A stretch of DNA of 48,734 nucleotides from Chloroflexota bacterium (GTDB lineage: Bacteria > Chloroflexota > Dehalococcoidia > Bin125): positions 1-48,734 of the forward strand of contig JAPOXB010000075.1 in the NCBI GenBank assembly GCA_026707335.1. Direction: 5' to 3'. How positions within the stretch are numbered: position 1 is the first letter of the stretch; every line of letters begins with the position of its first letter. Below, one piece after another: positions 1 to 48,734 of the stretch. Made by a program: the position numbers and the translations under genes. The notes under the pieces were generated by a model, which saw nothing but the letters and a program-made list of their open reading frames with translations, did no database searches and was not told the DNA's origin.

Positions 1-653
1 GCGCCCTGCCGATCAACTTCCGCACCATCCAGCAGACCGAGGTCGCCGCCACGCTGGGCGCCGACTCGGTCGTCGACACCGTGCAGGCGGGGCTGATCGC
101 CTTCCTGGCGATCATCATCTTCATGGTCGTCTACTACCGCCTGCCGGGCCTGCTGGCCGCGCTGGCGCTGTTCGTCTACGCGGCCATGGTCATGGCGACG
201 TTCAAGCTGGTGCCGGTCACGCTGACCCTGGCGGGCATCGCCGGCTTCGTGCTCTCGGTCGGTCTCGCCGTCGATGGCAACATCCTCATCTTCGAGCGCA
301 TGAAGGAGGAACTGCGCCTGGGCCGCAGCCTGCAAGGCGCGATCGAGGCCGGCTGGAACCGCGCCTGGCCCGCCATCCGCGACGGCAACGTCTCCACGCT
401 GATCACCGTCGCCATCCTCTGGCTCTTCGCCGACGCGCTCAACGCCAACCTCATCAAGTCATTCGCCATTGCCCTGCTGGTCGGCACGATCTTCAGCATG
501 ATCACGGCCATCTTCGTGACCCGCAGCTTCCTCCACGCGCTGATCGGCTTCCGCCTCACCCGGCGGCCCTGGCTGTTCGGCATCCGCGAGATGCCCGCCC
601 TCGAGGACGCCGCGCCCGCGCGCCGCCGCGCCGAATCGGGGGGCGGCTCATGA
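1..653 (+). CDS. secD: Protein translocase subunit SecD, C-terminal part (5' end lies outside the window; codon phase starts at nt 3)
   Basis: The frame is open from the window edge. The translation (..ALPINFRTIQQTEVAATLGADSV..GLIAFLAIIIFMVVYYRLPG..LAVDGNILIFERMKEE..FVTRSF) is the conserved SecD C-terminal TM bundle. The TGA stop at 651-653 overlaps the secF ATG (ATGA). Confidence 0.85.
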   Translation, partial: ALPINFRTIQQTEVAATLGADSVVDTVQAGLIAFLAIIIFMVVYYRLPGLLAALALFVYAAMVMATFKLVPVTLTLAGIAGFVLSVGLAVDGNILIFERMKEELRLGRSLQGAIEAGWNRAWPAIRDGNVSTLITVAILWLFADALNANLIKSFAIALLVGTIFSMITAIFVTRSFLHALIGFRLTRRPWLFGIREMPALEDAAPARRRAESGGGS

Positions 654-1837
654 TCGACTTCGTCGGCCTGCGCCGCTGGTTCGCCCTGCTCTCGCTCTGC
701 CTGGTCGTGCCCTGCCTGGCCGCCCTGGCGCTGTGGCAGCTCAACCCCGGCATAGACTTCGACGGCGGCCTCGAGCTGGAGGTCCGCTTCCTGCGCGGCG
801 CCGCCGAGCGGGACGTCGCGTCGGCCGCCGCACAGGCCGGTTTCTCCGACGCCGACGTCACCACCGGCGACGAGGGGACCTTCCTGGTCGCCTTCGGGCT
901 CGAGAGCGCCGGTGACGTCGCCGGTCGCGATCAGGCGCTGGTCGACGCCCTGGCGGAACAGATCGGCCCGGTCGAGGTCGCCGATGCCCGCCTGGCCGGC
1001 GAGAACCTGCGCGTCGAAGTCGAGCTGTGGTTCCCGGCCGACGTCAGCCAGGACGACGTGCGCGACGTGATGCGCGGCATGGGCGCGGCCGACGCCCGCA
1101 TCCAGCAGACCGGCGACTCGGCCTTCAAGATCCGCGCCGAGGAGCCCGACGGCGGCAACCTCGACGACCTGCGCGGCGACATCGAGGGCGCCCTGCGCGC
1201 GCAGCTGGGCGACTTCTTCGTGCTCTCCTCGGCCGGCGTCTCCGGCATCCTCAGCGCCGAGATCGCGGCCGATGCCGGCATCGCGCTGACCATCGCCGCG
1301 ATCGCCATCCTGATCTACATCAGCCTCGCCTTCCGGCGGCTCGCCAGCCCGGGCCTCTACGGCGCGGCCGCCATCGTCGCGCTGCTGCACGACATCACCA
1401 TCGTCGTGGGGCTGTTCGCCATCCTCGGCCGCCTCGCCGATACCGAGGTCAACGCGATGTTCGTCACCGCCCTGCTGGCCATCATCGGCTACTCCGTCAA
1501 CGACACCATCGTCGTCTTCGACCGCATCCGCGAGAACCGCCTCGCCCATCCCACCGAGCGCTTCCGCACCAGCGTCAACGCCGCCATCACGCAGTCGCTG
1601 GGGCGCTCGCTGAACACGTCGCTGACGCTGATCTTCGCGCTGGTGGCGCTCTTCCTGATCGGCGGCGTGACCGTGCGGCCCTTCGTGCTGGTGCTGCTGG
1701 TCGGGGCCGTCGCGGGCACCTACTCGTCGATCGGCATCGCCGCGCAGGTCGTCGTGCTGTGGAACGAGGGCGGCCTCTACCGGCTGCTGCGGGTCGGGCC
1801 GCGGCCCGCCACCGCGCCCGTCACCACGACCGAGTAG
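650..1837 (+). CDS. secF: Protein translocase subunit SecF (395 aa, with an enlarged periplasmic domain)
   Basis: Translationally coupled to secD. It has an N-terminal TM helix and a periplasmic domain. These are followed by the conserved SecF TM core (..LYGAAAIVALLHDITIVVGLFAILG..LLAIIGYSVNDTIVVFDRIREN..). Confidence 0.9.
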   Translation: MIDFVGLRRWFALLSLCLVVPCLAALALWQLNPGIDFDGGLELEVRFLRGAAERDVASAAAQAGFSDADVTTGDEGTFLVAFGLESAGDVAGRDQALVDALAEQIGPVEVADARLAGENLRVEVELWFPADVSQDDVRDVMRGMGAADARIQQTGDSAFKIRAEEPDGGNLDDLRGDIEGALRAQLGDFFVLSSAGVSGILSAEIAADAGIALTIAAIAILIYISLAFRRLASPGLYGAAAIVALLHDITIVVGLFAILGRLADTEVNAMFVTALLAIIGYSVNDTIVVFDRIRENRLAHPTERFRTSVNAAITQSLGRSLNTSLTLIFALVALFLIGGVTVRPFVLVLLVGAVAGTYSSIGIAAQVVVLWNEGGLYRLLRVGPRPATAPVTTTE

Positions 1838-1861
1838 CCGCGGCATCGGACGAGGCCGGCG

Positions 1862-2062
1862 ATGGACACGCACAGCAGAAGCCTGATCAAGACGGCGACG
1901 TGGCGCGTCACCGCGACGTTCACGACGTTCGTCATCGCCTGGGCCCTGACCGGCAGCCTCACGATGGGATTGGGCATCGCCGGGATCGAGTTCTGGGCCA
2001 AGATCGTCCTCTACTACCTGCACGAACGCATCTGGAACTCGACCCGCTGGGGCACGAAGTGA
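1862..2062 (+). CDS. Small membrane protein, DUF2061-like
   Basis: The 66-aa ORF contains KTATWRVTATFTTFVIAW...EFWAKIVLYYLHERIW. From memory this matches the DUF2061 two-helix signature (KTxTWR ... YYxHER). Confidence 0.65.
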   Translation: MDTHSRSLIKTATWRVTATFTTFVIAWALTGSLTMGLGIAGIEFWAKIVLYYLHERIWNSTRWGTK

Positions 2063-2109
2063 GCGCGGCGGCGGCGTCCGCCGACGTCGCCCGAGAGCCG
2101 GTCGCGCCG

Positions 2110-2232
2110 ATGAATCAGTATGTGACGCGCGAAGACTTGCACCGCGAACTCCGCACACTGCTGTTCCAGATCGGCGTTCTCGGACTCGCACTGGCCGGGA
2201 TCATCATTGGGGTGATGGCGGCGCTCGTCTGA
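2110..2232 (+). CDS. Hypothetical 40-aa single-pass membrane peptide
   Basis: An ATG at 2110 lies inside a longer spurious frame. The product MNQYVTREDLHRELRTLLFQIGVLGLALAGIIIGVMAALV has one clear hydrophobic helix. I recognise no homology. Confidence 0.3.
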   Translation: MNQYVTREDLHRELRTLLFQIGVLGLALAGIIIGVMAALV

Positions 2233-2307
2233 GCCGTTCCCTTCCCCCGACAAACGGCGGAACACCCGGACGAACACCGCCCATCCGCATCATCCGACGC
2301 GGGGCGG

Positions 2308-2337
2308 TTGACTTCCGATCGCTCCATCCGCTATGGT
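2308..2337 (+). promoter_or_regulatory. Sigma-70-like promoter candidate (TTGACT - 18 bp - TATGGT)
   Basis: TTGACT at 2308-2313 and TATGGT at 2332-2337. It points into the non-coding tandem-repeat region. Such near-consensus hexamers are unusual in this GC-rich DNA. Confidence 0.35.
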
Positions 2338-2406
2338 GGAGTCATGGATCGCATATCGCGTGTTAGTGGACCAAGCAGACGCCCCCCGACGGACCCGGAT
2401 TTGCCC

Positions 2407-2502
2407 GTGAAAGATCGTGAAAGATCGTGAAAGATCGTGAAACTTCGTGAAAGAACGTGAAAGATCGTGCAAGAATCGCGAAAGATCGTGCAAGATCTTG
2501 CA
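2407..2502. repeat. Tandem array of nine 10-bp units (consensus GTGAAAGATC) ending in the 14-bp perfect palindrome TGCAAGATCTTGCA
   Basis: Read directly. The units are GTGAAAGATC x3, GTGAAACTTC, GTGAAAGAAC, GTGAAAGATC, GTGCAAGAAT, CGCGAAAGATC and GTGCAAGATC. The palindrome is at 2489-2502. Six units carry GATC. Confidence 0.9.
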
Positions 2503-2559
2503 TCCTGAGGCCCCTAATGCAAGCCCATGCCCCCCGATGCTCCAGCGTGACCGACCAAG

Positions 2560-2585
2560 AACCCCAATGAACATGGGGTTTGTCG
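2560..2585 (+). terminator. Hairpin (7-bp stem AACCCCA/TGGGGTT, 7-nt loop) followed by TTTGT
   Basis: The stem is 2560-2566 paired with 2574-2580. The U-tract is weak. It could end a transcript of about 240 nt started at the 2308 promoter. Confidence 0.3.
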
Positions 2586-2675
2586 CATCGCAGCCTCCCC
2601 CGGGCGCCCAGCCGGCCCGAAAAAAAAGAACCGAACCTGGCATCTTGAGGCCCGTGACCCCCTCCGAGCCGCCCC

Positions 2676-4577
2676 CTACCCCCGCCGCAGCACCCGCGCA
2701 TCCCCGACGCGGCGCGTGACTTGACGGCGGTCGAGGTCCTCCAGGAAGGCCTGCGCGATCTTGCGGCTGCTGCCGAACAGGTCGCGCACCTCGGCCAGCG
2801 TGATGCGGCCCCGCTCCCCGATCGCCGCCCGCACCGACGCGACCATCGCCGCGTGTGTCTCGCCCTCCAGGTAGACGCCCTCGGCCAGCCGCACGATGCG
2901 CCCCCGCGACTCGAGGTACTGCGCCAGCTCCGCATCGACCGGGGCGCTCTCGGGCCGCGTCCCCGCCGCCCGCAGCCGCGCCACCAGCGCCTCCGCCTCC
3001 CGCTCCTGCTCGGGCCCCAGCGCGACCTCCCGCCCCGCCAGGTCGAGCGAGCCCTCGTGCGACGCCAGCGGCCCCGCCTCGCCGGTCAGCCGCGCCTCCA
3101 GCCCGGCGAAGGCCCGCGCCGGCAGCCCCAGGCGGCTGCGCAGCTCCTCGCGCGGGACGCCCGGCCGCAGCGGGTGCGCCACGACGAACTCCCGCACCGC
3201 CGCCAGCGCCCGCCCCGACAGCGCCTCGAAGCCAGCCGCCGTGCAGAGCGTCGTGGCCGGGCCGGGCGGCCCCGGCGCCGTCTCCAGCGCCACGATGCCG
3301 CCCGCCTCGATCTGCCGCCGCACCGCCGCCGACGTGGCCGCGTCGTCGAGTTCGGCCCGCTCGCGCAGCTGCGACAGCGGGGCCGGTTCGATGCGCTGCA
3401 GCACCGTCAGCAGCGTGTCGTCGGGCGACCCCTCGAGCAGCCGCGCCAGGGCCGCCAGCGTCGCCGGCTGGTCGCGCCGATGCCGCCGCGGCCGCGTATC
3501 GACGATGCGCCCCCCGCCCACCGTCGTGACCGAGTTGCGCAGCACGAAGTAGTCGCCCCGCGCCGCGCCCACGGGTTCCTCGAGCCGCAGTTGCGCCCAG
3601 CGCTCGGCCCCGGGCGGGATCTCGTCGGCCGGCGCGCCCGCCACGTCGGGCTCGCTCTCCAACAGCCGCAGCCGCGCCGCGACCTCGGCCGCGCCGGTGT
3701 GCAGCGTCAGCGTCGTGTTGTGGCGCAGCCGCCCGCTCGCCGCCGCGACCGTGCGCAGCCGCACGTCCATCGCCGTCGAGCCGGCCAGCCAGTCGCCCGT
3801 CGTCAGCACCATCCCCCGCGCCAGCGCGTCGGGCGCGACGCCGCTCAGGTTGACCGCCGTGCGCGTGCCCGGCTCGGCCTGCTCGACCCGCTGCTTGTGG
3901 CTCTGCAGCCCGCGGATGCGCGCCTGCATCCCCCCCGGCGCGATCGACACCCGCTCGCCCACCCGCAGCGGCCCGTCGATCAGCGTGCCCGTGACCACCG
4001 TGCCGAAGCCGCTGATCGTGAACGCGCGGTCGATGGGCAGCCGCGGCCGGCCGATGTCGCGCACCGGCGGCAGCGCCGCCAGCGCCCCGTCGAGCGCCGC
4101 CCGCAGCGCATCGAGCCCCGCGCCCGTCGTCGCCGAGCAGCGCACGATCGCCGCCCCCGCCAGCGAGGTCGGCGCCAGCAGCTCCTCCACGTCGGCCTCC
4201 ACCAGGTCGAGCCACTCCGCCTCGGCCAAGTCGCACTTCGTCAGCGCCACCACCCCGTGCGTCGTCTGCAGCAGGTCGAGGATGGCCAGGTGCTCGCGGG
4301 TCTGCGGCATCACCCCCTCGTCGGCCGCGACCACGAGCAGCGCCAGGTCGATGCCGCCCACGCCGGCCAGCATGTTCTTGATGAAGCGCTCGTGGCCCGG
4401 CACGTCGACGATGCTCACCTCGCGGCCGCCGGGCAGCGTGCACCAGGCGAAGCCGAGGTCGATGGTCAGGCCGCGCGCCTTCTCCTCGGCCCAGCGGTCG
4501 GGGTCGATGCCGCTGAGCGCCTCGACGAGCGTGCTCTTGCCGTGGTCGACGTGCCCCGCCGTCCCGATGACGTACAT
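2676..4577 (-). CDS. selB: Selenocysteine-specific translation elongation factor SelB (633 aa)
   Basis: The N-terminus MYVIGTAGHVDHGKSTLVEALSGIDPDRWAEEKARGLTIDLGFAW carries the GTPase G1-G3 motifs. The long C-terminal region fits the winged-helix (SECIS-binding) domains in size. I chose the ATG at 4577 rather than the upstream ORF start at 4691, because homology begins there. Confidence 0.9.
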   Translation of the reverse strand: MYVIGTAGHVDHGKSTLVEALSGIDPDRWAEEKARGLTIDLGFAWCTLPGGREVSIVDVPGHERFIKNMLAGVGGIDLALLVVAADEGVMPQTREHLAILDLLQTTHGVVALTKCDLAEAEWLDLVEADVEELLAPTSLAGAAIVRCSATTGAGLDALRAALDGALAALPPVRDIGRPRLPIDRAFTISGFGTVVTGTLIDGPLRVGERVSIAPGGMQARIRGLQSHKQRVEQAEPGTRTAVNLSGVAPDALARGMVLTTGDWLAGSTAMDVRLRTVAAASGRLRHNTTLTLHTGAAEVAARLRLLESEPDVAGAPADEIPPGAERWAQLRLEEPVGAARGDYFVLRNSVTTVGGGRIVDTRPRRHRRDQPATLAALARLLEGSPDDTLLTVLQRIEPAPLSQLRERAELDDAATSAAVRRQIEAGGIVALETAPGPPGPATTLCTAAGFEALSGRALAAVREFVVAHPLRPGVPREELRSRLGLPARAFAGLEARLTGEAGPLASHEGSLDLAGREVALGPEQEREAEALVARLRAAGTRPESAPVDAELAQYLESRGRIVRLAEGVYLEGETHAAMVASVRAAIGERGRITLAEVRDLFGSSRKIAQAFLEDLDRRQVTRRVGDARVLRRG

Positions 4578-4733
4578 GTCGGCAGGGTAGCGGTGGGGGG
4601 CGAGGGTCGCCCCATCGACACCAGCCCCCCACCCAGAGGCTGTCGCTTCGACTACGCAGGATCGGACATGCCCCCGGGGAACTCCCGCCACTCCTTCGCC
4701 GGGCCCGCTGCGTGTCTTGGGTTGAGCCCCGCG

Positions 4734-6665
4734 CTACGCGAGGGGAAGGTCTCCCGACTCCACAAGGTCACGGACCGTGCTGAGCATGATCACCTCAATC
4801 GTGTGCGACTCACCGTCCCTTTGGAGTAGGTGTGTCGTCCCCGGGTAGCGGCGCTGATCAAGATTGGCGGGACCGACTGGATTCAATTCGTACCCTGTGA
4901 ATGTCTCTTCGACCGTGCCCCAGCATACACAGACGTCAATGTGCTGGTACTGCTTGGGTCGGTTCTCGTCGTCGATGTCCGAGATCAGACCGTCCAAGTT
5001 GTTCTTGAACTCGAGGGTCAGGTTCCGTGTCTCGAACATATCGCCGGCACCGAGGACGGAGGGGGCCAACCCTAGGGTGGAGTCACTAGCCCTTAGACGC
5101 TGCTCGTTGCTATCGCACTTGAAGAAGATCAAGGAGTCATAGGTCTGGGTTTGACTCGTTGCGAGAATGTGGATCCCGGGGAACACTCCCAACGCGGATA
5201 GCTGGTGAAAGAGTCCCACAACATCTTGCTCCGTCAGTGGCTCGCTTCCGAATGTCACCGGCGGAATGTCTAGGGGTCTCCGCTCCTGATGTTTGCGTAC
5301 ATTGAACTCCCAGTCTTGCTTGTTCCGCTCGACTTGGCGTTGCTGTGCGGAAGGAATCTCACCTGTAGGCCTAAGGAACGAACGCTGGCTCGCCAAGTAC
5401 TGGACAGCCTGATTGGCTGCAGCTTTCGCAGCTTCGAGCACTTCATCTTGAACCGTCTTGCGACCCTGGTCAGGTCTTGCGTTATCGAAGTGCACGGCGA
5501 CGAGCACGTTGTGGCTGAATGTCTCGTATCGCTTGGCCCCAATGGGAAACACATCGGCCAGCCGCTGACGGTTGATCGCGAGCACGAGCCCTGGCGAGAG
5601 ATGCGACCTAACCACCGACTTGGCGAGAAGTTCGTTCATTTCTCCCCATACGCCCCCTTGATAGGCGACGAAGGCGTATAGCGTGGGATTGTAGGCGTCG
5701 AGTTGATCCCTGAACTTCTCCCGCTCCGTCTCCCCATAGTGCGATCGGATCATCTCGGTGTCCCAGAAGACGAATATGCCATCCTGACGCTTGAACTCAT
5801 CGGGAATGTCCGGGACTTGTGGGTGGGACTCGTAGTAGTGGCCGATGTCAAGAAAACGGAACGGCGGATTGCGTTGCACGTCGTGGGGAAAGAGGAACCG
5901 TGGAGCGACGAGAACCGATTCGTCGCCGCTTGAGTCAATGACGGTAAGCGAGACTTCGATTTCCACGAGGGGTTCTCGCATAATGAGCACTTGGCCGATT
6001 GCAGTTCGTGTTCTTAGGATCGCTTCCCAGGCACTTGTGTGCGGAGTCAAGGCGCGTAGACTACGAGGTCTGGTTGAGGCAGAGAACTGCATCCGCACAA
6101 ACGTGCCGCGGTTCAGCTTCCTCAGTGGTGATTGATCACGGTCCCGATCGACGAGCGCCGAATCTTGACGCGCCCCGCGCGCCCATTCGTTGCCGTAGCG
6201 CATGCGAAGGGCGACAAGATCTTCGCCCTCGGGCTTAGAGTGTAAGCGGAGGTCATCGGTGCCATAGGCAAGAAGGGTGAGGCCAACGCCCTTATAGCCT
6301 CGGTATGAGTGCTTCATACCCCGGCGCTCGATCATCTGGCCGTTGGACTTCAGCGATACATGCGGGGCCAGCGCCCGGGCAAGATCTTGCTCTGTCATAC
6401 CGACGCCGGTGTCGAGGACCGATACGTGATTCTCCTCAAGGTCGATAGTGACGGCGAGCCGGAAGGGACCGCTAAGCCCACAGAGCTTGGCGTCCTCAAG
6501 GGCGTCGATGGCGTTCTGAACAGCCTCAGCTAGGAAATCATAGTTGCTGTTATAGCTCTCGAGGACCCCGGAAACGAGGCTTCGCCTGTACTCGTCGGTT
6601 GCGGTGACCGATTCGAGGGGATCGAGAGGATAAGTTACCCCGGCTGCCGACTCTTGCGATACCAT
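4734..6665 (-). CDS. GHKL (HSP90/MORC/histidine-kinase-like) ATPase-domain protein, 643 aa, C-terminal region of unknown function (possibly nuclease-like)
   Basis: It carries Bergerat-fold motifs: N-box EAVQNAIDALEDA, G1 box VLDTGVGMT and G2 box YRGYKGVGLTLLA. The ATG at 6665 is preceded by GAGGG. The track ORF starts at a TTG at 6734. The gene fills a low-GC island. Confidence 0.75.
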   Translation of the reverse strand: MVSQESAAGVTYPLDPLESVTATDEYRRSLVSGVLESYNSNYDFLAEAVQNAIDALEDAKLCGLSGPFRLAVTIDLEENHVSVLDTGVGMTEQDLARALAPHVSLKSNGQMIERRGMKHSYRGYKGVGLTLLAYGTDDLRLHSKPEGEDLVALRMRYGNEWARGARQDSALVDRDRDQSPLRKLNRGTFVRMQFSASTRPRSLRALTPHTSAWEAILRTRTAIGQVLIMREPLVEIEVSLTVIDSSGDESVLVAPRFLFPHDVQRNPPFRFLDIGHYYESHPQVPDIPDEFKRQDGIFVFWDTEMIRSHYGETEREKFRDQLDAYNPTLYAFVAYQGGVWGEMNELLAKSVVRSHLSPGLVLAINRQRLADVFPIGAKRYETFSHNVLVAVHFDNARPDQGRKTVQDEVLEAAKAAANQAVQYLASQRSFLRPTGEIPSAQQRQVERNKQDWEFNVRKHQERRPLDIPPVTFGSEPLTEQDVVGLFHQLSALGVFPGIHILATSQTQTYDSLIFFKCDSNEQRLRASDSTLGLAPSVLGAGDMFETRNLTLEFKNNLDGLISDIDDENRPKQYQHIDVCVCWGTVEETFTGYELNPVGPANLDQRRYPGTTHLLQRDGESHTIEVIMLSTVRDLVESGDLPLA

Positions 6666-6735
6666 AACACCCTCGTTGCGTCCCAGGGCCAAGACGTGTG
6701 GACGCGCATCCGATACTTCGCCCGGGAACCTCAAG

Positions 6736-6764
6736 AGACTAGGAGGCGGGGTTCACTCTATCAA
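6736..6764 (-). promoter_or_regulatory. Promoter candidate for the GHKL gene (TTGATA - 17 bp - TAGTCT on the minus strand)
   Basis: The -35 is at 6759-6764 and the -10 at 6736-6741 (minus strand). Both hexamers sit inside a 9-bp direct repeat TCAAGAGAC (6731-6739 and 6761-6769, plus-strand reading). Confidence 0.35.
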
Positions 6765-6865
6765 GAGACGCCACGGTGCACCCTTGGGCTGTCGGCCTCG
6801 CCAGCACGATGTGGGTGAGGGCGCCCCTCCCCTGCCATCGCCCCTCCCCTACCATCGCCCCACCC

Positions 6866-7558
6866 ATGCTCGACCTCGACCGCTTCGACTGGATCAGCTT
6901 CGACTGCTACGGGACGCTCGTCGATTGGGAGACGGGCATCGCCGACGCCGTCGGCGGGGTGCTGGCGGCGCACGACGTGCGCAGGTCGCGGGCCGAGATC
7001 ATGGCGCTCTACTCCGACATCGAGCCACGAGTGCAGGCCGCGCAGCCGTCCCGGCGGTACCGCGACGTCCTGCGCGAGGTGATGGCGGCCATCGGGGAGG
7101 AGGTCGGGGTCCGCTGCACGGCGCCGGAGCTCGATTGCCTGCCCGACAGCCTGCCCCGCTGGCCCGTCTTCCCCGACGTGCCGGACGCGCTGCGGGCGCT
7201 GCGGGCCCGCCACCAGCTGGCCGTCATTTCGAACGTTGACGACGACCTCTTCGCCGGTTCGGCCGAGCGCCTCGGCGGCGGCTTCGACATGGTCGTCACG
7301 GCGGAGCAAGTCGGCGCCTACAAGCCCGACCTGCGCAACTTCCACATCGCCGCTGAGCGCATGGGCGTCGAGCGGGCGCGCTGGCTGCACGTCGCCGAGA
7401 GCCTTTACCACGACATCGGGCCGGCCAACCGGCTGGGCGTCGCCTGCGTGTGGGTCGACCGGCCCGGCCGCGGCGGCGCGACCCGCCCCACCGACGCCGT
7501 CCCCGACCTCGTCGTGCCCGACCTCGCCGCGCTGGCCCGGATGGCCGGGCGGGACTGA
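6866..7558 (+). CDS. HAD-superfamily hydrolase, haloacid dehalogenase type II-like
   Basis: MLDLDRFDWISFDCYGTLVDWE contains HAD motif I (DxYGT). ..AVISNVDDD.. and ..YKPD..F are the later HAD motifs. I chose the ATG at 6866 over the track start at 6776. Confidence 0.85.
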   Translation: MLDLDRFDWISFDCYGTLVDWETGIADAVGGVLAAHDVRRSRAEIMALYSDIEPRVQAAQPSRRYRDVLREVMAAIGEEVGVRCTAPELDCLPDSLPRWPVFPDVPDALRALRARHQLAVISNVDDDLFAGSAERLGGGFDMVVTAEQVGAYKPDLRNFHIAAERMGVERARWLHVAESLYHDIGPANRLGVACVWVDRPGRGGATRPTDAVPDLVVPDLAALARMAGRD

Positions 7559-7595
7559 TCGGCGGGCCACCCCCACCCCTACTCCACCTCAACCG

Positions 7596-8099
7596 CTACG
7601 GCTCACCCGACGGCCACTCCACTCCGCTCTCCACGATGTACTCGGTGCCCTCGGGAAGCGACCCAACGCGCGCTCGCAGGAAGGCCGGAAACAGGCCGGC
7701 GGCCTCCACCGACGCCAGCGGGATCCACTCGAACGTGGTCCCCGGCTCGACTCCCGCGAACCTGCCCTCGCGGCCGGTGACCGCGGAGCCCGGCCCGAAC
7801 TCGATCACGAAGTACAGGGCGACCTCCTGGAACCGGTCGTCGTCCAGGTCGAACAGGTGGTCCGACACGAACACGAGCCGGCCGACCGTCACCTCCTCGC
7901 CCAGCTCTTCCCGGACCTCCCGCGCCAGCGTCGCGGCGGCGCTCTCGCCGTACTCCACCCGACCGCCGGGGACGAAGCACAGGTCGTGACGCACGTCGTG
8001 CTCGACGAGCAGCCGCCCGCCGGACACGGCGATACCGCCCACGCGGTACATGAACGTGAGCCCGCCCTGCTGCGACATGATCATGCCGGGCGGTGTCAT
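7596..8099 (-). CDS. Nudix hydrolase
   Basis: Nudix box GGRVEYGESAAATLAREVREELGEEV (GX5EX7REUXEEXGU). Confidence 0.85.
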   Translation of the reverse strand: MTPPGMIMSQQGGLTFMYRVGGIAVSGGRLLVEHDVRHDLCFVPGGRVEYGESAAATLAREVREELGEEVTVGRLVFVSDHLFDLDDDRFQEVALYFVIEFGPGSAVTGREGRFAGVEPGTTFEWIPLASVEAAGLFPAFLRARVGSLPEGTEYIVESGVEWPSGEP

Positions 8100-8358
8100 C
8101 GCGGCTCCTCGAATCAGCGGGCGCTCCGCCGGCGTGACGACGTCGTTCGCGTGGGACTTCGGGCCGACGCCAACGCGCGCCCGATGTTACCGTCGGAGGC
8201 GCGGGTGGGGCCGCCTTCTCGGAGGCTGCGGTCGCAGCACTAGGCGATTGAGCCCTTCGGATCGTAGGGGCTAACGACCCCGGCTCCACCCGCGCCTCCC
8301 CCGTAGACCCTCGCCCGCCCGCCCCCTACCCTCCGACCCCACCGCAGGAGGCCCGACC

Positions 8359-9348
8359 ATGAAAGCCATCACCGTCCGAGAGCCCGGCGGGCCCGAGCAG
8401 TTGGTTCTGGCCGACGTGCCCGACCCCGCCCCCGGCCCCGCCGACCTCCTCGTGCGCGTGCACGCGACCGCCCTCAACCGCGCCGACGCCATGCAGCGCC
8501 AGGGTCACTACCCGCCCCAGCACGGCGCCTCGTCGATCCTCGGCCTCGAGCTGGCGGGGGAGGTCGTGGGCATGGGCGCCGAGGCCGAGGGCTTCGCCGT
8601 CGGCGACCACGTCTACGGGCTCAGCGGGGGCGGCGGCTACGGCGAGCTGGCCACCATCCACCACCAGCTCGCCATGCCCATCCCCGACGGCTGGGACTAC
8701 CAGGTCGCCGCTGCGATCCCGGAGGTCTTCTTCACCGCCAACACGGCCGTCAACCACCTGGGCGCGCTGCAGGCCGGCGAGCGCGCGCTGATCCACGGCG
8801 GCGGCAGCGGCGTCGGCATCGCCGCCATCCAGATCGCCCAGCTGCTGGGGGGCGAGGCCTGGATCACGGCCGGCACCGACGAGAAGTGCGTCAAGGCCCG
8901 CGACCTCGGCGCGACCCTGGCCGTCAACTACAAGCGCGACGACTTCGTGGCCGCCGTCGAGGAGGCCTCGGGCGGCGCGGGCGTGCACGTCATCCTCGAC
9001 GTCGTGGGCGGGCCCTACCTGGAGCGCAACCTGCGGTCGCTGGCGCAGGCCGGGCGGCTGGTCGAGGTCGGTCTGATGGGCGGCGCCAAGACGGAGATCA
9101 ACCTGAGCCACCTCATGGCCAAGCGGCTGCGCATCTACGGCACCGTCATGCGATCGCGCCCCCTGGCCGACCGCGTCGCCATCACGCGGGCCTACCGCCG
9201 GGAGCTCGAGCCGGCCCTGATCGACGGCCGCATGCGGGCGGTCATCGACCGCGCCTTCCCCCTTCGCGAAGCCGCCGAGGCGCACCGCTACATGGAGGCC
9301 GACCGCAACTTCGGCAAGATCATCCTCGACGTCGCCGGCGGCGTCTGA
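8359..9348 (+). CDS. qor: NAD(P)H:quinone oxidoreductase (zinc-independent MDR, Qor/PIG3-like)
   Basis: MKAITVREPGGPEQLVLADVPDPAPGP..LVRVHATALNRADAMQRQGHYPP... and the GGGSGVG nucleotide-binding loop. A GGAGG SD lies 8 nt upstream. Confidence 0.9.
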   Translation: MKAITVREPGGPEQLVLADVPDPAPGPADLLVRVHATALNRADAMQRQGHYPPQHGASSILGLELAGEVVGMGAEAEGFAVGDHVYGLSGGGGYGELATIHHQLAMPIPDGWDYQVAAAIPEVFFTANTAVNHLGALQAGERALIHGGGSGVGIAAIQIAQLLGGEAWITAGTDEKCVKARDLGATLAVNYKRDDFVAAVEEASGGAGVHVILDVVGGPYLERNLRSLAQAGRLVEVGLMGGAKTEINLSHLMAKRLRIYGTVMRSRPLADRVAITRAYRRELEPALIDGRMRAVIDRAFPLREAAEAHRYMEADRNFGKIILDVAGGV

Positions 9349-9414
9349 CCGGCGGCGCAGTCGATCGCTACCCTGGTTCCGGGCAGGAAAGACGTGGACG
9401 GGTCTGGGTGAGCA

Positions 9415-12400
9415 GTGCGTAAGCGCTCAGCGGTTCTGCTTGCGACTCTGCTGGTGGTGAGCCTGGCGGTGGTCACGGGTCGGCCGTCCGCGGCCGCGCC
9501 CCCCACCTGCGAGAACGGCGTCGTCGTCCCCGACCCCGAGGCCAACCGCGGCCTCGTCCTCGACTGCGCGAATCTGCTGGCGGCGAAGACGCAGTTCACC
9601 GCGCCCCACCCGCTGAACTGGGGAGCCGAGACGCCCATCGCCCGGTGGGACGGTGTCACCCTCGGTGGCTACCCGCCACGCGTGCGGGAACTGTACCTGC
9701 GCGCGCGCGGGTTCACGGGCCGGGTCCCGCCGCACTTGGCCAACGTCCGCGAGTTGCGCGAGCTCTCGCTGCCGGACAACCAACTCACGGGTTCCATCCC
9801 ACCCGAGTTGGGATCGCTGCGGCATCTGGAACGACTGTGGCTCCACGGCAACCAGTTGACCGGCGGCATCCCGCCGGAATTGAGTTCCTTGCGCGCCCTG
9901 GAGTATCTGTGGCTCCAGGACAACCACCTCACGGGCGGCATCCCGGCCGAGCTTGGAACCCTCTCGAACCTGACGGATCTGCTGCTGCGCGGCAATCAGT
10001 TGACGGGCCCGATCCCGGCCGAGCTGGGGTCGTTGCGCGATCTGAGGGCCCTCTGGCTGCAGGACAACCAGTTCAGCGGATCGATCCCGCCCGCTCTCGG
10101 ATCCCTGCGCAGCCTGCGCACGCTCCTGCTGAGCGACAATGAACTCACGGGCGCGATCCCCGCACAACTGACGTCCCTCATCAGCCTCGAATACCTGCGC
10201 TTGAGCGGTAACGCCGGCCTGACCGGCTGCATCCCCCAGCCGCTACGGGAGGTGCGCGAGCACGACCTCGCCGAGATCGGCCTCCCCAACTGCAGACCCC
10301 TGCCTCCGCCCTGCGAGGACGGCATCACCGTCCCCAACCCCGCCGGCAACCCTGGCTTGGTCTCCGACTGCGCCGCCCTACTTGCCGCGCGGGACCAACT
10401 GAGGGGCTACGCCGCCCTCAACTGGGTTCGCAACATCCCCATCACCATATGGGACGGCGTCACCATCGAGGGCGACCCGCCACGCGTGCGTGGACTCGAA
10501 CTGGGGCGGCGCGGCTTGACGGGTGCGATCCCGGCGCAACTCGGTGACCTCACCGCCCTGGAGGAGGTGCGCCTCGATCGCAACCGGTTGCACGGCCCGA
10601 TCCCACCGGAACTGGGAGGCCTCCACAACCTCCGATTCCTCGACCTGGCGTACAACCATCTGCGCGGCTCGGTTCCGCCGGAGCTGGCATCACTTGGCAA
10701 GCTGGGATCCCTAGCCTTGGACGGCAATGGACTGACCGGCCCGATCCCCCCGGAGATCAGCGCGCTGTCCTCGCTCTGGTACCTCGGTCTCGGTGACAAC
10801 CGGCTCACCGGGCCGATCCCGGCGGAGCTGGCGGCCTTGCTCAATCTCCAGGAGTTGCGTCTGGACACGAACCAACTGACCGGGCCGATCCCTGCAGCCC
10901 TGGGATCGCTGCCTCACCTGTGGCGACTACGTCTGAACGGCAACCGGCTGACCGGCGCGATTCCAGCGGAGATCGCGTCGCTGGGCGCCCTGCGGTACCT
11001 GCACCTGCACGAGAACCGGCTCAGCGGCGCGATCCCGGCGGCGCTCGGATCGCTGCCCGCCCTGGAAACCCTGTCCTTGAACGGCAACCAACTGACGGGG
11101 CCGATCCCGCCGGCGCTGGGATCGCTGGGCGCCTTGCAGTTCCTGGGCCTGGGCGACAACCGGCTGACCGGCGCCATCCCGCCCGCGCTGGGCGGCCTGG
11201 CGTGGTTGCGGATTCTGACGCTGAGCGGTAACCAGCTCAGCGGCCCGATTCCCGACGCGCTGGGGAGCCTGGGGACATTGAGCTACCTGCACCTGCACGA
11301 CAACCAACTCACCGGGCGGATCCCCACGGCGCTGGCGGGCCTGATCACCCTGCGGCGTCTGTCACTGAGCGAGAACCAGCTGAGCGGAGCGATCCCGGGC
11401 GGGCTCGGGGTGCTGCGCGAGTTGGAGGAACTGTCGCTGCACACCAACCAGTTGAGCGGCCCGATCCCCACTTCGCTGGCCTGGCTCTCGGCGCTGCGTT
11501 CCCTGCGGCTGAGTGGCAACCCCGGTCTCACCGGCTGCGTCCCCCCGTCCCTCCGCGACATCGGGACGAACGACCTTGCCTTGCCCGACTGCCCGCCGTC
11601 GGCGCCCTCTCCGTGCGAGAACGGCACGGCCGTCGCCAACCCCGAGGACAACCCCGCCCTCGTCCTCGACTGCGCCATTCTGCTCGGCCTCAGGGATACG
11701 CTCACCGGCGACGCCACGCTCAACTGGGACCCCGCCACCCCCATGTGGCGCTGGGACGGCGTCGTGAGGGGTGGGTGGCCGCGGCGCGTGTGGGCGCTCA
11801 ATTTGTCGCGGCGTAGCCTCTCGGGCCGTATCCCGCTGGAACTGGGGAGACTGGCGGGACTGCATAGCCTACGGCTGGACGACAACCAGCTCAGCGGGCC
11901 CATCCCGGCGACGCTTGGAGCACTGCGCAATCTGACAAACCTGTCGCTGAGCAGGAACCAGTTGACAGGGCCCATCCCAGCGGCGCTCGCCTCACTGCGC
12001 GACCTGGGGGATCTGGGTCTGCGGGGCAACCGGCTCAACGGCCCCATCCCGCCATGGCTGGGGTCCATGAGCACGCTCTGGCGCCTGGAACTGAGCGAAA
12101 ACCATCTCACGGGCCCGATCCCCGCCGCTCTGGGGGCCTTGGCCGACCTGAAGCATCTGGACCTGCGCGACAACCAACTGAGCGGTCCCATCCCGCGGGA
12201 GGTCCGACTGCTGGACCGCACCGAGAAGCTGTATCTGGGCGGCAACCCCGGGCTGACGGGGTGCCTCCCGTCCGTCCTGCGGGCCGTAGCGAACAACGAC
12301 TTGGCCGGACTCTCGCTACCCGACTGCCCGCCGCCGCCCGCCCCCGCGCAAGCGTGCGTGAACGGAGCCGCGGTCGCCCAGGCCGCCGACAACCCCGGCC

Positions 12401-13290
12401 TCGTCTCCGACTGCGCGATCCTGCTCACGGCGCTGTATGTGCTACGCGGCGACGCGCTCCTCAACTGGGATCCGGCGACGCCGATCACCGAGTGGGACGG
12501 CGTCAGCGTCAATGGCGAGCCGCCGCGCGTCACGCAGTTGGAACTCTCAGGGCGCCCGCTCACGGGGTCGATCCCCCCGCAGTTGGGCGGGCTGACGGCA
12601 CTCCGCGAGTTGCATCTCGCGCACACCCGCCTGAGCGGCGCCATCCCCGAGCAACTCGGTGACTTGGCGACCCTGGGCTCGCTGCGGCTGGCTGGCAATC
12701 AACTGACCGGGGCCATCCCGCCGGAACTCGGAGCCCTGTCAAATCTGCGGTCCCTGACTCTGAGTCACAACCAACTCAGCGGCCCGATCCCGCCGGAGCT
12801 TCGCGGGCTCAGCGCCCTACGCACCCTGTCGCTACACTATAACCAACTCAGCGGGCCGATACCGGCGGCGCTGGGCCAACTGGGCGACCTGGACTACGTC
12901 TCGTTGAACAACAACCAACTCACGGGCTCAATCCCCGCCGCCCTGGGGGCCTTGGCCGAACTGAGGCACCTGAGCCTGCGCATCAACCAACTGAGCGGTC
13001 CCATCCCGCCCGCGTGGGGAGCGCTGGGGGCTCTGCGGTACCTCTACCTCGACCACAACCAGCTCAGCGGTCCGATTCCAACTGAGTTGGGCTCGCTGCG
13101 CCACCTGAACACCCTATGGCTTCACAACAACCACCTCAGTGGCTCGATCCCAGCGGCGTTATCGGAGCTGGGAGACTTGGTGTATCTCTATCTGAGTGGC
13201 AATCCGATCACCGGCTGCGTGCCCGTGGCGGTCCGTGATGTGAAGTACAACGACCTCGACCAACTCTCCCTGCCCGACTGCCCGCCCTGA
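9415..13290 (+). CDS. Secreted multi-module plant-type LRR protein, 1291 aa, 4 capped modules (7/14/6/9 canonical 24-aa repeats by hand count)
   Basis: GTG start. The signal peptide is MRKRSAVLLATLLVVSLAVVTGRPSAAA. Modules start at the cap cysteines at nt 9508, 10312, 11614 and 12355. The repeat consensus is LxxLxxLxLxxNxL(T/S)GxIPxxLGx. Each module ends GNPGLTGC.P..LR....DL..L.LPDCPP. Confidence 0.9.
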   Translation: MRKRSAVLLATLLVVSLAVVTGRPSAAAPPTCENGVVVPDPEANRGLVLDCANLLAAKTQFTAPHPLNWGAETPIARWDGVTLGGYPPRVRELYLRARGFTGRVPPHLANVRELRELSLPDNQLTGSIPPELGSLRHLERLWLHGNQLTGGIPPELSSLRALEYLWLQDNHLTGGIPAELGTLSNLTDLLLRGNQLTGPIPAELGSLRDLRALWLQDNQFSGSIPPALGSLRSLRTLLLSDNELTGAIPAQLTSLISLEYLRLSGNAGLTGCIPQPLREVREHDLAEIGLPNCRPLPPPCEDGITVPNPAGNPGLVSDCAALLAARDQLRGYAALNWVRNIPITIWDGVTIEGDPPRVRGLELGRRGLTGAIPAQLGDLTALEEVRLDRNRLHGPIPPELGGLHNLRFLDLAYNHLRGSVPPELASLGKLGSLALDGNGLTGPIPPEISALSSLWYLGLGDNRLTGPIPAELAALLNLQELRLDTNQLTGPIPAALGSLPHLWRLRLNGNRLTGAIPAEIASLGALRYLHLHENRLSGAIPAALGSLPALETLSLNGNQLTGPIPPALGSLGALQFLGLGDNRLTGAIPPALGGLAWLRILTLSGNQLSGPIPDALGSLGTLSYLHLHDNQLTGRIPTALAGLITLRRLSLSENQLSGAIPGGLGVLRELEELSLHTNQLSGPIPTSLAWLSALRSLRLSGNPGLTGCVPPSLRDIGTNDLALPDCPPSAPSPCENGTAVANPEDNPALVLDCAILLGLRDTLTGDATLNWDPATPMWRWDGVVRGGWPRRVWALNLSRRSLSGRIPLELGRLAGLHSLRLDDNQLSGPIPATLGALRNLTNLSLSRNQLTGPIPAALASLRDLGDLGLRGNRLNGPIPPWLGSMSTLWRLELSENHLTGPIPAALGALADLKHLDLRDNQLSGPIPREVRLLDRTEKLYLGGNPGLTGCLPSVLRAVANNDLAGLSLPDCPPPPAPAQACVNGAAVAQAADNPGLVSDCAILLTALYVLRGDALLNWDPATPITEWDGVSVNGEPPRVTQLELSGRPLTGSIPPQLGGLTALRELHLAHTRLSGAIPEQLGDLATLGSLRLAGNQLTGAIPPELGALSNLRSLTLSHNQLSGPIPPELRGLSALRTLSLHYNQLSGPIPAALGQLGDLDYVSLNNNQLTGSIPAALGALAELRHLSLRINQLSGPIPPAWGALGALRYLYLDHNQLSGPIPTELGSLRHLNTLWLHNNHLSGSIPAALSELGDLVYLYLSGNPITGCVPVAVRDVKYNDLDQLSLPDCPP

Positions 13291-13340
13291 CCCGATCCCC
13301 TACCCTCCCCGCGCCCGACCCGGACGGCGGGAGGTGATCC

Positions 13341-15965
13341 GTGCGCACGCGCCCCGTCGCCGCTGGCCTCGCCGCGTTGCTGCTGCTCGCCGGGCTCGCC
13401 GCCGCGCCCGGCCCTGTCCGGGCCGCGCCCCCCACCTGCGAGAACGGCATCGTCGTCCCCGACCCCGAAGCCAACCGCGGCCTCGTCCTCGACTGCGCGA
13501 ACCTGCTCGCCGCCAAGACCCTGTTCGACGCCCCCACGCCGCTGAACTGGGGCGGCGAGACGCCGATCGCGGAGTGGGACGGCGTCACCGTCGGCGGGGA
13601 GCCGCCGCGCGTCGAGGAGTTGGACCTGTCGTCACGCGGCCTCACGGGCCGCATCGCGCCGCAACTGGGCCGTCTGACGGCGCTGCGCGAGTTGACGCTT
13701 CCCGACAACCGCCTCGCGGGGCCGATCCCGGATTCGCTGGGCGACCTGCGCGACCTGGAGTCGCTGTCGCTGCACGGCAACGCACTCGATGGCCCGCTTC
13801 CTCCAGGGCTGGGGCTGCTGGCCGCGCTGCGCTTCCTGGAGCTGCACGACAACCGGCTGACCGGCGCCATCCCCGAGCGATTCGGGAACCTGCGGGGCCT
13901 CGTCGTCCTCTCCCTGTCCGACAACCAACTGACGGGGCTGATCCCGCCGGCGCTGGGATCGCTGTCGACCCTGGAATCGCTGCGGCTCGACGGGAACCAG
14001 CTGACCTGGGTGATCCCCGCCGAGATGGGCGCCCTGCGCAACCTTCGCCATCTACTCCTGACGGACAACGACTTGGAGGGGCACATCCCGTCCGCGCTCG
14101 GGTTCCTGCGCGACTTGGAGTCGCTGTCGCTGGGCGGCAATCGGCTGAGCGGCGTCATCCCGCCGTGGCTGACCGACCTGTCCGCCCTGCGCTTGCTCGA
14201 TCTGGCCGGCAACGAATTCAAGGGGCCGATCCCGCCCGGGCTCGCGACGCTGGCCGGCCTCGACACCCTGCTGCTGGCCGACAACCGGCTGACCGGGCCG
14301 ATCCCGCCGGCGCTGGCCGAGATGCCCGCCCTGGCGCGGCTGTCGTTGGCCGGCAACCCCGGCCTCGACGGCTGCATTCCCCTGCCGTTGCACGACCTGC
14401 CCGACAACGACCTGAGCGACGTCCCTCTGCCCGACTGCCCGCCTCCCCATCCCTGCGAGACCGACGGCGCCGTGTTCAACGCCGCCGCCAGGCCCGGTCT
14501 CGTCTTCGACTGCAAGATCCTGCTCGGTCTCAAGGACACGCTCGCTGGGGAGGGTACGCTCAACTGGGACGCCGCGACCCCCATGCTGCTCTGGGACGGC
14601 ATCGTGATCCATGGGACGCCGCGGCGCGTCTGGGGAATCGACCTCACGTCGCGCGGGCTCACGGGGCGCATTCCGCCGGACCTCGCCGGCCTGACCGATC
14701 TGCGCGCGCTTTGGCTCGGGGGCAACCGGCTGACGGGCGGTATCCCGCCCGCGCTCGCGCTCTTGCCGCATCTGTCGAGCCTGCGGCTGCAGCGCAACCA
14801 GTTGGCCGGTCCCATCCCCCGCGAACTCGGCGCCCTGCCCCACCTGCAACTGCTCACGCTGTCCGACAACCGGCTGAGCGGTCACATCCCGCCGCAGTTG
14901 AGCGATCTGCCCGGCCTGATCTACCTCTCCCTCAACGGCAACCAACTCAGCGGCGAGATCCCGTCCGAGTTGGCGTCGCTGCCCAGCATCGGCTACCTCT
15001 GGCTGTACGGGAACCGGCTCAGCGGCTCGATCCCGGCGGCGCTCGGGTCGGTGGCGCAGCTCGTGCACCTCGACCTGCACGACAACCAGTTGAGCGGGGC
15101 CATCCCGGCGGAACTCGGCGACTTGGCTGCGCTCGGCTCGCTGCGGCTGCACGGCAATCAACTGAGCGGGCCCATCCCAGCGGAACTCGGGGCGCTGGCC
15201 AATCTGTGGGAGTTGTGGCTGGACGACAACCAACTCAGCGGTCCGATCCCGGCCGAGTTGGCCGCCCTGTCGCGGCTCTGGTTCCTGCGGCTGCAGGGCA
15301 ATCAACTGAGCGGCCCCATCCCGCCGGAACTCGGCTCGCTGCCCGTCCTGCGGCTGCTGCATCTGGGCGACAACGACCTGAGCGGCCCCATCCCGGCGGC
15401 GCTGGCATCCCTGCCCGGCCTGACGAACCTCCGCCTCAACGACAACAACCTCAGCGGCCCGATCCCGATCGAACTGGCGTCGATGCCCAGCCTGGGAGCC
15501 CTGCAGTTGTCCGGCAACCAGCTCAGCGGCCCCATCCCGGTCGAGTTGGCGTCGCTGTCGCAGCTGCGGGAACTGCGGCTGAGCGACAACCAGTTGAGCG
15601 GCCCCATCCCGCCGGCGCTCGCCGCGCTGGGCGGCATGCAGTACCTCTTCCTCGACGGCAACCAACTGACGGGCCCCATCCCGTGGTCGCTCGGCCTGCT
15701 GCGCCGCATGCAGGCCATCTCCCTCGCCGGCAACCAACTGAGCGGCCCCATCCCGCCGGAATTGGGCGCCCTCCGCTTCGTCTGGTTCGTGTCGCTCAGC
15801 GACAACCAACTCAGCGGCCCGATTCCGATCGAACTCGCGGATCTCCCCCGTTTGGCGGTCCTTTATCTGGGCGGCAACCAACTCAGCGGCTGCGTCCCCC
15901 CGGCGCTGCGGGACGTCCAGACGAACGACCTCGCGGACGTCGCCCTGCCCGACTGCCCGCCCTGA
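13341..15965 (+). CDS. Secreted multi-module plant-type LRR protein, 874 aa, 2 modules (10/17 repeats)
   Basis: GAGGTGATCC precedes the GTG start. The signal peptide ends VRA. The architecture matches 9415-13290. The protein ends LPDCPP followed by the stop codon. Confidence 0.9.
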   Translation: MRTRPVAAGLAALLLLAGLAAAPGPVRAAPPTCENGIVVPDPEANRGLVLDCANLLAAKTLFDAPTPLNWGGETPIAEWDGVTVGGEPPRVEELDLSSRGLTGRIAPQLGRLTALRELTLPDNRLAGPIPDSLGDLRDLESLSLHGNALDGPLPPGLGLLAALRFLELHDNRLTGAIPERFGNLRGLVVLSLSDNQLTGLIPPALGSLSTLESLRLDGNQLTWVIPAEMGALRNLRHLLLTDNDLEGHIPSALGFLRDLESLSLGGNRLSGVIPPWLTDLSALRLLDLAGNEFKGPIPPGLATLAGLDTLLLADNRLTGPIPPALAEMPALARLSLAGNPGLDGCIPLPLHDLPDNDLSDVPLPDCPPPHPCETDGAVFNAAARPGLVFDCKILLGLKDTLAGEGTLNWDAATPMLLWDGIVIHGTPRRVWGIDLTSRGLTGRIPPDLAGLTDLRALWLGGNRLTGGIPPALALLPHLSSLRLQRNQLAGPIPRELGALPHLQLLTLSDNRLSGHIPPQLSDLPGLIYLSLNGNQLSGEIPSELASLPSIGYLWLYGNRLSGSIPAALGSVAQLVHLDLHDNQLSGAIPAELGDLAALGSLRLHGNQLSGPIPAELGALANLWELWLDDNQLSGPIPAELAALSRLWFLRLQGNQLSGPIPPELGSLPVLRLLHLGDNDLSGPIPAALASLPGLTNLRLNDNNLSGPIPIELASMPSLGALQLSGNQLSGPIPVELASLSQLRELRLSDNQLSGPIPPALAALGGMQYLFLDGNQLTGPIPWSLGLLRRMQAISLAGNQLSGPIPPELGALRFVWFVSLSDNQLSGPIPIELADLPRLAVLYLGGNQLSGCVPPALRDVQTNDLADVALPDCPP

Positions 15966-15968
15966 CCG

Positions 15969-16156
15969 GTGCGCCATCCCCTACCCTGGCACGCGGCGGA
16001 GGCCACGCGTCGGGGGCGGAGGTGATCCGTGCGCACGCGCCGCGCGATCCTCCTCGCGGGCCTGCTGGCGGCCGTCCTGGCGGCGGTCGACGGACGTCCC
16101 GCCCGGGCGGAGCCCCCCACCTGCGAGAACGGCGTCGTCGTCCCCGACCCCGAGGT
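15969..16156 (+). repeat. 188-bp perfect direct repeat, copy A (intergenic leader plus the first 128 nt of the LRR gene)
   Basis: Identical base for base to 18573-18760 (offset 2604 bp). The flanks continue at high identity with isolated mismatches (15968, 16157). Confidence 0.9.
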
Positions 16157-18569
16157 TAACCGGGGCCTCGTCATCGACTGCGCGAACCTGCTCGCCGCGA
16201 AGACGCTGTTCACCGCGCCTCATCCGCTGAATTGGCGCGGCGAGACGCCGATTGCGGAGTGGGACGGCGTCACGCTCCTCGGCGAGCCCCCGCGCGTCGC
16301 CGAACTCAACCTTTCCTCGTATGGCCTATCGGGCCGCATTCCCCCGCAGTTGGGCCGCCTGTCGGCGCTGCGGAGTCTCTGGCTGCAGGACAGCAAGCTG
16401 ACCGGGGCCATCCCACCAGAACTCGGATCCCTACGCAACCTTGAAGTCCTGTCGTTGTGGGGCAACCAACTCAGCGGCGCGATCCCCATCCAACTGGCGG
16501 CCCTACCGGAGTTGGCGCAGTTGCATCTGGGCGGCAACCCTGGCCTGACCGGCTGTGTCCGGCTGGCGCTGTACGATGTGCCCAACAACGACTTCGCGGC
16601 GATCGGGCTACCGGGCTGTGACGGTTCACCGTCGCCCACGGCGACGTTCCCACCAGCGCCCATGCCGTCGTCCTGCGAGAACGGCATCGCCGTCCCCGAC
16701 CCCGTAGACAACCCCGGCCTCGTCTCCGACTGCGTCGCTCTTCTCGCCGCCAAGGCCGCGCTCGCCAGCGCCGCCCCCCTCAACTGGGATCCAGCCATCC
16801 CGGTCGGCGAATGGGACGGGATCCTCACCAGCGGCACCCCGCCGCGCGTGACCCTGCTGGCGCTGCTGGATCACGGTCTGCTGGGTCACATCCCAGCTCA
16901 ACTGGGCAGCCTCTCCGCACTTGAAGCTCTATGGCTCAGTGAGAACCGACTCACGGGCGTGATCCCGGCGGCGCTCGGATTGCTGGGAAACCTGGAGTCG
17001 CTGTGGCTGCACAAGAATCAGTTGACGGGCCCGATCCCGCCGCAGATCGGATCCTTACGGAGCCTGCAGTACCTGCGGTTGGACGAGAACCACCTCGGCG
17101 GTGGGATCCCCGCGGCCCTCGGATCACTGCGCGGCCTGCGGGATCTCTCACTGGCCGGCAACCAACTGACCGGCCCCATCCCCCCGGAGTTGGCCGCCCT
17201 CACGAACCTGGAGACGTTGCGGCTCAACGCCAACCACCTGCGTGGGCCCATCCCCAGTCCCCTGACATCCCTCACTTCCCTGCACACGCTGCGCTTAGAT
17301 GACAACGACATCACCGGTCCCATCCCGGCGGGATTGGGATCGCTGACCCGCCTGAGGCATCTATCACTGAACAACAACCAGATCGCAGGCCCAATCCCGG
17401 AGCAGTTGGGCGCGCTGCCCGACCTTCGTCACCTGTGGCTGCATGACAACCAACTCAGCGGCGCCATCCCCGCCGCGCTGGCGTCGCTGGGCGCCTTGAA
17501 TTCCGTGCAACTCAGCGGTAACCCGGGCCTGACCGGCTGCATCCCCGCCGCCCTGTCGGGCGTGCCGACGACCGATCTCATCGAGCTCGGCCTGCCCCGC
17601 TGCGACGGGGAGCCGCTGCTCACGTGTGAGAGCGGGGCCGCCGTCGCCGACCCCGCCGTCGCACCCGGCCTCGTCGCCGACTGCGCCATCCTCCTCAACA
17701 TCAAGGCCAGTCTCGCCGGCCGTGGCACGTTGAACTGGAGCGGCGGCGTGTCCATGAGCGACTGGGATGGTGTCACGATCGGCGGCGTCCCCCCGCGCGT
17801 CCACAAGCTGGAGTTGCCGCAGTACCACCTGACGGGTCGCATTCCCCCGGAACTGGGGGAGTTGACGGCACTGCGGGAACTGCGCCTGCATCACAACGCC
17901 TTGGCCGGGTCAATCCCAGCCGAGTTAGCGGCCCTTGGGTCGCTGGATGCGCTGTGGTTGTACGACAACCGCCTGACCGGGGCGATCCCGGCCGAGCTGG
18001 GGTCGCTGGAGAACCTGCGGTCCCTGTGGCTGCACAAGAATCGGCTGACGGGCCAGATCCCCCCGGCGTTGGCGTCCCTGCCCGAGATGGAATCTCTATC
18101 GCTGTTTCAGAACGAACTGACCGGGCCCATCCCCCCGGCGCTTGGCACGCTCCGCAAGCTGCGGCACTTGGCGCTCAGCGTGAACCACCTCAGCGGTCCC
18201 ATCCCAGCCGCGTTGGGGTCGCTGGTCAACCTGGAGGATCTGTCGCTGAGCGGGAACCGGCTCAGCGGTCCCATCCCAGCGGCGCTGGGGGAGTTGCGGA
18301 ATCTGCGGTTCCTGTACCTGAACTGGAACCAACTGAGCGGCCCCATCCCAATGGAACTCGGGGGCCTTGCGGCAGTCTCGCGCATCGGACTGGATCGGAA
18401 CCGGCTGACAGGCTCGATCCCGGCGCAACTGGCCACGCTCACGAACCTCCAGTCCCTCAGGCTGAGCTACAACCAGTTCACCGGTTGCATCCCGTCGGCG
18501 CTTCGCGACGTGCCATTAACCGACCTCGACGACCTCCCCCTGCCCGACTGCCCGCGGGAGCCGCCCTGA
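16029..18569 (+). CDS. Secreted multi-module plant-type LRR protein, 846 aa, 3 modules (3/9/9 repeats)
   Basis: GAGGTGATCC precedes the GTG start. The signal peptide MRTRRAILLAGLLAAVLAAVDGRPARA is identical to that of the next gene. The module caps are the same as in the other paralogs. Confidence 0.9.
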   Translation: MRTRRAILLAGLLAAVLAAVDGRPARAEPPTCENGVVVPDPEVNRGLVIDCANLLAAKTLFTAPHPLNWRGETPIAEWDGVTLLGEPPRVAELNLSSYGLSGRIPPQLGRLSALRSLWLQDSKLTGAIPPELGSLRNLEVLSLWGNQLSGAIPIQLAALPELAQLHLGGNPGLTGCVRLALYDVPNNDFAAIGLPGCDGSPSPTATFPPAPMPSSCENGIAVPDPVDNPGLVSDCVALLAAKAALASAAPLNWDPAIPVGEWDGILTSGTPPRVTLLALLDHGLLGHIPAQLGSLSALEALWLSENRLTGVIPAALGLLGNLESLWLHKNQLTGPIPPQIGSLRSLQYLRLDENHLGGGIPAALGSLRGLRDLSLAGNQLTGPIPPELAALTNLETLRLNANHLRGPIPSPLTSLTSLHTLRLDDNDITGPIPAGLGSLTRLRHLSLNNNQIAGPIPEQLGALPDLRHLWLHDNQLSGAIPAALASLGALNSVQLSGNPGLTGCIPAALSGVPTTDLIELGLPRCDGEPLLTCESGAAVADPAVAPGLVADCAILLNIKASLAGRGTLNWSGGVSMSDWDGVTIGGVPPRVHKLELPQYHLTGRIPPELGELTALRELRLHHNALAGSIPAELAALGSLDALWLYDNRLTGAIPAELGSLENLRSLWLHKNRLTGQIPPALASLPEMESLSLFQNELTGPIPPALGTLRKLRHLALSVNHLSGPIPAALGSLVNLEDLSLSGNRLSGPIPAALGELRNLRFLYLNWNQLSGPIPMELGGLAAVSRIGLDRNRLTGSIPAQLATLTNLQSLRLSYNQFTGCIPSALRDVPLTDLDDLPLPDCPREPP

Positions 18570-18572
18570 CCC

Positions 18573-18760
18573 GTGCGCCATCCCCTACCCTGGCACGCGG
18601 CGGAGGCCACGCGTCGGGGGCGGAGGTGATCCGTGCGCACGCGCCGCGCGATCCTCCTCGCGGGCCTGCTGGCGGCCGTCCTGGCGGCGGTCGACGGACG
18701 TCCCGCCCGGGCGGAGCCCCCCACCTGCGAGAACGGCGTCGTCGTCCCCGACCCCGAGGT
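18573..18760 (+). repeat. 188-bp perfect direct repeat, copy B
   Basis: Identical to 15969-16156. Confidence 0.9.
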
Positions 18761-21700
18761 CAACCGGGGTCTCGTCCTCGACTGCGCGAACCTGCTCGCC
18801 GCCAAGACGCAGATCGACCGCCGCCGCGGGATCAACTGGGGCGGTGAAACGCCGATCGGCGAGTGGGACGGCGTCACCGTCGGCGGCGAGCCGTTGCGCG
18901 TCATCGAGGTCGACCTGCGTTCGAGCTTCCTCCTGGGCCGCATCGCACCGCAGTTCGGGCGGCTCTCGGCGCTGCGCGGCCTCTACCTGCAGAACAACAA
19001 GCTGACCGGGCCCATCCCGCCGGAGCTGGGATCGCTGCCCGACCTGGAGTTCCTCTGGCTGTTCCGCAACGATCTCGACGGTCCCATCCCGCCGGAACTC
19101 GGCTCGCTGGGCAGCCTGCGCGAGCTGTGGATCAGCACCAACCAATTGACCGGCTCGATCCCCGACCATCTCGGGAACCTGCGCGCCCTGCGTCTCATGC
19201 GCCTGGAGAACAACGAACTGACCGGGTCGATCCCGCCGTCGCTGGGATCGCTGGCGAACGTCGAGACGCTGCGGCTCGACAAGAACCGGTTGACTTGGAA
19301 GATCCCTCCCGAGTTGGGCGCCCTGTCCAACCTGCGCAACCTGCGCCTGACCGATAACGACCTGGAGGGTCGGATCCCGCCTGCGCTCGGCGCGCTGCAG
19401 AACCTGGAGTCCCTGTCGATGGGGCACAACCGGCTGACCGGCGCCATCCCGCCGGAACTCGGCGATCTGTCGGCTCTGCGCAGTCTGTACTTGCGCCGGA
19501 ACCAACTGAGCGGCCCGATCCCCGAGGCGCTGGGGAACCTGCGCAACCTGCAAACCCTGTGGCTGAACCAGAACCAGTTGACCGGGCCGATCCCAGCCGT
19601 GCTGGGGAGTCTGTCCACTCTGCGGATTCTGGACCTGCAGCGGAACCAACTGAGCGGCCCGATCCCCGCGGAGCTTGGGGCGCTGCGCAACCTGAACGAG
19701 TTGTTGCTGAACAACAACCAACTCAGCGGGCCGTTCCCGCATGAACTCGCCGACCTGCCCTCGCTGGTGCAGTTGTACGTCTCCGCCAACCCCGGCCTGA
19801 CCGGCTGTGTCCCGCGGCGGCTGCTCTACCCCCGCCAAAACGACCTCTGGGCGAGCGGCCTGCCCGTCTGCACGCCGCCGCCGCCGCCCTGCGCGAACGC
19901 CGCGGCCGTGCCCGACCCCGCGTCGAACCGGGGTCTCTACCGCGACTGCAACATCCTCCTCTCGATCAAGGACACGCTCGACGCCCGCGCCCCCCTCGAC
20001 TGGGACGCCGGCACGCCGATCGCCGATTGGGAGGGCGTCACCGTCGGGGGGCCGACGCCGCACGTGATCGGGATCGACCTGTCGTCACGCCGCCTGACGG
20101 GGCAACTCCCGGTGGGCCTGCGCGGGCTGACGCAACTGCGGGAGTTGCGCCTCGACGACAACCGCCTCACCGGCCCCATCCCGCGCGAGTACAGCTTCCT
20201 CTCGCAGTTGCGGACCCTGTCGCTGGGCGGCAACCGGCTGACAGGCGAGATCCCGCCCAGGCTCGGAACCTTGCCGCGCCTAGAGGTTATCTCGCTCGGC
20301 GGCAATTGGCTGGTCGGTCCCATCCCGTCCGAGTTCGGATCCCTGGTCGAGTTGCGGGAGCTGCGGCTGGGCGGCAACCACCTGCGCGGCCCCATCCCCG
20401 CCGAGTTGGGCGCGCTGCCCAACCTGCGCCGTCTCGACGTGCGCGACAACCAACTGGCCGGGCCCATCCCCGGTGCGCTGCGTCTGCTCGACCGGGCCGA
20501 GGCGCTGCACCTGGGCGGCAACCCCGGCCTCACGGGCTGCGTCCCGGCCGCCCTGCGGGCCGTGCCCGACAACGACCTCGACGCCCTGGCGTTGCCCGAC
20601 TGCCCGCCGCCGACCCCGCCCGCGGAACCGTGTGCGAACGGCACGGTGGTCGCCGCGCCGGCCGAGCACGCCGGCCTCGTCGGCGACTGCGCGATCCTGC
20701 TCGCGGCGCTGCACGCGCTGCGCGGCGACGCCAGCCTGAACTGGAGCCCCGCGACGCCGATCACGGAGTGGGACGGCGTCACCCTCGAGGGGGCGCCGCC
20801 GCGCGTCGCGAAGCTGGACGTCTCGCAGCGCCCGCTCACAGGGCACATCCCGCCGGAGTTGGCCGGTCTGACCGAACTCCAAGAGCTGCACCTCGGCGGC
20901 AATCGGCTGACCGGCGCGATCCCGGCCGAGCTGGGCGCGCTGGCCCACCTGGAGATCCTGCGCCTGCACGGCAACCGCCTGACCGGTCCCATCCCGCCCG
21001 TGCTGGGCGCCTTCACGCAGTTGCGCGTGCTGTCGCTGGGGGAGAACCAGTTGGCCGGTCCCATCCCGGTCGAGTTGGGGGCGCTGGTCGCCCTGGAGTC
21101 GCTGACGCTGAGCGGCAACCAACTCACGGGTCCGATCCCATCCTCGCTGGGCGAGTTGCGCGCGCTGACGCTCCTCGCGTTGAGCGACAACCAGTTGAGC
21201 GGCCCGATCCCGGACTCGCTGGGCGGGCTGCCCGACCTGCGGCTGCTGACGCTGCGGGACAACCAGCTGACCGGCGCGATCCCGGCGTCGCTGGCCGAAC
21301 TGCGCAGCCTGACCGACCTCTATCTGACCGGCAACCAGCTCAGCGGCCCCATCCCGGCGGAGCTCGGTCTCCTCGATCGCTTGGAGCGCCTCTCCCTCGA
21401 CGACAACCAACTGACCGGCCCCATCCCCGCCGAGCTGGGAACGTCCCCGCGGCTGCGATCGCTGAGCTTGGCGGGGAACCCCGGCCTGACCGGCTGCATC
21501 CCGCGGGCGCTGCGCGGCATCCGGTCGACCGACCTCGACGACCTCCCCCTCGGCGACTGCCCGGCGCCGCCCCCGCCCCCGCCGCCGACGCCGCCCTGCG
21601 AGGCGGGCGTCGCCGTGGCCCACCCCGCCGACACCCCCGGCCTCGTCGCCGACTGCGCCGCTCTCCTCGCCGCCCGGGACGCGCTCGCTGGCGATGCCGC

Positions 21701-22388
21701 CCTCAACTGGGATCCCGCCGTCCCCATCACCGCCTGGGACGGCGTCACCGTCGGCGACACGCTCGCCCGCGTCTGGCGCCTCGACCTCCAGTCACGCGGG
21801 CTCACGGGCCGCGTCCCGCCGCAACTGGGCGATCTCGCGGCGCTGCGCTTCCTGTCGCTCCACGGCAATCGGCTGAGCGGCCCGATCCCGGTCGAACTGG
21901 CGGCGCTTCGCAGTTTGGAATATGCGGATCTGGGCGGAAACCAACTCGCGGGCCCGATCCCGGCGGCGCTGGGGTCGATGCCCCGGCTGGACGCGCTGCT
22001 GCTGCACGACAACCGGCTGAGCGGCCCGATCCCGGCCGAACTCGGGTCGGCGCGGGCCCTGCGGTTCCTCTGGCTGCACCACAACGGCCTGACGGGCCCG
22101 AGCCCGGTCGAGTTGGGGCTCCTGGGCAGCCTGGAATCCCTGCGGCTGGACGGCAACCGGCTGAGCGGCCCGATCCCGGCCGAGCTGGGCGCCCTGCGCG
22201 CCCTGTCGGAGTTGCGCCTGGCCGACAACCATCTGACCGGCGCCATCCCGGCGTCGCTGGGCGAGTTGCCCCACCTGACCGACCTCTACCTGGCGCACAA
22301 CCCGCTCGGCGGCTGCATCCCCGCGCCGCTGCGCGCGATCGCGGCGACCGACCTCGACCAGATCCCGCTCCCCGACTGCCCACCTTGA
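18633..22388 (+). CDS. Secreted multi-module plant-type LRR protein, 1251 aa, 4 modules (12/6/9/7 repeats)
   Basis: Same leader, SD and GTG start as 16029. It has four cap-to-cap modules joined by Pro-rich linkers (e.g. PDCPAPPPPPPPTPPCEAG). Confidence 0.9.
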   Translation: MRTRRAILLAGLLAAVLAAVDGRPARAEPPTCENGVVVPDPEVNRGLVLDCANLLAAKTQIDRRRGINWGGETPIGEWDGVTVGGEPLRVIEVDLRSSFLLGRIAPQFGRLSALRGLYLQNNKLTGPIPPELGSLPDLEFLWLFRNDLDGPIPPELGSLGSLRELWISTNQLTGSIPDHLGNLRALRLMRLENNELTGSIPPSLGSLANVETLRLDKNRLTWKIPPELGALSNLRNLRLTDNDLEGRIPPALGALQNLESLSMGHNRLTGAIPPELGDLSALRSLYLRRNQLSGPIPEALGNLRNLQTLWLNQNQLTGPIPAVLGSLSTLRILDLQRNQLSGPIPAELGALRNLNELLLNNNQLSGPFPHELADLPSLVQLYVSANPGLTGCVPRRLLYPRQNDLWASGLPVCTPPPPPCANAAAVPDPASNRGLYRDCNILLSIKDTLDARAPLDWDAGTPIADWEGVTVGGPTPHVIGIDLSSRRLTGQLPVGLRGLTQLRELRLDDNRLTGPIPREYSFLSQLRTLSLGGNRLTGEIPPRLGTLPRLEVISLGGNWLVGPIPSEFGSLVELRELRLGGNHLRGPIPAELGALPNLRRLDVRDNQLAGPIPGALRLLDRAEALHLGGNPGLTGCVPAALRAVPDNDLDALALPDCPPPTPPAEPCANGTVVAAPAEHAGLVGDCAILLAALHALRGDASLNWSPATPITEWDGVTLEGAPPRVAKLDVSQRPLTGHIPPELAGLTELQELHLGGNRLTGAIPAELGALAHLEILRLHGNRLTGPIPPVLGAFTQLRVLSLGENQLAGPIPVELGALVALESLTLSGNQLTGPIPSSLGELRALTLLALSDNQLSGPIPDSLGGLPDLRLLTLRDNQLTGAIPASLAELRSLTDLYLTGNQLSGPIPAELGLLDRLERLSLDDNQLTGPIPAELGTSPRLRSLSLAGNPGLTGCIPRALRGIRSTDLDDLPLGDCPAPPPPPPPTPPCEAGVAVAHPADTPGLVADCAALLAARDALAGDAALNWDPAVPITAWDGVTVGDTLARVWRLDLQSRGLTGRVPPQLGDLAALRFLSLHGNRLSGPIPVELAALRSLEYADLGGNQLAGPIPAALGSMPRLDALLLHDNRLSGPIPAELGSARALRFLWLHHNGLTGPSPVELGLLGSLESLRLDGNRLSGPIPAELGALRALSELRLADNHLTGAIPASLGELPHLTDLYLAHNPLGGCIPAPLRAIAATDLDQIPLPDCPP

Positions 22389-22458
22389 CCCGCGCCCACC
22401 GCCGCCGATGGCGTACCCTCCCCCAGGGCAGGGCGACTTGAACGGACCGAGGTGATCC

Positions 22459-23493
22459 GTGCGCACGTGCGCCTTCTCCTTCCTTCTCGCGGCGCTGCTG
22501 CTGGCCGGTCTCGCGGCGGTGGGCGGGCGCCCCGCCCAGGCCGCGCCCGCCACCTGCGAGAACGGCGTCGTCGTCCCCGACCCCGAGGCCAACCGCGGCC
22601 TCGTCATCGACTGCGCCAACCTGCTGGCCGCCAAGACCCAGTTCAGCGCTCGCCGGCCGCTCAACTGGGGCGGCGAGACGCCCATCGCCGAGTGGGACGG
22701 GGTGACCCTGGGCGGCGACCCGCCGCGCGTGTGGAAGGTGCACCTGCGGTCGCGCGGGCTCACGGGCCGCGTCGCGCCGCAGTTCGCCAACCTCCGCGAG
22801 TTGCGCGAACTGGCGCTGCACCACAACCGGCTGACGGGTCCCATCCCGGCCGGACTCGGGTCGCTGCGCCATTTGGAGCGCCTATGGCTCGACGGCAACC
22901 ATCTCAGCGGGTCGATCCCGCCCGCGCTCGGATCGCTGCGCAGCCTGCGCGAACTCTGGCTGCACGACAACCAACTGACCGGCCGCATCCCATCGGAGCT
23001 GGGAGAGCTGCCTTCCCTCGAACGTCTGTGGCTCTACGACAACCAACTGACGGGCCCGATCCCGCCGACGTTGGGATCGCTCTCCGGCCTTCGGTCCCTG
23101 CTGCTGCACGGCAACCAACTATCGGGCCGCATCCCGCCGGAGTTGGGGTCGCTGGACGGCCTGCGACTGCTGTGGCTGAAGGACAACCAACTCACGGGCC
23201 GGATCCCGGCGGCGCTCGGGTCGCTGGGCGAGGTGCTGGACCTGCTGCTCGAGCGCAACCAGCTGACGGGCGCGATTCCCGCCTCGTTCGCCGCCCTGCG
23301 CAGCGTGAAGCGGCTGCACCTCGACGACAACCAGCTCATGGGTCCGATGCCCGCCTGGCTGTCCTCCCTCCCCGATCTGACCTCTCTGCGCCTGAGCGGC
23401 AACCCCGGCCTGACCGGCTGCATCCCCCCGTCGCTGCGGGAGGTCCGCCGGCATGACTTGGCGGAGGCCGGCCTGCCCGACTGCCCGCCCTGA
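22459..23493 (+). CDS. Secreted single-module plant-type LRR protein, 344 aa (9 repeats plus caps; PGIP-like size and layout)
   Basis: GAGGTGATCC precedes the GTG start. The signal peptide ends AQA. It has one N-cap, 9 LRRs and one C-cap ending LPDCPP. Confidence 0.9.
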   Translation: MRTCAFSFLLAALLLAGLAAVGGRPAQAAPATCENGVVVPDPEANRGLVIDCANLLAAKTQFSARRPLNWGGETPIAEWDGVTLGGDPPRVWKVHLRSRGLTGRVAPQFANLRELRELALHHNRLTGPIPAGLGSLRHLERLWLDGNHLSGSIPPALGSLRSLRELWLHDNQLTGRIPSELGELPSLERLWLYDNQLTGPIPPTLGSLSGLRSLLLHGNQLSGRIPPELGSLDGLRLLWLKDNQLTGRIPAALGSLGEVLDLLLERNQLTGAIPASFAALRSVKRLHLDDNQLMGPMPAWLSSLPDLTSLRLSGNPGLTGCIPPSLREVRRHDLAEAGLPDCPP

Positions 23494-23551
23494 CGCGCCA
23501 TCGGCTACGATGTCCTTGGGCAGGGGCGACGTGTACGGACCGAGGTGATCC

Positions 23552-26500
23552 GTGCGCAAGTATGCCCTCCCCTCCTTAATCGCCGCATCCGCCGCGTTGC
23601 TGCTGGTCGTCCTCGCGCCCGGTTCCTCCCAGGCTGCGCCCCCGACGTGCGAGAACGGTGTCGTCGTTCCCGACCCCGAGGCCAACCGCGGCCTCGTCGC
23701 CGACTGCGCGAGTCTGCTCGCCGCGAAGACCCAACTCAAGGCCTCGACGCCGCTCAACTGGGGCGCCGACACGCCCATCGCCGAGTGGGACGGTGTTGGC
23801 CTTGGGGGCGAACCGACGCGCGTCTGGAAGCTGCACTTGCGGTCGCGCGGGCTCACGGGCCGCATCGCCGCGCAACTGACCAACGTTCGGGAGCTGCGCG
23901 AGCTCTCGCTGCCGGACAACCAACTCACGGGCCCGATTCCGCCCGCGCTGGGCTCCTTGCGCCACCTGGAAGGCCTGTGGCTCAATGGCAACCAACTCAG
24001 CGGGCCGATCCCGAGTCAATTGAGGCACTCACCGAAGTTGGAGTACCTCTACCTCGGGAGCAACGGTCGCTTCACGGGCTGCGTCCCGCGGGCGCTCCAC
24101 GACGTCCCCTACAACGACTTCGCGTCGCTTGACCTGCGAGGCTGCGCCAGGGCGCTCCCGCCCCCGTTCCCTTGCGGGAATGGCATCGCCGTCCCCAACC
24201 CAGCCGAGAACCTCGGCTTGGTCTCCGACTGCGTCGCCCTCCTCGCCGCGAAGGATCCGCTGAGGGGGGACGTCGCGCTCAACTGGAGCGCCGCGGTCCC
24301 AATCGCCGCCTGGGATTCCGTCACGATCGACGGCGCGCCGCCCCGCGTGTCGCGCTTGGTTCTGTCGCGCCGTGTCCTGACGGGCGTCATTCCGGCGGAG
24401 TTGGGGAACCTAGCCAATCTGGAAGTCCTGTCGCTGAGCCACAACCAACTGACCGGCCCGATCCCGGGAGCGCTGGGGGCCCTGACCCACCTGCGGGAGC
24501 TTTCCCTCGGCGGGAACCAACTCAGCGGCCCAATCCCGGCCGTGCTCGGTGCTCTGTCCCACCTGGAGGTGCTGTCGTTGGACAGTAACAGCCTGACCGG
24601 CCCGATCCCGGGCGCGCTGGGGGCCCTGACCCACCTGCGGGAGCTTTCCCTCGGCGGGAACCAACTCAGCGGCCCGATCCCGGGCGCACTGGGGGCCCTG
24701 GCCGCTCTTGAGTACCTCTGGTTGCAGGACAACCAACTAAGCGGCTCTATCCCGTCGGCGCTGGGATCACTGAGCAACCTGCGGCAACTCCGCCTGCAGT
24801 ACAACCATCTGACCGGCGCGATCCCCGCTGAACTGGGACTCCTAGGCCGCCTGTGGGAGTTGCGCTTGCACGACAATCAACTGAGCGGTGCGATCCCCCC
24901 GGATTTAGGCGCGCTGCCCAGCCTCGGTTTCCTCTTGCTGTACAACAATCGGCTCAGCGGCGTTATCCCCCCCGCGCTCGGGATGCTCGGCAGGCTGCGG
25001 AACCTGGAACTCTACGGCAACCAGTTGACCGGCCCGATCCCCGAGGCGCTCGGCGGTCTGACCAACCTGCGATCTCTGTGGTTGAGCCGCAATCAACTCA
25101 GCGGCCCGATCCCGGTGGCGCTGGCATCGCTGCGCGGACTGGAGTCCTTGGGGCTAAACGAGAACCAACTCACCGGCCCCATCCCGCCCCAGTTGGGATC
25201 CATGGACCACCTCGTGTATCTCTGGCTACGCGACAACCAACTTACCGGTCCGGTCCCGGCTGAACTGGGCCTGCTCGGCAGTTTGGAATCGCTCCGGTTG
25301 GGCGGCAACCCTGGCCTGACGGGCTGCATCCCACCGCGACTCAGGGATGTCACCGGGCATGACCTCGCTGACGTTCCCCTCCCCGACTGCCACGACTCTC
25401 CGCCTCCCTGCGAGAACGGCATCGCCGTTCCCAACCCCGCCGACCACCCCGGCCTGGTCCACGACTGCGAGGTCTTGCTCGCCGCGGAACTCACTCTCGC
25501 GGACGGCGCCTCCCTGAACTGGTACGCCGGCATACCCATCACCACCTGGGACGGCGTCACTGTCGCTGGCACACCGCCTCGCGTCCAGAGGCTGGAACTG
25601 CCGTCGCATGGACTCGGAGGCCGTATCCCGGCCGTGCTGGGGTCGCTGGCACGATTGCAGACGCTGAACCTTGAGAGCAACGGCCTGACGGGCGTGATCC
25701 CGGCGGAACTCGGCGACCTGCACGACCTGCGGGATCTGAGGCTTAACTCGAACCGACTGGCGGGGGCCATCCCCCCCACCCTGGCGTCCCGCTTCACCCT
25801 GGAGACGGTGTATCTGGCCGACAACCCCTGGCTGACGCCTTGTATCCCGCCGGGACTCCGCCATGTCCCACGCAACGACCTCCATGATCTCGGCCTGCCG
25901 GACTGCATCCCCGGTGTCACGCTCACCTGCCAGACGGGCTCAGCGGTGGCCAACCCCAACGGCAACCCCGGCCTCGTCGGCGACTGCACCATCCTCCTCG
26001 CTGCGAATGCCACCCTCGCGGGCGATGCCACACTCAACTGGGACGTCGGCGTGCCGATTGGGTCGTGGGACGGCATCACTGTCAGGGGTTCTCCGCCGCG
26101 CGTAGTGGAGATCGACCTTCAGTTGCGCGGGCTGACAGGCCTTATCCCACCAGCGCTGGGGGGTCTCTCCGAACTACGGAAACTGTTTCTGCCTAGCAAC
26201 CAGTTGCGTGGCGGGATCCCTGCGGAACTCGGGACGCTCCAGGAACTGCGAATCCTCGCACTGAGCTTCAACGAGCTGAGTGGCAGTATCCCTCGGCAGT
26301 TGGGATCGCTCCACAACCTGGAGGACTTCACGATCGTGGGCAACCAATTGGAGGGCGAGATCCCCGCCGAGTTGGGGTCGTTGCACAAACTGTGGCAACT
26401 TGCGCTATCGAATAATCAGTTGGTTGGCCCCATCCCCCCAGAACTGGGGGCCCTGAGCAGGCTGCGACATCTGGGGTTGGGCGGCAACCAGTTGACCGGC

Positions 26501-26794
26501 CCCATCCCAGCGGCGTTCGGCATGCTGCGCGACCTGGAGACCCTGCTGCTTGAGGGGAATCGACTGACCGGCCCGATCCCCGCGGAATTGGGGGCGCTGC
26601 CTCGGCTCCGGTCCTTGCAGCTGTTCAACAACCGACTGATTGGACCCATCCCCTTCGATCTGCAGGCGCTGCCGGCCCTGGAACTGCTGAACCTTAGCGG
26701 CAACGCTGGCCTCACCGGCTGCATCCCGCCTGCACTTCACGACGTCCGCTACAACGACCTCGCCGACCTCTCCCTCCCCGACTGCCCGCCGTGA
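23552..26794 (+). CDS. Secreted multi-module plant-type LRR protein, 1080 aa, 4 modules (3/13/3/8 repeats)
   Basis: GAGGTGATCC precedes the GTG start. The signal peptide ends SQA. The architecture matches the other paralogs. Confidence 0.9.
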   Translation: MRKYALPSLIAASAALLLVVLAPGSSQAAPPTCENGVVVPDPEANRGLVADCASLLAAKTQLKASTPLNWGADTPIAEWDGVGLGGEPTRVWKLHLRSRGLTGRIAAQLTNVRELRELSLPDNQLTGPIPPALGSLRHLEGLWLNGNQLSGPIPSQLRHSPKLEYLYLGSNGRFTGCVPRALHDVPYNDFASLDLRGCARALPPPFPCGNGIAVPNPAENLGLVSDCVALLAAKDPLRGDVALNWSAAVPIAAWDSVTIDGAPPRVSRLVLSRRVLTGVIPAELGNLANLEVLSLSHNQLTGPIPGALGALTHLRELSLGGNQLSGPIPAVLGALSHLEVLSLDSNSLTGPIPGALGALTHLRELSLGGNQLSGPIPGALGALAALEYLWLQDNQLSGSIPSALGSLSNLRQLRLQYNHLTGAIPAELGLLGRLWELRLHDNQLSGAIPPDLGALPSLGFLLLYNNRLSGVIPPALGMLGRLRNLELYGNQLTGPIPEALGGLTNLRSLWLSRNQLSGPIPVALASLRGLESLGLNENQLTGPIPPQLGSMDHLVYLWLRDNQLTGPVPAELGLLGSLESLRLGGNPGLTGCIPPRLRDVTGHDLADVPLPDCHDSPPPCENGIAVPNPADHPGLVHDCEVLLAAELTLADGASLNWYAGIPITTWDGVTVAGTPPRVQRLELPSHGLGGRIPAVLGSLARLQTLNLESNGLTGVIPAELGDLHDLRDLRLNSNRLAGAIPPTLASRFTLETVYLADNPWLTPCIPPGLRHVPRNDLHDLGLPDCIPGVTLTCQTGSAVANPNGNPGLVGDCTILLAANATLAGDATLNWDVGVPIGSWDGITVRGSPPRVVEIDLQLRGLTGLIPPALGGLSELRKLFLPSNQLRGGIPAELGTLQELRILALSFNELSGSIPRQLGSLHNLEDFTIVGNQLEGEIPAELGSLHKLWQLALSNNQLVGPIPPELGALSRLRHLGLGGNQLTGPIPAAFGMLRDLETLLLEGNRLTGPIPAELGALPRLRSLQLFNNRLIGPIPFDLQALPALELLNLSGNAGLTGCIPPALHDVRYNDLADLSLPDCPP
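24449..24683 (+). repeat. Internal tandem duplication with a 144-bp period (two LRR units) inside the LRR gene
   Basis: 24449-24539 and 24593-24683 differ at only 2 of 91 positions (24469 and 24532). Both encode LTGPIPGALGALTHLRELSLGGNQLSGPIP. Confidence 0.85.
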
Positions 26795-26797
26795 CGG

Positions 26798-28054
26798 CTA
26801 CACCACCTCCGGCGCGACGACGCGCACGAAGACCTCGTTGGCGAGGCGACGGCCGCGGCGGGTGAGCCGCAGGCGGCCGTTCGACCGCTCGAGCAGCCCC
26901 GACTCCTCCCCCCAGCGCAGGCCCGGCTCGACGACCCCCCACGCCGCCCCGTGGCGCGACCGCAGCGCCGCCTCGTCGATGCCGGCGTTGAGGCGGAGGC
27001 CCAGCACGGCGGCATCGACGGCCGCCGTGGCCGGGTCGACCGACTCCTCCGAGACGACCGCCGCGCGCGCGCCGGCGCCGCCCGCCGCCAGCGCCGCGAC
27101 GTAGCGCGCCGGGCTGCGCTCGACGGCGTAGCGCACGCCGCCGACGAAGCCATGCGCGCCCGGCCCCACGCCCACGTAGTCGCCCTGCCGCCAGTAGACC
27201 AAGTTGTGCCGGCAGGCCCGATCGCGCCCCGCCGTGTCGGCCCGCGCCCAGTTGCTGATTTCGTACTGCCGGTAGCCCAGCGCCGCGAGCCGCTCCTCCG
27301 TCCACTCCGACATCTCCGCCACCACGTCCGGGTCGGCCTCGGTCACCCGCCCCTCGGCGACGCGCTGCGCCAGCGGCGTCCCCTCCTCGACGGTCAGGCC
27401 GTAGCACGACAGGTGGTCGGGGCCCCAAGCCGCGACGCCCTCCAGGCTGCGCCGCCACGACTCGGGCGACTGCCCCGGCAGGCCGAAGATGAGGTCGCAG
27501 TTGATATTGTCGAAGCCCGCCGCCCGCGCCGCGGCGAAGGCGTCGTGCGCCCGCTCCGCGTCGTGCAGGCGGTCGAGGAAGCGCAACTCGCCGGGGTCGA
27601 GCGACTGCACGCCTATCGAGAGCCGGTTCACGCCAGCCGCCCGGTAGGCCGTCAGCCGCTCCGCTCGCACCGACTCCGGATTCGCCTCCAGCGTGATCTC
27701 CGCATCGTCGTCGAGCGCGTAGCCGGCGCGGACGGCGTCGAGGATGCGCCCGATCGACGCCCCCTCCAGCAGGCTGGGCGTCCCCCCGCCGATGAACACC
27801 GTCGGCACGGGCCGCCCGGCGACGGCCGCCGACCAGCCGCGAAGTTCCGTCAGCAGCGCCGACTCCCAGGCCGGGATCGCCTCCTCCATCCCCGCGTACG
27901 AGTTGAAGTCGCAGTAGGCGCACTTCACGGTGCAGAACGGCACGTGCACGTACACGCTGACCGGGGCCGGGGACGGCGTCGGGTCGGAAGGGGCGTTCAC
28001 ACTCGAAGTGTATCCGCGACGCGGCGGCCCGCGTTGATCGCGATCGGGCCGCAT
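26798..28054 (-). CDS. hemW: Radical SAM HemW/HemN-like protein (heme chaperone / oxygen-independent coproporphyrinogen oxidase-like)
   Basis: VYVHVPFCTVKCAYCDFNS is the CxxxCxxC radical-SAM motif, and the protein has HemN-family length. The start is uncertain (ATG 28054, GTG 28000, or an internal GTG). The track ORF start at 28267 overlaps aspS and is rejected. Confidence 0.85.
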   Translation of the reverse strand: MRPDRDQRGPPRRGYTSSVNAPSDPTPSPAPVSVYVHVPFCTVKCAYCDFNSYAGMEEAIPAWESALLTELRGWSAAVAGRPVPTVFIGGGTPSLLEGASIGRILDAVRAGYALDDDAEITLEANPESVRAERLTAYRAAGVNRLSIGVQSLDPGELRFLDRLHDAERAHDAFAAARAAGFDNINCDLIFGLPGQSPESWRRSLEGVAAWGPDHLSCYGLTVEEGTPLAQRVAEGRVTEADPDVVAEMSEWTEERLAALGYRQYEISNWARADTAGRDRACRHNLVYWRQGDYVGVGPGAHGFVGGVRYAVERSPARYVAALAAGGAGARAAVVSEESVDPATAAVDAAVLGLRLNAGIDEAALRSRHGAAWGVVEPGLRWGEESGLLERSNGRLRLTRRGRRLANEVFVRVVAPEVV

Positions 28055-28114
28055 GGCACAGTGGCCCGGCGTCGCGGATCGGCCGCGACCGCCGAGTAAC
28101 AGATGAGGTGGGGC

Positions 28115-29908
28115 GTGCTCAAGACGCACAACTGCGGGGACCTGCGCGTGCGGCACGTCGGCGAGGAGGTCACGCTGGCCGGCTGGGTGCACCGCCGGCG
28201 CGACCACGGCGGGGTCACCTTCATCGACCTGCGCGACCGCAGCGGCGTGGTGCAGATCGTCTTCCACGCTGGCGTTGACTCAGATGCCTCGTTGACCGCG
28301 CTGCCCGGCGTGCGCAACGAGTACGTCCTGCGCGTGAGCGGCGAGGTCGTCGAGCGCGCCGAGGAGACGAAGAACCCCAACCTCGGCACCGGCGACGTCG
28401 AGGTCCAGGCCGCGACGCTGGAGGTCCTCAACGAGGCCAAGACGCCTCCCTTCGCCATCGTCGACGACGTCGAGGTCGATGAGATGCTGCGGCTCCAGTA
28501 CCGCTACGTCGACCTGCGGCGCCCGGTCATGCAGCGCGCCATCGAGATGCGCCACGGCACGAACCAGTACATCCGCAACTTCATGACCGGCCGCGGCTTC
28601 AGCGAGGTCGAGACGCCGATCATGGTCGCGGCCACGCCCGAAGGCGCGCGCGACTACCTGGTGCCCAGCCGCCTACGCCCGGGCGCCTTCTACGCGCTGC
28701 CCCAGTCGCCGCAGCAGCTCAAGCAGCTGCTGATGGTCGGCGGGCTGGAGCGCTACTTCCAGATCGCGCGCTGCTTCCGCGACGAGGACTTCCGCGCCGA
28801 CCGCCAAGCCGAGTTCACCCAGCTCGACATCGAGGTCTCCTTCGTCGAGGAGGACGACATCCTCTCGATGCTGGAGGAACTCTTCCACGGCCTCAGTCGC
28901 GCGCTGCGCACCGACCTGCACGTGCCGACGCCCTTCCCCCGCCTGACCTACGCCGACGTCATGGAGCGCTTCGGCAGCGACAAGCCCGACCTCCGCTACG
29001 ACCTCGAACTGTCCGATTGCTCCGACCTCGTCCGCGAGAGCGGCTTCGGCGTCTTCCGCGGCGCCGTCGAGGCGGGCGGGCGCGTGCGCGCCGTCGTCAT
29101 GCCGGGCGGTGCGTCGCTCTCGCGCAAGCAGGTCGACGAGTTCACCGAGCTGGCCAAGACGATGGGCGCCAAGGGGCTCGTCTCCATCCAGTTCACCGCG
29201 CCGCCGGCGGATGCGACCGAGGACGACGTGCGGTCCCCGGTTCTGCGCCACATCGGCATCGAGACCGCCCGCGCCATCGGCGTGCGCTGCGAGGCGAAAT
29301 CGGGCGACCTCGTGCTCATCGCCGCCGGGCCGGACGGCGTCGTCAACACCGTGCTCGACGGCTTGCGCCGCGACATCGCCCGCCGCCTCGACCTGGCCGA
29401 CCCCGACGTCCTGCAGTTCGCCTTCATCACCGACTTCCCGATGTTCGAGTGGGATGCCGACGGTCGTCGCTGGGACGCCCTGCACCACCCCTTCACCGCC
29501 CCCAACGCCGCCGACCTGCCCCTGCTCGACAGCGACCCAGCCCGCGCCCGCGCCCGCGCCTACGACCTCATCGCCAGCGGCTACGAGCTGGGCTCGGGCT
29601 CCATCCGCATCCACCAGCGCGCCCTGCAGTCGCGCGTCTTCGACCTGCTGGGCATCGGCCCGGAGGAGCAGGAGGCCCGTTTCGGCCACATGCTGCGCGC
29701 CTTCGAGTACGGCGCGCCGCCGCACGGGGGCTTCGCCGTCGGGCTGGACCGGGTCGTGATGCTGCTGATGGGCGTCGAGAACATCCGCGAGGTCATCGCG
29801 TTTCCGAAGACCCAGTCGGCCACCGACCCGCTCACAGGGGCGCCCTCGCCCGTGACCGCGGAGCAACTCGACGAGTTGGGCATCCGTTTGGCCGTCCCGC
29901 CGTCGTGA
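28115..29908 (+). CDS. aspS: Aspartate--tRNA ligase
   Basis: (M)LKTHNCGDLRVRHVGEEVTLAGWVHRRRDHGGVTFIDLRDRSG..., plus class II motifs (FRDEDFRADRQ, GSGSIRIH, GLDR). The GTG at 28115 has a GAGGTGG SD. The alternative ATG is at 28103. Confidence 0.95.
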   Translation: MLKTHNCGDLRVRHVGEEVTLAGWVHRRRDHGGVTFIDLRDRSGVVQIVFHAGVDSDASLTALPGVRNEYVLRVSGEVVERAEETKNPNLGTGDVEVQAATLEVLNEAKTPPFAIVDDVEVDEMLRLQYRYVDLRRPVMQRAIEMRHGTNQYIRNFMTGRGFSEVETPIMVAATPEGARDYLVPSRLRPGAFYALPQSPQQLKQLLMVGGLERYFQIARCFRDEDFRADRQAEFTQLDIEVSFVEEDDILSMLEELFHGLSRALRTDLHVPTPFPRLTYADVMERFGSDKPDLRYDLELSDCSDLVRESGFGVFRGAVEAGGRVRAVVMPGGASLSRKQVDEFTELAKTMGAKGLVSIQFTAPPADATEDDVRSPVLRHIGIETARAIGVRCEAKSGDLVLIAAGPDGVVNTVLDGLRRDIARRLDLADPDVLQFAFITDFPMFEWDADGRRWDALHHPFTAPNAADLPLLDSDPARARARAYDLIASGYELGSGSIRIHQRALQSRVFDLLGIGPEEQEARFGHMLRAFEYGAPPHGGFAVGLDRVVMLLMGVENIREVIAFPKTQSATDPLTGAPSPVTAEQLDELGIRLAVPPS

Positions 29909-29942
29909 TGGCCGGCGTGGCGCGTCCGAGTTAGCCACCCGC

Positions 29943-31676
29943 TTACTCCGGGACCTCGCCCAGGCGCGCGGACGCGGCGATGTAGTCGAAGACGTCCGAG
30001 ATCGTGACTGACGTGATGTCTTCGGCCGGAGCGACCTCGCGATACCATTCCTCGCCGTCGTGCATACCGAGACAAAGTTCCGACTCTTCTGCCACGTCAG
30101 TGAGGCAGATGGAGACCCCGGCGTGGTCCAGGATGAGCGACTCCCATTTCACCTGATGTTCGCTCGTCGGGATGTCGAGGATGAGAGGTGGCAGCCGTGG
30201 ATCGATCGCGAAGGAATACGTGCCCGGGCGGAGCGGTGGGCCGCCCAGGAATGTATACGCGAGTGCGGCCACTGGAGGCGGCGTCACGACGCGGAACGTG
30301 GTCCTGGCTACCACATGCCCCTCTGCCGGTCGCGGTCCCGTTCGCATCGCCCGCAGGTCGAACGTGATCACGTCGGCGGCGCCCTCGAATGGGATGGGCG
30401 TGAACGTGTAGGTGGTCCGGGCGGGCGCGACCGCCCGGTCGCCCGAGGTGGGCGCCGGCCCGGCCACCGGCCGCCGCTCCAGCGCGAACTCCGTGAAGCC
30501 CGCTGGGAGCGACGCCGTCGTGACCACCGTCACCTGCTGCCCGCGGCGCACGTGGTATCGCCCCTGGTCGTCCGGCTCGATGATCGCCGCGTCTAGGATG
30601 TCGGCCACGTCGGCGTAGTCCTCCGGCGCGCCCCGGTAGACCGCCTGGATGCAGCGTGAGTCGGCGGGGCCGGCGACGGCCGTGCCGTCCGCGCAGCGGA
30701 TGGGCGGGGGCGGAGGACAGTCCGGGAGGGGGACACGGCCCAAGTCGTTCCCGCGGATGCGCCGGAGGGGCGCCGGGACGCAGCCGGTCAGGCCGGGGTT
30801 GCGACCGAGCTCCAGGTACGCCAGCTCCTTCAGTTCCGCAAGCCGCGGTGGGATCGGGCCGCTGAGGTCGTTGCCGCGCAGATAGAGCGTGGTCAGGGCG
30901 GGCGGGAAACCGAGTTCGGTCGGGATCGCGCCGCTGAGTTGGTTGTGGGACAGGGCCAGGTTCCGCAGCGCGAACAGCGCGCCCAAGTCGGCCGGGATCG
31001 GACCGGTCAGCGCGTTGCTCTGCAGCCACAGTGATCGCAGTCCCGGCAGGAATCTCAGGGAGGCGGGGATCGGGCCGCTGAGTTGGTTGTTGCTCAGGGC
31101 CAGGGAGCGCAGGTCGCGCAGCGATCCCAACGCCGGGGGGATGGGACCGGTCAGCCGGTTCTGGTGCAGCCAGAGGTACCGCAGGCCACGCAGATCCCCC
31201 AGCGCGGCGGGGATCGGGCCCGTCAACTTGTTGAAGGACAGGTCGAGGCGCCAGAGCGTGTCCAGGCCGGCCAGTTCCGGCGGGATGCGGCCCGTGAGAC
31301 CTCGGCGTGACAGGTCGATCTCTCGCACGCGCGCCGGCTCGCCGGCGACGCTGACGCCGTCCCAGGCCCTGATAGGGATGCCGGCGTCCCAGTTGAGGAT
31401 GGTCCCGCCGGCCAGGGTGGCTTTGACGCCGAGCAGGACATCGCAGTCGAAGACGAGGTGCCAGTCGGCAAACGGGTCGCGCACGGCGGCGCCGTTCTCG
31501 CAGGTTCGGTCCGCGGCCTCGGCCGGCCCGCCGCCCGCCAGGACGCCGGTGCCCACCAGCACCGCGATCACTGCCGCGACGAGTCGCACCGGCACGGATC
31601 CCCCCATCCGGCTGTCGCCGCCCCCCGGCAGCCTACCCCCCAATCCGACCGCGCGGCGCGGCCGTATCTTCCGCAT
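29943..31676 (-). CDS. Secreted single-module plant-type LRR protein (7 repeats) fused to a C-terminal domain of about 240 aa with unknown function
   Basis: The N-cap is DRTCENGAAVRDP..FDCDVLLGVKATLAGGTILNWDAGIPIRAWDGVSV, followed by LRRs and the C-cap GRNPGLTGCVP..LPDCPPPPP. The non-LRR tail then runs to the stop. An alternative start is the ATG at 31607 (MGGSVPVRLVAAVIAVLVG). Confidence 0.8.
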   Translation of the reverse strand: MRKIRPRRAVGLGGRLPGGGDSRMGGSVPVRLVAAVIAVLVGTGVLAGGGPAEAADRTCENGAAVRDPFADWHLVFDCDVLLGVKATLAGGTILNWDAGIPIRAWDGVSVAGEPARVREIDLSRRGLTGRIPPELAGLDTLWRLDLSFNKLTGPIPAALGDLRGLRYLWLHQNRLTGPIPPALGSLRDLRSLALSNNQLSGPIPASLRFLPGLRSLWLQSNALTGPIPADLGALFALRNLALSHNQLSGAIPTELGFPPALTTLYLRGNDLSGPIPPRLAELKELAYLELGRNPGLTGCVPAPLRRIRGNDLGRVPLPDCPPPPPIRCADGTAVAGPADSRCIQAVYRGAPEDYADVADILDAAIIEPDDQGRYHVRRGQQVTVVTTASLPAGFTEFALERRPVAGPAPTSGDRAVAPARTTYTFTPIPFEGAADVITFDLRAMRTGPRPAEGHVVARTTFRVVTPPPVAALAYTFLGGPPLRPGTYSFAIDPRLPPLILDIPTSEHQVKWESLILDHAGVSICLTDVAEESELCLGMHDGEEWYREVAPAEDITSVTISDVFDYIAASARLGEVPE

Positions 31677-31740
31677 GAGTGCCCGCCCGGACGGCGATCA
31701 CTTCTCCCAGTCGAGCCAATCCCTATCGAGACGGATGCGG

Positions 31741-31749
31741 TGATAACCT
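31741..31749 (+). promoter_or_regulatory. Extended -10 candidate (TGaTAACCT) for the ABC operon
   Basis: TGATAACCT lies 45 nt upstream of the ATG at 31794. A GAGGA SD lies 4 nt before the start. Confidence 0.3.
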
Positions 31750-31793
31750 GCCCCGGACGGAGGCGGACGGGGCCTGCGAGTGAATGAGGATCG

Positions 31794-33599
31794 ATGAACC
31801 GCGTGCTGACCACTCCCACCATCTTCACGACCCAGACCACGCTGGCCCTCGCGCGCTGGGCCGTGGTGCTGCTGCTGATCGCCGGCGCGGGGATCGCGCT
31901 GGCGGCCTGCGGCGGCGATGACGCCAGCGACGACAGCGCCGCCCGCGCCACGTCGGCCACGCGCGGCGAGCGCGAGGGGACCGCCGCCGACGCCCAGGCC
32001 GGCGCACAGTCCGATCAGGCGGCGCAGGGCCAGAGCCAGGCGCAAGCCCAGGCCCAGGCCGAGGAGCGGCCCACGCCGGTCGCGGCGGGCCCGTCCGGCA
32101 ACGACCTGCGCCTCGCCTTTTCCTCGCCCCTCACCCTCGACCCCGCCCTCACGACCACCGTCTCCTCGGCCCGCTTCGTGGTCGAGATCTTCGGCGGGCT
32201 GCTCAGCCTCAGCCCCGACTTGCAGTTGATCCCCGACCTCGCCGAGGCGCTGCCCGAGCTCACCCAGAACGACGACGGCACCGTCACCTACACGTTCCAC
32301 CTGCGCCGCGACGCGCTCTTCCACAACGGCCGCCGCGTCCGGGCCGACGACGTCAAGTGGAGCATCGAGCGCCACGCCAACCCGGAGACCTTCTCCCCCG
32401 TCGCGCCCGATTTCCTGGGCGACATCATCGGCGCCGTGGACTACATGCGCGGCCGGGCCGACGAGATCAGCGGCATCGAGGTGGTCGACGACAACACGAT
32501 CCAGATCACCATCGACTCACCGAAGCCCTACTTCCTCTTCAAGCTCACCTACCCAACGTCCTTCGTGGTCGATCGCCAGCAGGTCGAGAACGACCCGCGC
32601 AACTGGGCCTCGCGGCCCAACGGCACGGGCCCCTTCCAGTTGGCCGAGTGGAACCTGGGCGAGGGCCTCGTGCTGGAGCGCTGGGACCGCTACCACCTCG
32701 AGCCGGCGCTGGTCGACCGCGTGCTCGTGCGCTTCGCCGGCGGCGGCCTGACGCAGTACGAGAACAATGAGGTGGACATCGCCGACATCGGCACGAACGA
32801 CATCGAGCGCGCCCGCGACCCCAACTCCGACCTGAACGCGGAGTTCGTCAGCCGCGACGAGCTCTCCATCTTCTACATCGGCTTCAACACCCAGCAGCCG
32901 CCCTTCGACGACCGCGACGTGCGCCGCGCCCTGGCCATGGCGATCGACAAGCAGACCATCTCGGAGGTGGTGCTGCAGTCCATCGTCCCGGCGGCGCACG
33001 GCATCATCCCGCCCGGCCTGGCCGCCTTCGACCCCGACTTCGGCGGCATCCCCTTCGACCCGGAGCTGGCCAAGGAGTTGCTCGACAACTCGTCCTACGC
33101 GGGCACGGCCTTCCTGGAGAACATCCGCGTCACCGTACCCGGGGCGGGCGCCACGCCGGGCAACGTCATCGTCGCCATCCAGGACATGTGGAGCACCAAC
33201 CTGGGCTTGCAGGTGGAGATCCAGCAGGTCGAGGCGGCCAACTTCTTCTCCGAGCTCGACCAGGGCCTCTACCAGGCCTTCAGCCTGGGCTGGATCCTCG
33301 ACTACCCGGATCCGGAGAACCTCGTCGACCTGCTCTTCCACTCCGCCTCGCTGCAGAACAACCCCGCCTACCAGAGCGACGAGCTGGACGCCCTGGTCGA
33401 GGCGGCGCGGGTCGAACTCGACCCCGACCGGCGCATCGAGCTGTACCGCGAGGCCGAGCGCGTCATCGTCGAGGACGCGCCCTGGGTGCCGCTGTTCTTC
33501 GGCACCACCAACCAGGTCATCAAGCCGTATGTGTCCGGCTACGTGCCGCCACGCTCGATCATCCCGCACCTGCGCTACATCGGGCTGAACATGCGGTAG
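31794..33599 (+). CDS. ABC transporter substrate-binding lipoprotein, family 5 (peptide/nickel, DppA/OppA-like)
   Basis: It has the lipobox LAAC followed by a low-complexity linker (QAQAQAQAE). Then comes an SBP_bac_5-type body (..LRLAFSSPLTLDPA..FHNGRRVRADDVKWSIER..). Confidence 0.9.
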   Translation: MNRVLTTPTIFTTQTTLALARWAVVLLLIAGAGIALAACGGDDASDDSAARATSATRGEREGTAADAQAGAQSDQAAQGQSQAQAQAQAEERPTPVAAGPSGNDLRLAFSSPLTLDPALTTTVSSARFVVEIFGGLLSLSPDLQLIPDLAEALPELTQNDDGTVTYTFHLRRDALFHNGRRVRADDVKWSIERHANPETFSPVAPDFLGDIIGAVDYMRGRADEISGIEVVDDNTIQITIDSPKPYFLFKLTYPTSFVVDRQQVENDPRNWASRPNGTGPFQLAEWNLGEGLVLERWDRYHLEPALVDRVLVRFAGGGLTQYENNEVDIADIGTNDIERARDPNSDLNAEFVSRDELSIFYIGFNTQQPPFDDRDVRRALAMAIDKQTISEVVLQSIVPAAHGIIPPGLAAFDPDFGGIPFDPELAKELLDNSSYAGTAFLENIRVTVPGAGATPGNVIVAIQDMWSTNLGLQVEIQQVEAANFFSELDQGLYQAFSLGWILDYPDPENLVDLLFHSASLQNNPAYQSDELDALVEAARVELDPDRRIELYREAERVIVEDAPWVPLFFGTTNQVIKPYVSGYVPPRSIIPHLRYIGLNMR

Positions 33600-33702
33600 A
33601 TATGCGGTAGCGCCGGAGCGCGGCGGGCGCACGGCGCGCCCGCCGCGGGGGCCCAGCAGCGGAATGTGGCGGCACGAGCCCGCGGCCGGAGGGTGACGGC
33701 GC

Positions 33703-34686
33703 ATGAGTTCCAGCCTCTGGATCTTCATCGCGCGCCGCGTCGCCATCGCGCCGATCACCCTCTTCGCGGTGCTACTCGTCACCTTCGCCCTCACGCAGGT
33801 GGCGCCCGGCGACCCCGTCCGCATCATCACCGGCCAGCGCACGCCCGACCCCGAGCGCGCCGAGCTGATCCGCGAGGAGTTCGGGCTCAAGGGATCCTTC
33901 CCGGAGCGCTTCGGCAACTACGTGGTCGGCTTCGTCCAGGGCGACCTCGGCCTGTCGTACTTCAACCGCAGCCCCCAGCGCACCGTGCAGGAGTTGCTGG
34001 GCGAGCGCATCTGGGTCTCCGCCCAACTGGGGCTCATCTCGCTGGCGCTGACCTACCTGCTGGGCATCCCGCTGGGTGTCTACGCCGCCCTGCACCGGGG
34101 CGACTGGAAGGACCCCGGCTTGATCGGTGGGCTGATGGTGTTCAACGCCGTCCCCTCGCTGGTCTTCCTGCCCCTCTTCGCCTGGCTGCTCGTCTTCCAA
34201 CTCGACGCCTTCTTCCAGTTCTTCGGCTTCGACATTCCCGCCGTCTGGGTGCCCGGCGACCCGGCCTCGTATCTGATCCCGGTGGTCGTGCTCACCCTGC
34301 CCGGCCTGGCGGGCATGGCCCGCTTCGTGCGCGTCAGCGTGCTCACCGTGATCGATGAGGACTACGTGCGCACCGCCCGCGCCAAGGGGCTGGGGCAGCG
34401 CGCCGTCGTCTACCGGCACGTGCTGCGCAACGCGCTGCTGCCCCTCTCGACCGTGATGGGGCTGAGCATCGTGGGCGTCGTCGGCGGCGCGATCATCGTC
34501 GAGACGCTCTACGGCGTGCCGGGCATCGGCGCCTTCATCTTCCAATCGGTGCTGCAGCGCGACTTCAACGTGCTGCTCGGCTTCACGATGCTCGTCGCGA
34601 CGCTGCTGGTCGTCTCCAACCTGATCGTCGACATCTGCTACGTCTTCATCGACCCCCGCATTCGCTACACCCGGCGCGCCGTATGA
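33703..34686 (+). CDS. ABC transporter permease (DppB/OppB-like)
   Basis: The N-terminus is IARRVAIAPITLFAVLLVTFALTQVAPGDP. The EAA-like loop is YVRTARAKGLGQRAVVYRHVLRNAL. Confidence 0.9.
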   Translation: MSSSLWIFIARRVAIAPITLFAVLLVTFALTQVAPGDPVRIITGQRTPDPERAELIREEFGLKGSFPERFGNYVVGFVQGDLGLSYFNRSPQRTVQELLGERIWVSAQLGLISLALTYLLGIPLGVYAALHRGDWKDPGLIGGLMVFNAVPSLVFLPLFAWLLVFQLDAFFQFFGFDIPAVWVPGDPASYLIPVVVLTLPGLAGMARFVRVSVLTVIDEDYVRTARAKGLGQRAVVYRHVLRNALLPLSTVMGLSIVGVVGGAIIVETLYGVPGIGAFIFQSVLQRDFNVLLGFTMLVATLLVVSNLIVDICYVFIDPRIRYTRRAV

Positions 34687-35855
34687 GCAGCCGCGAGATG
34701 ACTCCCCGCCCGCGCTCCGTCGCCGCGCCGAGTTTCGACCCGGGCGCCGGCGAGTCGCCCTGGCGGCGGGCCCTGCGCTCGCTGTTCAAGAAGCGCGTCG
34801 CCGTGCTGGCCCTGCTGGCCATCACGATCATCTACGGGGCGGGGGCCTACACCTTCCTCGACGCGTTCGGCATCCCCACCGGCCTGCAGGACCCCACGAA
34901 GACCAATCTCACCCTGCGCCGCCCCATCCGCGAGGGAGAGCTGCTGGGCGACTTCGTCGCGCGCCACGGCGTCTCCGTCGAGACCGTCGCCCAATTGAAC
35001 CCGGAGGTCGTCGACGAGTTCGGCCCCCTCACCGAGGCGACCACTCTCCGCGCCGGCACCCAGCTCGTGCTCCAGCTCGACGCCGCCCTGCAGGCCCCCT
35101 CGTCCGAGCACTGGTTCGGGACCGACCGCACTGGCCGCGACCTCTTCAGTCAGACGCTCTTCTCCGCCCGCACGACGATCGTGATGACGATCATCGTGTT
35201 CTTCCTGGGCAGCCTCTTCCTGGGCCTCGGCCTGGGCCTGCTGGCCGGCTACGCGGCGGGCTGGATCGACCAAGTGATCATGCGCATCGGCGACGTGATT
35301 CTGGGCATCCCCGGCCTGCTCGTGCTGATCGTCGTCAGTTCGGCCTTCCGCGAACGCTGGACGGACGCCTTCACCGACATCGACACCTTCCTCGGTGGCA
35401 GCTTCTTCATCGACCAGGGCATCGACCACATCACGCTGCTCGTCGTCGCGCTCACCTTCTTCGGCTGGGTCGATACGGCCCGCTTCGTGCGCGCCCAGAC
35501 GCTGTCCCTGCGCGAGGCCGACTTCATCCTGGCCGCCGAGTCGATCGGCGCGCGCACGCCGCGCATCCTCGTCCGCCACCTCTTCCCCGGCATCCTGCCC
35601 TGGATCATCGTGGGGCTCTCGGCCACCTTCGCGGGCGTGGCCGGGGCGGAGGTCGTACTGACCTTCCTCGGCATCGGCATCCAGCCGCCCACGGCATCCT
35701 TCGGTGCGATGATCGCCGACGCCGGCGGCATCCGCACCTTCAACCTGCACCCGCACCTGCTGCTCGTGCCCGGCGTGACCGTGGCCATCATCATCTTCGC
35801 CTTCAACCTGCTCGGCGACGCCGTCAACGACGTCGTCAACCCGCGCGGGCGCTGA
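34683..35855 (+). CDS. ABC transporter permease (DppC/OppC-like) with an extended first periplasmic loop
   Basis: The ATG overlaps the upstream stop (ATGA). The conserved segments are HWFGTDRTGRDLFSQ and FILAAESIGARTPRILVRHLFP. Confidence 0.9.
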   Translation: MSSREMTPRPRSVAAPSFDPGAGESPWRRALRSLFKKRVAVLALLAITIIYGAGAYTFLDAFGIPTGLQDPTKTNLTLRRPIREGELLGDFVARHGVSVETVAQLNPEVVDEFGPLTEATTLRAGTQLVLQLDAALQAPSSEHWFGTDRTGRDLFSQTLFSARTTIVMTIIVFFLGSLFLGLGLGLLAGYAAGWIDQVIMRIGDVILGIPGLLVLIVVSSAFRERWTDAFTDIDTFLGGSFFIDQGIDHITLLVVALTFFGWVDTARFVRAQTLSLREADFILAAESIGARTPRILVRHLFPGILPWIIVGLSATFAGVAGAEVVLTFLGIGIQPPTASFGAMIADAGGIRTFNLHPHLLLVPGVTVAIIIFAFNLLGDAVNDVVNPRGR

Positions 35856-35962
35856 CCTTCGGCCTACCGCCGCGCTTTCGGGGCCCGGCCCCGGGCCGTT
35901 GATATACTGGCCGCCACAACCGTCCGAACAGCGCAAGTCGCGCAACGCAAGTCCAAGGCCGC

Positions 35963-37351
35963 ATGAAAGTCACGACCGAACGCATCCCCGAGGCGCAGAT
36001 CGTCCTCGAGGTCGAACTCGACGACGAGCGCGTCGCCAAGTCGCTCAACCAGGCCGCCAAGCGGCTGTCGCAGCGCTACCGCATCCCCGGCTTCCGCAAG
36101 GGCAAGGCGCCCCGCGTGATCGTCGAGCAGACCCTCGGCGCCGAGGCCGTCTTCGAAGAGGCCATGGAGCGCATGATCCCCAACGCCTACGAGCAGGCCA
36201 TCAAGGACGAGGGCATCGAGCCCATCGGCCCGCCCGAGGTGGACAACATCGACCGCGACCCCTTCCGCTTCCGCGCCCGCCTGCCCATGCCGCCCGAGAT
36301 CGACCTCGGCCCCTACCGCGAGATCGCGCGCATAGAGGAGCCCGTCGTCGTCAGCGACGACGACCTCGCCGACGCCGTCCTCGAGGTGCGCCGCAGCCAC
36401 GCCGTGCTTGAGCCCGTCGAGCGGCCCGTCGAACTCAACGATCGGCTCAAGGCCGACGTCCGCGCCACGATCAACGGCCAGCAGGCCCTCGACCAACCCG
36501 ACGCCGACTTCCACGTGCGCGAGGGCATGGTCATCGGCATCCCCGGCGTGGTCGACGAGTTGGTCGGCCTCGGCCTGGGCGAGCACACCTTCGCGGTCGA
36601 CGCGCCCGACGATTGGGACGACGAGGACGTCGCGGGCAAGACCGCGGTCTTCACCGTGACCATCAAGGAGATCAAGAAGGAGATCCTGCCCGACGCCGAC
36701 GACGACCTCGCCAGCGAGGCGGGCGAGGTCGACTCGTTCGAGGAACTGCGCGCCAAACTGCGGGAGGATCTGCGCACCCGAGCGGAGGAGCGTTCGCTTG
36801 AGGACCACAACGAGGCGCTCCTGCAGGCTGTCATCGGGGGCGCGTCGATCGAGTTCCCGCCGCTGCTGGCCCAGAACGAGATCGAGCACATGCTGCACGA
36901 GGTCGCCCGGAGCATCGGCCAGGATCCGCGGGAGTTGGTCCAATCACAGGATCCGAAGGTCATCCAGATGCGCGAGCGCATGCGCGAGGAAGCTGCGGTG
37001 CGCGTGCGCCGCGGTCTCGTCATCGAAAAAGTGGCCGAGGCCGAGTCGATCGAGGTTGGCGAGGACGACATCGAGGCGGAATTCGACCGCATCGCGGGCA
37101 ACGGCCCGCAGGCCGAGCAGGTCCGCAACATGATCGACACCCCGGGCGGTCGCGCCATGACGCGCCGCAACCTGATCAGCGCCCGCGTCATTGACCGCCT
37201 CAGCGAGATCGCCCGCGAGAACGCGCTCGCCGCCGAGGACGTTGAAGAGGACACGCCCGCCGACGACGATGCAAACGCGGAGGCCCCGGACGGGGCCGCG
37301 CCGGCCGCGGACGATCCGGACGCGGCTGGCCCCGAGCAAGCGGATGAGTAA
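35963..37351 (+). CDS. tig: Trigger factor
   Basis: The product begins MKVTTERIPEAQIVLEVELDDERV and contains the ribosome-binding signature RIPGFRKGKAP. The gene sits in the conserved order tig-clpP-clpX. Confidence 0.95.
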   Translation: MKVTTERIPEAQIVLEVELDDERVAKSLNQAAKRLSQRYRIPGFRKGKAPRVIVEQTLGAEAVFEEAMERMIPNAYEQAIKDEGIEPIGPPEVDNIDRDPFRFRARLPMPPEIDLGPYREIARIEEPVVVSDDDLADAVLEVRRSHAVLEPVERPVELNDRLKADVRATINGQQALDQPDADFHVREGMVIGIPGVVDELVGLGLGEHTFAVDAPDDWDDEDVAGKTAVFTVTIKEIKKEILPDADDDLASEAGEVDSFEELRAKLREDLRTRAEERSLEDHNEALLQAVIGGASIEFPPLLAQNEIEHMLHEVARSIGQDPRELVQSQDPKVIQMRERMREEAAVRVRRGLVIEKVAEAESIEVGEDDIEAEFDRIAGNGPQAEQVRNMIDTPGGRAMTRRNLISARVIDRLSEIARENALAAEDVEEDTPADDDANAEAPDGAAPAADDPDAAGPEQADE

Positions 37352-37430
37352 GCTCGGATCGGCGCACGTCCGCCCGGTACACTGAAGTCAGGCGCCGCGG
37401 CCGCCCGGTCGCGGCCGGCAAGGAGAAGCG

Positions 37431-38066
37431 ATGTCCCTGGTCCACCCCGCCGCGATCGTCCCCATGGTCGTCGAGAGCACGAACCGCGGCGAACGCGCCT
37501 ACGACATCTACTCGCTGCTTCTGCGCGAACGCATCATCTTCCTCGGCACCCCCATCGACGACCAGGTCGCCAACGTCATCGTCGCCCAGTTGCTCTACCT
37601 CAACCGCGAGGATCCGGAGCGCGACATCCAGCTCTACATCCACTCTCCCGGCGGCTCGATCACCGCCGGCCTCGCCGTCTATGACACGATGCAGTTGATG
37701 GACGCGAACATCTCCACCATCTGCGTGGGCATGGCCGCCTCGTTCGGCACCGTGCTGCTCTCGGCCGGCGCGCCCGGCAAGCGCTACGCGCTGCCCAACT
37801 CCACCGTCCACATGCACCAGGCCCTCGGCGGCGCCCGCGGCCAGGCCTCCGACATCGAGATCGCCGCCCGCGAGATCTTGCGCGAGAACGAGATCATCCG
37901 CGGCATCCTGGCCGAGCACACCGGCCAGCCGCTCGACGTCATCAAGCGCGATACCGACCGCGATTTCTATCTCGACGCCGAACAGGCGAAGGAGTACGGC
38001 CTGATCGACGAGGTCCTCAGCGGCCCCGCCGGCCGGGACGACTCCGCCGCCGCCGCGGCGTCCTGA
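37431..38066 (+). CDS. clpP: ATP-dependent Clp protease proteolytic subunit
   Basis: ..[19 protein letters not shown].. and catalytic-region motifs (GMAASFG, HMHQ). An AAGGAG SD lies upstream. Confidence 0.95.
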
Positions 38067-38134
38067 CGGCCCGCCGCCGCGCTCCCCCACGGGCGCCGGC
38101 GGACGACCGGGCGATTACCTGGGAGGAGCGCGCA

Positions 38135-39487
<1,353 letters not shown>

Positions 39488-39522
39488 GCCCCCGCCCGCT
39501 TGTCCTTGGTTAGTCGGCTCCC

Positions 39523-40275
39523 ATGCCGCCCGGGCCCCAGCCGCTCGACCAACTGCTCGTCGCGCGCGGCCTCGCCGCCGATCGCACGCAGGCCCGCGCG
39601 CTGATCATGGCCGGCCGTGTCAGCGGCCGCGACCGCCGCTACACCAAGCCCGGCCTTCGCCTCCCCGCCGCGGCCGACCTCCGCGTCCGCCCCGCCGCGC
39701 CCTACGTCTCCCGCGCCGGTGAGAAGCTGGCCGCCGCCCTCGATGCCTGGCCGATCGGCGTCGAGGGGCGCGTGTGCCTCGACGTCGGCGCGAGCACGGG
39801 CGGCTTCAGCGACTGCCTGCTCCAGCGCGGCGCCGCGTGCGTCTACGCCGTCGACGTCGGCTACGGCCAGCTTGCCGCCGCCCTGCGCGACGACCGCCGG
39901 ATCGTCGTCATGGAGCGCACGCACGTGCGCGACCTGCCCCCGCTCGACCCAGCTCCCAGCCTGCTCACCGTCGATGTCTCGTTCCTCTCCGCGCGCGCCG
40001 CGCTGGCCGCCGCCGTCCCCCGCGCCGCCCCCGCCGCCGACGTCGTGGTGCTCGTCAAACCGCAGTTCGAATTGCCCCGCGACGACGTCGGCGAGGACGG
40101 CGTCGTCACCGACCCCGCCCTGCACGCCGCGGCCGTCGGGCTCGTGCTCGCCTGGGCGGGCGAGCGCGGCTGGCGTCGCGCCGGCGTCGTCGCCTCGCCC
40201 CTGCGCGGGCCCGCTGGCAACCGCGAGTTCCTCTGCTGGCTGAAGGCGCCCGAAGCGGCCGGAGGGCCGTCGTGA
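39523..40275 (+). CDS. tlyA: TlyA-family rRNA (cytidine-2'-O)-methyltransferase
   Basis: An S4-like N-terminus (LDQLLVARGLA..RTQARALIMAGRV), then YVSRAGEKL and the SAM motif LDVGASTGGFSDCLLQRGA. Confidence 0.85.
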   Translation: MPPGPQPLDQLLVARGLAADRTQARALIMAGRVSGRDRRYTKPGLRLPAAADLRVRPAAPYVSRAGEKLAAALDAWPIGVEGRVCLDVGASTGGFSDCLLQRGAACVYAVDVGYGQLAAALRDDRRIVVMERTHVRDLPPLDPAPSLLTVDVSFLSARAALAAAVPRAAPAADVVVLVKPQFELPRDDVGEDGVVTDPALHAAAVGLVLAWAGERGWRRAGVVASPLRGPAGNREFLCWLKAPEAAGGPS

Positions 40276-41186
40276 GCAGCCTCCGGAAGGTCGGCATCTA
40301 CCACCACCCCCAACTCGACGCCGCCCGCGACTTCGCCGCCGAGCTGCACGACCGATTCCGCCCCCACGTCGCCGAGGTCTGGCGCTCCTCGGCCTGGGAC
40401 CCCGAGCGCTCCACCCGCGACCTGCCCGGCACCGACCTGCTGGTCAGCGTCGGCGGCGACGGCACGGTGCTGCGCGCCGCCCGCGCCGTCGTGCCCAACC
40501 CCACCCGCATCCTCGGCGTCGACATGGGCCGCCTGGCCTTCCTCACCGAGGTCACGCCCCAGGGCCTGCGCGACCGTTTCGACGCGCTGCTCGCCGGGCG
40601 CTACCGCGTCGAGGAGCGCACCATGCTCGACGTCGCCTTCCACAACGCCCCCGAGGCGGAAGCTGGCGCCCCGAGTCACGCCCTCAACGACGTCATGCTC
40701 GGCCGCACCGGCCTGGGTCGCCCCGTCTACATCAACGTCGAGGTCAACGGGGCGTTGATCGGCGTTATCCGCGCCGACGCCGTGGTCGTCGCGACCGCCA
40801 CCGGCAGCACGGGCTACTCGCTCTCCGCCGGCGGCCCCATCCTCGACCCGGCGGCCCGCAGCATCGTCGTCACCCCCGTCGCGCCGCACCTCGCGGCTGC
40901 CGCGCCCCTGGTCGTGCCGCACGACTCCGTCGTGGCGCTCAGCCCGGCCCAGGAGGGCGGCGTCGCCTTCAGCGTCGACGGCCAGGGGCAGTTCCCGGCC
41001 GGCGCCGGAGCGCGGGTGGAGGTACGCCGCAGCGAGCACGTCGCGCGGCTGATCCGCTTCGACGAGCAGCCGTTCTTCGCGCAACTGGGCCGTCGTCTGG
41101 CCTGGCTCGACGAGCGGCGGCTGGCCGGCGCCGATCAGCCCCCGCTGCCCCTGCCCGGGGCGCCGTCCGAACAGCCCCCGGAATAG
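40272..41186 (+). CDS. nadK: NAD kinase
   Basis: The GTG at 40272 overlaps the tlyA stop (GTGA). Motifs are GGDGTVLRAAR, NDVML and ATATGSTGYSLSAGGPI. The Arg-rich 166 aa upstream in the track ORF are off-target overlap with tlyA. Confidence 0.85.
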   Translation: MSSLRKVGIYHHPQLDAARDFAAELHDRFRPHVAEVWRSSAWDPERSTRDLPGTDLLVSVGGDGTVLRAARAVVPNPTRILGVDMGRLAFLTEVTPQGLRDRFDALLAGRYRVEERTMLDVAFHNAPEAEAGAPSHALNDVMLGRTGLGRPVYINVEVNGALIGVIRADAVVVATATGSTGYSLSAGGPILDPAARSIVVTPVAPHLAAAAPLVVPHDSVVALSPAQEGGVAFSVDGQGQFPAGAGARVEVRRSEHVARLIRFDEQPFFAQLGRRLAWLDERRLAGADQPPLPLPGAPSEQPPE

Positions 41187-41210
41187 CCCCGCCGCGACGG
41201 GGATTTTGAG
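41187..41210 (+). terminator. Weak intrinsic terminator candidate after nadK
   Basis: CCCCG-ccgcga-CGGGG (41187-41202) followed by ATTTTGAG. The stem is only 5 bp. Confidence 0.3.
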
Positions 41211-41316
41211 TTCCGCCGCTACGACCGACGCCCGCGCTCCGCTACGATGGGGACTCCCTCCCGCACCGACGCCCGGAGCCACAGCCAGCCCGGCGTCGTA
41301 TTCCGATCGAGGGAGC

Positions 41317-41844
41317 ATGACGACGACCCAGCCGCCGCCGCTGCCGCAGCAGCCCGACGCCCCGGCTCCGCCCGCGCTTCGGGCCGAGCCCGCGCGCCTC
41401 TCGGACGTGCCCGGCATCCAGCGCCTCATCCAGTACTGGGCCGACGAGACCGGCGACGTGCTGCCCCGCAGCGAGGGCGAGATCTACGGCACCCTGCGCG
41501 ACTTCATGGTCGTGCGCGACGGCGACCGCCTGCTCGCCGCCGGCGCCCTGCACATCGAGTGGAAGGACTTGGCCGAGGTCAAGTCGATGGTCGTCGATCC
41601 GGGGCAGCAGGGCCGGGGTCTGGGACGCATCGTGGTCGAGGCGCTGCTCGAGGAGGCGCGCGGACTGGGCCTGCGCACGGTCTTCGCGCTCACGACCACG
41701 CCCGCCTTCTTCGAGCGGCTGGGCTTCCGGCAGGCCGCCGTCTCGGCCTTCCCCCGCAAGGTCTGGAACGAGTGCTTCCGCTGCCCCAAGTACACCAACT
41801 GCGACGAGGTCGCCCTCTCCATCGACCTGCGGCCGCCCGCGTGA
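41317..41844 (+). CDS. GNAT-family N-acetyltransferase (short ArgA/N-acetylglutamate-synthase-like)
   Basis: The acetyl-CoA motif is VVDPGQQGRGLGRIVVEAL. The C-terminal segment is KVWNECFRCPKYTNCDE. The ATG at 41317 is preceded by GAGGGAG. The track ORF starts at a TTG at 41206. Confidence 0.8.
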   Translation: MTTTQPPPLPQQPDAPAPPALRAEPARLSDVPGIQRLIQYWADETGDVLPRSEGEIYGTLRDFMVVRDGDRLLAAGALHIEWKDLAEVKSMVVDPGQQGRGLGRIVVEALLEEARGLGLRTVFALTTTPAFFERLGFRQAAVSAFPRKVWNECFRCPKYTNCDEVALSIDLRPPA

Positions 41845-42437
41845 GCGACCCACCCCCGCCCGACCCGCTCCAGGAGGAGACCGTCTCCAGCGAGCGCCTC
41901 TATGAGGGGCGGATCGTCAGCGTGCGCCGTGATACCCAGCGTCTCGCCGACGGGCGTGAGGCCGGCCGCGAGGTGGTCGAGCACGCGCCGGCCGTGGTCA
42001 TCCTCGCGTTCGACGAGGAGGGCCGCATCGTGTTCGTGCGCCAGTGGCGATCGCCCGCCGGGCGGCCGCTGCTGGAGTTGCCGGCCGGCGGCGTCGAGCC
42101 GGGCGAGGATCCGCGCGCCTGCGCCGCGCGCGAACTCCAGGAGGAGGCGGGGCTGAAGCCCGGCTCGCTGGAGCCGCTGCCGAGCTTCTACGTCGCGCCG
42201 GGCTGGGCCACCGAGTACCTCTACGGCTTCCTCGCCCGCGACTGCGAGCCCTCCCGCCTGCCCGGCGACGCCGACGAGCGCCTCGTCGTGGAGCGCTACA
42301 CCCTGGGTGAGGCGATGGACCTGATCGTCGCCGGCGAGATCGAGGACGCCAAGAGCATCATCTGCCTGCAGGCTGTCGCGCTGCGGGCGGTGGGCGCCCT
42401 CGGCGCGAAGGTCATCCGCTTCTACGCGGGGGAGTAG
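41841..42437 (+). CDS. Nudix hydrolase, ADP-ribose pyrophosphatase-like
   Basis: The GTG at 41841 overlaps the upstream stop (GTGA). The Nudix box is AGGVEPGEDPRACAARELQEEAGL. The N-terminal LYEGRIVSVRRD is typical of ADPRases. Confidence 0.8.
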   Translation: MSDPPPPDPLQEETVSSERLYEGRIVSVRRDTQRLADGREAGREVVEHAPAVVILAFDEEGRIVFVRQWRSPAGRPLLELPAGGVEPGEDPRACAARELQEEAGLKPGSLEPLPSFYVAPGWATEYLYGFLARDCEPSRLPGDADERLVVERYTLGEAMDLIVAGEIEDAKSIICLQAVALRAVGALGAKVIRFYAGE

Positions 42438-42477
42438 TCCCGGCGTCGCGGCTCGCCCTGCCCAGATAGCCGGCAAA

Positions 42478-42506
42478 TTGAACGGCCCAGAACCCCCGTG
42501 TACGAT
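42478..42506 (+). promoter_or_regulatory. Promoter candidate for the sdh operon (TTGAAC - 17 bp - TACGAT)
   Basis: The hexamers are at 42478-42483 and 42501-42506. They lie 43 nt upstream of the sdhA GTG, and a GAGGGGAG SD is present. Confidence 0.45.
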
Positions 42507-42548
42507 CGCTCCTGCCGCGGGCCCGCCCGCGCGAGGGGAGATGCCTGA

Positions 42549-44279
42549 GTGCTCCAACACGACGTCCTGATCGTCGGGTCCGGCCTCGCCGGGATGCGCG
42601 CGGCGCTCGAAGTCTCCCAGGATCCCGGCATCGACGTCGCGATCCTCACCAAGGTCCACCCGCTTCGTTCCCATTCCGGCGCCGCCCAGGGCGGTATCGC
42701 CGCCTCGCTCGGCAACTCCTCGGACGACGACTCCTGGGAGCTGCACATGTACGACACGGTCAAGGGCGGCGACTTCCTCGTCGACCAGAACGCGGCCGAG
42801 ATCCTGGGCCGCGAGGCGCCGGAGAACATCTTCGAACTCGAACACATGGGCTGCGCCTTCTCCCGCATGGACGACGGCCGCATCGCGCAGCGGCGCTTCG
42901 GCGGGCACACCGCCCCGCGCGCCGTCTACGCCGCCGACCGCACCGGCCACGCCCTGCTCACCGTCCTCTTCGAGCAGTTGCTCAAGCGGGGCGTCAAGGT
43001 CTACAGCGAGTGGTACGCCCTCGACCTCGTGATCCGCGACAACACCTGCCAGGGCCTCGTCGCCTACGACATCCTCAGCGGCGGCATCGAGGCCATCCAG
43101 GCCAAGGCCGTCATGTTCGCGACGGGCGGCTACGGCCGCACTTTCCGCATCACGACCAACGCCTTCGCCTCCACCGGCGACGGCGTGGTGATGGCCTACC
43201 GCGCCGGCATCCCGCTGCAGGACATGGAGTTCGTTCAGTTCCACCCGACCGGGCTGCAGGGCTCCGGCATCCTGCTCAGCGAGGCCGCCCGCGGCGAGGG
43301 CGCCCACCTCGTCAACGCGCAGGGCAAGCGCTTCATGGAGGATTACGCGCCCGGCCGCATGGAGCTCGCCCCCCGCGACATCGTCGCCCGCGCAGAGCAG
43401 TCGGAGATCGACGCCGGCCGCGGCGTCACCGAGAAGGGCGATTCGGTCTTCATGGATCTGCGCCCCATCGGCGAGCAGCGCATCCGCTACGCGCTGCCCT
43501 CCGTGATGCACCTGGCGCGCGACTTCGTCGGCCTCGACCCCATCCAGGATCCAATCCCCATCCAGCCCACCGCGCACTACTCGATGGGCGGCATCCCCTG
43601 CGACGTCGACGGGCAGGTGCGTCTCAAGGACCAGGACGACGCGCCCATCACCGGCTTCTACGCCGCCGGCGAGTGCTCCTGCGTCTCCGTCCACGGGGCC
43701 AACCGGCTGGGCACCAACTCGCTGCTGGAGGCGGTGGTCTTCGGCCGCCGCACCGGCCGCGCGATCCGCGACCAGGTCCGCGACCTCGCCCCGACGAGCA
43801 TCAGCGAGGGCGAAATGCAGCCCGCGGTCGCCGAGGTCGACCGCTTCATCCGCGGCGACGGCTCGGAGAGCGTCGGCGCGATCCGCGCCGACCTGCGCGA
43901 CGTGATGATGGACAAGTGCGGCGTCTTCCGGGAGGCCGGACAGCTGCAGGAGTGCCTGAGCGACGTCAAGGATCTGCAGGCGCGCTTCGCGAAATCGCGC
44001 ATCGACGACCGCGGCACGATCTTCAACACCGACCTGCTGGACGCCATTGAACTCGGGCACATGCTGGAGTTCTCCGAGGTCATCACCGTCGGCGCGATCA
44101 ACCGCACCGAGAGTCGGGGCGGCCACGCGCGTCGCGACTACCCGACCCGCGACGACGAGCAGTGGTTCAAGCACACGCTCGCCTACCGCGACGACGACGG
44201 CCCCCGCCTGACCTACAGCGCGGTCAACATGGCGCCCCGTCACCGCGAGGCCTATCCGCCGGAGGAACGCAAGTACTGA
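42549..44279 (+). CDS. sdhA: Succinate dehydrogenase / fumarate reductase flavoprotein subunit
   Basis: The FAD dinucleotide fold is DVLIVGSGLAGMRAA. RSHSGAAQGGI contains the FAD-linking His. The catalytic segments HPTG and RGEG are also present. Confidence 0.95.
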   Translation: MLQHDVLIVGSGLAGMRAALEVSQDPGIDVAILTKVHPLRSHSGAAQGGIAASLGNSSDDDSWELHMYDTVKGGDFLVDQNAAEILGREAPENIFELEHMGCAFSRMDDGRIAQRRFGGHTAPRAVYAADRTGHALLTVLFEQLLKRGVKVYSEWYALDLVIRDNTCQGLVAYDILSGGIEAIQAKAVMFATGGYGRTFRITTNAFASTGDGVVMAYRAGIPLQDMEFVQFHPTGLQGSGILLSEAARGEGAHLVNAQGKRFMEDYAPGRMELAPRDIVARAEQSEIDAGRGVTEKGDSVFMDLRPIGEQRIRYALPSVMHLARDFVGLDPIQDPIPIQPTAHYSMGGIPCDVDGQVRLKDQDDAPITGFYAAGECSCVSVHGANRLGTNSLLEAVVFGRRTGRAIRDQVRDLAPTSISEGEMQPAVAEVDRFIRGDGSESVGAIRADLRDVMMDKCGVFREAGQLQECLSDVKDLQARFAKSRIDDRGTIFNTDLLDAIELGHMLEFSEVITVGAINRTESRGGHARRDYPTRDDEQWFKHTLAYRDDDGPRLTYSAVNMAPRHREAYPPEERKY

Positions 44280-44313
44280 GCGCCGCGGCCGCCCGGCGCG
44301 CAGGAGGACGACG

Positions 44314-45348
44314 ATGCCCACTCAGCGCTTCCTCATCGACCGTTACGACCCGGCCGACGACCGCGCCTACGAGCAGGAGTTCAGCGTCGATTACGAGCCC
44401 GGCCAGACCGTGCTCGACTGCCTCAACATCATCCGCTGGGAGCAGGACGGCACGCTCTCGCTGCGCATGTCCTGCCGGCACGCCATCTGCGGCTCCTGCG
44501 CCGTCAAGATCAACGGCCGCTCCGGCCTCGCCTGTCAGACGCAGGTGCCTGCCGCCGCCGATCGGGGCGACCCGATCCGCATCGGCCCGCAGGGCAACCA
44601 GACCGTGATCAAGGACCTGGTCGTCGACTCGCACAAGTTCATGGAGCAGTTCGAGCGCGCCGAGACCTGGTTGCAGCCGCACGAGGGGCAGGAGCCGCCC
44701 GTCCGCGAGTACCGCCAGGACAAGGACGAGTTCGACCACTGGCAGCACGCCTCAACCTGCATCCACTGCGGCGCCTGCTACTCCGACTGCACCGTCGCCG
44801 CCGTCGATCCGAAGTTCCTCGGTCCTGCCGCGCTGGCCAAGGCCTACCGCTTCGTGATGGACAGCCGCGACTCACGGAAGCAGGAGCGGTTGGAGGCGCT
44901 CTCGCGCATGCACGGCGGCATCTGGGACTGCACCCGCTGCTTCATGTGCGTCGAGGCCTGCCCGAAGGACGTGCTGCCCATGGACGCCATCATGGAGCTG
45001 CGGACCGAGGCGATTCAGGCCGGCGTGACCAACAACCACGGCACCCGCCACCACAAGGCCTTCGCCGGCGGCGTCGCCAAGCGCGGCCGCCTCGACGAGG
45101 CCACGCTGCCCATCCTCTCGGCGGGCTTCGGCCCCGGCGCCATCCCCGAGATGCTTGGCTACACCCCCGGCGCGATCCGGATGCTCAAGTCGCGCAAGCT
45201 GATCGCCGCCGCCCGCCGCCACGGCGCCAGCAAGGAGGGCCGCCGTGAGATCCGACGCCTCTTCGACGAGGTGGCCGACGAGAAGCACCACCACGACGTC
45301 AACCGCGAGGCCTTCGGCACGCAGTACGCCGAAGCGCTGCGCACCTAG
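44314..45348 (+). CDS. sdhB: Succinate dehydrogenase / fumarate reductase iron-sulfur subunit (extended, 344 aa)
   Basis: The 2Fe-2S motif is SCRHAICGSCAVKINGRSGLAC. Two full ferredoxin motifs follow: CIHCGACYSDC and CTRCFMCVEACP. Confidence 0.9.
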   Translation: MPTQRFLIDRYDPADDRAYEQEFSVDYEPGQTVLDCLNIIRWEQDGTLSLRMSCRHAICGSCAVKINGRSGLACQTQVPAAADRGDPIRIGPQGNQTVIKDLVVDSHKFMEQFERAETWLQPHEGQEPPVREYRQDKDEFDHWQHASTCIHCGACYSDCTVAAVDPKFLGPAALAKAYRFVMDSRDSRKQERLEALSRMHGGIWDCTRCFMCVEACPKDVLPMDAIMELRTEAIQAGVTNNHGTRHHKAFAGGVAKRGRLDEATLPILSAGFGPGAIPEMLGYTPGAIRMLKSRKLIAAARRHGASKEGRREIRRLFDEVADEKHHHDVNREAFGTQYAEALRT

Positions 45349-45379
45349 CCACGACAAGGAACGACGAGGAACCCGCCCC

Positions 45380-46255
45380 GTGAAGTATGCCTTCTGGCCC
45401 GGCTGCGTCTCCCGCGGCGCCGCCCCCGAGCTCTACAAGTCCACCCTCGCCGTCGCCGAGCACATCGGCATCGAACTGGTCGAGTTGGAGGCCGCCGCCT
45501 GCACCGGGGCCGGCATCATCTCCGACGGCGACCCCTACCTGCAGGACACGCTCAACGCCCGCACCCTCGCCATGGCCGAGCAGATGGATCTGCCCCTGAT
45601 GGACATCTGCTCGACCTGCATCGGCGTGCACAGCCTGGCCCGCGAGAAGCTGGGCAACGAGGACTACCGCGCCCGCATCAACGAGCGCCTCGCCCCCGAG
45701 GGCCTCTCGTACAGCGGCACGGCCGAGCCGCGCCACCTGCTCTGGATCCTGCTGGAGGACTTCGAGCGGGGTGCGCTCAACCACCTCATCCGCACGCCGC
45801 TGAGCGAGCTCAACCTGGGGCCGTTCTACGGCTGCTACATTCTGCGCCCGGAGCGGGTGCTCGGCTTCGATGAGAATCCCCACCGGCGCAACAGCCTGGA
45901 GGCCGCCATCGAGTTGGTCGGCGCGACCACCGTCACCTACGACGGCATGACCAAGTGCTGCGGCTTCCCCATCCTCACGACCAACAAGACCAACTCCCTC
46001 ACCATGGCCGGCACGCACGTCGGCGAGGCGCAGGACAAGGGCGCCGACGCGCTCGTCACGCCCTGCCCGCTCTGCCACCTCAACCTCGATGCGCAGCAGG
46101 CCGACGCTGCCCGCGTCATCCAGCGCAAGCTCGACCTGCCCATCCTGCACATCCCGCAGCTCATCGGGCTGGCCATGGGCCTCGAACCGGAGAAGCTGGG
46201 CCTCAACCGGCACGTCGTGGATACGAAGCCGTTGCTCGCCAAGGCGGGTTTCTGA
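45380..46255 (+). CDS. HdrB-like cysteine-rich (CCG-domain) subunit of a non-classical succinate dehydrogenase (SdhE/'SdhC' of type-E enzymes)
   Basis: The GTG at 45380 follows a GAGGA SD. Two CCG-type segments are present (..FWPGCVSRG.., ..MTKCCGFP.., ..PCPLCHLNLD). It lies directly downstream of sdhAB. Confidence 0.8.
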   Translation: MKYAFWPGCVSRGAAPELYKSTLAVAEHIGIELVELEAAACTGAGIISDGDPYLQDTLNARTLAMAEQMDLPLMDICSTCIGVHSLAREKLGNEDYRARINERLAPEGLSYSGTAEPRHLLWILLEDFERGALNHLIRTPLSELNLGPFYGCYILRPERVLGFDENPHRRNSLEAAIELVGATTVTYDGMTKCCGFPILTTNKTNSLTMAGTHVGEAQDKGADALVTPCPLCHLNLDAQQADAARVIQRKLDLPILHIPQLIGLAMGLEPEKLGLNRHVVDTKPLLAKAGF

Positions 46256-46273
46256 CCAACCTGCCTTATTTTC
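46241..46273 (+). terminator. Intrinsic terminator after the sdh operon
   Basis: A 10-bp stem AAGGCGGGTT/AACCTGCCTT (one G-U pair) at 46241-46250 and 46258-46267. The loop contains the stop codon. ATTTTCGT follows. Confidence 0.55.
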
Positions 46274-46379
46274 GTAAACCGCACTGGACGCAAATAGACT
46301 ACTCTCCTGTTTTCGCTTCGGCGAACAAGATCCACGCCCATGCCGTGTCAATCCCGTCATGCTGGCGGGGTATGACCGG

Positions 46380-46408
46380 TTGACGCCATCGCTTGTTGTC
46401 GATACAGT
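46380..46408 (+). promoter_or_regulatory. Promoter candidate for fic (TTGACG - 17 bp - TACAGT)
   Basis: The hexamers are at 46380-46385 and 46403-46408, in an AT-richer spacer. They lie 57 nt upstream of the GTG at 46465. Confidence 0.45.
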
Positions 46409-46464
46409 GATGAATCGATAATAGCGACTCGGCTACTTCTCGTTTGCGCGAATAGGGAACTTCC

Positions 46465-47622
46465 GTGACTGCCGCGACCGCCCTGCAGAGACGCCCTCAC
46501 GGCCGCCGGATCACCTGCCCGGAGGGTTACCGTGCCTATGTCCCCGCCCCGCTCCCGCCGCCGCTCGCCTGGGACGGGGATCTCACCGCCGCCCTGTCCG
46601 ACGCCGACCGCACGGTCGGCGCCCTCGCCGGCGAGGGGCGCCGCCTGCCCAACCCCTACCTCGTGATCCGTCCCTTCGTGCGCCAGGAGGCGGTGCTGTC
46701 CAGCCGGATCGAGGGGATGCAGGCGACGCTCGGGGAGGTGATGATCGCCGAGGCGGCCGCGCCGTATCACGCCGGCGCCGACGACGTGCAGGAGGTGGGC
46801 AACTACGTCACCGCCCTGGAATACGGCCTTCGTCGGCTCGAGGCCCTGCCCCTCTCGCTTCGCCTCGTGCGCGAACTGCACGAGCGACTCATGCGCGGCG
46901 TCCGCGGCGACATCGCCGCCCCGGGGGAGTTCCGCCGCACGCAGAACTGGATCGGGCGGCCCGGCCGCACGCTGAACGATGCGTCGTTCGTGCCGCCGCC
47001 GCCGGCGGAGTTGATGTCCTGTCTCGGCGCCTGGGAGGGCTACCTGCACGACGACGCACTGCCGCCGCTGGTGCATGCGGCGCTGATCCATGCCCAGTTC
47101 GAGGCCATCCACCCCTTCCTCGACGGCAACGGCCGCGTGGGTCGCCTGCTGATCACGCTGCTGCTCGTGGAGCGGGACGTGCTGCCCGCCCCGCTGCTCT
47201 ACCTCAGCGCCTACTTCGAGGCGACGCGCGATGAGTACTACGCCCGCCTGTTGGGCGTCACCGATCGGGGCGAGTGGGAGGAGTGGCTGACCTACTTCCT
47301 GCGCGGCGTCGCGCTCCAGTCGCAGGACGCGCTGAACCGCATCCGCCGTATCGACGACCTGCTCGCGGAATGGAAGCGCGGACTGGGCCCCGGCCGCTCC
47401 CGCCTGCCCCACCGCGCCATCGACCTGTTCGCCGAGAACCCCTACTGGACGGTCGGAGGTCTGGCTCGGCGTCTCGGCGTCGCCTTCACGACGGCCCAGC
47501 GGTCGATCGACCGCCTCGAGGCGGCGGGCGTCGTCGCCCGCGTCGGCGAGGCCCGCCGCAACCGCCTCTACTGCGCCGAGGCCCTCCTGCGCACGCTGGA
47601 GGAGGGACTCGGCGGCCACTAG
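46465..47622 (+). CDS. fic: Fic-family protein (AMPylase-type; class II, with an N-terminal inhibitory helix)
   Basis: The Fic motif is HPFLDGNGRVGRLL. The inhibitory motif (S/T)xxxE(G/N) is present as SSRIEG. The C-terminus looks like a winged helix (TTAQRSIDRLEAAGVV). Confidence 0.9.
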   Translation: MTAATALQRRPHGRRITCPEGYRAYVPAPLPPPLAWDGDLTAALSDADRTVGALAGEGRRLPNPYLVIRPFVRQEAVLSSRIEGMQATLGEVMIAEAAAPYHAGADDVQEVGNYVTALEYGLRRLEALPLSLRLVRELHERLMRGVRGDIAAPGEFRRTQNWIGRPGRTLNDASFVPPPPAELMSCLGAWEGYLHDDALPPLVHAALIHAQFEAIHPFLDGNGRVGRLLITLLLVERDVLPAPLLYLSAYFEATRDEYYARLLGVTDRGEWEEWLTYFLRGVALQSQDALNRIRRIDDLLAEWKRGLGPGRSRLPHRAIDLFAENPYWTVGGLARRLGVAFTTAQRSIDRLEAAGVVARVGEARRNRLYCAEALLRTLEEGLGGH

Positions 47623-47637
47623 GCGCCGGCAACCAAA

Positions 47638-47668
47638 ACGAGCCGCTTCCGAGGGGAAAGCGGCTCGT
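47638..47668 (-). terminator. Strong hairpin (11-bp stem, 9-nt loop) with the U-tract on the minus-strand side
   Basis: ACGAGCCGCTT (47638-47648) pairs with AAGCGGCTCGT (47658-47668). On the minus strand it is followed by TTTGGTTG. It lies 16 nt after the fic stop, so it may act bidirectionally. Confidence 0.5.
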
Positions 47669-47923
47669 AATGGTCAGGAGGGCGACGCGACCGAGTCGGC
47701 ATCTCCCGCGGCGCGGGGCCGCGGGATCGGCGGGCGGGGTGACGGTACTGCTCGGTCCCGTCTGCGATGGCCCTCCTGAGAGACGGAACGTCGCTTCGCG
47801 TCGTATGGTTCCCGTCGCATCGACGCGCCGGATACAGAGCGACATAACGATTGAGGAGCCACCGAGCGGGCGCCCCCGCCGGGTCCTCCCGGGCCGCCGG
47901 GTCGGATGGAGGGGGATCGCCGG

Positions 47924-48322
47924 TCAGGCCGGGGGCGTGATCACTTCGCAGGCCGGGCCGGGAGCCCGCCCGAGCCGCCGGTCCAGCGTCAGCAGCGGGC
48001 AATCGAGCGCCTCGGCCAGGGCGACGTACCAGGCGTCGTAACTTGTCAGTGTGCTCCGCAGCGCCCACACGCGGTCGGCGAAGGGCCCGAACGGGAACAA
48101 CTCCAGGGGCAGGCGCAGCAGGTCGCGCTGCGCACGCAAGGCATTGCCGGACGTAATCCGCCCGCCCAACTCCATGCGGCGCAGGGTGTTGCTCGCCTCG
48201 GCCAGCGCCAGTTCCGGGCCCGCGAGCGTGTCGCTGGCGACCCGGGATTCCGCCCAGCGACCGTCGCGCCCCGAGTCGACCAGGGCGGCGACGAGCAGGG
48301 ACGCGTCGGCGACCACTTTCAC
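47924..48322 (-). CDS. vapC: PIN-domain toxin VapC
   Basis: (M)KVVADASLLVAAL.. has the first acidic PIN residue. ..SYDAWYVALAEAL..LLTLDRRL has the later ones. The GTG start overlaps the vapB stop (GTGA). Confidence 0.85.
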   Translation of the reverse strand: MKVVADASLLVAALVDSGRDGRWAESRVASDTLAGPELALAEASNTLRRMELGGRITSGNALRAQRDLLRLPLELFPFGPFADRVWALRSTLTSYDAWYVALAEALDCPLLTLDRRLGRAPGPACEVITPPA

Positions 48323-48555
48323 TTGCGGTCCGCATGGATGTGGCGCAGGATCTCCGCCGCCGACACCCGCGTCGGCTCGGCGGCCTTGCGCTCCCGGACC
48401 TCCGCCAGCCAGTCCGCGGCGGAGGGCTGGTTGGCGATCCGCTCCAATTCATCGCGCAGGAACGCCTGCATCGACTGACTCCGCCGCGCCGCCCGCGCGG
48501 CCAGCGTGTCGCGGACCTCTTCGGGCACGCCCCTGATCGTGATCTGCACCGGCAT
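48319..48555 (-). CDS. vapB: VapB-type antitoxin (ribbon-helix-helix/Arc-like), 78 aa
   Basis: MPVQITIRGVPEEVRDTLAARAARRSQSMQAFLRDEL is a typical RHH antitoxin N-terminus. It is coupled to vapC. The ATG at 48555 was chosen inside the longer track ORF. Confidence 0.75.
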   Translation of the reverse strand: MPVQITIRGVPEEVRDTLAARAARRSQSMQAFLRDELERIANQPSAADWLAEVRERKAAEPTRVSAAEILRHIHADRK

Positions 48556-48561
48556 GACAGC

Positions 48562-48590
48562 ATAATGACAGCGTTGCCAGCAAAATGCAA
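48562..48590 (-). promoter_or_regulatory. Promoter candidate for vapBC (TTGCAT - 17 bp - CATTAT), predicting a leaderless mRNA
   Basis: On the minus strand the -35 is at 48585-48590 and the -10 at 48562-48567. The A of the vapB ATG (48555) lies 7 nt after the -10, and no SD is present. Confidence 0.35.
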
Positions 48591-48734
48591 GCACGCCCGA
48601 CGGCGCCGTATCCGTTTGGTGTGATGCTCCCTCTCGTCTTCGACCCGGCCCGGCGCGGCCTGGATTCCCGTCCCCCAACTTGGGGATTATATGCGTGAGT
48701 ACCCCGCCTTGATTGCGGCGGGGGGAGCGGCTAG

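Follow-up and report, generated by a model that had tools for sequence, protein, structure and literature searches.

A hotspot array of multi-module leucine-rich repeat proteins with plant-type repeats in a probably sponge-associated Dehalococcoidia bacterium

Leucine-rich repeat (LRR) proteins are among the eukaryote-like proteins enriched in sponge symbionts, including the Chloroflexota SAR202 and Caldilineae, and have been proposed to act in host interaction (PMC6306507, PMC8163846). Their export route was left open, as few symbiont lineages encode secretion systems (PMC8163846). In plants, the ectodomains of LRR receptor kinases and receptor-like proteins as well as soluble LRR proteins (GSO1, MIK2, FLS2, HSL1, PSKR1, LRX) are built from 24-residue repeats of the plant-specific class; they are extracellular and cysteine-capped, and begin with an LRRNT N-cap comprising a helix and a W-x-G-V strand. 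PGIP, a soluble plant LRR protein, consists of a signal peptide, a Cys-paired N-cap, about ten plant-type repeats and a Cys-paired C-cap. Bacterial LRR proteins that bind host targets include the internalins, Xanthomonas XopL, XopAC and XopAE, and the Leptospira LIC LRR proteins. The repeats of internalins are 22 residues long, and these proteins also have an Ig-like inter-repeat region and an anchor of the LPXTG or GW type, while Xop proteins are type III secreted and carry an effector domain of the E3-ligase or Fic type. Among animal proteins, Slit belongs to the 'typical' LRR class with other cap families and has EGF, laminin-G and cystine-knot domains C-terminal to its LRR regions. This secreted axon-guidance protein contains four LRR regions in a row, and each of them comprises an LRRNT, several LRRs and an LRRCT (PMC10199209).

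The window analysed here, i.e. the whole stretch of 48,734 nucleotides, contains six co-oriented plus-strand ORFs (genes A to F, 9415–26794) that together encode 5,686 aa; these comprise 18 modules with four cysteines each and 154 repeats of 24 residues in a single register. The original prediction of six back-to-back plus-strand ORFs of about 5,700 aa, occupying 36% of the window amid housekeeping genes, is borne out: the array takes up 17,380 of 48,734 bases and is flanked by secF, selB, HAD and qor on one side and by hemW, aspS, an oligopeptide ABC transporter, tig, clpP and clpX on the other. Each gene encodes a predicted signal peptide followed by capped LRR modules. Gene A (9415–13290; 1291 aa) has four modules with 7/14/6/9 repeats (module DNA 9499–10299, 10303–11598, 11605–12333 and 12346–13287), gene B (13341–15965; 874 aa) two with 10/17 repeats (13428–14444 and 14445–15962) and gene C (16029–18569; 846 aa) three with 3/9/9 repeats (16113–16625, 16665–17609 and 17616–18557). 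They are followed by gene D (18633–22388; 1251 aa) with four modules and 12/6/9/7 repeats (18717–19877, 19881–20609, 20622–21566 and 21588–22385), gene E (22459–23493; 344 aa) with one 9-repeat module (22546–23490), and gene F (23552–26794; 1080 aa) with four modules and 3/13/3/8 repeats (23639–24151, 24164–25396, 25400–25912 and 25919–26791). The outlying gene G (29943–31676, minus strand; 577 aa) combines a long N-terminal leader, one 7-repeat capped module (~30717–31502) and a C-terminal region of ~250 aa (29946–30695, minus strand) without family match (no Pfam hit at E up to 10).

Genes A to F all start with GTG, have GGAGGTGATCC ahead of it and are separated by intergenic gaps of 50–70 nt. 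Longer ORFs at 13334–16159 and 22452–23456 were rejected as Arg-rich wrong-frame read-throughs. Since the G+C content of the array (0.68–0.74) is the same as that of the remaining window, a recent horizontal transfer is not supported. Neither an Rfam nor a tRNA scan gave a match in the window, and a scan for promoters and terminators gave no promoter-like site and 12 terminator-like ones. Ten of the latter lie on the minus strand within genes, mostly followed by the tail AGTTGGTTGT, which is the reverse complement of recurring D-N-Q-L codons, and the other two are on the plus strand, where they overlap the 5' end of gene E; real terminators within the array are thus not supported. A GHKL-like ORF near the array yielded no PADLOC match.

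The modules (4/2/3/4/1/4 in genes A to F and a 19th in gene G) are strictly periodic in their cysteines, with a spacing of 19 residues in the N-cap pair of 19/19 modules and of 21 residues in the C-cap pair (18 in one module). This agrees with the claim that every module carries a two-Cys cap at both ends, and repeat numbers derived from cap-to-cap distances are identical, module by module, to the earlier hand count of about 154 repeats in 18 modules; the cysteine periodicity also confirms the 19th module, with 7 repeats, in gene G. Single modules span ~165–500 residues. Linkers, measured from the fourth Cys to the first Cys of the next module, are 6–19 residues long and mostly Pro-rich, just as anticipated, and five of the six proteins A–F end in ...CPP, the third (gene C) in ...CPREPP. 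All repeats of the array and gene G (161/161) share one 24-residue register, and the 142 non-initial ones give the consensus L-x-x-L-x-L-x-x-N-x-L-[TS]-G-x-I-P-x-x-L-G-x-L-x-x, which places them in the plant-specific (PS) LRR class (N9 140/142, T/S12 117/142, G13 140/142, I15 136/142, P16 142/142, G20 98/142).

The original prediction had proposed a search for Pfam LRR families and LRRNT_2; the former were found, the latter was not. Pfam matches are confined to LRR families (LRR_1 with E 1e-34 to 1e-117 across the array proteins, 9e-117 for protein A, and 3e-26 for gene G), and none of four N-caps matched LRRNT_2 (PF08263) even at E up to 10. A profile of 15 N-caps aligns weakly to plant LRRNT (TMK3, E 0.0017; TMK1, E 0.067), with the plant Cys positions occupied by other residues. 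As seen in this profile and in the model of the gene E protein, the N-cap comprises an LRRNT-like helix and a W-x-G-V strand; it is like LRRNT_2 in shape, yet no detectable member of that family. The C-cap, which likewise matched no Pfam family at E up to 10, opens with a half repeat of the G-N-P-x-L-x-G-C type.

AlphaFold models the single module of gene E as a confident capped solenoid (pLDDT 95.8, pTM 0.92), for which the best Foldseek matches are plant LRR receptor-kinase ectodomains (TM 0.77–0.86 and rmsd 1.8–3.7 Å for well-aligned matches). The best PDB sequence matches are likewise plant ectodomains, namely those of GSO1, MIK2, FLS2 and PEPR1 (E 1e-113 to 4e-168). A model of two modules (C2+C3) instead shows two solenoids joined by a linker with pLDDT <50; its pTM falls to 0.52, and against continuous plant solenoids it reaches a TM of just 0.35–0.42 with an rmsd of 13–19 Å. 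In these models, the modules are independent capped LRR domains in tandem with a disordered linker rather than one continuous solenoid, in keeping with the independent capped solenoids originally proposed.

From their sequences, proteins A–F each have a basic n-region at the N-terminus, then a hydrophobic segment, and a site of the A-x-A type 3–4 residues ahead of the first Cys, as expected for the predicted Sec-type signal peptides ending in AxA. The signal regions of C and D contain a twin-arginine (T-R-R-A-I-L-L), and these two could be exported by Tat instead of Sec. In line with the earlier reading of their C-termini, proteins A–F show no transmembrane or C-terminal hydrophobic segment, LPXTG or other sortase motif, or lipobox. 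Pfam and sequence inspection gave no SLH or other wall-binding domain, and Pfam no wall anchor, effector or other non-LRR domain in these proteins. Because signal sequences and paired cysteines coincide with the lack of an anchor, we infer that proteins A–F are extracellular, as had been claimed, and unanchored.

Comparison of related genomes shows that the qor–hemW locus is a hotspot, at which gene, module and repeat numbers all vary; the original prediction had proposed such a comparison to look for copy-number and module-number variation. Syntenic arrays are present in four other genomes, and a relative with AspS and Qor proteins 96% identical to those of the window has three genes at the locus versus six here. 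Gene A has no orthologue above 63% identity in the related loci and none in a 5.8-billion protein database. Orthologues of gene B are 74–86% identical, with 10/16 repeats in the related locus L003 and 10/17 in L004 and L005. Gene D is 89% identical in L003 with the same 12/6/9/7 repeats, while its orthologues in L004, L005 and L008 lack the fourth module (12/6/9); those of gene E in L003, L004 and L008 are 84–90% identical. Genes C, F and G are absent from L003, where aspS and an SBP_bac_5 gene lie only ~220 nt apart. Within the window, pairwise identity among the 19 modules does not exceed 68%, and DNA identity is 64–81% between paralogues (mostly 65–75%) and 65–78% between tandem units. A recent-duplication origin was therefore rejected, with the exception of a ~250-nt gene-conversion tract. 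One copy (15963–16210, plus strand) begins at the stop codon of B, crosses a 63-nt spacer with GGAGGTGATCC and extends to about codon 60 of C; the other (18567–18814, plus strand) covers the stretch between the stop codon of C and about codon 60 of D, spacer included. The two are 98–100% identical, against a paralogue background of 64–81%.

The concave β-sheet surface is rich in Trp, Tyr, His, Arg and Asp, and across repeats the entropy peaks at its positions 3, 5, 7 and 8 (3.0–3.7 bits). The notion of a diversified repertoire thus holds in that the 19 modules, at most 68% identical, vary mainly on this face. Between orthologues, the picture is reversed. In the closest pair, concave positions differ at 2–5% of sites versus 14–28% for convex x positions, and over ten orthologue pairs 23% of concave versus 34% of convex positions differ (Fisher p 3e-8, an optimistic value because the pairs are not phylogenetically independent). 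As concave sites are better conserved than convex ones, diversifying selection on this face is rejected as far as orthologues are concerned. Furthermore, dN/dS is 0.18–0.25 for array genes versus 0.10–0.20 for the flanking housekeeping genes. A face that is most variable among repeats but better conserved between orthologues suggests that every module retains a binding surface specific to it.

The lineage of the window is Dehalococcoidia and its LRR domains are certain from Pfam. Of 16 junction-bearing loci in GTDB species genomes, 14 come from Dehalococcoidia, Chloroflexi or Chloroflexota MAGs, and a near-identical fragment is a protein of an NCBI 'Chloroflexota bacterium' MAG. A probable sponge habitat is read from a contig label and a MAG name. 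One array protein is present on an ENA contig labelled ROBB21-1_SAMN13943207, which we take to refer to the Robbins 2021 sponge microbiome project. The name of the MAG carrying locus L015, one of these loci, is CO36386bin_13 and resembles the Coscinoderma 'COS...' bins of that project. The source bacterium is hence probably sponge-associated, although the study presumed to lie behind the contig label also sequenced seawater.

In a protein database search, the 344-aa gene E query drew mostly generic LRR similarity and no proteins longer than ~600 aa, and was useful for close fragments only; a cap-junction profile in the same search returned only fragments of up to ~206 aa, as the tool appears to favour matches of query length. 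An exhaustive search of cluster representatives with this profile matched ~4,800 protein clusters, with as many as 16–28 stretches matched in some of them. Among many other contexts, modules of this type are found in Wzy_C membrane proteins, in peptidases and in fusions with cadherin and FN3 domains. Judged from these many contexts, the module is best read as a general binding cassette, and would therefore not indicate host ligands on its own. The original prediction that this architecture is not a described bacterial family stands insofar as we found no description of capped multi-module LRR proteins from bacteria in the searchable literature, nor of capped modules, concatenation, signal peptides or the qor–hemW hotspot in that on sponge-symbiont LRR proteins. 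However, with ~4,800 matching clusters the architecture is not rare, and the general class of sponge-symbiont LRR eukaryote-like proteins was already known (PMC6306507, PMC8163846). The array is a real and fast-changing, though not unique, example of these proteins.

We propose, with a probability of roughly 0.6, that the array of this probably sponge-living bacterium encodes exported proteins that remain unanchored and bind host or matrix ligands in a multivalent manner. After export, the N-terminal signal peptide would be cleaved, and outside the cell each protein would form between one and four plant-type LRR solenoids, independent of each other and joined by the short Pro-rich linkers like beads on a string. 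Each solenoid would probably be closed by putatively disulfide-bonded caps, the LRRNT-like N-cap helix following the 19-residue Cys loop. By analogy with plant LRR receptor ectodomains, the concave surface may bind a specific peptide or protein ligand, and the binding of extracellular ligands would become multivalent or bridging where different modules are combined in one string. Components of the host matrix or host cell surface are the likeliest such ligands, as proposed for other sponge-symbiont eukaryote-like repeat proteins. The locus would evolve by recombination among conserved cap-coding and 5' sequences, by which whole genes, whole modules and single repeats may be gained and lost, while a core set (B, D and E) is retained, with its binding faces under purifying selection.

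The layout of protein E, which matches that of plant PGIP, brings to mind a different function, in which each module blocks a secreted hydrolase (protease, glycosidase or lysozyme) of the host, competitors or predators and the array forms an inhibitor panel. Conserved concave faces are compatible with such a specific protein target. PGIP is, however, not among the top 50 structural matches, which are peptide-binding receptor ectodomains and LRX; the locus has no link to any hydrolase, and strings of up to four different modules are unnecessary for enzyme inhibition, making this reading rather unlikely. We rate as similarly doubtful that the proteins are cell-surface or cell–cell adhesins, held non-covalently on the producer's envelope or S-layer and aggregating kin or other microbes instead of acting on a host. 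Related modules do sit in envelope proteins, e.g. the O-antigen-ligase-like Wzy_C proteins of polysaccharide clusters (locus L020 and many more), and in the cadherin or FN3 fusions, but the proteins of the window have none of the corresponding features (transmembrane helix, lipobox, sortase signal, SLH or wall-binding domain) and end right after the last C-cap. A bolder, distinctly unlikely, reading is that of a genome-encoded panel of secreted decoy receptors. Within the sponge matrix, their many different plant-PRR-like ectodomains would capture specific host peptides with signalling or antimicrobial roles, or would mask the molecular patterns of microbes. Strings of several modules might then cross-link or sequester several ligands together, and shuffling of genes, modules and repeats at the dedicated hotspot might tune the panel to each host; if true, this would be a bacterial counterpart of receptor repertoires, acting outside the cell.

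The fast turnover of genes, modules and repeats between close relatives is typical of conflict loci and could reflect phage pressure, with the secreted modules acting as decoys that bind phage receptor-binding proteins, or masking surface receptors. This is very improbable given that binding-face residues are under purifying and not diversifying selection between orthologues, and that no defence genes adjoin the array, the nearby GHKL-like ORF having no PADLOC match. An assembly or annotation artefact, or decaying selfish repeats without function, is effectively refuted. Repeat-rich DNA is indeed prone to mis-assembly and high G+C gives many spurious long ORFs, as seen here; yet none of the six frames is interrupted and their cysteines are perfectly periodic, genes E and F recur unchanged in two independent assemblies (ENA metagenome contigs), the arrays are syntenic in four other genomes, dN/dS is low (0.18–0.25), and assembly collapse is unlikely because the repeats are only 65–78% identical in DNA.

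The locus offers a concrete, testable model for the LRR class of sponge-symbiont eukaryote-like proteins. Its self-contained capped modules are small enough to be expressed one by one, the conserved concave face of each marks the expected ligand site, and a single chromosomal hotspot displays gene, module and repeat differences between close relatives. With the cap-junction profile the family can be addressed specifically, whereas generic LRR models do not tell it apart from other LRR proteins, and its ~4,800 clusters become usable for testing habitat enrichment. Should the proteins prove to be ordinary adhesins, they would add little beyond a well-documented case of a class already known.

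Compared with described systems, the array proteins share with plant LRR ectodomains, their best sequence and structure matches, the PS repeats, the N-cap helix and W-x-G-V strand, the half repeat that opens the C-cap and the presumed extracellular, cysteine-capped state, and a single module is comparable to PGIP. They differ in being bacterial, in lacking a transmembrane segment, a kinase and a detectable LRRNT_2, and in their N-cap cysteines: the plant C-x-W-x-G-V-x-C pair is missing and a different pair, 19 apart, sits upstream. In addition, they concatenate several complete capped units, a construction not known from plant LRR ectodomains. The bacterial virulence families gave sub-threshold NCBIfam matches through shared repeats only (InlA 126.9 bits against a cut-off of 1600, InlH 104.5 against 1050, XopAE 293 against 600, XopAC 269 against 450, XopL 126 against 500), and Leptospira LIC proteins appear among the PDB matches; unlike internalins, the array proteins have 24-residue repeats and no anchor. 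The closest analogue of their beads-on-a-string capped architecture is Slit, with which we group Slitrk, although no sequence relationship to either was found beyond the LRR itself. The LRR proteins of sponge symbionts fit in lineage and probable habitat. That class is defined by Pfam LRR counts only, whereas the array proteins carry what look like ordinary N-terminal export signals, which would answer how such proteins exit the cell, the question left by PMC8163846.

The array consists of six intact genes on the + strand (9415-26794; 5,686 aa in sum): A (9415-13290, 1291 aa), B (13341-15965, 874 aa), C (16029-18569, 846 aa), D (18633-22388, 1251 aa), E (22459-23493, 344 aa) and F (23552-26794, 1080 aa). 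Two entries of a mechanical ORF list, 13334-16159 and 22452-23456, translate into Arg-rich nonsense and were rejected as wrong-frame read-throughs, typical of 70% G+C DNA. All six genes start with GTG, with GGAGGTGATCC upstream of each, and are separated by spacers of 50-70 nt. No promoter-like site was detected. Terminator-like sites were not accepted as genuine: ten fall within genes on the minus strand, most of them trailed by the reverse complement of the recurring D-N-Q-L codons, and the other two overlap the 5' end of gene E. Given the spacing, the lack of a promoter-like site and the unconvincing terminator-like matches, co-transcription of A-F is plausible. At the N-terminus of each protein, a basic n-region leads into a hydrophobic core, followed by an A-x-A-type site that lies a few residues ahead of the first Cys. 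The putative signal peptides of C (16029-16090) and D (18633-18694) contain a Tat-motif-like twin arginine (M-R-T-R-R-A-I-L-L), which the other four (A, B, E and F) lack. Five of the six proteins end in ...CPP and the third, C, in ...CPREPP.

After the signal region, Cys residues occur in A-F solely in groups of four. The N-cap Cys pair is spaced by exactly 19 residues in 19 of 19 modules, the C-cap pair by 21 residues with one exception at 18, and the distance between the two pairs equals 53 + 24n to within one residue. These distances yield 7/14/6/9 repeats per module in A, 10/17 in B, 3/9/9 in C, 12/6/9/7 in D, 9 in E and 3/13/3/8 in F, adding up to 18 modules with 154 repeats; the earlier hand count agrees exactly, including the 19th module in the outlying gene G (29943-31676, minus strand). 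In gene G, a single 7-repeat module is followed by about 250 residues (29946-30695, minus strand, 250 aa), which hold four further Cys and match no Pfam family at E ≤ 10. Inter-module linkers measure 6-19 residues and are mostly Pro-rich, and sequence inspection of A-F revealed no anchor of any kind, both as the original prediction had it. All 161 repeats of the 19 modules align in one register, with the consensus L-x-x-L-x-L-x-x-N-x-L-[TS]-G-x-I-P-x-x-L-G-x-L-x-x, which places them in the plant-specific LRR class. Pfam matches were found for LRR families only, and LRRNT_2 does not recognise the N-cap; NCBIfam matches to Xop effectors and internalins are far sub-threshold and run via the repeats only.

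A single-module model of E, built with an alignment of four paralogous nine-repeat modules, reached a pLDDT of 95.8 and a pTM of 0.92 and shows an N-terminal helix, a regular solenoid of strands and short helices, and a small C-terminal cap. By sequence and fold, its nearest solved structures are the plant LRR receptor-kinase ectodomains GSO1, MIK2, FLS2, HSL1 and PSKR1, and also LRX, with TM 0.77-0.86 and rmsd 1.8-3.7 Å among well-aligned matches. A profile of 15 N-caps weakly matches the LRRNT of plant TMK3 (E 0.0017) and TMK1 (E 0.067) over the pattern D-x-x-x-L-L-x-x-K ... W ... W-x-G-V ... R-V-x-x-L-x-L; the plant LRRNT Cys pair is absent, and a different Cys pair lies upstream. For the second and third modules of C, modelled together (631 aa), two confident solenoids were predicted, joined by a linker (residues 316-324) with pLDDT below 50, at a pTM of only 0.52, and compared with continuous plant solenoids of like length the model reached only TM 0.35-0.42 and rmsd 13-19 Å. 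Hence, the model supports separate capped modules and not one continuous solenoid, in keeping with the disordered-scoring linker and with the independent solenoids originally proposed.

The paralogues are old, sharing 64-81%, mostly 65-75%, DNA identity. Against this background, about 250 nt at the B-C junction (15963-16210, + strand) and at the C-D junction (18567-18814, + strand) are 98-100% identical, starting at the stop codon of the preceding gene and reaching to around codon 60, which indicates recent or ongoing gene conversion of spacer, ribosome-binding site, signal peptide and first N-cap. No two of the 19 modules exceed 68% identity, and the most variable positions among repeats are the exposed β-strand positions 3, 5, 7 and 8 (3.0-3.7 bits), rich in W, Y, H, R, D and S, as one would expect of the diversified repertoire that had been suggested. 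Orthologues show the reverse pattern. In the closest pair, positions 3, 5, 7 and 8 differ at 2-5% of sites and convex-face x positions at 14-28%; over ten pairs, which are non-independent, 23% of concave versus 34% of convex positions differ (Fisher p 3e-8). Whole-gene dN/dS is 0.18-0.25, versus 0.10-0.20 in flanking housekeeping genes. Altogether, this reads as each module keeping its own putative ligand-binding face under selection, with diversity arising via module gain and loss and not via fast change of existing faces.

LRR genes occupy the same position between qor and hemW in four related genomes. In one of them (L003; AspS and Qor 96% identical to those of the window, flanking dS ~0.17), the array comprises just B' (10/16), D (12/6/9/7) and E (9), without A, C, F or G; here aspS and an SBP_bac_5 gene adjoin. 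A second locus (L008) holds D' (12/6/9) and E. In L004, genes of 6/15/13/4, 10/17 and 12/6/9 precede an inverted aspS-hemW segment, beyond which lie genes of 7/27 and 9; L005 has ../15/13/4, 10/17, 10/7, 12/6/9 and 7/24. In both, the aspS-hemW pair runs opposite to its orientation in the window (12885-20312 in L004, 13186-19289 in L005), flanked on both sides by LRR genes in opposite orientation; one L004 gene beside the inversion holds the single 27-repeat module, which has 24 repeats in L005. Modules of B, D and E are 71-91% identical across these genomes, marking these genes as the conserved core of the hotspot. For A, C and F, nothing in the related loci exceeds 63% identity, and for A a database of 5.8 billion proteins returned no close relative (best match ~46% identical). 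Change affects whole genes, whole modules (the fourth of D is present or missing) and single repeats (17 versus 16, 27 versus 24), and gene, module and repeat counts differ among the four relatives. In the genomes of L004 and L005, OZ244557.1 (2.8 Mb) and the related CBDHGH01, more multi-module LRR genes (881-1171 aa) lie at several other places on the chromosome (L006, L007, L009 and L014), so that the qor-hemW array is only part of their complement.

In the window, the array sits among housekeeping genes, as first described, with secF, selB, HAD and qor upstream and hemW, aspS, an oligopeptide ABC transporter, tig, clpP, clpX, ftsJ and sdhA downstream. G+C is uniform across the window and gives no sign of recent acquisition of the array. 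One ORF between selB and the HAD hydrolase gene (4734-6734, minus strand, 666 aa) lies in a stretch of lower G+C (0.63 versus ~0.70). PADLOC returned nothing for it, and its sole domain hit, to GHKL/HATPase_c, is marginal (E 2e-5, close to the cut-off); the ORF may be an insertion. SelB itself (2676-4691, minus strand), the selenocysteine-specific elongation factor with GTP_EFTU and SelB winged-helix domains, means that the source organism presumably makes selenoproteins.

Proteins identical to E and F occur on two ENA metagenome contigs, of which one bears the label ROBB21-1_SAMN13943207, and a near-identical fragment of F is a protein of an NCBI 'Chloroflexota bacterium' MAG. A profile of 12 C-cap-linker-N-cap junctions, scanned over one genome per GTDB species, found 16 loci, 12 of them in Dehalococcoidia MAGs, two in MAGs labelled only Chloroflexi or Chloroflexota, and one in an Acidimicrobiales MAG; the name of the Chloroflexi MAG at L015, CO36386bin_13, is similar to the 'COS...' names that a sponge MAG study gives in its supplement to Coscinoderma bins. 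Against protein clusters, the profile matched 4,808 at E up to 1e-3, 3,031 at 1e-10 and 382 at 1e-30, with up to 16-28 matched stretches in single proteins; judged by these matches, the capped multi-module architecture is widespread. Junction-bearing relatives include fusions to Wzy_C, reprolysin-like peptidases, FN3, cadherin-like and PPC domains. P0203 (L020, 6001-12249), P0202, P0207-P0209, P0213-P0215 and dozens more (2,000-3,250 aa) combine an O-antigen-ligase-like, multi-pass Wzy_C membrane domain with 9-16 short capped LRR modules of the array's type between N- and C-terminal hydrophobic, probably membrane-spanning parts. This fusion, whose L020 gene lies inside a polysaccharide-synthesis cluster, seems undescribed and common.

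We favour, with a probability of about 0.6 for the whole explanation, that A-F are host-directed, exported, multivalent LRR binders; as far as it could be tested, the initial interpretation is supported. The proteins would leave the cell via the general secretion route, fold outside into one to four independent, probably disulfide-capped solenoids and, because they carry no anchor, be released. The envelope of many Chloroflexota, Dehalococcoides included, has a single membrane. If plant 24-residue LRR ectodomains are a guide, each concave face would bind an extended peptide or protein surface, and concatenation would make binding multivalent or bridging. Host matrix or cell-surface components are the ligands that the probable sponge habitat suggests; sponge symbionts, SAR202 and Caldilineae among them, are enriched in eukaryote-like proteins of the LRR class (PMC6306507, PMC8163846). 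The same modules might instead inhibit hydrolases in the manner of PGIPs, or serve as surface or cell-cell adhesins, both of which we consider unlikely, and to an equal degree. A role as phage decoys is a long shot, and that the array is an artefact is scarcely credible.

Of the known systems, plant LRR ectodomains are closest to the host-directed binders proposed here at the module level, sharing repeat class and fold, yet the array N-caps fall outside LRRNT_2, and we know of no plant protein that concatenates complete capped units. A literature search found no paper describing the capped modules, their concatenation or the qor-hemW hotspot, consistent with the initial view that no described bacterial family has this architecture. 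In architecture, the array proteins come nearest to Slit, an animal protein whose LRR class and caps differ from theirs. Slit comprises four LRRNT-LRR-LRRCT regions (PMC10199209). Biologically, the array probably belongs to the eukaryote-like LRR proteins of sponge symbionts, a class defined by Pfam counts only.

What the first reader, a model, noticed from the sequence alone, without database searches (positions are those of the whole stretch)
15961..18765. Evidence for recent duplication, gene conversion and module shuffling among the LRR paralogs
Seen: 15969-16156 and 18573-18760 are identical over 188 bp. This stretch covers the intergenic leader, SD, GTG start, signal peptide and start of the N-cap of two adjacent genes, while the rest of the genes differ. 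Other relationships are mosaic. The first module of 13341-15965 and the first module of 18633-22388 share an unusual run (..NQLTWVIPAEMGALRNLRHLLLTDNDLEGHIP.. versus ..NRLTWKIPPELGALSNLRNLRLTDNDLEGRIP..). The junction of modules 3 and 4 in 9415-13290 closely parallels the junction of modules 2 and 3 in 18633-22388. Compare ..LLDRTEKLYLGGNPGLTGC..ATPITEWDGVSVNGEPPRVTQLELSGRPLTG.. with ..LLDRAEALHLGGNPGLTGC..ATPITEWDGVTLEGAPPRVAKLDVSQRPLTG... The first modules of 9415, 22459 and 23552 share ..RELRELSLPDNQLTG.IP..LGSLRHLE.LWL... Inference: whole capped modules behave as cassettes, exchanged or duplicated by homologous recombination between paralogs.
Basis: partly seen in the sequence, partly recalled or inferred. 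Interest (0 to 1): 0.65.

Follow-up and report, generated by a model that had tools for sequence, protein, structure and literature searches.

The report
Gene conversion in symbiont LRR array
Two neighbouring genes for secreted, plant-like leucine-rich-repeat proteins in a sponge-associated Dehalococcoidia bacterium share a freshly copied 5' end, and their six-gene array gains and loses genes between close relatives: an ordinary way for such families to evolve, documented here in an unusual host.

Summary
15969-16156 and 18573-18760 are identical (188/188). They form the core of a 250-bp tract (15957-16206 vs 18561-18810, 245/250) with a sharp right edge inside the first N-cap.

It is not an assembly artefact. 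An independent ENA assembly and the unitig graphs of two samples reproduce both copies.

Comparison with long-read Dehalococcoidia MAGs gives strong phylogenetic discordance:
- Inside the tract, G3 groups with the window's own G4 (99% bootstrap), nested among G4 orthologues.
- Just right of the tract, G3 lies outside all G4 orthologues (100%).

So G4-type 5' sequence (leader, SD, GTG, signal peptide, half an N-cap) was copied onto an old paralogue, G3, after the split from the nearest sequenced species.

G3 is an accessory gene flanked by these direct repeats. It is absent, leaving G2-R-G4, in two related species and one ~96%-identical population. G1, G5, G6 and G7 are also variably present.

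Module order is conserved in orthologues. The exchange tracts detected end inside caps or LRR arrays, not at module borders; the one module-precise event is the presence or absence of G4M4.

Verdict: gene conversion and birth-and-death are supported; "whole modules as cassettes" only partly. This is a new member of a known kind.

The parts
15969..16156 (+). R copy 1: the exact 188-bp repeat, core of the 250-bp 98% tract 15957-16206. Holds the leader, SD (16018-16025), GTG start 16029, signal peptide and first 43 codons of G3.
18573..18760 (+). R copy 2: the exact 188-bp repeat, core of 18561-18810. Holds the same features for G4 (SD 18622-18629, GTG 18633).
9415..13290 (+). G1: secreted LRR protein, 1291 aa, 4 capped modules (aa 32-293, 300-726, 734-971, 981-1289). 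Accessory: no counterpart in L005 or L010, and its body has zero depth in population X6. GC3 0.855.
13341..15965 (+). G2: 874 aa, 2 modules (33-366, 372-872). Core gene with orthologues in L005, L010, L007 and L009. GC3 0.917.
16029..18569 (+). G3: 846 aa, 3 modules (32-197, 216-525, 533-841). Accessory gene flanked by the two R copies. Its 5' 250 bp is G4-derived; the rest is an old paralogue. GC3 0.848.
18633..22388 (+). G4: 1251 aa, 4 modules (32-413, 420-657, 667-976, 989-1249). Core gene. Orthologues have 4 modules in L005 and L010, and 3 modules (no M4) in L006, L007 and L009.
22459..23493 (+). G5: 344 aa, a single capped module (33-342). Orthologues in L005, L006 and L008; absent in L010. 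Modelled at pLDDT 96 as a plant-type capped LRR solenoid.
23552..26794 (+). G6: 1080 aa, 4 modules (33-198, 208-613, 620-785, 793-1078). Accessory: absent in L005 and L010, and structurally different in X6. GC3 0.826.
12118..12621 (+). G1 block: last LRRs and C-cap of M3, linker, N-cap and first LRR of M4. It is 75-82% identical to the G4 M2/M3 junction block; flanks are about 58-65%.
20394..20897 (+). G4 counterpart of the G1 junction block (M2 C-cap, linker, M3 N-cap).
13919..14101 (+). G2M1 units 6-7 (..NQLTWVIP..TDNDLEG..), about 80% identical to G4M1 units 6-7 at 19208-19390. Collinear paralogy.
19208..19390 (+). G4M1 units 6-7, counterpart of 13919-14101.
9606..9857 (+). G1M1 first LRRs (RELRELSLPDNQLTG..), 80-82% identical to G5 (22653-22829) and G6 (23853-23997). 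The G1-G6 run 9759-9789 / 23899-23929 is significant (global p = 0.012).
29943..31676 (-). G7: seventh family member, 577 aa. One capped module (aa 59-320) plus a 250-aa C-terminal region with no Pfam match. Absent in L010.

Best explanation
What the locus is (shown). The window comes from a sponge-associated Dehalococcoidia (Chloroflexota) chromosome. Between housekeeping genes sits a same-strand array of six genes spaced 50-70 nt apart, with a seventh gene nearby. They encode Sec-type secreted proteins built from 1-4 tandem capped LRR modules. Each module has:
- a 58-aa N-cap with a Cys-x19-Cys pair and a W-D-G-V motif;
- 4-18 plant-type 24-residue repeats of the form LxxLxLxxNxLxGxIPxxLGxLxx;
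- a C-cap with a second Cys pair.

What the 188-bp identity is (shown by discordant phylogeny). It is the core of a 250-bp tract of ectopic homologous recombination, that is, gene conversion, between the 5' ends of adjacent paralogues 2.6 kb apart. G4-type sequence was written onto G3. The copied stretch carries the leader with SD, the GTG start, the signal peptide and the first 59 codons. G3 is an old sister paralogue of the whole G4 clade. The event post-dates the split from the nearest sequenced relatives.

What is inferred:
- Homogenisation probably recurs and may run both ways. In a second sponge sample the two copies differ at 3 sites.
- The two copies now act as direct repeats that allow gain or loss of the intervening gene. 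G3 is missing, leaving G2-R-G4, in two related species and one ~96%-identical population.
- More generally, the array evolves by birth-and-death. The best-conserved nucleotide stretches (5' leader, signal and N-cap; cap ends) serve as recombination substrates.
- A stable core (G2, G4, G5) evolves under purifying selection.
- The likely function is extracellular binding to host or other surface ligands, as proposed for sponge-symbiont eukaryotic-like LRR proteins. Repertoire differences would then give strain-specific interaction profiles.
For: The repeat is real and local:
- 188/188 exact, 245/250 extended, only two copies in the window.
- Permutation test global p < 0.0002.

It is not an artefact:
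- ENA scaffold ERZ23497053 scaffold_1082 spans window 6894-21105 with 3 mismatches, none in R, and carries both copies.
- In sample X1, unitigs break exactly at the repeat edges. The repeat unitig has depth 24.4 against 12.6-17.5 for its flanks.
- In sample S2, a contig anchored in the G3 3' end carries R with 18640A/18680T/18701C. A contig anchored in the G3 body carries the window haplotype. So two distinct R copies flank G3.

Discordance:
- Inside the tract, wG3 vs wG4 is 98%, wG3 vs the G4 orthologues of L005 and L010 is 88-89%, and wG3 vs the G2 family is 69-74%.
- In 16207-16500, wG3 is 68-71% identical to every G4 orthologue, while wG4 is 86-91% identical to them.

NJ bootstrap:
- Tract: (wG3,wG4) 99%, nested in (wG4, L005, L010) 100%.
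- Right of tract: G4 orthologues monophyletic without wG3 100%; wG3 sister to the whole G4 clade 99.8%.

Third positions: 42/42 identical in the coding part of R, against 0.57-0.61 immediately downstream.

Structural variation in relatives:
- L005 has ADH-G2'-G4'-G5'-HemN. L010 has ADH-G2'-G4'-HemN. L006, L007 and L009 have a 3-module G4'.
- X6 has zero depth on G3-specific segments, while the G2 end, a single-depth R unitig and the G4 start are at about 30x.
- X10 holds contigs 91-93% identical to the G3 body, so G3 is older than the tract.

Core genes are constrained: dN/dS 0.18-0.43 and dS 0.23-0.30 against L005 and L010.

Fold and family:
- Pfam LRR families hit all six proteins.
- PDB sequence hits are plant LRR receptor kinases.
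- The AlphaFold model of G5 has pLDDT 96 and pTM 0.92. Its best structural matches are MIK2, GSO1, FLS2 and LRX8.

Context:
- Source and relatives are sponge metagenomes and Dehalococcoidia MAGs.
- Leucine-rich repeat proteins are listed among the eukaryotic-like proteins postulated to mediate host-microbe interactions in sponge symbionts (PMC6306507).
Against: - Non-reciprocity cannot be shown from one haplotype. A reciprocal crossover, or integration of G3 by a single crossover in R, would leave the same picture.
- The direction and recurrence of the latest event rest on low-depth (3-8x) Logan contigs of a possibly mixed population.
- Contigs can hide 1-2 real differences between the copies, because assemblers pop bubbles.
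- Absence of G3 in X6 is inferred from zero contig depth, not from a spanning read.
- No orthologue of the G3 body was found in the fetched loci or in JGI metagenomes. G3's earlier history is therefore open: ancestral with several losses, or a later gain.
- Function is inferred only. No expression data were obtained. The positions expected on the concave face are not fast-evolving in the core genes.
Confidence: 0.8

Rival explanations
1. Insertion footprint rather than conversion between resident paralogues. G3 entered the G2-G4 interval recently, either by unequal sister-chromosome exchange or by single-crossover integration of an excised or foreign G3-bearing fragment at the G4 5' end. The two R copies would be the duplicated crossover homology.
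For: - R flanks G3 exactly as a pair of direct repeats.
- G3 is absent, leaving G2-R-G4, in L005, L010 and X6.
- The variably present genes have lower GC3 (G1 0.855, G3 0.848, G6 0.826) than the core genes (0.913-0.924).
- No G3 orthologue was found in the related loci.
Against: - Right of the tract, G3 is a sister of the whole G4 clade. It is a family member of long standing, not foreign.
- A population (X10) carries G3-like sequence at 91-93%, so G3 predates the near-zero divergence of R.
- In sample S2 the two R copies differ at 3 sites while the rest of the locus is nearly identical to the window. This fits later homogenisation in the window strain better than a single insertion.
- The left edge of identity coincides with the stop codon of the upstream gene. 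The identity gradient (100%, then 86%, then about 70%) suggests overlapping events.
Confidence: 0.13
2. Assembly artefact. The identity, or the placement of G3, results from repeat collapse, bubble popping or a chimeric join between co-occurring strains in a metagenome.
For: - The source is a metagenome, and R (188 bp) may be longer than a single short read (read lengths are not on record).
- Related strains lacking G3 exist.
- Contigs drop rare variants (tool description).
Against: - An independent assembly gives the same path and identical copies.
- Depths of G1-G4 in X1 are uniform (about 11-17x), and the R unitig is about 1.5-2x that.
- In sample S2, different R haplotypes are physically linked to the two ends of G3. 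This excludes a G3-R circle or collapse.
- Long-read MAGs of relatives carry the same R-type leader in front of G4.
Confidence: 0.03
3. Constraint, not exchange. The leader, signal peptide and N-cap are identical because selection preserves a regulatory and export signal.
For: - All six leaders share a TANNNT hexamer (TACCCT in five, TACGAT upstream of G6) and the stretch GAGGTGATCCGTG (GGGTGAGCAGTG upstream of G1).
- First-module N-caps are the most conserved part of the family, at 76-88% nt.
Against: - Other paralogue pairs are only about 70-75% identical over the same tract (wG3 or wG4 vs wG2 0.74-0.75). True G4 orthologues are only 88-90%.
- All 42 third positions and all 60 non-coding leader positions inside R are identical.
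- The tract ends abruptly in mid-domain.
Confidence: 0.02
4. A programmed variation system. The array would be a contingency locus in which frequent recombination between cassettes switches the displayed or secreted LRR repertoire within a population, by analogy with pilE/pilS or vlsE.
For: - Tandem homologous genes with conserved recombination-prone ends.
- Strain-level presence or absence of genes.
- A clustered 3-SNP polymorphism at 11570-11580 that recreates the exact C-cap motif of G4M3 and G4M4.
Against: - Every gene has its own SD, start codon and signal peptide, so there are no silent promoterless cassettes.
- No recombinase, reverse transcriptase or mobile-element gene was found among the ORFs scanned in the window.
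- Core genes keep module order and are under purifying selection across species.
- Apart from R, all paralogous similarity is 85% or less.
Confidence: 0.05

Closest known systems
Gene conversion and unequal crossing-over in tandem LRR gene clusters of plants (NLR clusters such as RPP8; PMC6771003, PMC3645687)
   Same: - Tandem LRR paralogues.
- Short, high-identity exchange tracts on a diverged background.
- Presence or absence of cluster members between haplotypes.
- Birth-and-death dynamics.
   Different: - This is a bacterial chromosome with no meiosis.
- The proteins are secreted, all-LRR and multi-module, with no NB-ARC or kinase domain.
- The young tract covers the promoter-proximal leader and signal peptide rather than the ligand-binding repeats.
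Recombination in bacterial and parasite LRR surface families: Listeria internalins (PMC2532693, PMC2518857) and Leishmania PSA (PMC2584048)
   Same: - Multigene families of secreted or surface LRR proteins implicated in host interaction.
- They evolve by recombination as well as point mutation.
   Different: - By my own knowledge, internalins use 22-residue repeats with an inter-repeat domain and wall anchors. Here the repeats are plant-type 24-residue units with Cys-containing N- and C-caps, repeated as up to four complete capped domains per protein.
- No anchor motif was seen.
Eukaryotic-like repeat proteins (ANK, TPR, LRR) of sponge symbionts, including Chloroflexi (PMC6306507)
   Same: - Sponge-metagenome origin and Chloroflexota lineage.
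- LRR proteins with signal peptides.
- The proposed role is mediation of host-microbe interaction.
   Different: That paper (as read) reports such proteins as genomic features of the symbionts. This locus adds a resolved tandem array with strain- and species-level gene gain and loss and a dated conversion tract. Function remains untested in both cases.
Plant LRR receptor-kinase, LRX and PGIP-type ectodomains (MIK2 8weh, GSO1 6s6q, FLS2 4mn8, LRX8 6tme)
   Same: - 24-residue plant-specific repeat consensus.
- The W-x-G-V motif of the N-cap aligns with the plant C-x-W-x-G-V-x-C cap.
- The predicted fold superposes on these structures: TM 0.79-0.85 normalised to the query, and 0.82-0.84 both ways for LRX8.
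   Different: - No transmembrane or kinase part.
- The cap cysteines are placed differently: Cys-x19-Cys upstream, with no Cys after WDGV.
- Pfam LRRNT_2 was not among the families reported at E <= 0.01.
- Several complete capped domains are strung in one chain.
Slit proteins: four tandem LRR domains, each with its own N- and C-terminal cysteine caps (own knowledge, not tested here)
   Same: A 'beads on a string' architecture of independently capped LRR domains joined by short linkers.
   Different: Animal proteins with a different LRR class and different cap families. This is an analogy of architecture only, with no evidence of homology.
Lamprey VLR assembly from flanking LRR cassettes (own knowledge, not tested here)
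   Same: LRR-encoding cassettes are recombined through short homologies by a gene-conversion-like process.
   Different: VLR assembly is somatic and programmed, uses an incomplete germline gene plus silent cassettes, and depends on cytidine deaminases. Here all genes are complete and the exchange is evolutionary.

Membership tests
Interparalogue gene conversion / ectopic homologous recombination tract | A segment of much higher identity between paralogues than in the flanking homologous sequence, beyond chance. | tested here: met
   245/250 against about 69-73% downstream. A run of 104 polymorphic sites, global permutation p < 0.0002.
Interparalogue gene conversion / ectopic homologous recombination tract | Phylogenetic discordance: paralogues group together within a genome in the tract, but by orthology outside it. 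| tested here: met
   (wG3,wG4) 99% in the tract. G4 orthologues exclude wG3 at 100% right of it.
Interparalogue gene conversion / ectopic homologous recombination tract | Non-reciprocal transfer: the donor is unchanged and the acceptor overwritten. | tested here: inconclusive
   The tract is G4-type in species that lack G3, so G4 was the original donor. Reciprocal exchange or crossover-mediated insertion cannot be excluded from the haplotypes available.
Interparalogue gene conversion / ectopic homologous recombination tract | Not explained by assembly error. | tested here: met
   Independent assembly, unitig depth and anchored haplotypes.
Plant-specific (PS) class LRR domain | 24-residue repeat with consensus LxxLxLxxNxLxGxIPxxLGxLxx. 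| tested here: met
   72-nt / 24-aa periodicity and consensus. PDB sequence hits to plant LRR receptor kinases, best E 1.6e-162.
Plant-specific (PS) class LRR domain | LRRNT_2-type N-terminal cap (Pfam PF08263). | tested here: inconclusive
   PF08263 was not among the Pfam families reported at E <= 0.01. However, the WDGV segment aligns with the GSO1 cap, and the model superposes on capped plant domains.
Sponge-symbiont eukaryotic-like proteins (ELPs) | Repeat protein of a eukaryote-typical class, encoded by a sponge-associated bacterium. | tested here: met
   Runs holding the sequence are mostly sponge metagenomes, with a few marine and other samples. Relatives are Dehalococcoidia MAGs. Context from PMC6306507.
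Sponge-symbiont eukaryotic-like proteins (ELPs) | Demonstrated interaction with host cells or proteins. | not testable with these tools
   Needs expression and binding or uptake assays.
Cassette-based antigenic or phase variation (pilE/pilS, vlsE type) | One expression site plus silent, promoterless or 5'-truncated donor cassettes. | tested here: not met
   All six genes have a leader, SD, start codon and signal peptide.
Diversity-generating retroelement | Reverse transcriptase with a template/variable repeat pair. | tested here: not met
   No RT domain among the flanking ORFs scanned. The repeat pair is identical rather than adenine-mutated.
Internalin family | 22-residue LRRs with an N-terminal helical cap, an inter-repeat Ig-like domain and a wall anchor. 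| tested here: not met
   The repeat length is 24 aa. No non-LRR Pfam domain was found in G1-G6 apart from one sub-threshold hit (Dict-STAT-coil in G4, E 0.0074, below its cut-off). The proteins end in LPDCPP directly after the C-cap.

The most novel reading that the evidence does not exclude
The array is a symbiont 'repertoire locus'. The conserved 5' cassette (putative promoter, SD, signal peptide, half N-cap) and the cap ends would be maintained as portable recombination handles. Through them, whole genes and terminal modules are swapped, deleted and re-inserted among co-resident strains inside sponges. Each strain would then carry a different set of secreted plant-type LRR binders that tune recognition by, or evasion of, the host's innate immune and phagocytic machinery. 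R homogenisation would be the visible trace of an ongoing, selectively favoured process rather than an accident.
Probability: 0.2. Interest if true: 0.7.

Novelty: new member of a known kind. Interest (0 to 1): 0.45.

Why it matters
Sponge symbionts are rich in eukaryotic-like repeat proteins, but how these repertoires diversify is poorly resolved, because short-read MAGs break at such repeats.

This locus gives a resolved example:
- a conserved core (G2, G4, G5) under purifying selection;
- accessory members (G1, G3, G6, G7) that come and go between populations 96% to about 87% identical;
- a conversion tract that can be dated relative to species splits and that also copies the expression and export signals;
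- one module-precise gain or loss (G4M4).

It supplies natural presence/absence variants that could be correlated with host species or individuals. It also points to the 5' region and cap ends as the places where recombination acts.

For annotation, it warns that these arrays are prone to mis-assembly and that gene counts of LRR proteins in symbiont MAGs are strain-specific.

The evolutionary mechanism itself is ordinary for tandem LRR families.

Tried and rejected
- Protein homology search with G3. The list was dominated by long, 32-49% identical LRR proteins. No near-identical relatives were shown, so it did not help find orthologous loci.
- JGI metagenome scan with G3 modules 2-3. Matches were 24-41% identical over most of the query, plus one partial match at 63%, so the origin of the G3 body stays open.
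- Exact-protein look-up of the HemN neighbour: not on record.
- RNA-run search. Only one run of unknown kind was returned, so there is no expression evidence.
- Rfam on the whole window, and promoter and terminator scans on the array. There was no RNA family, no sigma-70 consensus and no + strand terminator between the genes. The minus-strand 'terminators' are LRR codon artefacts.
- The idea that the L005 G2-like gene is a G2/G3 deletion hybrid, suggested by one long BLAST HSP. A sliding comparison rejected it: the gene is G2-type to its end, with one 72-nt LRR deletion.
- The idea that the 3-module G4 orthologues are M3/M4 fusions. Rejected: their M3 is collinear with the window's M3 to its end. 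My end-anchored comparison to M4 in that call was out of register and is not used.
- Expected diversifying selection on the LxxLxLxxN variable positions. Not seen in the core orthologues: dN/dS 0.02-0.59, lower than at the other variable positions.
- PADLOC search of the low-GC HATPase-like ORF: no hit.
- A simple recent tandem duplication creating G3. Rejected because the 3' ends of G2 and G3 upstream of the two R copies are dissimilar, and the G3 body is only 68-71% identical to G4.

Full report
**1. Checking the observation**

The two stretches 15969-16156 and 18573-18760 are identical over 188 bp. After a single mismatch on each side, near-identity continues. 15957-16206 vs 18561-18810 is 245/250, with a sharp fall at 16207 to about 69-73% and to background beyond about 16440. 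Within the window only these two copies exist; the next best match is 85%.

I aligned the 5' regions of the six paralogues and applied a GENECONV-style permutation test. G3 and G4 agree at 104 consecutive polymorphic sites, and none of 5000 permutations reached this.

- the 63-nt intergenic leader;
- SD GGAGGTGA;
- the GTG start;
- a Sec-like signal peptide;
- the beginning of the first N-cap.

All 42 third-codon positions in the coding part of the perfect core are identical, against 0.57-0.61 just downstream.

**2. Is it an artefact?**

The window is from a sponge metagenome. Three lines of evidence argue against an artefact.
- An independently produced ENA scaffold (ERZ23497053 scaffold_1082, 14,212 bp) matches window 6894-21105 with three mismatches. 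All three are at 11570-11580. The scaffold carries both copies unchanged.
- In the best-matching run (X1), de Bruijn contigs end exactly 30 nt into each edge of the repeat. The repeat contig has depth 24.4 against 12.6-17.5 for the flanks, as expected for two copies.
- In a second sample (S2), a contig anchored in the G3 3' end runs into R carrying 18640A/18680T/18701C. A contig anchored in the G3 body carries the window haplotype. So two physically distinct R copies flank G3. In that population they differ at three sites, while the rest of the locus is almost identical to the window.

Exact identity in the window strain could hide one or two popped-bubble differences. The structure itself is sound.

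**3. What the genes are**

Six + strand ORFs make up the array:
- G1 9415-13290
- G2 13341-15965
- G3 16029-18569
- G4 18633-22388
- G5 22459-23493
- G6 23552-26794

A seventh ORF, G7, lies on the other strand at 29943-31676. All are LRR proteins.

I segmented them into 19 modules. Each module has a fixed-length 58-aa N-cap (Cys-x19-Cys, with Trp at +46 in WDGV), 4-18 repeats of 24 aa, and a C-cap ending ..GC.P..L......DL....LPDC.

The repeats are of the plant-specific class. PDB sequence hits are plant LRR receptor kinases such as GSO1, MIK2, FLS2 and BRI1. An AlphaFold model of G5 reaches pLDDT 96 and pTM 0.92. It superposes on MIK2, GSO1 and FLS2 ectodomains and, over its whole length, on LRX8.

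The flanks are housekeeping genes: SecF, SelB, HAD, NUDIX and ADH upstream; HemN-like, AspRS, an Opp-type transporter, trigger factor, ClpP/X and SDH downstream. The ORFs scanned contain no recombinase, reverse transcriptase or mobile element. No Rfam family was found in the window, and no terminator or sigma-70 consensus in the array.

**4. Relatives**

A genome-collection scan with the first-module N-cap found syntenic arrays in long-read Dehalococcoidia MAGs. Their flanks are 92-97% (L005) and 92-93% (L010) identical to the window. Orthologous LRR genes are 85-88% identical.

Gene content differs:
- L005: ADH-G2'-G4'-G5'-HemN.
- L010: ADH-G2'-G4'-HemN, and it also lacks G7.
- L006: ADH-G4'(3 modules)-G5'-HemN.
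- L007 and L009: a G1-like gene, G2' and a 3-module G4'.

L005's G2' is G2-type to its stop codon. G3 is therefore simply absent there.

Module positions of G2, G4 (M1-M3) and G5 are conserved in all of these species. Orthologue comparisons give dN/dS 0.18-0.43 with dS 0.23-0.30. The core genes are functional and vertically inherited.

**5. The decisive test**

I aligned the window's G3 and G4 5' regions with the G4 and G2 orthologues.
- Inside the tract, wG3 is 98% identical to wG4, 88-89% to the L005 and L010 G4 orthologues, and 69-74% to the G2 family.
- In 16207-16500, wG3 is 68-71% identical to every G4 orthologue, whereas wG4 is 86-91% identical to them.

Bootstrapped NJ trees agree.
- Tract: (wG3,wG4) 99%, nested within (wG4, L005, L010) at 100%.
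- Right of the tract: G4 orthologues are monophyletic without wG3 at 100%, and wG3 is sister to the whole G4 clade at 99.8%.

So G3 is an old paralogue whose 5' 250 bp was replaced by the resident G4 sequence after the window lineage separated from L005 and L010. This is the classical signature of gene conversion.

The leaders of the L006 and L009 G4 orthologues resemble G2-type leaders more than the window's G4 leader. This suggests that 5'-end swapping is recurrent in the family.

**6. G3 as an accessory gene between direct repeats**

In population X6 (about 96% identical in G2 and G4), G3-specific segments (16220-16324, 18400-18504) have zero contig depth. The G2 3' end (36.7x), a single-depth R contig (31x) and the G4 start (30.5x) are all present. 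The G1 body is also missing there, although the ADH-G1-leader junction is present.

Another population (X10) holds contigs 91-93% identical to the G3 body. G3 therefore long predates the near-zero divergence of R.

I infer that the homologous 5' ends act as substrates both for conversion and for deletion or insertion of the intervening gene. The rival reading is that the R pair is the footprint of a crossover-mediated insertion of G3. It explains the direct-repeat geometry and the lower GC3 of the variable genes (G1 0.855, G3 0.848, G6 0.826 vs 0.913-0.924). It fits less well with the age of G3, with its membership of the G4 sister lineage, and with the 3-site difference between copies in S2. 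I give it about 0.13.

**7.

All are present, but none is recent. An all-against-all comparison of the 175 in-phase LRR units has a maximum of 85% nt, from a two-unit tandem duplication in G6M2. The 99th percentile is 72%.

The G1 M3/M4 vs G4 M2/M3 junction is a discrete block of about 500 nt at 75-82% identity. Third-position identity is mostly about 0.7-0.9 in the block (range 0.58-0.88), against about 0.4-0.6 in the flanks. The block therefore appears younger than its surroundings and is a genuine mosaic. Its borders lie inside the LRR arrays. The G1M4 N-cap is about equally distant (76-84%) from every G4M3 orthologue, so the event is roughly as old as the species splits.

G1M3 is chimeric: its N-cap is nearest to G2M2 (76%) and its C-cap nearest to G4M2 (77%).

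The G2M1/G4M1 'TW.IP...TDNDLEG' run lies in units 6-7 of both modules, so it is collinear paralogy.

The first-module N-caps of all six genes cluster at 76-88%, against 60-72% to internal N-caps. This position-specific conservation speaks for whole-gene ancestry plus 5' homogenisation, not free module shuffling.

The only module-precise event I found is the presence or absence of G4M4.

**8. Comparison with what is known**

The dynamics match those of tandem LRR families in plants (NLR clusters such as RPP8; PMC6771003, PMC3645687), of Listeria internalins (PMC2532693) and of Leishmania PSA (PMC2584048).

The proteins fit the 'eukaryotic-like' LRR proteins reported for sponge symbionts, including Chloroflexi (PMC6306507).

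The locus does not meet the definition of a silent-cassette antigenic-variation system, because every gene has its own start signals. It also does not meet the definition of a DGR.

I therefore class it as a new member of a known kind.

**9. Caveats**

- The population inferences rest on low-depth assembled contigs.
- Non-reciprocity, and the direction of the most recent event, are not proven.
- The function in host interaction is inferred from family and habitat only.

Noticed in passing
window 11570-11580 (G1M2 C-cap): An independent assembly (L004) differs from the window at only three positions over 14 kb, and all three fall within 11 bp. The variant reads CGACCGACCTCG, the exact motif of the G4M3 (21526) and G4M4 (22345) C-caps, and changes N to T. 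X1 contigs break at this site, so both forms probably coexist in one sample. It looks like a short conversion tract between caps.
   Followed up: partly
window 9369, 13301, 15982, 18586, 22414 (TACCCT) and 23506 (TACGAT): Every LRR gene leader carries a TANNNT hexamer 39-47 nt upstream of its start, and it is conserved in the relatives' leaders. Five of the seven + strand TACCCT sites in the window are these leaders. A sixth (8327) lies 32 nt upstream of the ADH start. This may be a -10-like element giving each gene its own promoter. R would then copy regulation as well as the export signal.
   Followed up: partly
window G1, G3, G6 vs G2, G4, G5: The variably present genes have significantly lower third-position GC (0.826-0.855, SE about 0.01) than the conserved core LRR genes (0.913-0.924) and most of the likely coding ORFs called in the flanks (about 0.92-0.97). 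This could reflect a different origin, age or expression level.
   Followed up: partly
window 29943-31676 (- strand): G7 is a seventh family member with one capped LRR module followed by a 250-aa C-terminal region with no Pfam match. The whole gene is missing in L010, where AspRS is followed directly by the peptide-binding protein gene.
   Followed up: partly
window 4603-6826: A low-GC island (56-62% against 70%) holds a 666-aa ORF (4734-6734, - strand) with weak HATPase_c / HATPase_c_3 matches. In L005 it is replaced by about 345 nt. It has no PADLOC hit. It is probably a horizontally acquired accessory gene.
   Followed up: partly
window 24408-24726 (G6M2): A tandem duplication of a two-LRR unit (units 2-3 vs 4-5, 83-85% nt). 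This is the most similar pair of repeats in the array apart from R.
   Followed up: yes
C-caps of terminal modules: window 13177-13281, 15861-15956, 18447-18551, 22275-22379: There are two C-cap types. Most modules have a 36-aa form with GN(P/A)GLTGC. The last modules of G1-G4 have a 35-aa form (GNPITGC, GNQLSGC, YNQFTGC, HNPLGGC). The G2 orthologues of L010, L007 and L009 end with the 36-aa type instead, which suggests C-cap replacement between species.
   Followed up: partly
window 24286-26752 (G6) vs run X6: A 5,458-nt contig of population X6 matches G5 and the start of G6. It then has about 1.9 kb that does not align at 90% or better, and resumes at 26752. G6 is therefore about 570 nt shorter and internally different in that population.
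   Followed up: no
window 16035-16055 / 18639-18659: The shared G3/G4 signal peptide begins MRTRRAILL, which resembles a twin-arginine (S/T-R-R-x-F-L-K) motif. The other paralogues lack the RR pair. I did not test whether export is by Tat or Sec.
   Followed up: no

What the first reader, a model, noticed from the sequence alone, without database searches (positions are those of the whole stretch)
22459..23493. The repeats and caps are of the plant-specific LRR type; the single-module gene has the layout of a PGIP / LRR-receptor ectodomain
Seen: the repeat consensus LxxLxxLxLxxNxL(T/S)GxIPxxLGx (24 aa) is the 'plant-specific' LRR class (established classification, recalled from memory). The N-cap also resembles a plant cap. 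An example is DCANLLAAKTQFSARRPLNWGGETPIAEWDGVTLGGDPPRVWKVHLRSRGLTGRVAP. It follows the same order of elements as the plant LRRNT_2 cap: ALLxFKxxL....LxSW......W.GVxC....RVxxLxLxxxxLxGxIP. In the bacterial version, however, the cysteine pair sits at C-ENG...DC and does not flank the W-GV motif. The C-cap GNPGLTGC(I/V)P...DC resembles the plant ectodomain ending GNxxLCGxPLxxC. The 344-aa gene (signal peptide, cap, 9 LRRs, cap) matches plant PGIPs in size and layout. Inference: either ancient inter-kingdom transfer or strong convergence. In either case this is a eukaryote-like protein family expanded in a bacterium.
Basis: partly seen in the sequence, partly recalled or inferred. Interest (0 to 1): 0.7.

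Follow-up and report, generated by a model that had tools for sequence, protein, structure and literature searches.

The report
Secreted plant-type LRR protein, sponge symbiont
A marine-sponge-associated bacterium encodes a tandem family of secreted leucine-rich-repeat binding proteins whose repeats and fold match those of plant cell-surface receptors; this repeat type is in fact widespread in bacteria, so the gene is an interesting variant of a known kind rather than evidence of a plant-to-bacterium transfer.

Summary
ORF 22459-23493 (+) encodes 344 aa: a signal peptide, an N-cap, about ten 24-residue repeats and a C-cap. The repeat consensus, L(R/E)xLxLxxNQL(T/S)GPIPxELGxLxx, is the 'plant-specific' (PS) LRR class. 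All top sequence and structure matches in the PDB are plant LRR-receptor ectodomains.

The N-cap is a remote LRRNT_2 relative. Pfam PF08263 does not reach threshold directly. However, the cap profile matches a widespread bacterial/protist cap (hhalign 93-98%), and some members of that cap class do hit PF08263. A 166-aa mini-module model superposes on SERK/BAK1 ectodomains, caps included.

The C-cap comparison is mis-registered. GNPGLTGCIP is the last PS repeat, not the plant GNxxLCG cap.

The cysteine arrangement (C-x19-C before the cap helix, C-x20-C at the end) is a distinct variant found in about 3,700 protein clusters. It often occurs as multi-module giants carrying cadherin, fn3 or autotransporter domains.

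The nearest relatives are bacterial: Dehalococcoidia and other probably sponge-associated MAGs. 'Plant transfer or convergence' is therefore not required.

The likely role is an extracellular binder acting through a conserved Trp-lined concave face, within the known class of sponge-symbiont eukaryote-like repeat proteins. Function is inferred. Interest is moderate to low.

The parts
22459..23493 (+). Gene E: single-module secreted PS-LRR protein, 344 aa (the finding)
   Evidence: ORF. Pfam LRR_1/LRR_4/LRR_8/LRR_14. Orthologs at 83-90% identity under purifying selection. Identical protein on two other contigs.
22459..22542 (+). Predicted Sec signal peptide (residues 1-28, MRT..hydrophobic..AQA|A)
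   Evidence: Read from the sequence: charged n-region, hydrophobic core, AxA at positions 26-28. Residues 1-29 have pLDDT below 50 in the model. All six paralogs begin the same way. The cleavage site is inferred; no predictor was run.
22555..22728 (+). N-cap (residues 33-90): C33-x18-C52, helix 46-59, LNW, W79-DGV, PPRV
   Evidence: Alignment A1: C1, D19, C20, L23, L24, W38 and W47 are invariant in 20/20 caps. Helix and strands come from the model. hhalign to the generic bacterial LRRNT_2-like cap. In-register match to TMK3 caps.
22729..23376 (+). LRR1-LRR9 (residues 91-306): nine 24-residue PS-type repeats
   Evidence: Unit starts at 91, 115, 139, 163, 187, 211, 235, 259, 283. Each repeat is predicted as strand-strand-short helix.
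23377..23484 (+). LRR10 plus C-cap (residues 307-342): LTSLRLSGNPGLTGC321IPPSLREVRRHDLAEAGLPDC342
   Evidence: Motif found in 15 modules by regex. C3 is always followed by C4 (73/73 complete cases, spacing 21 in 53). No significant plant C-cap match. C342 aligns with the PGIP 'NNKC' cysteine.
9415..13290 (+). Paralog A, 1291 aa, 4 capped modules
13341..15965 (+). Paralog B, 874 aa, 2 capped modules
16029..18569 (+). Paralog C, 846 aa, 3 capped modules. The first is a 166-aa mini-module (16122-16619) used for the cap structure test.
18633..22388 (+). Paralog D, 1251 aa, 4 capped modules joined by Pro-rich linkers
23552..26794 (+). Paralog F, 1080 aa, 4 capped modules
   Evidence: Nearly identical stretch in a Chloroflexota MAG protein, P0004.
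29943..31676 (-). Seventh family member, 577 aa: N-terminal hydrophobic segment, one capped module, PPPPP linker, then about 250 aa of C-terminal region with no Pfam match

Best explanation
Gene E encodes a Sec-exported, stand-alone LRR solenoid. It has about ten 24-residue PS-type repeats. The N-terminal end is closed by a divergent LRRNT_2-like cap, and the C-terminal end by a short tail.

Each cap probably carries one disulfide: C33-C52 before the cap helix, and C321-C342 from the last repeat to the C-terminus.

E is the single-module member of a seven-gene family in this window. The six tandem genes A-F hold 18 modules, and the minus-strand gene holds one more. The family belongs to a large bacterial family of '4-Cys capped' PS-LRR modules. 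The genome is a Dehalococcoidia (Chloroflexota) bacterium, apparently from a marine sponge microbiome.

The protein most likely acts outside the cell as a binding module. The binding surface would be the concave beta-sheet face, which carries a Trp ladder and is more conserved among orthologs than the rest of the repeats. The partner is probably a host or matrix component, in line with the known class of sponge-symbiont eukaryote-like repeat proteins.

Shown here: the sequence class, the predicted fold, the family membership, the taxonomic neighbourhood and the selection pattern.
Inferred: export, the disulfides, the extracellular binding role and the host-related ligand.
For: Repeat class and fold:
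- 24-residue period and PS consensus.
- AF2 model with pLDDT 90.9 and strand-strand-short-helix units. This is the PS unit as described in PMC5976695.
- The PDB sequence hits shown are predominantly plant LRR-RK ectodomains, and the strongest are all plant (E down to 1.6e-162). The Foldseek top 50 are all plant.

Caps:
- The 166-aa mini-module model (pLDDT 95.3) matches SERK1/2/BAK1 ectodomains with TMq 0.74-0.76 over 144-151 of 166 columns, rmsd 2.3-2.8 A. That coverage exceeds the roughly 86-residue LRR body, so cap residues must be aligned too.
- The cap profile matches the generic bacterial LRRNT_2-like cap.
- TMK3 caps align in register.

Disulfide inference:
- C2 always has an upstream partner cysteine (97/97; 94 within 14-21 residues, spacing 19 in 78).
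- C3 always has a downstream partner (73/73).
- There are no other cysteines in the mature modules.

Extracellular role:
- All six tandem paralogs have signal-peptide-like N-termini.
- Proteins with the same cap carry cadherin, fn3, Big, subtilase, reprolysin and autotransporter beta-domains.

Binding face:
- dN/dS is 0.03-0.09 at concave x positions against 0.28-0.32 for the rest of the LRR, among E and its three orthologs.
- W143, W167, W191 and W239 form a ladder at repeat position 5.

Origin:
- Orthologs at 83-90% identity lie in Dehalococcoidia MAGs. More distant LRR relatives lie in Ca. Spongiisociaceae, Caldilineaceae, Gemmatimonadota, Longimicrobiales, Latescibacterota and Poribacteria MAGs. 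The 4-Cys N-cap itself was found only in Dehalococcoidia and Longimicrobiales loci.
- The identical protein is on contig ROBB21-1_SAMN13943207.
- LRR and other eukaryote-like repeats are reported as enriched in sponge MAGs (PMC8163846; PMC6306507).
Against: - No experiment or expression data were examined, and the ligand is unknown.
- No signal-peptide predictor or disulfide geometry was available, because the model coordinates are not exposed.
- AlphaFold was trained on plant LRR structures, so the Foldseek agreement is not fully independent of the sequence similarity.
- PS-type repeats are not, to my knowledge, the LRR type typical of animal proteins. 'Mimicry' of sponge proteins is therefore not implied by the sequence class.
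- The sponge origin rests on a contig label and on the names of related MAGs, not on sample metadata that I read.
- The selection analysis uses only four sequences and few substitutions: 3-13 non-synonymous changes at concave sites.
Confidence: 0.7

Rival explanations
1. PGIP-like inhibitor. E is a secreted decoy that binds and blocks a hydrolytic enzyme of the host or of competing microbes, as plant PGIPs block fungal polygalacturonases. This would protect the symbiont from digestion.
For: Same stand-alone layout and size as PGIP: signal peptide, cap, about 10 PS repeats, Cys-closed end, no anchor or output domain. BLASTP to PvPGIP2 gives 30% identity, E = 3e-28. The concave face is conserved, which suggests one fixed partner.
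Against: PGIP is not among the best matches. LRR-RK ectodomains score far higher. PGIP concave residues are known to evolve under diversifying selection (my knowledge), which is the opposite of what is seen here. No target enzyme is encoded nearby.
Confidence: 0.12
2. Bacterial surface or aggregation adhesin with no host role. The capped modules would be building blocks of cell-surface proteins that mediate bacterium-bacterium or bacterium-particle attachment. E would be a small soluble or loosely bound member.
For: The same cap occurs in giant mosaic proteins with cadherin, fn3, Big and autotransporter domains. PS-LRR relatives occur in MAGs whose names do not suggest a sponge source, such as Thiomargarita, Anaerolineales, rumen Bacteroidaceae and Acidobacteriota.
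Against: E has no recognisable anchor: it ends two residues after C342. In the genome scan, the 4-Cys cap variant was found only in Dehalococcoidia and Longimicrobiales loci from the MAG series that also contains sponge-named taxa.
Confidence: 0.15
3. Recent or ancient direct transfer of a plant or algal LRR ectodomain gene into this bacterium.
For: Highest-scoring solved structures are all plant. The cap order matches LRRNT_2.
Against: Identity to plants is about 30-38%, against 40-62% to thousands of bacterial proteins in many phyla. The cysteine pattern of both caps differs from plants. G+C content in this region (0.68-0.74) lies within the range of the rest of the window (0.63-0.75). The genes sit among housekeeping genes: AspRS, trigger factor, ClpX. 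The PDB holds few bacterial PS-LRR structures, so 'best PDB hit is plant' reflects what has been solved.
Confidence: 0.03

Closest known systems
Plant extracellular LRR ectodomains (LRR-RKs such as SERK/BAK1, GSO1, MIK2, FLS2; LRX; PGIP)
   Same: 24-residue PS repeats with L(T/S)GxIP. Predicted beta-beta-short-helix unit. N-cap order of helix, W, W.GV, then first repeat. A cysteine-closed C-terminal end. Best sequence and structure matches.
   Different: No transmembrane or kinase part. The N-cap cysteine pair lies before the helix (C-x18-C) instead of flanking W.GV. The last-repeat cysteine is at repeat position 14, not 12. There is a single C-terminal loop, with no GNxxLCGxPLxxC element. PF08263 is below threshold. 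Modules are strung in tandem within one polypeptide.
Bacterial and protist PS-LRR proteins with the 'DRxALxALYxxTxGxxW...W.GV' cap (some matched by Pfam LRRNT_2 or LRR_10)
   Same: Same repeat class and a homologous N-cap (hhalign 93-98%). Extracellular mosaic contexts.
   Different: Those caps have no cysteines, or have the plant-type C.W.GV.C pair. The window family adds a roughly 19-residue N-terminal loop closed by C1-C2, and a C3-C4 tail.
Eukaryote-like repeat proteins (ANK, LRR, TPR) of sponge symbionts
   Same: Repeat proteins expanded in what appear to be sponge-associated MAGs, including Chloroflexota. They are thought to mediate host association (PMC6306507; PMC8163846). This window carries seven such genes.
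   Different: The published work that I read defines them only by Pfam repeat hits. It does not describe the PS class, the capped-module architecture or the cysteine pattern. Functional evidence exists for ankyrin proteins, not for LRR proteins.
Bacterial LRR effectors and adhesins (Xanthomonas XopL/XopAC/XopAE, Listeria internalins, Leptospira LIC LRR proteins)
   Same: Bacterial LRR proteins used in host interaction. They give weak similarity through the repeats.
   Different: All NCBIfam scores are far below cut-offs (for example XopAC 83.7 against 450). They have different repeat classes, caps and secretion routes. E has a Sec-type signal, with no T3SS context and no internalin inter-repeat domain.

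Membership tests
Plant-specific (PS) LRR class | Repeat unit of 24 residues | tested here: met
   125 of 139 anchor spacings equal 24.
Plant-specific (PS) LRR class | Consensus LxxLxLxxNxL(T/S)GxIPxxLGxLxx | tested here: met
   Position frequencies: L1 91%, L4 92%, L6 98%, N9 96%, L11 97%, T/S12 81%, G13 98%, I15 98%, P16 99%, L19 91%, G20 76%, L22 94%.
Plant-specific (PS) LRR class | Structural unit beta-beta-3(10) helix, i.e. a second strand on the L(T/S)GxIP segment | tested here: met
   DSSP on the AF2 model shows strand, strand and a 5-residue helix in every repeat. The definition is in PMC5976695. This is a predicted structure, not a solved one.
Pfam LRRNT_2 (PF08263) | Score at or above the gathering threshold of 20.7 bits | tested here: not met
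   No hit on E. Among 10 isolated caps, only D2 scores, at 14.1 bits, E = 0.058.
Pfam LRRNT_2 (PF08263) | Cysteine pair flanking W.GV (C.W.GV.C) | tested here: not met
   The positions flanking W-DGV are not cysteines. The two invariant cysteines are at columns 1 and 20 of the cap, before and at the start of the helix.
Pfam LRRNT_2 (PF08263) | Order of helix (ALLxFK-like), W, W.GV, RVxxLxL; detectable homology to LRRNT_2-positive caps | tested here: met
   In-register alignment to both TMK3 caps, E = 0.0048. Local alignments place W-DGV-T on the N-cap W.GV.C of GSO1, FLS2, PEPR1, PSKR1, SERKs and HPCA1. hhalign to generic bacterial caps gives 92.7-98.1%. Twelve of 38 of those caps hit PF08263. 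The link to the Pfam family is indirect.
PGIP (polygalacturonase-inhibiting protein) | Secreted stand-alone protein of about 310-340 aa with about 10 PS repeats | tested here: met
   344 aa, signal peptide, 9-10 repeats, no further domain. 30% identity, E = 3e-28 to PvPGIP2 (the sequence was recalled and cross-checked against fragments printed).
PGIP (polygalacturonase-inhibiting protein) | Two N-terminal and two C-terminal disulfides in the plant arrangement | tested here: not met
   Only one cysteine pair sits at each end, at different positions. One C-terminal loop may be analogous, since C342 aligns with the PGIP 'NNKC' cysteine. The PGIP disulfide map is from my memory.
PGIP (polygalacturonase-inhibiting protein) | Inhibits polygalacturonase | not testable with these tools
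   Needs an enzyme assay.
Plant LRR receptor kinase / receptor-like protein | Ectodomain followed by a transmembrane helix (and kinase) | tested here: not met
   The ORF stops two residues after the C-cap cysteine.
Sponge-symbiont eukaryote-like repeat proteins (LRR type) | Pfam LRR repeats in a genome of a sponge-associated microbe | tested here: met
   LRR_1/4/8 hits. The identical protein is on ROBB21-1_SAMN13943207. Related MAG series; PMC8163846. Sponge origin is inferred from labels and names.
Sponge-symbiont eukaryote-like repeat proteins (LRR type) | Enrichment relative to free-living relatives, and a role in host association | not tested
   No comparison with seawater Dehalococcoidia was made. 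Function needs an experiment.
Type III effector LRR families (XopL, XopAC, XopAE) and internalins | NCBIfam score above the curated cut-off | tested here: not met
   XopAC 83.7/450, XopAE 67.6/600, XopL 40.7/500, internalin H 23.7/1050.

The most novel reading that the evidence does not exclude
The complete plan of plant extracellular LRR ectodomains comprises an LRRNT_2-type cap, 24-residue PS repeats and a cysteine-closed C-terminus. On this reading it is not a plant invention but a widespread prokaryotic extracellular module, present across many bacterial phyla and possibly Asgard archaea, from which the eukaryotic versions derive. The 4-Cys capped variant seen here would be a lineage-specific radiation that sponge symbionts use to bind one conserved host factor through a Trp-lined concave face.
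Probability: 0.2. Interest if true: 0.65.

Novelty: new variant of a known kind. Interest (0 to 1): 0.35.

Why it matters
It corrects a tempting reading. 'Plant-specific' LRRs with LRRNT_2-like caps are common in bacteria, so plant-like sequence alone is not evidence of inter-kingdom transfer.

It also defines a concrete unit: a capped PS-LRR module with a relocated disulfide pattern. No Pfam model detects this cap above threshold. The cap is found in about 3,700 protein clusters, and in what appear to be sponge symbionts it is arranged as beads on a string.

The single-module gene E is small, conserved across related genomes and has a conserved Trp-lined face. That makes it a practical candidate for finding what the LRR class of sponge-symbiont 'eukaryote-like proteins' binds, which remains untested for LRRs.

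Tried and rejected
- A cap-only HMM (A1, 59 columns) against PDB sequences found only one chance-level non-plant hit.
The single protein was used instead.
- The C-cap alone (41 aa) against the PDB gave nothing significant. The weak hits align to internal repeats.
- Disulfide mapping in the AF2 models was not possible, because coordinates are not exposed to the scripts. Cysteine co-occurrence was used as a proxy.
- My first co-occurrence script mis-anchored the cap helix, so its N-cap table should be ignored in favour. The C-cap part is valid.
- Minus-strand and alternative-frame ORFs overlapping the LRR genes were dismissed as high-GC shadow ORFs. ORF 13334-16159 was replaced by the in-frame LRR gene 13341-15965.
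- Membership of T3SS effector and internalin families was rejected on NCBIfam scores.
Full report
**1. What is there**

The interval 22459-23493 is exactly one + strand ORF (GTG start, 344 aa). It is the fifth of six head-to-tail paralogs:
- A, 9415-13290
- B, 13341-15965
- C, 16029-18569
- D, 18633-22388
- E, 22459-23493
- F, 23552-26794

A seventh member lies on the minus strand at 29943-31676.

Genes A-F contain 4, 2, 3, 4, 1 and 4 'modules'. Each module is an N-cap, a run of repeats and a C-cap. Modules are joined by proline-rich linkers.

Every module has exactly four cysteines and no others:
- C1 in CENG
- C2 in DC..LL
- C3 in LTGC(I/V)P
- C4 in LPDC

All six tandem genes start with a charged n-region, a hydrophobic core and an AxA motif, which is the pattern of a Sec signal peptide (by inspection). 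Residues 1-29 of E are the only low-confidence part of the structure model.

The surrounding genes are ordinary chromosomal ones: zinc alcohol dehydrogenase, HAD hydrolase, a HemN-like radical SAM protein, aspartyl-tRNA synthetase, an Opp-type ABC transporter, trigger factor and ClpX. G+C in the gene-family region (0.68-0.74) lies within the range of the rest of the window (0.63-0.75).

**2. Repeat class**

Anchoring on LxxLxLxxNxL, 125 of 139 successive spacings in genes A-F are exactly 24 residues. The position-wise consensus is L(R/E)xLxLxxNQL(T/S)GPIPxELGxLxx, with G13, I15 and P16 at 98-99%. This is the 'plant-specific' class consensus. The class list and the beta-beta-3(10) unit are given in PMC5976695, and the plant motif xxLxLxxNxLt/sGxIP in PMC6749341.

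An AlphaFold2 model of E has mean pLDDT 90.9 and pTM 0.86. It shows strand, strand and a short helix in every repeat.

phmmer against all PDB sequences returns predominantly plant LRR receptor ectodomains, and the strongest matches are all plant:
- GSO1, E = 1.6e-162
- MIK2, RGFR, FLS2, PEPR1, HSL1 and BRI1 follow
- Leptospira LRR proteins appear only near 1e-48, and animal SHOC-2/LRRD1 lower still

The Foldseek top 50 are all plant ectodomains or LRX proteins, with TM-scores up to 0.78 and rmsd about 2 A over about 290 columns.

That test is therefore not met, and the PS assignment stands.

**3. N-cap**

Direct tests are weak:
- PF08263 does not hit E.
- Of ten isolated caps, one scores 14.1 bits (E = 0.058) against a 20.7-bit threshold.
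- A 59-column cap-only profile finds no plant chain in the PDB.

The resemblance is nevertheless not imaginary:
- The 76-residue cap of E alone has a single sub-0.01 hit in 177,635 PDB sequences. It is plant TMK3 (E = 0.0048), and both aligned stretches are TMK3's own two caps, in register from the helix through W, W.GV and RV..L.L.
- With the first two repeats included, local alignments begin at the N-terminal W.GV.C of GSO1, FLS2, PEPR1, PSKR1, SERK1/2 and BAK1. For HPCA1 they begin at the cap helix.

The strongest evidence is transitive. Among the top 120 homologs there are three cap types:
- the 4-Cys type (68 proteins);
- a cysteine-free 'DRxALxALYxxTxGxxW..NW..W.GV' type;
- a type with the plant C.W.GV.C pair.

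Profile-profile comparison of the 4-Cys cap against the other two types gives 98.1% probability (E = 7e-14, 47 columns) and 92.7% (E = 4e-7). Of 38 of those other caps, 12 hit PF08263 (best E = 3.6e-7) and 13 hit PF18805 LRR_10.

A structural test used a natural 166-residue mini-module (C1; N-cap, about three repeats, C-cap):
- The model has pLDDT 95.3.
- Its best PDB matches are the small SERK1, SERK2 and BAK1 ectodomains.
- TMq is 0.74-0.76, TMt 0.66-0.71 and rmsd 2.3-2.8 A over 144-151 of 166 columns.
- That is more than the roughly 86-residue repeat body can supply, so cap residues are superposed too.

Caveat: AlphaFold has seen these plant structures in training.

**4. Cysteines and C-cap**

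C1 and C2 are invariant in 20 of 20 aligned caps and lie 19 residues apart, before and at the start of the cap helix. They do not flank W.GV. In the 120 homologs, every cap with C2 also has an upstream cysteine (97/97; spacing 19 in 78 cases). Every complete GC[IVL]P has a downstream cysteine (73/73; spacing 21 in 53 cases). This strict co-occurrence, with no other cysteines present, points to two local disulfides, C1-C2 and C3-C4. That is an inference, because I could not read model coordinates.

- The 41-residue C-terminal piece has no significant PDB match (best E = 0.19).
- Its GNPGLTGCIP aligns with internal or last PS repeats, for example PGIP 'GGINNLVGPIP' and 'FN-NLCGEIP'.
- The cysteine sits at repeat position 14, where plants have it at position 12.

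In a BLASTP alignment with bean PGIP2 (30% identity, E = 3e-28), C342 falls on the cysteine of PGIP 'NNKC'. The PGIP2 sequence was recalled from memory and checked against the fragments printed. The C3-C4 loop may therefore correspond to the first of PGIP's two C-terminal loops. This is a lead only. The terminal plant element GNxxLCGxPLxxC is absent, since E ends two residues after C4.

**5. Where it comes from and how common it is**

Orthologs of E, also single-module, occur at 90, 86 and 83% identity in three Dehalococcoidia MAGs.

More distant LRR relatives lie in MAGs named Ca. Spongiisociaceae, Caldilineaceae, Gemmatimonadota, Longimicrobiales, Latescibacterota and Ca. Poribacteria. In that scan the 4-Cys N-cap itself was found only in Dehalococcoidia and Longimicrobiales loci.

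The identical protein sits on ENA contig ROBB21-1_SAMN13943207_METAG-scaffold_738. The label points to the coral-reef sponge study PMC8163846, which reports enrichment of leucine-rich and other eukaryote-like repeat proteins in sponge MAGs. PMC6306507 reports LRR genes in sponge Caldilineae and SAR202 genomes. The sponge origin is inferred from labels and names.

A related contig has the LRR gene array next to the same alcohol dehydrogenase gene.

The cap profile finds 3,691 clusters (50%-identity representatives) at E <= 1e-3 and 2,592 at E <= 1e-10, with up to 16 caps in one protein. Cap-bearing proteins include giants with cadherin, fn3, Big, reprolysin and autotransporter beta-domains. Modules also co-occur with cadherin, fn3, subtilase and PD40 domains. 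All of these are extracellular contexts.

PS repeats with near-canonical LRRNT_2 caps occur in bacteria whose names do not suggest a sponge source, such as Ca. Thiomargarita nelsonii (19.9 bits) and Anaerolineales. Weak matches also occur in Thorarchaeota MAGs.

Identity of E to plant proteins is about 30-38%, against 40-62% to bacterial proteins. Nothing here calls for a plant donor or for convergence. The module is a bacterial one with a very wide distribution. The direction of any ancient exchange with eukaryotes cannot be decided from these data.

**6. How it probably works**

E has no anchor, transmembrane segment or output domain, so it is not a receptor. The likely course is export by Sec, oxidation of the two cap disulfides, and action as a soluble or loosely attached binding protein.

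Among E and its three orthologs, overall dN/dS is 0.19-0.24. It is 0.03-0.09 at the concave-face variable positions (2, 3, 5, 7, 8, 10 of each repeat) and 0.28-0.32 in the rest of the repeats. This is the reverse of the pattern known for plant resistance proteins and PGIPs (my knowledge). It suggests one conserved ligand rather than an arms race.

The concave face carries tryptophans at position 5 of repeats 3, 4, 5 and 7. Positions 2-3 of repeats 2-5 carry alternating Arg/Glu pairs.

Given the genomic niche and the extracellular partners of the module elsewhere, the best guess is binding to a sponge matrix or cell-surface component. That would mean attachment, or interference with recognition or phagocytosis, as proposed for this protein class. 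A PGIP-like enzyme-inhibitor role and a purely bacterial adhesin role remain open.

**7. Verdict**

- Correct: the PS class and the plant-ectodomain-like fold.
- Real but remote: the N-cap relationship to LRRNT_2.
- Mis-registered: the C-cap equation.
- Unnecessary: the 'transfer or convergence' framing.

The finding belongs to two known kinds: PS-type LRRs in bacteria, and eukaryote-like repeat proteins of sponge symbionts. What is new in detail is the 4-Cys capped module as a distinct, abundant variant that Pfam does not detect above threshold, its beads-on-a-string organisation, and the conserved Trp-lined face of the single-module member.

Noticed in passing
window 9415-9660, 13341-13590, 16029-16275, 18633-18880, 22459-22710, 23552-23800: The signal peptide and first-module N-cap (AAPPTCENGVVVPDPEANRGLV(I/L)DCANLLAAKTQF) are nearly identical among the six tandem paralogs. 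They are also conserved in orthologs from other MAGs (P0001, P0002, P0019, P0049, P0099). Internal-module caps are only 41-58% identical to it. The leading cap may have a function of its own, such as processing, sorting or a common partner, or the genes may undergo gene conversion.
   Followed up: partly
window 22459-23493 (residues 143, 167, 191, 239): There is a Trp ladder at repeat position 5 on the predicted concave face. Positions 2-3 of repeats 2-5 carry alternating RE/ER pairs. These concave positions are more conserved among orthologs (dN/dS 0.03-0.09) than the rest of the repeats (0.28-0.32).
   Followed up: partly
window 29943-31676 (-): The seventh family member has one capped module followed by a PPPPP linker and about 250 residues with no Pfam match. 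This may be a new C-terminal domain attached to the module.
   Followed up: no
window 1-4830: The long ORFs on both strands (176-2191 -, 2290-4632 -, 1027-2232 +, 2721-4829 +) gave no Pfam hit at the thresholds used. I did not work out which are real genes.
   Followed up: no
L008 (Ca. Thiomargarita nelsonii), L023 and L028 (Anaerolineales): These bacterial PS-LRR proteins have N-caps carrying the plant-type C.W.GV.C cysteine pair (for example ECEVLVTLYNSTGGDSWDTSTGWLEDNEPCGWYGVTC). LRRNT_2 scores 19.9 bits, just under threshold, in the Thiomargarita protein.
   Followed up: partly
L048-L051, L053, L055 (Candidatus Thorarchaeota MAGs): Asgard-archaeal contigs encode LRR stretches matching E at 28-34% identity. 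I did not examine whether they are PS-type or whether they have caps.
   Followed up: no
P0044, P0002, P0019 (homologs): Several close homologs in the protein database look frameshifted. LRR sequence switches into Arg/Pro-rich out-of-frame text and back. This suggests assembly or gene-calling errors in these repetitive high-GC genes. Family counts based on predicted proteins may therefore be inflated or fragmented.
   Followed up: no
L060 (contig ERZ28669063:ctg102117): A related genome has an LRR gene array directly downstream of the same zinc alcohol dehydrogenase gene as in the window (window 8359-9348). The gene sizes there differ (1365, 497, 223, 492, 220, 617, 346, 1221 aa). The locus is therefore conserved in position but variable in module content.
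   Followed up: partly
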